Shown one piece after another: positions 1-28,247 of a DNA stretch of 28,247 nucleotides (position 1 is its first letter; every line of letters begins with the position of its first letter). This stretch comes from a virus (Duplodnaviria > Caudoviricetes): the IMG/VR virus record IMGVR_UViG_3300027693_000016, positions 1 through 28,247 of that record. The stretch is one strand, 5' to 3'. Both the position numbers and the translations under genes were made by a program. The notes beneath the pieces were generated by a model. That model saw only the letters and a program-made list of their open reading frames with translations, was not told where the DNA came from and did not search any database.

Positions 1-273
1 CATGCTAATCATCTGATGACAGACCTTACAAGGCTTTGCCACCAATGGCCTACCGTCCTTACCATACCGTGTTACTAGTATGCGGTGTGCCTTCTTCCAA
101 TCACACTTAAGTAGGGCTGCTACCTCTGCGTGTAGGAATACCTTGTGAGGCTCACCCACCTCTGCCGCTACACGGGCTTGTAGTGGGTGTGTCTTCACAT
201 AGCTGTTCTGACCAGAGGAAAGCAATCGCCCCCTCTTGTCATATACGAATGCACTTATGTGCTGCTGGCACAT
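1..273 (-). CDS. Zn-dependent cytidine/dCMP deaminase-like protein (3' end runs off the window)
   Basis: Not in the ORF track. Manual translation from ATG at 273: MCQQHISAFVYDKRGRLLSSGQNSYVKTHPLQARVAAEVGEPHKVFLHAEVAALLKCDWKKAHRILVTRYGKDGRPLVAKPCKVCHQMISM. It has the deaminase signature HAE (124-132) and PCxxC (19-33). Confidence 0.85.
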   Translation of the reverse strand, partial: MCQQHISAFVYDKRGRLLSSGQNSYVKTHPLQARVAAEVGEPHKVFLHAEVAALLKCDWKKAHRILVTRYGKDGRPLVAKPCKVCHQMISM

Positions 274-479
274 ATCGTGATTAAATTAAACACAAATGTT
301 TCTCCATTATCAAGGTCTTGTCCTTGTCTATATTGCCCACTGTACACCCTATCATGTAGTAGGGATATACAACGCATCTCGCCTTCAGAAATAGAGTCAG
401 GTACAGTACGTACATATAATCTATATACACCGTTTGCACCAACAACTACATCACCGTGTTTTAGTTTGTGCTTGTCCAT
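255..479 (-). CDS. hypothetical phage protein (74 aa)
   Basis: Its ATG overlaps the stop of the AAA+ gene (TAATG coupling). Same strand as the early block. Confidence 0.65.
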   Translation of the reverse strand: MDKHKLKHGDVVVGANGVYRLYVRTVPDSISEGEMRCISLLHDRVYSGQYRQGQDLDNGETFVFNLITICASST

Positions 480-1534
480 TAGCCAAACACCTTGGTATAC
501 AACTCCGACACACTCTTACTGTCGTCAGGTGTAAGCTTCTCAAGGTAGCTAACTTGCAATGCATACTGCACATCATAACGCTGCTGCTTACGTGCCCAAT
601 TGATAAGGGTACGTGGGCTAATAGTTAGACCAACCTTACCCTGCTCATACGCTGTACGTACAAGGGATGCTAACCTCACCATGTCAGTAGCAACCTTCTT
701 GTCAACACTACTCTTACTAGTAATGATGTCAACCTCATGCTTCTGAGATAGATAGCCAAGACGGATAGTGTTGGTGAATCGGTCAATGGTAGCTGTGTTC
801 TGTACACCTACACCAGAGAATGCACCTGTCACATCACCTTGCCCAACAGTATTACCAGCAAAGACCAGACGAAAATCAGCATCAGGATGAACAGTTCTCT
901 CGTCACTTGTCCCCGGCTTTTCCTTAAGATATAGATAACCACCATCTTCCAACAAGTTCTGCATACCCATAGCAATCTCTGCTGGCATCAACTCCCACTC
1001 ATCAACCAAACACACAGCACCATACTTAGCTGCCTCAGTGATAGCACCATCCTCCCACACAGTTGCACCACCACGTACAACTAGTGTGCCAAACAATGCT
1101 GCACTCTCTACATCACCACTCATGTTGATGCGAATGAATGGGCGGTTAAGCTTAGCACACACATACTTGACAAGGGATGATTTACCACTACCAGTAGGGC
1201 CAGTGATTAGGGTCTTATCACCATCCATCATACCCGCTACTAGTAATGCTGCCTCATCTTTCTGCAACACATAGTCGGGGTCTACGCTAGGGATGAGTCG
1301 GGCGATCTCAGGGTCTGCTGGATTGTCCAGCACACGTACACCAAAGTCACCAAACTTAGGCTTGTAGCCAAACACATCACTAAACCACACATGCCCATAC
1401 TCCAGCATTGTCGGTGCTTTAGGGGGTACAGCCGGTGCATCAGGTGCTGCTGTAGTTGGTGCTTTAGGTGCTTTACCCAAGTGTGCTGCAATTGCCTTGG
1501 CTACACGATCATTCAGTTCTGTTGTTGTCGCCAT
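479..1534 (-). CDS. cobS: CobS/MoxR-like AAA+ ATPase
   Basis: Walker A GPTGSGKS, Walker B LVDE, AGNT sensor, DRF arginine finger and SPRTL. The start is reassigned to the ATG at 1534 (MATTTEL), which has an AGGAG RBS. Adjacent to a VWA gene. Confidence 0.9.
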   Translation of the reverse strand: MATTTELNDRVAKAIAAHLGKAPKAPTTAAPDAPAVPPKAPTMLEYGHVWFSDVFGYKPKFGDFGVRVLDNPADPEIARLIPSVDPDYVLQKDEAALLVAGMMDGDKTLITGPTGSGKSSLVKYVCAKLNRPFIRINMSGDVESAALFGTLVVRGGATVWEDGAITEAAKYGAVCLVDEWELMPAEIAMGMQNLLEDGGYLYLKEKPGTSDERTVHPDADFRLVFAGNTVGQGDVTGAFSGVGVQNTATIDRFTNTIRLGYLSQKHEVDIITSKSSVDKKVATDMVRLASLVRTAYEQGKVGLTISPRTLINWARKQQRYDVQYALQVSYLEKLTPDDSKSVSELYTKVFG

Positions 1535-1535
1535 G

Positions 1536-3236
1536 TTAAATACTCCTGTCAATGATTGATAAAATTGTCGGGGACAGTTGGTTCAAGTCGTTAACGACTA
1601 CGTTCTTTTTATAAAAACGAGTAACGTTACTATCGCAAATACCAATACCATACACATCTACCCCCATCTTTTCTGCATGTTCCACAGTGCGTAGTGTGTA
1701 ACCTGTCACATCACCTGCATGTTCCCTACCTGCTGGACTACCATCAGACAATACTAGTAACACCTTGCGATGTTCCTTGCGTTGCCCTAGTCGTGTTGTT
1801 GCATAGGCAATGGCATCACCATCACTGTTCTGCCATAGCCCACCACTAACCTTCTCAAACCTCTTCACAAGGTCAGCTTGTGGTACTTTCTCACCATACT
1901 CACTAAACAACCAGATGATTGGGTCTTCATCAGCCACTGTATTAGTGAATCCATAGATTGAATAGGCAATGTTAATAGGTTTCAAAGCCTCTGCCAATGC
2001 ACCAGCACCAGCACATGCCATGTCAAACTTCTTACCAGACATTGACCCACTGCAATCTACTAACAGACACACAGCAGTATCGGTTGTATCGCTTACAACA
2101 CGCTGACGAAACACCCTCTCTGCAACCCTATCATTACCACTAACAAGGCGGTGTAGTGAGCCGTTGTGTAACTTACCCTTCTTCTTGCCGTACTCATACT
2201 TGTCACGGCTACGTGTCTGCAACTTAAGGCGTAGCTTGTTAGCCATAGGTCGTGCGTTATTAGTAATGTAGTTATTAATGCTTGTCTTATCTAAGTAACC
2301 ACTACTCAACAAACTTTCTACAACGTGCGGTGCTTTCTTGTCGAAGCCACAAATGACATACTCATCAGGTCGTGGGATAGAGTATGCACCCCTACCTACA
2401 GGCTCAGGGATGAGGTGAATACCCGTGCGGCTAGGCTTATGCTCATGCCCAATGGATTTCATAAGCTTAGACACAGTGATGAGGCGGTCTACTGCATCTG
2501 TCAACCCATCCTTGTCTTCACCACCACCCTTACCACTAGATGCTGTACCCTTGCTATCATCTTCTTCCTTCATATCCTTGTAGTCTTCAGGGTCTTGGTC
2601 ATACAAGTCTTTAAGTATACGCTCGGATAGATTCATAACTTGCTCTGCTGTGCCCTCCTCACGTATACGCAGCATCTCTTCTGAATACTTGTCTAGTTTA
2701 GCTAGTCGTGCTTTACCATCTGCATCAATGTTGGTGTGCATCTGGTGCATAGCGTCATCTGCTGAATGAATCCAGTCACGCAGTGATGCATCCCATACAA
2801 ACAAGGGTAGCGTCAACAGTTGTTGTTCTTGCAACTCTTTGTCTTTATCTTTAGCTCGCTCACTAATGTCATTGGCATACAGATACCAGAATGCATTACT
2901 AATATTGGCATCACCCTTGTACTCACCATCATTTAGATAGTCAATGCGGTGATCTTCTAACAGGTTGTTAATGAGGGCTAACAACCCTCCCGGCTTAACC
3001 TTGTTAAGGTAGGCAAAGTCACTGTGTACTACGTGGCTTGTCTCATGCTTAACAAAGTAACGCATACGTATCAACCACTCTACACTAGTGTTACTAGTAA
3101 TGGCTGGCAACCACATCTGTTTGCCATTGGTGCGTGGTGTTGAGTCAGCATCATCCCACTGCACAGATACACCACTATTCTTAGCACATGCTGAAACATA
3201 TGTCTCAAATTGTTGAACATCTAGGTATGTTGTCAT
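1536..3236 (-). CDS. cobT: CobT-like protein with N-terminal HExxH region and C-terminal von Willebrand A domain
   Basis: MIDAS motif DCSGS, LSDG and GIGI at the C-terminus. HETSH and NLLEDHRID at the N-terminus, with an acidic/Gly-rich linker. GGAGG RBS. Confidence 0.88.
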   Translation of the reverse strand: MTTYLDVQQFETYVSACAKNSGVSVQWDDADSTPRTNGKQMWLPAITSNTSVEWLIRMRYFVKHETSHVVHSDFAYLNKVKPGGLLALINNLLEDHRIDYLNDGEYKGDANISNAFWYLYANDISERAKDKDKELQEQQLLTLPLFVWDASLRDWIHSADDAMHQMHTNIDADGKARLAKLDKYSEEMLRIREEGTAEQVMNLSERILKDLYDQDPEDYKDMKEEDDSKGTASSGKGGGEDKDGLTDAVDRLITVSKLMKSIGHEHKPSRTGIHLIPEPVGRGAYSIPRPDEYVICGFDKKAPHVVESLLSSGYLDKTSINNYITNNARPMANKLRLKLQTRSRDKYEYGKKKGKLHNGSLHRLVSGNDRVAERVFRQRVVSDTTDTAVCLLVDCSGSMSGKKFDMACAGAGALAEALKPINIAYSIYGFTNTVADEDPIIWLFSEYGEKVPQADLVKRFEKVSGGLWQNSDGDAIAYATTRLGQRKEHRKVLLVLSDGSPAGREHAGDVTGYTLRTVEHAEKMGVDVYGIGICDSNVTRFYKKNVVVNDLNQLSPTILSIIDRSI

Positions 3237-3340
3237 AACGGTGCATCCTCCACAGGTATGTTGATTGGTTCAGGTTTAACAGGTTCCCCGTTACGTACAG
3301 GGAACGGCCATGTTACACGTTTTACAGGGATGTGATTCAT
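3233..3340 (-). CDS. small Pro-rich protein (35 aa) with WPFP motif
   Basis: Manual translation MNHIPVKRVTWPFPVRNGEPVKPEPINIPVEDAPL. It fills the gap exactly, with a TAATG overlap upstream and an ATGA overlap with the cobT-like start. Confidence 0.7.
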   Translation of the reverse strand: MNHIPVKRVTWPFPVRNGEPVKPEPINIPVEDAPL

Positions 3341-3537
3341 TAGTTCACCTTGGTTACATCTGGGTATGCATACGTTACATATATGCGATTAAACTCTGAG
3401 TCTAGCCAGTTTTCTACGCTGCTATCCATCTTAAAGTTGTTAGCTAACAACCTATTACGCAATGCTTTTTCAAACTCACGTAACTCATCAATGGTTCGCA
3501 ATTCGACAAGGCGTGGTGATGACAGACCTTCGCTCAT
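3340..3537 (-). CDS. hypothetical phage protein (65 aa)
   Basis: ATGA overlap with the upstream gene and TAATG overlap with the downstream gene. Confidence 0.7.
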   Translation of the reverse strand: MSEGLSSPRLVELRTIDELREFEKALRNRLLANNFKMDSSVENWLDSEFNRIYVTYAYPDVTKVN

Positions 3538-3791
3538 TTAGTGTACCTCTTAAGCATACGTATTGGTGAATCACCGTTACTAGTAACAGTGTTGAATGTA
3601 AACTTAACACCGATGTTTTCTAGGGCATCAACGAATAGTGCAGCATCACAGTCTTCTTCAAGGTATACCTTATCCCCTGCCTGATAACTGTAGGCGCTGA
3701 TAGCGTCATCAATGTGTAGCATTGCCAGTTCTTCACGGCCTACCTCAAGCCAGCCATGTCCCGGATCAGTGTGAAAATTGTATGTTGTCAT
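3534..3791 (-). CDS. hypothetical phage early protein (DPGHGWL ... YLEEDCD motif)
   Basis: ORF-track protein, with the start moved to the ATG at 3791 (MTTYNF). The DPGHGWL/YLEEDCD motifs are ones I recall from phage early proteins. Confidence 0.8.
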   Translation of the reverse strand: MTTYNFHTDPGHGWLEVGREELAMLHIDDAISAYSYQAGDKVYLEEDCDAALFVDALENIGVKFTFNTVTSNGDSPIRMLKRYTK

Positions 3792-3796
3792 GTTAT

Positions 3797-3883
3797 TTAC
3801 TTCCAAAGAATGTCAAAGAAACCTGCAATTGATACTAGTAACACAATTGATACTAGTAATGAATCGACTATGTCCCGCATCAT
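3797..3883 (-). CDS. small hydrophobic (single TM) peptide, 28 aa
   Basis: Manual translation MMRDIVDSLLVSIVLLVSIAGFFDILWK. ATGA overlap with the upstream gene; the stop lies 5 nt before the next ATG. Confidence 0.55.
   Translation of the reverse strand: MMRDIVDSLLVSIVLLVSIAGFFDILWK
3826..3859. repeat. tandem direct repeat CAATTGATACTAGTAA x2 (18-bp period)
   Basis: Copies at 3826-3841 and 3844-3859, each containing the TACTAGTA core. Confidence 0.9.
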
Positions 3884-4143
3884 ACCTTTGCCCCTAATGC
3901 ACGCAGTCGTGATTTTGTGGTGCGTGTAGGCCATTGGGTTAGTGTTGCCATGTTCACATCAAAACGATTCAAGGAATACACGAATGTTCCAATATGATTT
4001 CCGTGTAAGTATACCCGAGCATACTCAATACATGCCCTCTCAGGTGTACTAAGTTCAGGCTGATAGATAACCTCAGTGTTAGCCTCTCTCCAACTCTTAC
4101 GTTGACCGATAGCTAGACACATTGCTTTTTCAATTTTACGCAT
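3880..4143 (-). CDS. hypothetical phage early protein (87 aa)
   Basis: GGAG RBS. The YLHGNHI and TTKSRL motifs resemble small phage proteins. Confidence 0.8.
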   Translation of the reverse strand: MRKIEKAMCLAIGQRKSWREANTEVIYQPELSTPERACIEYARVYLHGNHIGTFVYSLNRFDVNMATLTQWPTRTTKSRLRALGAKV

Positions 4144-4148
4144 GTTGA

Positions 4149-4328
4149 TTACTCCGGCTTGAATACAAGTTTAACCCCATCAATATCACTATATGTAATA
4201 CTGAATACTGTGTCATCGAATCCATATACTTCTTCAATACACTTTGCATATGCATGTAACGCAGTTACCATGTTAGTGTGTGTAATTGTATGTGCACCAT
4301 CTGCAAAGTTGATGTTGATTTTGTACAT
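4149..4328 (-). CDS. hypothetical protein (59 aa)
   Basis: Below the ORF-track cutoff. MYKININFADGAHTITHTNMVTALHAYAKCIEEVYGFDDTVFSITYSDIDGVKLVFKPE, with an AAGGA RBS; fills the gap in the early operon. Confidence 0.75.
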   Translation of the reverse strand: MYKININFADGAHTITHTNMVTALHAYAKCIEEVYGFDDTVFSITYSDIDGVKLVFKPE

Positions 4329-4358
4329 GTTAATCCTTGAATGTTACTAGTAACAAGC

Positions 4359-4376
4359 CAGGGGATTTCTCCCCTG
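4359..4376 (-). terminator. GC-rich hairpin with GAAA tetraloop (weak terminator or stabilising hairpin)
   Basis: CAGGGGA-GAAA-TCCCCTG just after the stop of the 169-aa gene. It is followed only by GCTTGTT, a poor U-tract. Confidence 0.45.
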
Positions 4377-4385
4377 ACTCCCACA

Positions 4386-4895
4386 TTATTGTGCTTGCTT
4401 AGCTTGATACACTGCATCAGCTAACAAGGCAAGCTTAGACCACAACTCTTGCAGCTCTTCTTGATTGAATGCTTCCCGTGTCTCGCTATCATATTTCTTT
4501 TGGGCTGCATCGATGTATGCAACCATACGTTCGAAGTCACTCTTACTCTCTTGCAACTCACTCTTACCCTTAGGCATTGGATAGCCTTCTTCAGTCTCTA
4601 TGCATCCACTATCATCTCGCTTCCACACATCTACGTTATTAGTAACAGCCTTACCGATAACAGATTTTGCTGAACGCAGACTATTCTTTTCTTCCTTGGA
4701 CAATTCTTTCATACCTTCCAAGGTTTCTACCAGATTCTTGTGTGCCTTGTCTAACTCTTCCACATTAGAGGGCTGCACTGGATAGCATGTTGACCGGACA
4801 TAATTAGCCCACACTCCAGCGCCAGCCTCACGGCTCATATCCTTACCGGCTTTTGCTTCTTGCAGTGCAACACGCAGATTATTTTCGTATGACAT
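4386..4895 (-). CDS. hypothetical protein (169 aa), first gene of the early block
   Basis: AAAGGA RBS and ATG start; helical, charged sequence. Confidence 0.85.
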   Translation of the reverse strand: MSYENNLRVALQEAKAGKDMSREAGAGVWANYVRSTCYPVQPSNVEELDKAHKNLVETLEGMKELSKEEKNSLRSAKSVIGKAVTNNVDVWKRDDSGCIETEEGYPMPKGKSELQESKSDFERMVAYIDAAQKKYDSETREAFNQEELQELWSKLALLADAVYQAKQAQ

Positions 4896-4924
4896 TTTGT
4901 ATTCCTTTACAATTTGAATTGATT

Positions 4925-4977
4925 TACTAGGCTTGATTACAATGCATTACTAGTAATACACTGTAGAAAACCTAGTA
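4925..4977 (-). promoter_or_regulatory. long imperfect RNA hairpin in the 5' leader of the first early gene (possible RNase III site)
   Basis: On the - strand, TACTAGG...TACAGTGTATTAC-TA-GTAATGCATTGTA...CCTAGTA. Two apparent mismatches are G-U pairs only on the transcribed strand. Confidence 0.55.
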
Positions 4978-5002
4978 GTTTTCTTGGTAGCATATCCCGT
5001 TG

Positions 5003-5120
5003 TCAGCGGTTCTACCTGATACCTTCCAGTATCTTGCGCCTAAGGTACTCGTATGGACATTGCGTTGCCATAGTCAAAGCTTACCTATACGTTTTATTAG
5101 GGGTACGTATTCCCTGCTGA
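5003..5120 (-). ncRNA. candidate structured RNA/leader A (~118 nt)
   Basis: Starts 6 nt after TATAAT. 5' TCAGC pairs with 3' GCTGA. Internal stems ATACGT/ACGTAT, AGGTA/TACCT, TATGG/CCATA and GATAC/GTATC. Confidence 0.35.
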
Positions 5121-5126
5121 GCCTTC

Positions 5127-5158
5127 ATTATACACACTAACCTTACATGAAACTTACA
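5127..5158 (-). promoter_or_regulatory. early promoter 1: TGTAAG-N5-TGTAAG plus extended -10 TGTGTATAAT
   Basis: - strand TGTAAGTTTCATGTAAGGTTAGTGTGTATAAT. Perfect -10 at 5127-5132; direct repeats at 5142-5147 and 5153-5158. Confidence 0.65.
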
Positions 5159-5161
5159 GGA

Positions 5162-5314
5162 TGTTAGGTGATACGGTCAAGCTTGTTAGCTTCCCCTAAT
5201 TAGATGCATTAGGCGCCCTGCACATTGTGCCTCTTGCCAGATACGTTTAAAGCTCATTGCCCGTCCGTATCCTTACCACATCTAACCATGCCGATTTGTC
5301 TCAATCACCTAACA
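5162..5314 (-). ncRNA. candidate structured small RNA B (~153 nt)
   Basis: Perfect 11-bp terminal stem TGTTAGGTGAT/ATCACCTAACA whose 5' arm starts 7 nt after the -10 of promoter 2. Internal stems TTAGATGT/GCATCTAA, GATACG/CGTATC, GCAC/GTGC and AAGCT/AGCTT. Confidence 0.5.
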
Positions 5315-5321
5315 GGCCTCT

Positions 5322-5354
5322 AATGTAACTGCCAATCCTTACACCAACCTTACA
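5322..5354 (-). promoter_or_regulatory. early promoter 2: TGTAAG-N5-TGTAAG plus -10 TACATT
   Basis: - strand TGTAAGGTTGGTGTAAGGATTGGCAGTTACATT. Repeats at 5338-5343 and 5349-5354; same architecture as promoter 1. Confidence 0.55.
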
Positions 5355-5454
5355 ACCAAAATGAATACTTAATACGTACCCTACCTAGGGCTGAAAACGC
5401 CCCTATATATAGGCACTGAGTAGTGTAGTACGTAGCATACTATGTATGCCTCAA

Positions 5455-5760
5455 CTATTATCTATTCAATATAGGTATAATATTATATAATATAATAGAT
5501 AATAATTGATAACATTATATAAATACTTGATATATATAGATAATGTATAGTATAATGACTATTAATATACTATAATATGGGGGTATATATAATAACTGTA
5601 TTGTTAATACTTAATATACTAACTATATAAGCTACTACTTATATATATATATATTACTAGTATATATATAATATATTAACTATATATATATAACTATAAT
5701 AATATAATATATATAATACTATAGTAATAATATATTATATGCTATTAATACTTTATTATT
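5455..5760. other. extremely AT-rich low-complexity region (candidate origin or terminus-associated region)
   Basis: About 300 bp dominated by A/T with (TA)n runs and no ORF, lying between the divergent gene blocks. Confidence 0.6.
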
Positions 5761-6046
5761 CCTTCTCAATTCTGTGGCAACTCGACTAAGGGGGGTAGGG
5801 GGGTTGGTTTTATATTGCACCACCACTTAAAATTATCTCATAAAATTATTGCTATCAGATAATTAGTTGTAATTATTTTGAATAAAAGATTCCCACCCAC
5901 CCACCACTATCGTGTTTAAGGAGTCGTAGACGACATTTAAGCCCTATTAAAGCTCTTTTTAGGGGATAGGTAAGGGGGTAGTGGCCTGACGACCGCAAAA
6001 CGCGCTGTAGCTCGTTTAAAACGGTTTATACAAACACCTCAATTAA

Positions 6047-6082
6047 GTGACATTTTTATTTAAACACTATCTAAGCATACCA
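6047..6082 (+). promoter_or_regulatory. candidate phage late promoter GTGACATTTTT-N12-TCTAAG-N2-TACCA (copy 1)
   Basis: The same motif with identical spacing recurs at 17704-17739. This copy is upstream of the first structural gene. Confidence 0.6.
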
Positions 6083-6139
6083 TTAACTAACAAATACTCG
6101 TTTATGGGTACACTACTAATAATTTTATTAGGACTATTA

Positions 6140-8413
6140 ATGGCAAAACTTACATTAAATGCAATAGGGAGTCGATACGGATCAATTGATGCGCTGAATG
6201 ACAATTCAGACCTCGTTGAAACGGCATTTGAAAACACCCTAAGTCGGGATGGCACAGGCCCGAACAACATGGAGTCCGACTTGGACATGGATAGCAACGA
6301 CATCATCAACGTTGCAAACCTTTCTGTAGCTAGTTTACGTGTCAATGGTCAGCCAGTGTCACCCGGTTCCATTAACTACACTGGTCAAGTTAAAGAAACC
6401 CAGACAGCTACAAGTGGGCAGACAGTGTTTAACCTTTCAACTGTTAGCTACGCCCCTCTTACTAATAATTTGAGTGTTTATGTAGATGGTGTATATCAAA
6501 ATCCCACTACGTATACAGAAAACAACAGCACACGCATTACATTTGATGCCGGTGTACACATTGGTGCAGTGGTTGATTTTGTTGTTCTCAGCTTAACAGA
6601 CTTGCCCGGAACTACAGATGCTAGTAATGTTACCTACACTCCCGCAGGGAGTGGTGCAGTTACAACAACAGTTGAAACCAAACTCCGCGAAACCGTTAGC
6701 GTCAAAGACTTTGGCGCTGTGGGTAACGGGACAGCGGATGACACGGCAGCGATTCAGAACGCAATCAACGCAGCAGCATCTCAAAACAAAAGCCTGTCCT
6801 TTAACGGCCTAATGTGCAAAATTACATCCACTGTGACAATCCCGTCAAACTTGAGCATTGTTGAAACAGCGAATGGCGGCGTGATTCATGGCGCAGGTGC
6901 TTTGTTCACAATGTTTAGCGGAACCAGTGTATCCAATGTTCACATCGAGGGCATGGTATTCGACGGGAACGGTGCCAACGTAACCGCATCGGGCAACATC
7001 TACGCTCGTTCCCCTGTAATCTCGACTGGTGGAACGGTTTCAAACATTGCAGTGTTGGGCTGTACTGTGCATGATTGCAAAGGTCGCGGCATTGCAATTG
7101 CTGGCAATTCCTCTAGCGATAGTAAAAATGTCAGAGTGGAAAATAACCGCATCTACGACATGAGTTCAACGTGCATCCAATGCACCGACATGAGCGATGT
7201 GTCCATCATTGGCAACAACCTTGAAAATTGTGTTGGGGCAGGCATCGGGATCACGGCGTCAGCAAAGATTTGTAGCAACACCATTGTTTCTGAAAACATT
7301 GTAAAAACCGTTGCAAACGACATAGCGAACATCGCGTCTGGTCTTGGCATCACTTACTTTGCTATTTCAGGCTACAGAGTTGAAAACAACGTAGTCTCAA
7401 ATAACGTCGTGAGTGGTTGTGAATCTATGGCGTACTCACTGACCGCTGGCAGCGGCGGTGTCGATGTTCCTGTAAACATGGTTGTCACAGGTAACGTGGC
7501 TGAGAACACTACCGCTGTCGGGAACGGGTCTGGTTATTCCTACGAAACGACTGGATCAAACATCAGCGTTGTGGGAAATATCTCACGAAATGCAGCAAAG
7601 GTTCATATTGCTATAGGCGGCGGCAGTCGTTTGTCGATCATGAACAACCATTTGGAGTCCATAAACTCAGACACGTTGTTAAGCGGCATCAGTGTTGTTG
7701 ATGCGGGGCTTCCATCAAGCTCCACAATGGACACAATCTCCATCACGGGGAATGTGATCGTCAACAAAACCGGCGTAGCGGCAACAACACGGTGTGAGGC
7801 TATTTACATCGTCAACATCACCGGCTCGACAATTCACAAGAACATCTCGATTCAGAACAACATCATTACTGGCGACTGGCGCATTGGTGTTTACAAGGCG
7901 TGCAGCTCGTCTTCAAATGGGGATATTTCTGGAAATAAGATTACTCTTTCCGATGTTACAAACTTGGGCACTGGTATTCAGGCGTACGGCAACACGCTGA
8001 CTATTCAAGACAATGTAATTTCACCAAAAAGTACAGGCATCGGGCTTAATTTTCTTTCTGCTGGAAGCAGTTCAATTGTTGGCATTCTTAACAATTCAAT
8101 TTACATTGCCAACATTGCAGGCACGGGCATCAATTTTGCTGTCTCGGGTGTATCTACAATCGCCAACGTGCGGATTGGCGGGAACATTGTTGCCACATCA
8201 AGTTTGCCAGTGACAGGCCGATTGATCGTCAACACATTGATCGATTTCAACAACAACTCTTGGAACTATGGCGGCGCTGTTGCCCCGTCAACCGGCGATT
8301 GGACACAAGGCAGTACAGTGTTCAATCGTTTGCCAGCCGTAGGCTCCCCTAAAGCATGGACATGCACCGTATCGGGAACTCCCGGAACGTGGGTAAGTCA
8401 AGGTAATTTGTAA
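6140..8413 (+). CDS. tailspike/tail fibre 1: N-terminal virion anchor plus pectate-lyase-like beta-helix
   Basis: Start reassigned to the ATG at 6140 (MAKLTL, AGGA RBS). Anchor-like LSRDGTGPNNMESDLDMDSNDIIN, then VSVKDFGAVGNGTADDTAAIQ, many I/V-x-G/N-N repeats, and a C-terminal WTCTVSGTPGTW module. Confidence 0.88.
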   Translation: MAKLTLNAIGSRYGSIDALNDNSDLVETAFENTLSRDGTGPNNMESDLDMDSNDIINVANLSVASLRVNGQPVSPGSINYTGQVKETQTATSGQTVFNLSTVSYAPLTNNLSVYVDGVYQNPTTYTENNSTRITFDAGVHIGAVVDFVVLSLTDLPGTTDASNVTYTPAGSGAVTTTVETKLRETVSVKDFGAVGNGTADDTAAIQNAINAAASQNKSLSFNGLMCKITSTVTIPSNLSIVETANGGVIHGAGALFTMFSGTSVSNVHIEGMVFDGNGANVTASGNIYARSPVISTGGTVSNIAVLGCTVHDCKGRGIAIAGNSSSDSKNVRVENNRIYDMSSTCIQCTDMSDVSIIGNNLENCVGAGIGITASAKICSNTIVSENIVKTVANDIANIASGLGITYFAISGYRVENNVVSNNVVSGCESMAYSLTAGSGGVDVPVNMVVTGNVAENTTAVGNGSGYSYETTGSNISVVGNISRNAAKVHIAIGGGSRLSIMNNHLESINSDTLLSGISVVDAGLPSSSTMDTISITGNVIVNKTGVAATTRCEAIYIVNITGSTIHKNISIQNNIITGDWRIGVYKACSSSSNGDISGNKITLSDVTNLGTGIQAYGNTLTIQDNVISPKSTGIGLNFLSAGSSSIVGILNNSIYIANIAGTGINFAVSGVSTIANVRIGGNIVATSSLPVTGRLIVNTLIDFNNNSWNYGGAVAPSTGDWTQGSTVFNRLPAVGSPKAWTCTVSGTPGTWVSQGNL

Positions 8414-8466
8414 ATACAATATAATTAAAATATGCTAATTAATAACAGCATAAACTGGAGAAGTAG

Positions 8467-9693
8467 ATGATTACGCCATCGTTTGCGCTGACTGCAACTG
8501 AAAGGGTGCTTCCAAGACTTGCGTTGGATTTCACCACAGGTAGCCTTGATCCTCGGGTTACGTTTACCCGCGCAAGCACCGCCACGTTTTACAACGCTTC
8601 TGGGGTGCTTTCGACTGCCGCCATTAACGCACCAAGGTTTGACTACAACCCTGTGACGTTGGCTCCGATGGGTTTGCTCATTGAGGAACAACGGACAAAC
8701 TTGGTTTTGCGATCGGAACAGTTTGAAAACGCTTCTTGGGTAAGTTTGGTAACAACTGTCACTGCGAATGCAACAACCGCCCCTGACGGTACATTGACTG
8801 GTGATATATTAGTGCCTAACATGGTATCGACAGGCCATGCCACCTATCAAGACATTATCGTTTCTTCAGGTGTTGCGTATGCACACACGGTCTACGCAAA
8901 AGCTGCTGGATATTCGTGGCTTGCTATGCGGCCAAGTTCTGGGACAGCCCCTTTTGCTTATTTTAATTTAACCGCAGGAACCATCGGTACTGTTGGTGCT
9001 GGTTTAACAGCCTCCATCACTCCTGTTGGAAACGGCTGGTATCGTTGCACGGTTATTTTTACGATGGGGTCAGCAACAAACCGATTCCATCTTTACCCGG
9101 CACAGCAAAATGGCGATATCGTTTTTGCTGGTGATGGCACAAGTGGTATCTATGTTTGGGGCGCTCAACTCGAAGCCGGAGCATTTGCCACCAGCTACAT
9201 CCCCACAACCACCACAGCCCTGACCCGCAATGCTGATGTTGCCTCAATGACGGGGACGAACTTCAGTAGTTGGTATAACCAGACGCAAGGCACTTTGCTT
9301 TCCGATGTCATGCTTACTCAAGTGGGTACGACATTTGCGTACACTGTCAGCGACAACACTGTGAATAATCAAATATATCACCGGGAACTTGTGTCTGGTG
9401 GTGATTGTGCGGTAGTCACAAGCAACTTCACGCAGGCGTACCTCACAAAAGCCTACACACCGGCAGTTGGTTCAATATACCAAGCAGCCATAGGCTATGC
9501 TGCAAATAACATTGGGTTCACCGTTAACGCTGCTTCAGTGGTCACCGATACTTCAGCAACCATTCCAACACTGGATCGCCTCTATTTGGGGGCTTCTTTC
9601 AATGGCGCTGCTCAAAGATCAATATATCTTCGTTCATTCTATTATTGGCCTCAACGGTTGACCAATGCAGAACTGCAAGCATTTACATCATAA
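8467..9693 (+). CDS. virion spike/fibre protein (head-spike-fibre-like, carbohydrate-binding/LamG-like folds)
   Basis: FTRASTAT...PRFDYNP...GLLIEEQRTNL and WGAQLEAGAFATSYIPTT motifs, typical of phage fibre/spike proteins. GGAG RBS. Confidence 0.75.
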   Translation: MITPSFALTATERVLPRLALDFTTGSLDPRVTFTRASTATFYNASGVLSTAAINAPRFDYNPVTLAPMGLLIEEQRTNLVLRSEQFENASWVSLVTTVTANATTAPDGTLTGDILVPNMVSTGHATYQDIIVSSGVAYAHTVYAKAAGYSWLAMRPSSGTAPFAYFNLTAGTIGTVGAGLTASITPVGNGWYRCTVIFTMGSATNRFHLYPAQQNGDIVFAGDGTSGIYVWGAQLEAGAFATSYIPTTTTALTRNADVASMTGTNFSSWYNQTQGTLLSDVMLTQVGTTFAYTVSDNTVNNQIYHRELVSGGDCAVVTSNFTQAYLTKAYTPAVGSIYQAAIGYAANNIGFTVNAASVVTDTSATIPTLDRLYLGASFNGAAQRSIYLRSFYYWPQRLTNAELQAFTS

Positions 9694-9702
9694 GGACACA
9701 AA

Positions 9703-11283
9703 ATGAGCCTGACAAAAGTAACATTTTCAATGTTGGCCGACGCGCCAATCAATCTTAAAGATTTTGGTGCGGTTGGTGACGGTGTAGCAGATGACACTTC
9801 TGCGCTTACAGCATTTTTTGCGGCCTCTACCGGAAAGATTTGTTTTCTTCCGGCAGGCACATATCGCACAACTTCTTTGATTACCACTGCGCTAACAAAT
9901 TGCAAGTTTGTCGGCGTCCCCGGTCAAACAACTATTGTTGGCGCTTTTGGTTACGCTGTTTTGAGACTGCTTGATTTGGACAGCGTGGTTTTTGAAGACA
10001 TTGCATTCCAAACTAACTATGTCAATGCGGTAGAAGACCAATCGTTCAGCGTTGTTTACATCAGGCAAGCAAACGCTAAAAATGTGACTTTTAACAGATG
10101 TAGGTTTTCCTCGCCAGATGCCAATACAACCGGCTTGACTTTCTATATCAACACCCTATCAACCGATACATACACCTGTTCCGGCCTTCGAATCATTGAT
10201 TGTGATTTCAAGGATGTTGGACGTATTGGCTGCACACTAATGAACCGCAGCACACAAACCGGAAACTATGGAATGTTTACGGACACGGTGTTTTCATACA
10301 ACCGTGGAACTGACATGGGCTTATCCGGAAGCTATGGATTTTTGATTTCCCTTGATGGTTACGGCGAGGGGTTTGAAATTTCGCACAACACAGTAGATGG
10401 ATATTTGGACATCGGTATTGAAAACACGGGATGGGTTGACGGGGACATTTCGTTCAATACTTTTACCAATGCTGGCCCTCTTACATCACCGTTTACGTCT
10501 AGCGATAGACCAATGACAAATGTTGTGTGGGAAGGAAATAGAACAATTACTCCCGCCACCCGCCACGTTTCTTTGGTCAACATTTCCCGATGCACAATTC
10601 GAGATAACTATGTTGAAATAAATGGTTCTGACGCAACAGTGGCTCAAGCACTTTTATTGCGTGGCGCAACAAACAACAATTTCAACATGAATACGTGGAA
10701 AAACGTATCTACTGTTGCGGCGAGTGGGCGATACGCTGCGTCAATCGAAGGCGTTACAGCACTTCCGATTACGGACAACATTTTCACCGATGATGTGTTT
10801 GACAACTCGTCAAGTCCCGGCAACTTTTCTGCTGTTCGGTTGGTTGCTACCGCAACCGATGTGCAAAATAATTTGTTCATCCGACCAAACATCATCAAAG
10901 GTACTGGCGGCAACATCATTGATGAAGTAAGTGTTGCTGGAACTTCTGCAAATAATTTGTGCTCTGATTTGCGGACTGCGTTGTTGTCTGCCATTGGTAG
11001 CAATGATTACGTTTCCGTAACACCGGCTACTGACGCCGATGTCACGTTAAGCGTGTACCAGTACTCGTCAAAAATAATTCGGATAAACACGGGCGCGTTA
11101 ACTACAAACCGAAACGTAATTATGCCAACAGCAATTATTACGCCAGTTACGATTGTGAACGCTTCGCTGTACACGGTAACAGTAAAAACATCTGCTGGTA
11201 CTGGCGTCAGTATTGCTACTGGAAAAACCGCAATCGTTGCGTCCAACGGAACCAACATCACCAGATTGACCGCAGATGCGTGA
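9703..11283 (+). CDS. tailspike 2, pectate-lyase-like beta-helix (putative depolymerase)
   Basis: MSLTKVTFSM...NLKDFGAVGDGVADDTSAL...FLPAGTY followed by beta-helix repeats. TAAGGA RBS. Confidence 0.85.
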   Translation: MSLTKVTFSMLADAPINLKDFGAVGDGVADDTSALTAFFAASTGKICFLPAGTYRTTSLITTALTNCKFVGVPGQTTIVGAFGYAVLRLLDLDSVVFEDIAFQTNYVNAVEDQSFSVVYIRQANAKNVTFNRCRFSSPDANTTGLTFYINTLSTDTYTCSGLRIIDCDFKDVGRIGCTLMNRSTQTGNYGMFTDTVFSYNRGTDMGLSGSYGFLISLDGYGEGFEISHNTVDGYLDIGIENTGWVDGDISFNTFTNAGPLTSPFTSSDRPMTNVVWEGNRTITPATRHVSLVNISRCTIRDNYVEINGSDATVAQALLLRGATNNNFNMNTWKNVSTVAASGRYAASIEGVTALPITDNIFTDDVFDNSSSPGNFSAVRLVATATDVQNNLFIRPNIIKGTGGNIIDEVSVAGTSANNLCSDLRTALLSAIGSNDYVSVTPATDADVTLSVYQYSSKIIRINTGALTTNRNVIMPTAIITPVTIVNASLYTVTVKTSAGTGVSIATGKTAIVASNGTNITRLTADA

Positions 11284-11337
11284 TTACACACTTGACATTC
11301 ACCTTAAATTTCCCAATTAATTTGCTAAAGGTATATT

Positions 11338-11760
11338 ATGGCTACAATTACTGATTTAGAAAAACAATTTTACGAGTTGTACATTGCAACTCCTCCTGCT
11401 GCTATTAATGATTTAAAGTACGCATTCTTTTTAGCAATGCTAGCAGGGGGTGCTTCTTTTACACCTACCATTGTAACTGAAGCAGGTACTACTAGAACTT
11501 TGTCTGCTGCTGATGGTGGAACAATTATTTATTGCACTAGCGGTAGTCCTGTAACAATCACCACTGCTGCGGGTTTAGGTGCTGGTTTTAACTGCACAAT
11601 TATTCAAGGTGGTGCAGGTAAAGTTACAGTTGCACAGGGTTCTAGTACTACTTTAGTATCTTACTCTGGCCTACTATCTACTATGGGACAATATGCTGTT
11701 ATTAGTTTAGTTACACCTGTAGCTAACACATTTATTGCTGCTGGTAACTTAGGCGTGTAA
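11338..11760 (+). CDS. hypothetical, probably virion structural protein (140 aa)
   Basis: AAAGG RBS; Thr/Gly/Ala-rich beta-type C-terminal domain. Confidence 0.7.
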   Translation: MATITDLEKQFYELYIATPPAAINDLKYAFFLAMLAGGASFTPTIVTEAGTTRTLSAADGGTIIYCTSGSPVTITTAAGLGAGFNCTIIQGGAGKVTVAQGSSTTLVSYSGLLSTMGQYAVISLVTPVANTFIAAGNLGV

Positions 11761-11762
11761 TT

Positions 11763-11984
11763 ATGTCTGAGGTAAGCCATAACGAAATATATGAGCGCCT
11801 TATTGCTGTAGAAAGCAAAGTTGATAAGGTTGCACAAGACACTAAAGACGTAGTAGATGCTTTTCATGCAGCGCAAGGGGCGTTCATTGTTTTGGATTGG
11901 CTTTCTAAGATAGCTAAACCTTTGTTGTTTATTAGCGGCTTACTAGCTGCATTAGCAACAGTTTGGTCAAACCACAAGGTGTAA
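11763..11984 (+). CDS. small membrane protein (coiled coil plus C-terminal TM), possible holin/antiholin
   Basis: Hydrophobic PLLFISGLLAALATVW segment; lies just upstream of the holin and endolysin. Confidence 0.6.
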   Translation: MSEVSHNEIYERLIAVESKVDKVAQDTKDVVDAFHAAQGAFIVLDWLSKIAKPLLFISGLLAALATVWSNHKV

Positions 11985-11985
11985 T

Positions 11986-12354
11986 ATGTTACTAGAAACA
12001 ATTGTAGGTGCGTTAGTTCCTATTGGTGTAGAAGGTATTAAACAAGCCATTGGTAAATGGACAGGTGGTGTTAAAGCAGTAACTGTAGACGACCAGATTA
12101 AACTAGATGAAGCAGAAGTGCGGCGGCTAGAAGCTGTTGCAAAACTGGACACTCCCATTGGTCAACCTAGTCAGTGGGTTGTGGACTTACGAGCTTCAGC
12201 ACGTTACTTAGGTTCGTTACTAGTAATAGGTGTTGGTGTATCTACACTATACATTCCAGTGGACATAACTATACAATCTTTAGCATTAGAAGCAGCTAAC
12301 ATTGCTTTTGGCTTTTTATTCGGAAGTCGAATAATTGCGGGATTTAAACGATGA
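11986..12354 (+). CDS. putative holin (3-TM type)
   Basis: Three hydrophobic segments, a GFLFGSR motif and a basic C-terminus. ATGA overlap with the endolysin. Confidence 0.7.
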   Translation: MLLETIVGALVPIGVEGIKQAIGKWTGGVKAVTVDDQIKLDEAEVRRLEAVAKLDTPIGQPSQWVVDLRASARYLGSLLVIGVGVSTLYIPVDITIQSLALEAANIAFGFLFGSRIIAGFKR

Positions 12355-12719
12355 CATTTAAACTATCTCAACGTTCGTTAGACCGTTTAAATGGTGTAGA
12401 TAGTGATTTAGTTGCAGTAGTTAAACGTGCAATTGAACTCACTGAAGTTGACTTTGGTGTTACAGAAGGTATTCGTACCCTTGACCGTCAACGTGTGTTG
12501 TTTAACGAAGGTAAGTCACAGACAATGAAGAGTAAACATCTTATTGGTAGAGCAGTAGATGTTGTAGCGTATGTAGACAATAAAGTGAGTTGGGACAAAG
12601 AACATTATGTCACAATCTCGAAAGCATTTAAACAAGCAGCAAAAGAACTTCAAGTGTCTATCCGTTGGGGTGGAGATTTTAAGAGTTTTTTTGATGGCCC
12701 TCACTATGAACTCATTTAA
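12351..12719 (+). CDS. endolysin, L-Ala-D-Glu peptidase (M15 family)
   Basis: [29 protein letters not shown] (SxHxxGxAxD), WGGDF and DGPHYEL motifs. Confidence 0.92.
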
Positions 12720-12727
12720 GGAATTAT

Positions 12728-12895
12728 ATGCCAATGAAAGAAGGTAAAAGCAAGTCAACTATTTCTAAAAACATTAAAAAAGAAATGGATAGTGGCAAGC
12801 CACAGAAACAAGCAGTGGCAATTGCTATGTCTAAAGCAGGTAAAAGCTTACCTAAACGTGGTGAGCGTACAGCTAAGAACAAAGCTAAAAAATGA
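12728..12895 (+). CDS. small basic protein (55 aa)
   Basis: Below the ORF cutoff. [55 protein letters not shown], with a TAAGGA RBS and an ATGA overlap with the next gene. Confidence 0.8.
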
Positions 12896-13158
12896 AACTA
12901 GCTTACATAGTTTGGGAAGATGCTTCAGAACTTGACGTTACAGCTTGGGCTGTACACGAAGAAGAATTTAGTTATGTACCAGTGTTATGTAAGCAAGTAG
13001 GTTGGGTTATTTATGATGGCCCTGAAGGTATTATTCTTACGCAAGCAGTTACTAGTAATGGTGAAGTGGCTAGGCGTAATCAAATACCTAAACACATGAT
13101 TAGGAGTATAGAATGGTTGACCGAACCAAGTTTCTTGACGGAAGTGGTAAGCGAGTAA
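12892..13158 (+). CDS. hypothetical phage protein (88 aa)
   Basis: Coupled to the upstream ORF; YIVWEDA motif. Confidence 0.75.
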
Positions 13159-13592
13159 TATTACAACTCTTCAAAGAGTTTGCTCGTCCAGATGTAAAGT
13201 TTAAACCACTCTATACCCTACAAGAGTGGAAAGATGTTTTTTTAGATTGCCGTGATCCTTCTGAATATCAACCTGCACAATTGTTGTTAGGTGATTGGGA
13301 GCACTGGCTAGAAGTGCGTAACCATGTCTTAATTAAACCACACGTAGATAAGTGGCAAGCTGAGCTAGAAGTTAAACTACGGTCTGAAGCTATCCAGCAA
13401 ATTAAGAGTCACGCTAAACAACCCGGTGGCACTGCTGCTGCCAAATGGTTGGCTGATAAAGGATATGCCGAGGAAGGGGTCAAAAAGCCTCTAGGACGGC
13501 CTAAAAAGGAAGAGGTGGCACTACCCCCTATCCCTAGTCGTATTGCAGGGGATATGGCTCGTTTAGGAATTGTAATTGGAGGTAAACGATAA
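13113..13592 (+). CDS. putative terminase small subunit
   Basis: AGGAG RBS; size and position upstream of TerL; helical with AAAKWLA and GRPKK motifs. Confidence 0.6.
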   Translation: MVDRTKFLDGSGKRVILQLFKEFARPDVKFKPLYTLQEWKDVFLDCRDPSEYQPAQLLLGDWEHWLEVRNHVLIKPHVDKWQAELEVKLRSEAIQQIKSHAKQPGGTAAAKWLADKGYAEEGVKKPLGRPKKEEVALPPIPSRIAGDMARLGIVIGGKR

Positions 13593-13861
13593 TGCCGTTT
13601 ATGACAAATGGAAAACGTGATTATAAAAAACAGTATGAAAAGTACGATGGCAAAGATAGTGTAAAGAAAGACCGAGCTAAACGCAATGGTGCTCGCCGTC
13701 AAATGGAAGCTGAAGGCCGTGTATCTAAAGGAGATGGCAAAGATGTTGACCATAAAAAACCACTTAGTAAAGGTGGTGGTAATGGCAAGTCTAATTTACG
13801 TGTTACTAGTAAAAGTTCCAACCGTAGCTTTGCACGTAAAAAGAATGGAGCAATGAAATAA
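13592..13861 (+). CDS. HNH endonuclease-like protein
   Basis: DVDHKKPLSKGG...SNLRVTSKSSNRS motif; located next to the terminase genes. Confidence 0.85.
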   Translation: MPFMTNGKRDYKKQYEKYDGKDSVKKDRAKRNGARRQMEAEGRVSKGDGKDVDHKKPLSKGGGNGKSNLRVTSKSSNRSFARKKNGAMK

Positions 13862-14121
13862 TGGAAAAAGATAGTCGTTTAAAAAATGCTGGTGTATCTG
13901 GGTATAATAAACCTAAGCGTACTCCTAGTCATCCAACTAAAAGCCATGTTGTTGTTGCTAAAGAAGGTGACAAAGTTAAAACTATTCGGTTTGGACAACA
14001 AGGTGTTAGTGGAGATAAAGAACCCACTGCACGACAAAAAAGTTTTAAAGCTCGACATGCGTCAAACATTGCCAAAGGTAAGATGAGTGCTGCATATTGG
14101 GCAGATAAGGTTAAATGGTAA
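13861..14121 (+). CDS. small basic conserved phage protein (86 aa)
   Basis: TAATG coupling on both sides; IRFGQQG...SFKARH...AYWA motif. Confidence 0.8.
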   Translation: MEKDSRLKNAGVSGYNKPKRTPSHPTKSHVVVAKEGDKVKTIRFGQQGVSGDKEPTARQKSFKARHASNIAKGKMSAAYWADKVKW

Positions 14122-15644
14122 TGACTGAAAAAGAACTAGTAAAACAAGCGGCAGAGGCAGACTTACTCACGTTTATTCGACTAGTTGCGCCACATCGTGT
14201 GTTGGGTGCAGTGCATGAAGAATTATGTGCTTGGTGGCAACGTCAAGACGCTAAAGACAACCAGTTGGTGTTACTACCTCGTGACCACCAGAAGAGTGCA
14301 ATGATTGCCTATCGTGTGGCACACCACATTACAAAGCATCCAGAAGCCACTGTGTTGTATGTATCTGCTACAGCTAACTTAGCTGAAAAGCAGTTAAAAG
14401 CTGTTAAAGATATTCTTTTATCTGACATTTATCGTTTCTACTGGCCTGAAATGGTTAACGATATGGAAGGTAAACGTGAACGTTGGGCTGCTGATGAGAT
14501 TAGCGTAGATCACCCTAAGCGTAGAGCAGAGGGTATTCGTGATGCCACCATTAAGGCCGCAGGTATTACAGCTAACGTTACGGGGCTACATTGCTCTGTA
14601 GCTGTGCTTGATGACGTTGTAGTTCCTGACAATGCCTATTCACAAATAGGTCGTGACCAAGTAAGGGCATTTTATTCTCAACTATCATCCATTGAATCTA
14701 CAGGTGCTAAAGAGTGGGCTGTAGGTACTCGTTACCATCCCGGTGATTTGTACAAAGATATGATGGAAATGACTGAATCCTACTTTGATGAAGATAAGGA
14801 TGAAGAAGTTGAGCTAGAAGTTTACGAAACATTCGAGCGTGTTGTAGAAACGAATGGTGAGTTTTTGTGGCCGAAGCAGCGCCGTACAGATGGTAAAACA
14901 TTTGGATTTGACCAAAGAGAGTTAGCCCGTAAGAAAGCAAAGTATTTGGACATTACTCAGTTCTATGCCCAATACTACAATAACCCTAACGCAGTTGAAA
15001 CACAACTAATTGACCGTAATAGGTTTAACTATTACGAAAGGGATAAGATTGAAAACTTTAGCGGTGCTTGGTACTTTGGTGATAAGCTTCTCCACATTTA
15101 TGCAGCAATGGACTTTGCTTACACAGTCACTAACAATTCAGACTATACAGTTATTGCTGTAGTGGGTGTAGACGAAGATAACAACTATTACGTACTAGAT
15201 ATTGATCGGTTTAAAACCAATAAGATTTCTGTGATGTACGATAGGGCTGAGTCAGTGTTTAGGAAGTGGCGATTTAAGAAGATGCGTTGTGAAGTGGTAG
15301 CTGCACAGCGACTCATTGTAAGCCAGTTTAGAGACTATATGCGTAGTCAAAACATTGTCTTTACCATTGATGAATATAACCCACCTAGGACTATGAACAA
15401 AGCAGAACGCATTGCCTCTATCCTAGAACCTCGTTATACCAACAACCAAATCTGGCACTACAAAGGTGGTAACTGTCAGATTCTAGAAGAAGAACTCATT
15501 ATGAACAACCCTGAACATGATGACGTTAAAGACGCTTTAGCCGCTTGTGTAGAGATTTGTAAGTCCCCTGTATCTAGCAGGTCATGGGGTAAGAAATCCA
15601 ACATCATTGCATTCAATTCAAAGTTTGGTGGCGTAGCCTACTAA
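14121..15644 (+). CDS. terL: terminase large subunit
   Basis: Walker A-like PRDHQKS, Walker B VLDD, coupling motif GTRYH, nuclease residues AMDFA, SDYT and HDDVKDAL. The start is probably the ATG at 14121 (TAATG). Confidence 0.93.
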   Translation: MTEKELVKQAAEADLLTFIRLVAPHRVLGAVHEELCAWWQRQDAKDNQLVLLPRDHQKSAMIAYRVAHHITKHPEATVLYVSATANLAEKQLKAVKDILLSDIYRFYWPEMVNDMEGKRERWAADEISVDHPKRRAEGIRDATIKAAGITANVTGLHCSVAVLDDVVVPDNAYSQIGRDQVRAFYSQLSSIESTGAKEWAVGTRYHPGDLYKDMMEMTESYFDEDKDEEVELEVYETFERVVETNGEFLWPKQRRTDGKTFGFDQRELARKKAKYLDITQFYAQYYNNPNAVETQLIDRNRFNYYERDKIENFSGAWYFGDKLLHIYAAMDFAYTVTNNSDYTVIAVVGVDEDNNYYVLDIDRFKTNKISVMYDRAESVFRKWRFKKMRCEVVAAQRLIVSQFRDYMRSQNIVFTIDEYNPPRTMNKAERIASILEPRYTNNQIWHYKGGNCQILEEELIMNNPEHDDVKDALAACVEICKSPVSSRSWGKKSNIIAFNSKFGGVAY

Positions 15645-15653
15645 GAGGACATT

Positions 15654-17411
15654 ATGAACGAAAACGTACAAGTAAGTTTTGATAACGACAGTTTAGCAAA
15701 TAAAATTGCTGACATGTGGGTTAAGTGGGATACTAACCGTGCTGTCTGGAAATCAGATCAGCAAGAGTTGCGTAACTACTTGTTTGCTACTGACACACGT
15801 AAAACTAGTAACAGCAAACTCCCTTGGAAAAACTCTACAGTGACTCCAAAATTAACTCAGATTAGGGATAACTTACATGCCAACTACATGGCTGCGTTGT
15901 TTCCTTCTGAGAATTGGTTTTTTTGGGAAGCAACTGACAAAGATGTAGAACTCACTAAAAAGCGTTATGCCATTACTAATTACATGAAACAGAAGCTAAA
16001 AGCTTCTAACTTTCAACTTCTTGTTTCACAACTAGTGTACGACTACATTGACTTTGGTAATGTAGTGGCTACTTATGACTATGTACGGGATACCATTAGT
16101 GATGCTACAGGTAATGTTGTTAGCCGTTACGTTGGCCCTAAAGCTTATCGCATTAACCCTACAGACATTGTATTTAACCCACTGGCTGAAACCTTTGACA
16201 AAACTCCTGTAGTGCGCCGTATGCTTAAGTCACTTGGTGACTTGATGACTGACATTGAGACTAAGCCAGCACTTAATTACAGCAAGGAAGTATTGGACAA
16301 AGCTTTGCAGTTCCGTCAAAACTATCGTGATGATCCAGAGTTCAAGAAAGAGTTGAACATGGCTATTGATGGCTTTGGTAGTGCTGATGAATATCTAGAA
16401 AGTGACATGGTTGAGTTGCTAGAGTTTTGGGGCGACATTTACGATCCCTTCACGAAGACGCTTTTACGCAACCAGTTAATTACAGTTATCGACCGTAAGT
16501 GGATTTTACGTAAACAACCCAATCCTATGTGGACAGGTAGCAAACCTATGTACCACTGTGGTTGGAGATTGCGTACAGACAACCTATGGGCACAAGGCCC
16601 ACTAGACCAGTTGGTTGGTATGCAATATCGCATTGACCACCTAGAAAACCTAAAAGCAGACGTATTTGACCTTATTGCGTATCCAGTTATGGTTGTTGGC
16701 GGTAACACAGTTGAGGAGTTTGAATACGAACCCGGAGCCACTGTGTTCGTTGGTGATGAGGGTAGCCTAACATTCCTACGCCCTGATGCTACAGCACTAC
16801 AAGCTGACCTTCAGATTAACGAGCTTATGAACCGCATGGAAGAGCTTGCTGGAGCGCCTAAACAGGCTATGGGTATCCGTACCCCCGGAGAGAAGACAAA
16901 GTACGAGGTACAGAGCCTAGAGAACGCTGCTGGACGTATTTTCCAAAGCAAGGTGAGTTGGTTTGAACGAAACATCCTTGAACCTTTGCTAAACGGTATG
17001 TTGGCTGAAGCTGTACGTAACTTTGAAGGTGTTGAACGTATTCGTTCTATTGATGAAGATTATGGTACAGAATCCTTTGTAGAAGTTACAAAAGATGACC
17101 TAATGGCTTCTGGTAAAATCTATCCTTTGGGTGCTCGTCACTATGGTGAACAAGCTAAATTCCTACAAGAATTGTCACAAACTATGGCTGCTGTACAGGC
17201 TATGCCTACAGTTGCTGCACACATTAGTGGTAAGGCTATTGCCAAGGCACTTGAAGAGAATTTAGGTTGGCAGAATTATCGCATTGTACAAGACAATGCT
17301 ATGATTTTTGAACAAGCTGAAACACAACGATTGATGAATCAAGTGGCTGAAGACATTCAGACAGAAGCAACAATTAGCCCCGAAGGGCCAGATGTTGACA
17401 TGCCACAATAA
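15654..17411 (+). CDS. portal (head-tail connector) protein
   Basis: 585 aa directly after TerL, with a GAGGA RBS. Sequence features (DYIDFGN, GIRTPGEKTKYEV) fit podovirus portals. Confidence 0.9.
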   Translation: MNENVQVSFDNDSLANKIADMWVKWDTNRAVWKSDQQELRNYLFATDTRKTSNSKLPWKNSTVTPKLTQIRDNLHANYMAALFPSENWFFWEATDKDVELTKKRYAITNYMKQKLKASNFQLLVSQLVYDYIDFGNVVATYDYVRDTISDATGNVVSRYVGPKAYRINPTDIVFNPLAETFDKTPVVRRMLKSLGDLMTDIETKPALNYSKEVLDKALQFRQNYRDDPEFKKELNMAIDGFGSADEYLESDMVELLEFWGDIYDPFTKTLLRNQLITVIDRKWILRKQPNPMWTGSKPMYHCGWRLRTDNLWAQGPLDQLVGMQYRIDHLENLKADVFDLIAYPVMVVGGNTVEEFEYEPGATVFVGDEGSLTFLRPDATALQADLQINELMNRMEELAGAPKQAMGIRTPGEKTKYEVQSLENAAGRIFQSKVSWFERNILEPLLNGMLAEAVRNFEGVERIRSIDEDYGTESFVEVTKDDLMASGKIYPLGARHYGEQAKFLQELSQTMAAVQAMPTVAAHISGKAIAKALEENLGWQNYRIVQDNAMIFEQAETQRLMNQVAEDIQTEATISPEGPDVDMPQ

Positions 17412-17423
17412 TTGTGGTAGTAT
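17395..17423 (+). promoter_or_regulatory. sigma70-type promoter TTGACA-N17-TAGTAT
   Basis: Consensus -35 at 17395-17400, 17-nt spacer, and -10 TAGTAT at 17418-17423. Confidence 0.65.
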
Positions 17424-17455
17424 ATATACTATATATAGTAATATAAGGAATATAT

Positions 17456-17707
17456 ATGAATAAAGTATTATTAAATAATAAACCTAAAGATAGTAGTAAT
17501 GAAGAGTTTATTAAAGCTTGGAATAATAGTAGTTATACATTAGAAGCTTTATATAAAACACTATTAAATTTAAAAGAAGATATTAGTAATATTAAAAAAG
17601 ATGACTTTGATTGTACTAATCACTATGCTAAACTAGCGTACAACTTAGGACAAATTAAAGCTTATGAGTTTATCATTTCAATGTTACCAGATACAGTTAA
17701 AAGGTGA
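17456..17707 (+). CDS. hypothetical protein (83 aa) between portal and scaffold
   Basis: TAAGGA RBS; the 5' half is very AT-rich. Confidence 0.75.
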   Translation: MNKVLLNNKPKDSSNEEFIKAWNNSSYTLEALYKTLLNLKEDISNIKKDDFDCTNHYAKLAYNLGQIKAYEFIISMLPDTVKR

Positions 17708-17739
17708 CATTTTTCAATTAGCCTACTCTAAGGCTACCA
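17704..17739 (+). promoter_or_regulatory. candidate phage late promoter (copy 2)
   Basis: GTGACATTTTT-caattagcctac-TCTAAG-gc-TACCA, matching 6047-6082. Lies upstream of the scaffold and capsid genes. Confidence 0.6.
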
Positions 17740-17758
17740 ATTTTTAGGAGAACTACGC

Positions 17759-18493
17759 ATGACCAATGCAACAATTTTTAGCAACGAGAACGACAATCCT
17801 CCAGCTAATCAACCACCAGCGACAACTGATGGATCGCTTTTCACTGCATTAGTAGGTGAAACGCAAAAATACAAAACCCCAGATGAGTTAGCTAAAGCTT
17901 ACAATAATGCTGACCAGTTTATCGAAACCTTGAAAGAGGAAAACCGTAAACTACGTGAGCAAGCTACTTCAGCTAGAACTATTGATGAGGTTTTGGAACG
18001 TATGTCGAAACAAAGTGGTGCACCAGAGGAAGACAAACCTCCTGTACAGGGCTTAACCCCTGATGTTGTGCAACAGCTTGTAGAGAAGACGTTAGAGGGC
18101 CGTAAACAGCAAGATACTAAGACTGGCAATTTGCTTAAAGCTGATGCTCTTATGAAAGAGAAGTTTGGTGAAAAAGCAGAACAGATGTTTAAGCAGAAAG
18201 CTTCAACTCCTGATAAAGCCCGTATCCTTATGGAACTAGCTGCAAATGACCCGACTGAGTTTGTATCATTGTTTGGAGGAGGTTCATTCATTCCAACAAA
18301 TAACTTTGATAGCGGCTCAGTAAATACCACTTCCGTAACTTCAAATGGCGGTGATCGTACTAAGGTAGAAGGAACAAAAGAATGGGCTGCTAAAGTCCGT
18401 AAAGATGATCCTAACACTTACTGGTCACAAGAGTTTCAATATAAGTTACAACAAACTGTTTCTAAAAACCCGACCTTATATTTTGGTCAATAA
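17759..18493 (+). CDS. capsid scaffolding protein
   Basis: AGGAG RBS; KYKTPDELAKAY motif followed by a coiled coil; immediately upstream of the major capsid gene. Confidence 0.82.
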   Translation: MTNATIFSNENDNPPANQPPATTDGSLFTALVGETQKYKTPDELAKAYNNADQFIETLKEENRKLREQATSARTIDEVLERMSKQSGAPEEDKPPVQGLTPDVVQQLVEKTLEGRKQQDTKTGNLLKADALMKEKFGEKAEQMFKQKASTPDKARILMELAANDPTEFVSLFGGGSFIPTNNFDSGSVNTTSVTSNGGDRTKVEGTKEWAAKVRKDDPNTYWSQEFQYKLQQTVSKNPTLYFGQ

Positions 18494-18503
18494 GGAGAAT
18501 TAA

Positions 18504-19475
18504 ATGGCTGGTGTTGATTACGCAAAGGTTAATGAAAACCTCGTTCGTGCAGAACTTTGGTCTGCTGAACTAAAAGACGTTCTACAAGAACAACTCATGG
18601 GCACACGCTACGTGCGTATGCTAAATGGTTTCCCTGATGGCAACCAATTCACTATCCCTTCCGTTGGTGAATTACCAATGCGAGAGACTGCTGAACTAAC
18701 CCCCGTTGTGTATGACGCAATGGACACTGGTGAGTTCAACTTCACTATTGATCGTTATGTTGAGAGTGCTACCTATATCACTGATAAGGCTAAGCAAGAC
18801 AGCTACTACGCTCAGCAACTCATTGGTATGTTCCCTACCAAGATGCGCCGTGCTCTAGACGAGAACTTGGAAACTTCTGTTTTCTCTCTAGCTAACACTC
18901 AAACTGCTAACAACGCCAACGCAATTAACGGTGCTTCACATCGTTTCATTGCTTCTGGTGGCACTAACACTGTGCTATCTCTAGATGACTTTGCTAAGGC
19001 TAAGTTTGCACTAGATAAAGCACAAGCTGGTGGTACTCGTGTAGCAATCATTGATCCATCACAAGAGTATGTGTTTAACCAATTGGTTGGTGGACAAGCT
19101 TTCATTAACAACCCACAATTCGGTGGTATTGTTAACGGTGGTTTCGTGAACGAAGTTACTGGTATGCGTTTCGTTAAGAACATTTTCGGCTTTGACGTTT
19201 ATGTTTCTAACTTCCTCGCTACTCCTGCTGACACAGCTATTAACGCTGATGGTCGTGGTAGTGTTAATACACCTGCATCCCCTGTGACTAACATCTTTAT
19301 GTCTGTTGGTGGTGATTTGACTCCGTTCGTTGGTGCTTATCGTCAAATGCCTCGTGTTGAATACGAGCGCAATAAAGACCTACGCCGTGACGAGTATGTG
19401 ATGAACGCACGCTTTGGCCTCAAGCTCTATCGCCCTGAGTGCTTAGTGTCTATCATCTCTAAGTCCACCATCTAA
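18504..19475 (+). CDS. major capsid protein
   Basis: TAAGGAG RBS; 323 aa with ELWS N-terminal and FGLKLYRPE C-terminal motifs; strongly biased codons; followed by a terminator. Confidence 0.9.
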   Translation: MAGVDYAKVNENLVRAELWSAELKDVLQEQLMGTRYVRMLNGFPDGNQFTIPSVGELPMRETAELTPVVYDAMDTGEFNFTIDRYVESATYITDKAKQDSYYAQQLIGMFPTKMRRALDENLETSVFSLANTQTANNANAINGASHRFIASGGTNTVLSLDDFAKAKFALDKAQAGGTRVAIIDPSQEYVFNQLVGGQAFINNPQFGGIVNGGFVNEVTGMRFVKNIFGFDVYVSNFLATPADTAINADGRGSVNTPASPVTNIFMSVGGDLTPFVGAYRQMPRVEYERNKDLRRDEYVMNARFGLKLYRPECLVSIISKSTI

Positions 19476-19482
19476 ACTAACT

Positions 19483-19513
19483 AACACTAGGGGATTTTCT
19501 CCTAGTGTTTTTT
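19483..19513 (+). terminator. rho-independent terminator after the major capsid gene
   Basis: AACACTAGGGGA-TTT-TCTCCTAGTGTT followed by a T run. Confidence 0.85.
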
Positions 19514-19537
19514 AACTCATATATAAAGGAATTTAAA

Positions 19538-19996
19538 ATGACTCGTCAATCTACATGGACTAACGCCGATGGCCTAGTCGTAGGCTTCGGCCCTAACATC
19601 CCTGAACGTAACGTTGCAGGTGTGTATGACACTGCTGGTGCGGTTAAAGAGGCTCATCTAGCTATTACCTACCTATCTTCTGGTGCTGTTATTGATCTAC
19701 CTGCTGGCGCTGTTGTGCTAGATGTGGTAATGAAAGTTGGCACTGCATGGGTTGGTGGTACTGATGTGCAGTTTGGTGATGGCACTGATCCTGATGGCTG
19801 GATTTCAGCTACTCAAGGTGCTGTGGCTAACCTAACTGCTGGTGCTACTATCCGTGCTGCTGGTGCTTATGCAATTGGTGATGCTGCTACTAACCGTGGT
19901 CTAGGTAAAGTGTACGCTGCTGCTGACACACTAGATGTGGCCTTCGCTGGTACATTCACTGCTGGCACTGCAACTATCGTAGTTAGCTACATTTAA
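19538..19996 (+). CDS. virion structural protein, probably capsid decoration
   Basis: Start reassigned to the ATG at 19538 (AAAGGA RBS). Ala/Gly-rich beta protein directly after the capsid gene. Confidence 0.75.
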   Translation: MTRQSTWTNADGLVVGFGPNIPERNVAGVYDTAGAVKEAHLAITYLSSGAVIDLPAGAVVLDVVMKVGTAWVGGTDVQFGDGTDPDGWISATQGAVANLTAGATIRAAGAYAIGDAATNRGLGKVYAAADTLDVAFAGTFTAGTATIVVSYI

Positions 19997-20004
19997 TGTA
20001 ATTT

Positions 20005-20046
20005 AAGGGGGACTCTCTGCCTAGCGGGGATTCTCCCTTTTCTTTT
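20005..20046 (+). terminator. rho-independent terminator
   Basis: AAGGGGGA-C-TCTCTGC-CTA-GCGGGGA-T-TCTCCCTT stem with G-U pairs, followed by TTCTTTT. Confidence 0.75.
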
Positions 20047-20056
20047 GGAGAAATAG

Positions 20057-20638
20057 ATGGCTAATATTCAACACGCAGTGCTCACTGATCCTCAATTACA
20101 CGAGCCTAAAGGTGTATCCACTGCTGCTAGTGGTAAAGTCTATCGTGCTAATGGTAGTGGTAGTGGTGTGTGGGTATTTCCTTCTGGTCATGCATATGGT
20201 GAACTCTACATTGAAGGTGGTGTTACAACACAAACACTTCCCGCAGCAAGTGCTACAGCTAAGTTAAACCCTACAGGTGAGTGGACTGCAAACGGTAATG
20301 CTAACGTTACCTTATCCGCAGCAAACGGCACTATCACAGTGCTAGAAGGTGGCGAATATCAACTTAATTTCTGGGTATCGTTTACTACAGCATCTGCTGC
20401 TGCACAAGCTAAGTATAACTTTCACTATGCTGTAAACGGTGTGCCTTCTACCCGTAAAGTTATTGTAGCTAAGTACACTAACGGTGCAGATACTTTAAAC
20501 TGTTCAGTTACTGGATATGCTAATTTAGCAGATAATGATGTTGTTTCAATTTATGTTGGTGGTGATGGTACAACCTCATCTACAGCAATTACTGTGTTAG
20601 AAGCAGGTTTAAGTTTATCTTTAATTGATCCCGCATAA
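20057..20638 (+). CDS. virion structural protein (fibre-like)
   Basis: GGAG RBS; N-terminal LHEPKG..TAASGKVY.ANGSGSGVW motif and a beta-sandwich-like C-terminus. Confidence 0.75.
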   Translation: MANIQHAVLTDPQLHEPKGVSTAASGKVYRANGSGSGVWVFPSGHAYGELYIEGGVTTQTLPAASATAKLNPTGEWTANGNANVTLSAANGTITVLEGGEYQLNFWVSFTTASAAAQAKYNFHYAVNGVPSTRKVIVAKYTNGADTLNCSVTGYANLADNDVVSIYVGGDGTTSSTAITVLEAGLSLSLIDPA

Positions 20639-20647
20639 GGATAATAT

Positions 20648-21352
20648 ATGGCTAAAATGTCCTTATTAGACATGACGCAGAACATTCTTTCTGCACTGGA
20701 CTCAGACCCTGTAAGTAGCATAGATGAAACAGTAGAAGCTGTACAAGTAGCAGAACTTGTTAAGGAAGCTTACTTTGAATTATTAAGCCAGCGTGACTGG
20801 CCTTTTCTATTTCAGCTACTACCACTACAAGCTGTAGGTGATACTAATAACCCAACTAAGATGAAGATTCCAGATACATGGAATAAGGTTAAGTGGATTA
20901 AATATAATAAAAAAGAAGTGCAATGGGTAGACCCACAAACGTTTAACGACATTATCACTAACCGAGTTGCACAACCCGGAGTTATCAATGCTAACGGATA
21001 TGTCCTTAACCAAGACCCACAATATTGGACTAGTTATGATGACCAGTTCTTAATCTTTGATGGATACGATAGTAGTGTTGACAATACACTACAAGCTAGC
21101 AAGAGTAGTGCATATGGTACTCAGCAAGCTAGCTGGACACACATGGATAATTTTGTACCAGCCATTCCAGAGAAGTTCTTTCCTACATTGTTAGCTGAAG
21201 CAAAGAGTCAAGCATTCGTAAACTTAAAGCAACAAAGCAACGCTAGAGAAGAACGTAAAGCAACTAGAGGACGTATGGCAATGCGTAATGAAAGTTGGAA
21301 AAATGAGAATGGTGAAATTAAATACAACACAAGGGTAAATTATGGTCGATAA
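20648..21352 (+). CDS. tail tubular protein A (adaptor, T7 gp11-like)
   Basis: MSLLDMTQNILSALDSDPVSSI...RDWPFL N-terminus; size and position fit. Confidence 0.8.
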   Translation: MAKMSLLDMTQNILSALDSDPVSSIDETVEAVQVAELVKEAYFELLSQRDWPFLFQLLPLQAVGDTNNPTKMKIPDTWNKVKWIKYNKKEVQWVDPQTFNDIITNRVAQPGVINANGYVLNQDPQYWTSYDDQFLIFDGYDSSVDNTLQASKSSAYGTQQASWTHMDNFVPAIPEKFFPTLLAEAKSQAFVNLKQQSNAREERKATRGRMAMRNESWKNENGEIKYNTRVNYGR

Positions 21353-21605
21353 AACTGCGTATGACAAAGTGATGGAAAAACATCAAGAAAAGAAACTAGC
21401 AGCTAAAGAACGAAAAGAAGAAATGGTTGAGTCTGGTATTGTTAATAAGCTAGCCATTGATCGTACTCCTATGGGTTTATATCAAGCTAGGTATACAATG
21501 CGCGGTCAAGTACCAGACGAACTTAAAGGTTTGTTTACCCGTAAAGAACGCATTTTAGCAATTGCAAAACTACGTAATATCGAAGTAGAGCAACTTACAG
21601 TTTAA
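21342..21605 (+). CDS. hypothetical protein (87 aa)
   Basis: Lies between the tail tube genes; GQVPDELKGLFT motif. Confidence 0.7.
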   Translation: MVDKTAYDKVMEKHQEKKLAAKERKEEMVESGIVNKLAIDRTPMGLYQARYTMRGQVPDELKGLFTRKERILAIAKLRNIEVEQLTV

Positions 21606-21614
21606 GGAAATAAG

Positions 21615-23906
21615 ATGGCAGCACAAGCCTCAGTTCAGGATGCGTTTACGTTTGTAGGTGGTCTAGTCACTGAAGGCGGCTATTTTATTACGCCTGAAAA
21701 TAGTTACAAAGAAGGTGTAAACGTAATCCCACAAGTTGACGGTGTTATTGAACGCCGTAATGGATTAGATTATGAAGAGGGGTACAATCTATACCCTGCT
21801 GCTATTAGTAGTAGTAGTAAAGATTTATGGGCCTTTACAACAGGTACGTGGTCTACTGTAGCTGGTAGTGGCAATCGGGATTTTATTGTAGCTCAGACAG
21901 GGCCGTATTTAAACTTTTATAATGCTGCTTCAGGCAGCGTCAGTGCATCACGCAATACAGTATTTAGTATTGACTTAACTAGCTACAAAGTTCCCGGTAA
22001 TCCCAACACAGTTGGTACAGGAGTTTGTAGCTTTGCGCCTACTTATGGTAAACTCATTATTACCAGTGCAGATACCCTACCATTACTAGTAAGCTACAAA
22101 CCTGTTGATGGTAATGAAAACGTGTGGGGTACGTTTACAGTTAAACCTTTAAACTTAGAAATTAGAGACTTTAAAGGTATTCCTTTAATTGGTACACTAG
22201 ATTTAGGCCCGACACTAGGCACTGCTACTTTTTCAATTCCTATTGATACAGAATATACGGCTGCTCAATGGGAATCTTTTAACGTAGACATTGCTGATGT
22301 TAAATACAACTTATACAACCAAGGTTGGACAGACTCAAAAATTGATGCTTACAGGGTTGCTAACGGTGGTAGTCCCGGCGATCCAGTACTCGGTAAATAC
22401 CCTTCTAACACTAAGAGTTGGATTTACGGTAAAGATAGCAACGATGACTTTGACAGTAATGTACTAAACAAACAAGACTTTGGTAACTCCCCTGCCCCTA
22501 AAGGGCATTTTATTATTGATCCCTTTTATCCTGACGATGACGATAAAAGAATTGTATATCGCCCTAAAGTGTGTGCATTCTTTGCAGGGAGGACATGGTA
22601 TGCGGGTATGCCTACATCTGACCTACTAGGTACAGTATTCTTTAGTCAAGTATTAGACTCCATTGATAAAGCAGGTAATTGTTACCAAACCAATGACCCT
22701 ACATCTGAAGTCATTAGTGACTTAGAAGATGATGATGGGGGCACTATTGAAATTCCTGAAGCCGGTGAAATTGTATCGTTACAACCATTAGGCCGAGGCA
22801 TTATGGTGTTTGCAACTAACGGTGTATGGTTTATTTCAGGAATTGACCAAGGGTTTAAGGCATCTAACTACGCAGTTGATCGTGTGTCTGCTGTAGGTTG
22901 TGTTAGTGGTAAGAGTGTTGTACCTGTAGAAGACACTGTGCTCTATTGGAGCACCAGCGGTATTTACGTTGTTAGTGCAACTAACTCCGTAGAGTATACA
23001 GCCACCAACATTAGTGAAAAAAACATTAAGACCTTTTATCAAGACATTCCAATTTTGGGTAAACTATATGCTGAAGGATCGTATAATGCTACAGATAAAA
23101 CTATTTATTGGTTATATTCAAACTCAATTAATACATCTACTAGTAGTGGTCGATTCAATAAAGACACTGTTCTTGCCTTTGATGCCCGTTTAAATAGTTG
23201 GTATTGGTTTTCTATTGACACCACTACTGGTGTTATTCCTGTATCCATTGAAGTTACAAAGGAAACAACAACCATTAGTAACGAATATAATGTTATTGCT
23301 GGTGTAGATAGTGTGCTAGCCAGCACTGATACAGTTGTTGCTAACGTAGCTAACATATCTGGTACACGTAAGTCTTACAAAATACTAGCTTTACATCCAG
23401 TTACTAGTAACAACTATTCTGTAACCTTTGCTGACTTTGACAACACACGAGACAGTAGCACTAAGTTTAAAGACTGGTATTCGTTTAATAACGTAGGTAG
23501 TGAGCAACAAGCATACTTTATTACAGGGTATAACATGGGTGGTAATGGCCCTGCTAGGGCTATGTCTGGTCAATACCTTACTGTGTTTATGAAACGCACT
23601 GAAACATCTTTTGACAGCAATACTAACCCACTAAATCAAAGTAGCTGTAAAATGCAAAGTCGTTGGGACTTTACTGACAACACTTATCCCGGTAAGTGGG
23701 CTGCTGAAGTAGAAGTATATAGGCAACTACGACCATACTTTACTGATCCCGGCAGCACATTTGATGATGGCTACCCATTAGTTATCTCTAAGAATAAACT
23801 ACGTGGACGAGGTAATGCAGTGCAGTTTAAGTTTACCTCACAAGCTGGTAAATACATGAAGATTGTAGGATGGACAGGAACATTTGTAGGAAACACCAAT
23901 GTTTAA
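21615..23906 (+). CDS. tail tubular protein B (nozzle, T7 gp12/P22 gp10-like)
   Basis: TFVGGLVTE N-terminus, IERRNG, AFFAGRTWYAG and KLRGRG...FKF C-terminus; 763-aa beta-rich protein. Confidence 0.82.
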   Translation: MAAQASVQDAFTFVGGLVTEGGYFITPENSYKEGVNVIPQVDGVIERRNGLDYEEGYNLYPAAISSSSKDLWAFTTGTWSTVAGSGNRDFIVAQTGPYLNFYNAASGSVSASRNTVFSIDLTSYKVPGNPNTVGTGVCSFAPTYGKLIITSADTLPLLVSYKPVDGNENVWGTFTVKPLNLEIRDFKGIPLIGTLDLGPTLGTATFSIPIDTEYTAAQWESFNVDIADVKYNLYNQGWTDSKIDAYRVANGGSPGDPVLGKYPSNTKSWIYGKDSNDDFDSNVLNKQDFGNSPAPKGHFIIDPFYPDDDDKRIVYRPKVCAFFAGRTWYAGMPTSDLLGTVFFSQVLDSIDKAGNCYQTNDPTSEVISDLEDDDGGTIEIPEAGEIVSLQPLGRGIMVFATNGVWFISGIDQGFKASNYAVDRVSAVGCVSGKSVVPVEDTVLYWSTSGIYVVSATNSVEYTATNISEKNIKTFYQDIPILGKLYAEGSYNATDKTIYWLYSNSINTSTSSGRFNKDTVLAFDARLNSWYWFSIDTTTGVIPVSIEVTKETTTISNEYNVIAGVDSVLASTDTVVANVANISGTRKSYKILALHPVTSNNYSVTFADFDNTRDSSTKFKDWYSFNNVGSEQQAYFITGYNMGGNGPARAMSGQYLTVFMKRTETSFDSNTNPLNQSSCKMQSRWDFTDNTYPGKWAAEVEVYRQLRPYFTDPGSTFDDGYPLVISKNKLRGRGNAVQFKFTSQAGKYMKIVGWTGTFVGNTNV

Positions 23907-24180
23907 AATTGTTGATAACAGTGCTTGCACACTTTACTTAGGTTTTACAGACGGCATTGCTTATGTACATGGTGAGTTACGTACATTTAATAGGTCTTCT
24001 TATAAAGATACATCTGACAAATGGGCTTCTACACTAGAGGCTTTGCGAGAAGAGGGTTACGATAAAGTGTTTACACAAATTAAAAAAGAATATGACAATG
24101 TAAAAACATTTCAAAGGCGACTTGGTTTTAAAGAATATATTGAAACTGATACCGATTTAATCATGGTAAAGGAACTATAA
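23899..24180 (+). CDS. small GNAT-like protein (T7 gp13-like position)
   Basis: C-terminal NVKTFQRRLGF resembles the GNAT N..A..F...LGF motif; located between the nozzle and the internal proteins. Confidence 0.55.
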   Translation: MFKIVDNSACTLYLGFTDGIAYVHGELRTFNRSSYKDTSDKWASTLEALREEGYDKVFTQIKKEYDNVKTFQRRLGFKEYIETDTDLIMVKEL

Positions 24181-24614
24181 TGTGTGATCCAGTTACAGCA
24201 ACACTATTGTTTGTTGGTGCAGCTTCAGGCGCATCGGCACTCGAACAGCGTAAGGCAGGTAAAGCTTCTGAACAACAATATCGTGCAGAACAACGTAAAG
24301 CTGAAATTCAAAACGTGCGTAGTGTTCGACAACAAATTCGTGAAGCACGTATGGCTCAGGCTTCTATGACTAACATAGCTGCACAAACAGGTGGTATGGG
24401 TGGTAGTGGATTAGCTGGAGGTACATCTAGTGTAGGTGCGCAGCTAGCTGGTAACTTAAGCTATATGTCTGACATTGCAGAACAAAATACAGCCATTACT
24501 AATGCCGCTATAGCAGGTGTTCGTGCCTCTACTAATGCAACTATATTTGGTACGATTGGTAGTGTAGCTAGTACATACGGTAGTATTAAGACACCTACTA
24601 AACCTATTGAATAA
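24180..24614 (+). CDS. internal virion (ejection) protein, T7 gp14-like
   Basis: MCDPVTA N-terminus, a hydrophobic Ala/Gly segment and a Gln/Ala-rich helical body. Confidence 0.78.
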   Translation: MCDPVTATLLFVGAASGASALEQRKAGKASEQQYRAEQRKAEIQNVRSVRQQIREARMAQASMTNIAAQTGGMGGSGLAGGTSSVGAQLAGNLSYMSDIAEQNTAITNAAIAGVRASTNATIFGTIGSVASTYGSIKTPTKPIE

Positions 24615-24622
24615 GGTTCATA

Positions 24623-27600
24623 ATGATGTTATATGAAGATGACGGTGCAGAACTCCCTGAGCAAAGCTTATACACTGCTGAAGACACTGTAATTGCCCCT
24701 GACACTAGTGTTGGTAACTATTCAGTAGTTAAAGGTATTGTAGCGGCTGCTACAGGTAACACAGACATCCCAGATAAAGTTAACTTCGACCAGTTTGTAG
24801 ACAGCAACTGGCGTACCACTGTTCCTGAACAGAATGACATTGACCGTGACATTGCGGTTAAAGCTGCATCTGAAGGTAATGTAAATATTGTTCAACAAAC
24901 ACTAGACAGTATTGCTACACGCAACAAAATGTATAGTGAACTTAGTATTAATAACGCTAATGATGTACGAGCTAAACTAAAAGAACTTACAACACAAGCT
25001 GTAGAGACAACTGCTGTACGTAACCCTGCTGTACTGTTTAACAACACTCCTGCTGAGATTAACGAGTCTACAGCACGTATGTCTAAACGAATTAGTGCTG
25101 CTGCAACTTTAGATAAGGCCATTCAAGATGGTAGTAAGTTTTCAACAATTGCGTTAGGTTTTGCTGGTGAGTTTTTACCTACAACTGCTATTTTACAAGG
25201 AGTGGCAATTGATAGTGTTTCTGTAAAGTATGGTGTTCCTTCGGACTCTATTGGTACTTTTACAGGTAGATCACAAACTAAAAGTTATTTACAAGCTGCA
25301 TTCAACGCGCAACCTGAAGAAACTAAAGGTGAATGGTTAAGCGGCTTGTATAACGATTTAAAGGATAGCTGGCTTATCACTGATTGGCAAGCTGCATTAC
25401 TAATACAAGAAGTAGCGACAGGTGAAGAACAAACATGGGGTGGTCTATCTGATTGGTTAGATAGAATTGGTGCTGCGGGTGCTGCATTAACAGGATTAGG
25501 TGCGGTTGTTAAATCAGTTAAGTTAGCTAAGAGTGCTAATGCTTTAAGTAGTGTAGAGCGATCACTAGCTGCTGCTGGTGGCAAGAATGCCATTATGTCT
25601 GCTGAAGCTGCTAAGATTGCTTCAGAGGTAGCTAATAAACAACGTTTACAAGCTGTTGGTGTAGTTGCAGGTGAACTCACTGGTATCAGTACAGCCATTG
25701 ACTTAGGCAAACTAGTTAGTGTTAACGCTGCTAAGGTGTTACCTGATTCAATTACAACTGCTGCTGATGACCTACAGAAAACTATTCGTGCACCTATTGA
25801 AAAACTAATTGCCGAACTACAAGATGTGGTTGCGGCTAAAGGTGTTCGTGCTTCAGAAGCTGCTGCTGAACTCACAGACTTACAGCGCATCTATTCTAAA
25901 ACAAACAATCCTAACGTACACTCAGTAGACCCATTTACTTTATCTGAAAATGGTTTAGTTATTACGGGTAAAGTGTTCTATAAACCAGACACTGCAACTA
26001 GCTTCTTAACAAAAGAAGCTGCTGAATCCTATATTAAAGCTGCTGATCCAACAGGGTCTATTGGCATGAAGGTTGTACCTGACACTACTAACACAGGGTT
26101 CTTAGTAGAAGAGAGTGTTAAGAAAGAGTTACAACTACGTAAGACAGCCTTAGAAGCACTGGTGTTAGAAGAGTTAAACAAATCAAAACCTAAACGGGGT
26201 AAGAAGGCTCCTGCTGTAGAGACTCCACCACTGGAACGTGCCCCTGCACCGAAAGCTTTAACTGACAGTAAACCCCGCTATAAAGCATCTATGTTGTCTT
26301 TTGAAGATGATGTAGATAAAGCTGCCTACCAAATTGGGAGCAAAACTGCTACTAGTAAGAGTGATAAAGAAATTAAAGCGTGGTTACAAAGCACAACAGG
26401 TTGGGATGATGCCACCATTGCTGGTCATGCACAAACTGTTCGTGACTACATTAAAGCTAACGAAGACATGGTAGATGATGTAGGCAACATTATGGTTGCT
26501 AGTCAAGTACCAACAAGTCGCCCTGCATCTACATTCCAAGCTAGCTATAGCCAAGATTTTGCTAACCTACAAGCTGCCCCCGGTACTACCACTGTGGGCA
26601 ACATCACTATGTCTTCTGGTGTTAAGAAGGCATTCGTTGTAGAGTTTGTTAGCAAGCTAGGTAAAGCACTAGGCATGGAGAATCGTAAACTTGTAGTTAT
26701 GGACTACGAGGATATGGTTAAAAGTAAAGACCCAACAGTACGTTCCATTGTTACTGATATGAAGCAAAAGCACGGTAGTGCTGGCGCTGTACATTACGAC
26801 TACGGTAGTGGTCAGTCTTTCATTGTAATGCGTAGAGGGCCAGCTACTAAGCCTCTATCACTACGTCAATACATGGAAAACTTTGCCCATGAGTATGGGC
26901 ACGCCTTTGAAGCAGAGTTTGCTACAAAGTATTTTGGTATTATTAATAGCAGTTTCAATAAGTGGTTACGTGCTAAGGGCATTGCCTTTAAAGGTGATGG
27001 CATTAATAAATCCGTTTTGGACGCATTTCCACCTGAAGCTCTATTAGAATATCGTTCTATTACCAATGCAGAAGACATTGCTGTCAACTGGATTGACAAG
27101 TGGGCTGGTGGTGACTACGGTAAATACAAAGCATACGAGTCTGAGATTCATAAGTGGGCATCTAGCTACAGTGAATTCTTTGCTGAGAACTTTGCTAAAT
27201 GGGCCTTTAGTGATGAGATACCTACCACGATATTAGGACAGACATTTAAGCGCCTTGTAGACGGTTTTAAGCTCATTGCTAGCGATGTTATGGATAGGCT
27301 AGCTAAGCTAGGTATCGTAGCTGATGTGGGTAAGGTGGACAAAAACATTGCTGCCATGCTTAACACACACGTTAAACAACTTCAAGCTGAAGCTGTTGAG
27401 GTGAGAGCTAACATGACAATGATTGCTTCTGAAAGCAAAAAGATTAAACCAACACTCTCCTCTCTACAAAAAGAGTTGGATGAAGTGATGGACGAACTAA
27501 ATGCCATTGAAGATGCTGAAAAGGGATTGAAGACAGGGTGGCTAGTTGAGCAACCTATCAACCGTACACTAGACTATTCCATCGTTGGTAAATACTCTGA

Positions 27601-28247
27601 CGATGATATTAATAGCGCAGCACGGTTTGCTATGGGTGATTGGGCATTGTCCACCTCTAACGAACTATACTCACAGCGTGTCGTAGGTATTAACCAATCT
27701 AGTCGCTACCAGAAGCTGTTAACCAACTTTGTACGCCCATCCATTGAGAAGCTTAGTAAAGCTGACATGGTTGCACTAAACGATGCATTAGTCATTGGTG
27801 ATAAAGAAGGTAAAGTATTCTCAGCACATGAACTAGCTGGTCAAGGTCTGTCATTAAAAGCTCGTGATGCCTACTACAAAGTACGTGCATTGCGTGATGT
27901 TATGTGGCAAGTACGTAACGATGTGGCTGTGAAGAGCATGACCCGCAGAGGGTTTGTGCAACTTAACACAGGGCTTAAGTTTGATGACAATGGCAACCAA
28001 CTGTTTGGTAAGCCAACAACACCTAAAGAAGGTAGTTTTGTCTATCTTGGCGATACTGGGACTATGCAACGTATGAGTGCAGAGTTTCGTGAAGAGATTG
28101 CTACTAAGGGTTATGTCTTCTACGAAGCTGCTGAGCCTGTACTAATTGATGGTAAATACCGCAAGACCTTTGGCTTTAAAGTTGGTAGTTTTGCTAGCCA
28201 ACCTATTGATACGGTAATTCCCTATCGTGCTGGTGAGTATCGCCGTA
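24623..28247 (+). CDS. large internal virion/ejection protein with zincin metallopeptidase-like domain (3' end runs off the window)
   Basis: Not in the ORF track because it has no stop in the window. ATG at 24623 with a TAAGG RBS (MMLYEDDGAELPEQ...). The frame reads as protein wherever checked, to ...IPYRAGEYRR (>1200 aa). In-frame HEYGH at 26888-26902 and EFFAE from 27173. Confidence 0.85.
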   Translation, partial: MMLYEDDGAELPEQSLYTAEDTVIAPDTSVGNYSVVKGIVAAATGNTDIPDKVNFDQFVDSNWRTTVPEQNDIDRDIAVKAASEGNVNIVQQTLDSIATRNKMYSELSINNANDVRAKLKELTTQAVETTAVRNPAVLFNNTPAEINESTARMSKRISAAATLDKAIQDGSKFSTIALGFAGEFLPTTAILQGVAIDSVSVKYGVPSDSIGTFTGRSQTKSYLQAAFNAQPEETKGEWLSGLYNDLKDSWLITDWQAALLIQEVATGEEQTWGGLSDWLDRIGAAGAALTGLGAVVKSVKLAKSANALSSVERSLAAAGGKNAIMSAEAAKIASEVANKQRLQAVGVVAGELTGISTAIDLGKLVSVNAAKVLPDSITTAADDLQKTIRAPIEKLIAELQDVVAAKGVRASEAAAELTDLQRIYSKTNNPNVHSVDPFTLSENGLVITGKVFYKPDTATSFLTKEAAESYIKAADPTGSIGMKVVPDTTNTGFLVEESVKKELQLRKTALEALVLEELNKSKPKRGKKAPAVETPPLERAPAPKALTDSKPRYKASMLSFEDDVDKAAYQIGSKTATSKSDKEIKAWLQSTTGWDDATIAGHAQTVRDYIKANEDMVDDVGNIMVASQVPTSRPASTFQASYSQDFANLQAAPGTTTVGNITMSSGVKKAFVVEFVSKLGKALGMENRKLVVMDYEDMVKSKDPTVRSIVTDMKQKHGSAGAVHYDYGSGQSFIVMRRGPATKPLSLRQYMENFAHEYGHAFEAEFATKYFGIINSSFNKWLRAKGIAFKGDGINKSVLDAFPPEALLEYRSITNAEDIAVNWIDKWAGGDYGKYKAYESEIHKWASSYSEFFAENFAKWAFSDEIPTTILGQTFKRLVDGFKLIASDVMDRLAKLGIVADVGKVDKNIAAMLNTHVKQLQAEAVEVRANMTMIASESKKIKPTLSSLQKELDEVMDELNAIEDAEKGLKTGWLVEQPINRTLDYSIVGKYSDDDINSAARFAMGDWALSTSNELYSQRVVGINQSSRYQKLLTNFVRPSIEKLSKADMVALNDALVIGDKEGKVFSAHELAGQGLSLKARDAYYKVRALRDVMWQVRNDVAVKSMTRRGFVQLNTGLKFDDNGNQLFGKPTTPKEGSFVYLGDTGTMQRMSAEFREEIATKGYVFYEAAEPVLIDGKYRKTFGFKVGSFASQPIDTVIPYRAGEYRR

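Follow-up and report, generated by a model that had tools for sequence, protein, structure and literature searches.

A selected palindrome arrayed through the genomes of uncultured podophages, and a first early protein as its candidate reader

Introduction

Why does a phage genome carry one palindrome again and again, mostly inside its genes, and what might read it? The question arises from a stretch of viral DNA of 28,247 nucleotides (IMG/VR record IMGVR_UViG_3300027693_000016; hereafter the window), in which a first-pass annotation had noted an over-represented palindrome as a possible phage tag. Dispersed dyads are already known from Cluster O and L5 mycobacteriophages. According to the available part of PMC4351075, the apparently lytic Cluster O phages carry more than 30 symmetric copies of a 17-bp dyad, TGTTCGGNNNCCGAACA, denser at one end, many of them intragenic and mostly off promoters, which was predicted to be a dimer site. 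What such repeats do in non-temperate phages is still a puzzle, and those of Cluster O have neither a function nor a reader assigned to them. The motif of the window was not found described in the open literature searched.

The window is a fragment of a Zobellviridae-like podophage. Its TerL scores 56% to MEP401/402 and 50%–52% to cobaviruses, and its two-arm convergent layout has the same gene order as ICP2. Comparison of the layout with ICBM1 and ICP2 suggests that the contig is permuted, and that the physical genome-end junction lies in the non-coding gap between the diverging arms (4957..6100).

Results

The window contains ten perfect copies of the 10-mer TTACTAGTAA, starting at 714, 3091, 3577, 4344, 4947, 12217, 13049, 13803, 22083 and 23401, and 18 copies of its 8-bp core TACTAGTA. 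All cores but the one at 23137, which has two mismatches, differ from the perfect 10-mer by at most one (17/18); 11 of the 18 are located in the first 5.7 kb and none in the tailspike/fibre block. The coordinates, counts and distribution given in the first-pass annotation were thus all reproduced. Four further one-mismatch 10-mers lie beyond the cores (2257, 4636, 6459 and 11989), giving 21 10-mers within one mismatch, against a mean of 2.40 and a maximum of 6 in 100 dinucleotide shuffles of the window. An order-3 Markov model predicts 1.10 cores and 0.10 perfect 10-mers for the 18 and 10 observed. Upon synonymous-codon shuffling, the 13 in-gene cores compare with 1.61 (0 of 300 shuffles as high) and the eight in-gene 10-mers with 0.81. 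The excess survives all three nulls, which led us to reject a codon or composition artefact and supports the earlier proposal of selection on the DNA rather than on the protein. Moreover, the encoded proteins leave room for the 10-mer at 11 places, of which 8 are occupied by it, and 12 control palindromic 8-mers have 0–2 copies each. The argument from a rarity of CTAG fails for this genome, in which CTAG occurs 123 times against 127.7 expected. Many 6-bp palindromes are avoided in the window, for example CTGCAG (0 vs 9.6 expected). Including its flanks, the motif widens to a 12–14-bp dyad, (T/C)(G/A)TTACTAGTAA(C/T)(A/G).

On the early arm, a site TTACTAGTAT (72..81) lies within a dCMP-deaminase-like ORF. 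The gene of a CobS-like (MoxR-type) AAA+ ATPase (479..1534, minus strand) contains a perfect site (714..723) and CTACTAGTAA (1237..1246), retained by 44/45 and 41/45 orthologues, respectively. The adjacent gene of a CobT-like VWA protein (1536..3236, minus strand) contains ATACTAGTAA in a codon-493 slot (1751..1760), a variant TTATTAGTAA (2257..2266) that is found in 35 of 41 orthologues and keeps up a 506–523-bp spacing, and a perfect site (3091..3100). Both genes co-occur with the motif, and their products may be partners of its reader. A perfect site in a small early ORF (3577..3586) is followed by a pair of intergenic sites starting at 3832 and 3850, 18 bp apart (3832..3859), and by a perfect intergenic site (4344..4353) directly downstream of the first early ORF (4386..4895, minus strand). 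This ORF encodes a 169-residue protein of an RSAKS..A...GK[ST] family, the candidate reader; it contains a variant TTATTAGTAA (4636..4645), and a perfect site (4947..4956) lies about 50 bp upstream of it. Another TTACTAGTAT (5654..5663) lies in an AT-rich tract close to the putative genome end. On the late arm, perfect sites are found at 12217..12226, at 13049..13058, in an HNH-like gene (13803..13812; 26 of 49 orthologues), at codon 157 of a tail tubular gene (22083..22092), where others use codon 149 instead, and at codon 596 of a tail tubular gene (23401..23410). The core with two flank mismatches, CTACTAGTAG, is at 23137..23146, and a second CTACTAGTAA (26349..26358) lies in a large internal-virion-like gene.

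The palindrome is carried by a large group of uncultured podophages. Relatives of the window hold 24–40 cores per genome, so the excess predicted for related phages is present. Sister lineages carry variants of a single 14-mer, TGTT[A/C]YTAR[T/G]AACA, namely type A TTACTAGTAA, type B TGTTCYTARGAACA and, in genome G007, TTAYYRRTAA; the variants differ between lineages of unlike GC content. The motif matrix is a 14-bp dyad with strongly fixed central bases and graded tolerance at many positions. Covariation between the half-sites is absent, the lowest p value among 35 position tests being 0.03, and pairing equals independence at all positions. Since the arms show no compensatory covariation, a hairpin or cruciform (an N4-type promoter or an RNA stem) is ruled out, and the symmetric dyad with independent half-sites lends support to the suggested dimeric-protein site. 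Six genomes, the A2 group, combine a different capsid/portal set with the same motif family, which rules out the virion module as the driver. Given that the motif goes with the early/replication arm, whichever of two different virion modules is present, the packaging role once considered for it is disfavored. ICP2, CW02, ICBM1, VP41s3, KpnP_VR7901, T5S1 and 1.253.O have 0–1 family 14-mers and no protein of the candidate-reader family. In VP41s3, GGTC-N6-GACC occurs 20 times, clusters at multiples of 9 bp and likely reflects Gly-Pro collagen codons.

The spacing of the sites was analyzed in relative genomes, the window being a fragment, and in most of them it is more regular than chance would give. 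Of 17 genomes, 13 have under-dispersed gaps within the first 17.5 kb (gap CV of 0.41 vs 0.95 in G002, 0.50 in G005, 0.52 in G013 and 0.51 in G018); by CV the even spacing is not significant in G001, G019, G021 and G022. Neighboring sites are about 300 bp apart at the early end and several kb apart at the opposite one, and in all 15 genomes gaps tend to be longer the farther they lie from the early end (p<0.05 in 12). In type A, the proportion of permissive places that are filled falls on through the late arm, which is transcribed in the opposite direction (15/21, 17/39, 16/46, 4/15 and 6/24); the A2 group has no such saturation gradient, with 57%–100% filled in all bins. Altogether 473 of 558 sites are intragenic, evenly distributed along genes. 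Sites in early genes are conserved at synonymous positions among orthologues, and late-arm sites show no excess of such conservation (0.67–0.74 vs 0.62–0.63). Lost sites are replaced nearby: in CobT, a site at codon 479 or 510 occurs in 4 of 7 sequences without the codon-493 site and in 0 of 25 with it, and a site at codon 140 or 156 in 7 of 13 without the codon-111 site and in 0 of 19 with it. Protein sequences have also adapted to the motif, as seen from the counts of permissive 10-mer places (22 each in G002 and G008 vs 2–4 in G005, G013 and G024).

The 169-residue first early protein is the best candidate reader, and the sequence comparisons suggest that it probably binds the palindrome. 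Its family is present in 15/15 motif-bearing and 0/8 motif-free genomes, a co-occurrence that supplies a candidate for the phage protein postulated earlier. Among 92 families screened, only this family and the CobT-like and CobS-like families reach 15/15 vs 0/8, followed by an SSB-like gene (15/15 vs 1/8); the profile used was built partly from the same genomes. The candidate protein fetched 77 loci, all of which contain the family 14-mer, with 780 copies in 1.05 Mb and no locus below 2.9 per 10 kb. The 80 MEP-like loci, 0.88 Mb in all, contain 12. Across 162 sequences, R74 (93%), S75 (98%), K77 (99%), S78 (92%) and K111 (100%) are near-invariant; these basic or hydroxyl residues are located at helix starts in confident predicted models. 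The subtypes of protein and motif change in step, and G007, the sole genome whose protein has Ala instead of Arg at position 74, has the most degenerate motif. Co-occurrence and covariation are both confounded with phylogeny, since the candidate protein and the motif go back to a single origin: all 16 protein-bearing loci inspected have CobT-like genes belonging to one and the same early arm.

The family, which has no name, comprises 602 clusters. The protein has no match in PHROGs, Pfam or PDB sequences, and its BFVD matches are exclusively uncharacterized phage proteins. Foldseek against PDB gave a best E value of 0.29, and the best VIA hits (Z of 5.8 and 7.6) were unrelated helical bundles, with the ParB-family HTH not among the matches listed. 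These missing matches do not show that the fold is new. In a search for cultured carriers, tblastn with three family members gave no match in 50,697 phage records; Gordonia phage Phendrix, a weak BFVD lead, has no profile match and no strong dyad in 120 of its 121 kb. A basic ORF of 61–81 residues at the early-arm end and an ECF-like sigma factor were rejected as readers, because BLAST clustering found both missing from the six A2 genomes and each scored below 10/15 in the profile screen.

Discussion

The sites are enriched, conserved across the clade and evenly spaced along a gradient, their half-sites are independent, and they co-occur with a protein family. These observations enable us to propose a putative model, to which we assign a probability of roughly 45%: the palindrome is a selected, even and graded lattice, bound by a dimer of the first early protein that coats the entering DNA. 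In terminally redundant podoviruses, the early end enters the cell first, and by analogy it would do so here. The first early protein would then be made, and its dimer would dock on the palindromes along the genome. Its function would be physical rather than promoter-specific, with dimers every few hundred bases that organize the incoming DNA or shield it from nucleases or sensors of the host. Close packing of the sites at the early end might offset the low protein level directly after entry, and the site immediately upstream of the reader's own gene would likely add autoregulation. Loading or stripping of the candidate reader may fall to the neighboring CobT/CobS-like VWA/AAA+ pair. A bolder version, which we hold to be doubtful, is an entry-coupled genome ruler, in which the new-fold protein of the first-entering gene would fill a lattice that widens in order of entry and, together with the adjacent VWA protein and MoxR-type AAA+ ATPase, would ratchet in or shield the arriving DNA.

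The proposed model is reminiscent of KorB/OB, Noc/NBS and RacA/ram, dimeric proteins on dispersed palindromes with a DNA-organizing role; the Pfam, PDB profile and fold searches gave no ParB-, HTH- or MerR-type match for the candidate reader. With the Cluster O dyads, the motif shares a large number of symmetric copies that run throughout the genome, more densely toward one end and mostly off promoters; the outer letters of those dyads, TGTTC..GAACA, match type B. However, the 7-3-7 dyad TGTTCGGNNNCCGAACA has a longer spacer than the 14-bp dyad with its fixed center, 14 of its 34 copies are intergenic against 15% here, and the available part of that account (PMC4351075) reports neither even spacing nor a reader. 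Corndog has no homologue of the 169-residue family.

The main rival is that the same protein acts as a genome-wide, stoperator-like repressor or transcription roadblock that damps its own gene along with the early arm, or that it keeps a carrier state, which we consider unlikely. In 8 of the 10 leaders listed, a site lies 25–75 bp upstream of the candidate reader's start codon, and in G002, G004 and G009 a site lies 22–23 bp upstream of a sigma-70-like promoter; these conserved sites fit plain regulation equally well, and the early arm is the densest in sites. A promoter scan gave 9 matches vs 11.8 expected. One phage protein likewise acts in this manner at about 24 sites spread over the genome in the Cluster A phages L5/D29 (PMC5712189, available part), but those stoperators are asymmetric, oriented with transcription and mostly intergenic, in a temperate phage, whereas the sites here are perfect dyads, 85% intragenic and uniform within genes. 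Furthermore, the gradient does not stop at the junction but continues on the late arm, and no integrase was noticed on the gene maps. The repressor c of phiC31 binds conserved inverted repeats. We recovered 13–15 dyad copies in phiC31, where the gene is labelled 'repressor of lytic genes', and the candidate reader shows a weak language-model similarity (Atlas, 0.79–0.80) to the repressor c family. phiC31 is temperate, c has about 680 residues and a different motif, the candidate-reader family profile has no match in phiC31, and against PF25746 1 of 146 family members matches (E of 0.0096). The available part of PMC11302927 holds nothing on phiC31 CIRs.

It is improbable that the site is read by a protein of the host (a nucleoid organizer, self-recognition factor or regulator), with the phage mimicking a host tag and the variants mirroring hosts. 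Lineages of differing GC content do carry differing variants, and the outer letters of type B, TGTTC-N4-GAACA, equal what we take to be the Verrucomicrobia LexA box; yet the center is strongly fixed, unlike a LexA spacer, and the motif follows a phage gene family. No chromosomal excess was found in 21 Aquiluna-genus genomes, the sole cellular genomes examined, which may not be the host. In one of them (G033), 7 of 9 motif matches are on two contigs, the phage contig and a motif-dense one. The search for a host gave one MAG match, to Aquiluna, which was rejected as probably mis-binned.

Still less probable is that another early-arm product, from the CobT/CobS-like pair or the SSB-like gene, reads the site and the 169-residue gene merely travels along. 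Their association with the motif is equal or nearly so, but CobT/CobS-like domains are VWA and AAA+ rather than DNA-reading, and ICP2 has CobT and CobS with neither the 169-residue protein nor a lattice, though its CobS is just 26% identical. That the sites mark programmed nicks or modified bases in virion DNA, as first suggested, is very improbable: the nick motifs of the Pseudomonas phages tf and Rembedalsseter (TACTRTGMC / WACTRTGAC; available part of PMC11780129) share TACT and are likewise dispersed, clade-wide, intragenic and uneven along the genome, but they are non-palindromic, on one strand and in about 9–13 copies against 30–47 matrix-level copies here, a central nick in a perfect palindrome would presumably cleave both strands, the graded tolerance suits a binding matrix, and no nuclease or methyltransferase family tracked the motif in the 92-family screen.

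Even spacing with nearby replacement and the gradient are two quantitative features that narrow the possible mechanisms. To the puzzle of dispersed dyads, the motif adds natural variants and a candidate reader that is small and soluble, its family having neither a name nor a recognized fold. Tests of this protein and the site need no culture of the phage, as work in vitro or in a laboratory strain would do. A new fold that binds DNA sequence-specifically, with a specificity switch that can be read, would be of general interest as well. A genome ruler, if true, would explain dispersed phage dyads and give the CobS/CobT-like genes of phages a job on DNA.

A recount of the palindrome in the window returned every count and coordinate listed in the first-pass annotation, and 21 sites lie within one mismatch of TTACTAGTAA, against 2.40 expected from 100 dinucleotide shuffles. 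The proposal that selection acts on the DNA rather than on the protein was borne out by synonymous-codon shuffling within the 34 window genes: 13 cores were observed vs 1.61 expected, none of 300 shuffles reached 13, and 12 control palindromes showed no comparable behaviour. Moreover, the 10-mer is present at 8 of the 11 places in the window where the protein sequence permits it. The palindrome is thus a real feature of this DNA. The tailspike block is indeed free of cores, as the three consecutive tailspike/fibre genes (6140-11283) hold none; their sole one-mismatch copy lies at 6459, in the N-terminal part of the first gene. The argument from the rarity of CTAG fell, since this tetramer occurs at expectation in the window (123 vs 127.7). 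Palindromes of 6 bp are strongly avoided across the whole window (CTGCAG, 0 vs 9.6 expected; CAGCTG, 0 vs 7.3; TGATCA, 0 vs 6.0), as are GATC, CATG and CGCG, a pattern typical of restriction avoidance.

The window covers only part (28 kb) of a Zobellviridae-like podophage genome; the terminase matches those of MEP401/402 at 56% and of cobaviruses at 50-52%. It carries CobT/CobS-like, tailspike, portal, capsid and tail tube genes in two arms that point away from each other on either side of a non-coding stretch at about 4960-6100. Given the layouts of ICP2 and ICBM1, the latter with a terminal repeat at 1-172, we infer a permuted contig, with the physical ends of the genome inside this stretch. 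A long TA-rich tract at 5440-5760, near the putative genome end, is found in many relatives. The CobT-like protein (1536-3236, minus strand) has an N-terminal HETSH (HExxH) motif, an acidic linker and a VWA domain, and is a possible metallopeptidase. A relative of this phage (G033, on L168 and L517) was binned in an Aquiluna MAG, which may reflect mis-binning or hint at the host.

Among relatives, 57 loci were retrieved with the CobS-like protein, and 55 of them have TACTAGTA as one of their two most strongly enriched 8-bp palindromes; it is sparser in the 80 loci retrieved with terminase. Seven of ten whole records hold 24-40 cores, and G007 holds 11; G005 and G010 have one each and carry TCTTAAGA in its place (21 copies vs 1.9 expected, and 12 vs 1.0). 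The G007 form is TTAYYRRTAA, with 28 copies. Motif matrices from 35 genomes and fragments, with genes called by an ORF script and a threshold of 11 bits (background, 0-8 matches per motif-free genome), revealed one family with three lineage variants: type A (yrTTACTAGTAAyr; 326 sites, 8 genomes), type A2 (TGTTMYTARKAACA; 201 sites, 6 genomes) and type B (TGTTCYTARGAACA; 170 sites, 7 genomes). The half-sites vary independently at every position, which rules out a hairpin; the motif fits double-stranded DNA read by a dimer. The matrix scan found the family absent from ten MEP-like genomes. Two MEP-like fragments without early ends, G011 (L304) and G012 (L308), bear a different palindrome, (C)GTTTAAAC(G/A) (18 copies vs an expected 2.4, and 9 vs 0.9). 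The A2 genomes (G018-G023) are mosaic, sharing the early/replication arm and motif family with the others but not their module for capsid, portal and tail.

Conservation at synonymous positions in orthologues held for sites in the early genes CobS and CobT, and not for late-arm sites, which showed no excess. Of 45 CobS orthologues, 41 retain one of that gene's two sites and 44 the other; codon identity there is 0.95-1.0, vs 0.64 elsewhere, and at CobT sites 0.82-0.97, vs 0.59. Type A genomes offer 22 places permissive for the 10-mer vs 2-4 in others, so the encoded proteins have accommodated the motif. Neighbouring alternative site positions are mutually exclusive.

Most sites (473 of 558) are intragenic, in genomes of which a share of about 0.91 is coding, and they are distributed flatly along gene length. 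Spacing over the first 17.5 kb was compared with random placement in 17 relatives, which like all genomes in the spacing and gradient statistics are not independent samples: 13 have more regular gaps than expected, evenness by CV not being seen in G001, G019, G021 and G022. In G002, gaps of 251, 312, 315 and 294 bp give way to about 500 bp, 700-800 bp and then 1-2 kb and more, and counts per 5 kb run 12, 7, 7, 5, 6, 3, 2 and 2. This widening trend is positive in all 15 genomes (p<0.05 in 12). In type A the gradient persists within the late arm after correction for protein constraint, whereas the A2 group shows no comparable fall in saturation.

In the early leader, a -10 element resembling TGTATAAT is preceded, at a distance of about 9 bp, by the directly repeated TGTAAG-N5-TGTAAG, at 5142-5158 and 5338-5354 (minus strand); G006 has five copies of this repeat (10369-10730), and the leaders of G002, G004, G008 and G009 have two each. 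Because its layout resembles a PhoB/OmpR-type box, the early promoters may be activated by a host response regulator. Type A genomes and some of type B encode a phage ECF-like sigma factor, with Pfam domains Sigma70_r2 and r4_2, close to where the early arm ends (L144:4443-4910 in G002; L153:10017-10457 in G005).

The candidate reader, a protein of 169 aa encoded by the first early ORF (4386-4895, minus strand), is assigned to its family by the shared pattern RSAKSV..A...GK[ST], together with a profile match that is weak (hhalign 69%, E 4e-5). This family occurs in A, A2 and B genomes; clustering at 50% identity divides it into 602 clusters, and its R, S, K, S and GK[ST] residues hardly vary. 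Confident predicted models (pLDDT 91 and 96) show four helices, a small hairpin and a C-terminal helical pair, and fold searches with them gave no outstanding match. Among 92 families screened, only the candidate reader, CobT-like and CobS-like families are present in 15/15 motif-bearing and 0/8 motif-free genomes; an SSB-like gene scores 15/15 and 1/8. ICP2 has CobT/CobS and lacks both the candidate reader and the lattice of sites. The family 14-mer occurs in all 77 loci fetched by the candidate reader, at a density of at least 2.9 per 10 kb; that in MEP-like loci is 0.14. Motif and protein subtypes track each other, and in G007 Ala replaces R74 and the motif is without the outer G and central specificity. 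Against the candidate, all of this comes from one lineage, and the G007 case is a single one. Sites at 4947, 4636 and 4344 surround the gene, and one lies upstream of it in 8 of 10 leaders shown. G013 encodes two paralogues (41876-42406 and 39621-40058), one heading the early arm and the other directly upstream of the CobT-like gene. Judged from these sequence comparisons, the candidate reader probably binds the palindrome.

A physical job on DNA suits the lattice better than promoter control, because it is symmetric, intragenic and even, its density tracks distance from one end, and the gradient spans two oppositely transcribed arms. In our putative model (probability about 0.45), the first gene product would coat the entering phage genome, most likely for protection or organisation; the protective role is presumptive, as is the order in which the genome ends would enter. 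That the same protein acts as a stoperator-like repressor is unlikely. Orientation, the defining feature of L5 stoperators (PMC5712189), is absent from the lattice. The candidate reader shows slight similarity to phiC31 repressor c, which a follow-up profile comparison did not confirm. A host protein reading the palindrome is less plausible, and another phage protein doing so slightly less again. Most doubtful is a nick or modification site, as the nick motifs in PMC11780129 are asymmetric and on one strand, unlike the palindrome.

Coating of the entering genome remains our preferred, if tentative, reading. Closest in behaviour is the Cluster O dyad (PMC4351075), itself unexplained and different in sequence. 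Neither the palindrome nor the candidate reader was found in the literature covered, which excluded supplements and subscription journals. Dispersed dyads are a known but unexplained kind of element, of which this palindrome is a new variant, and it comes with a new, testable candidate reader.
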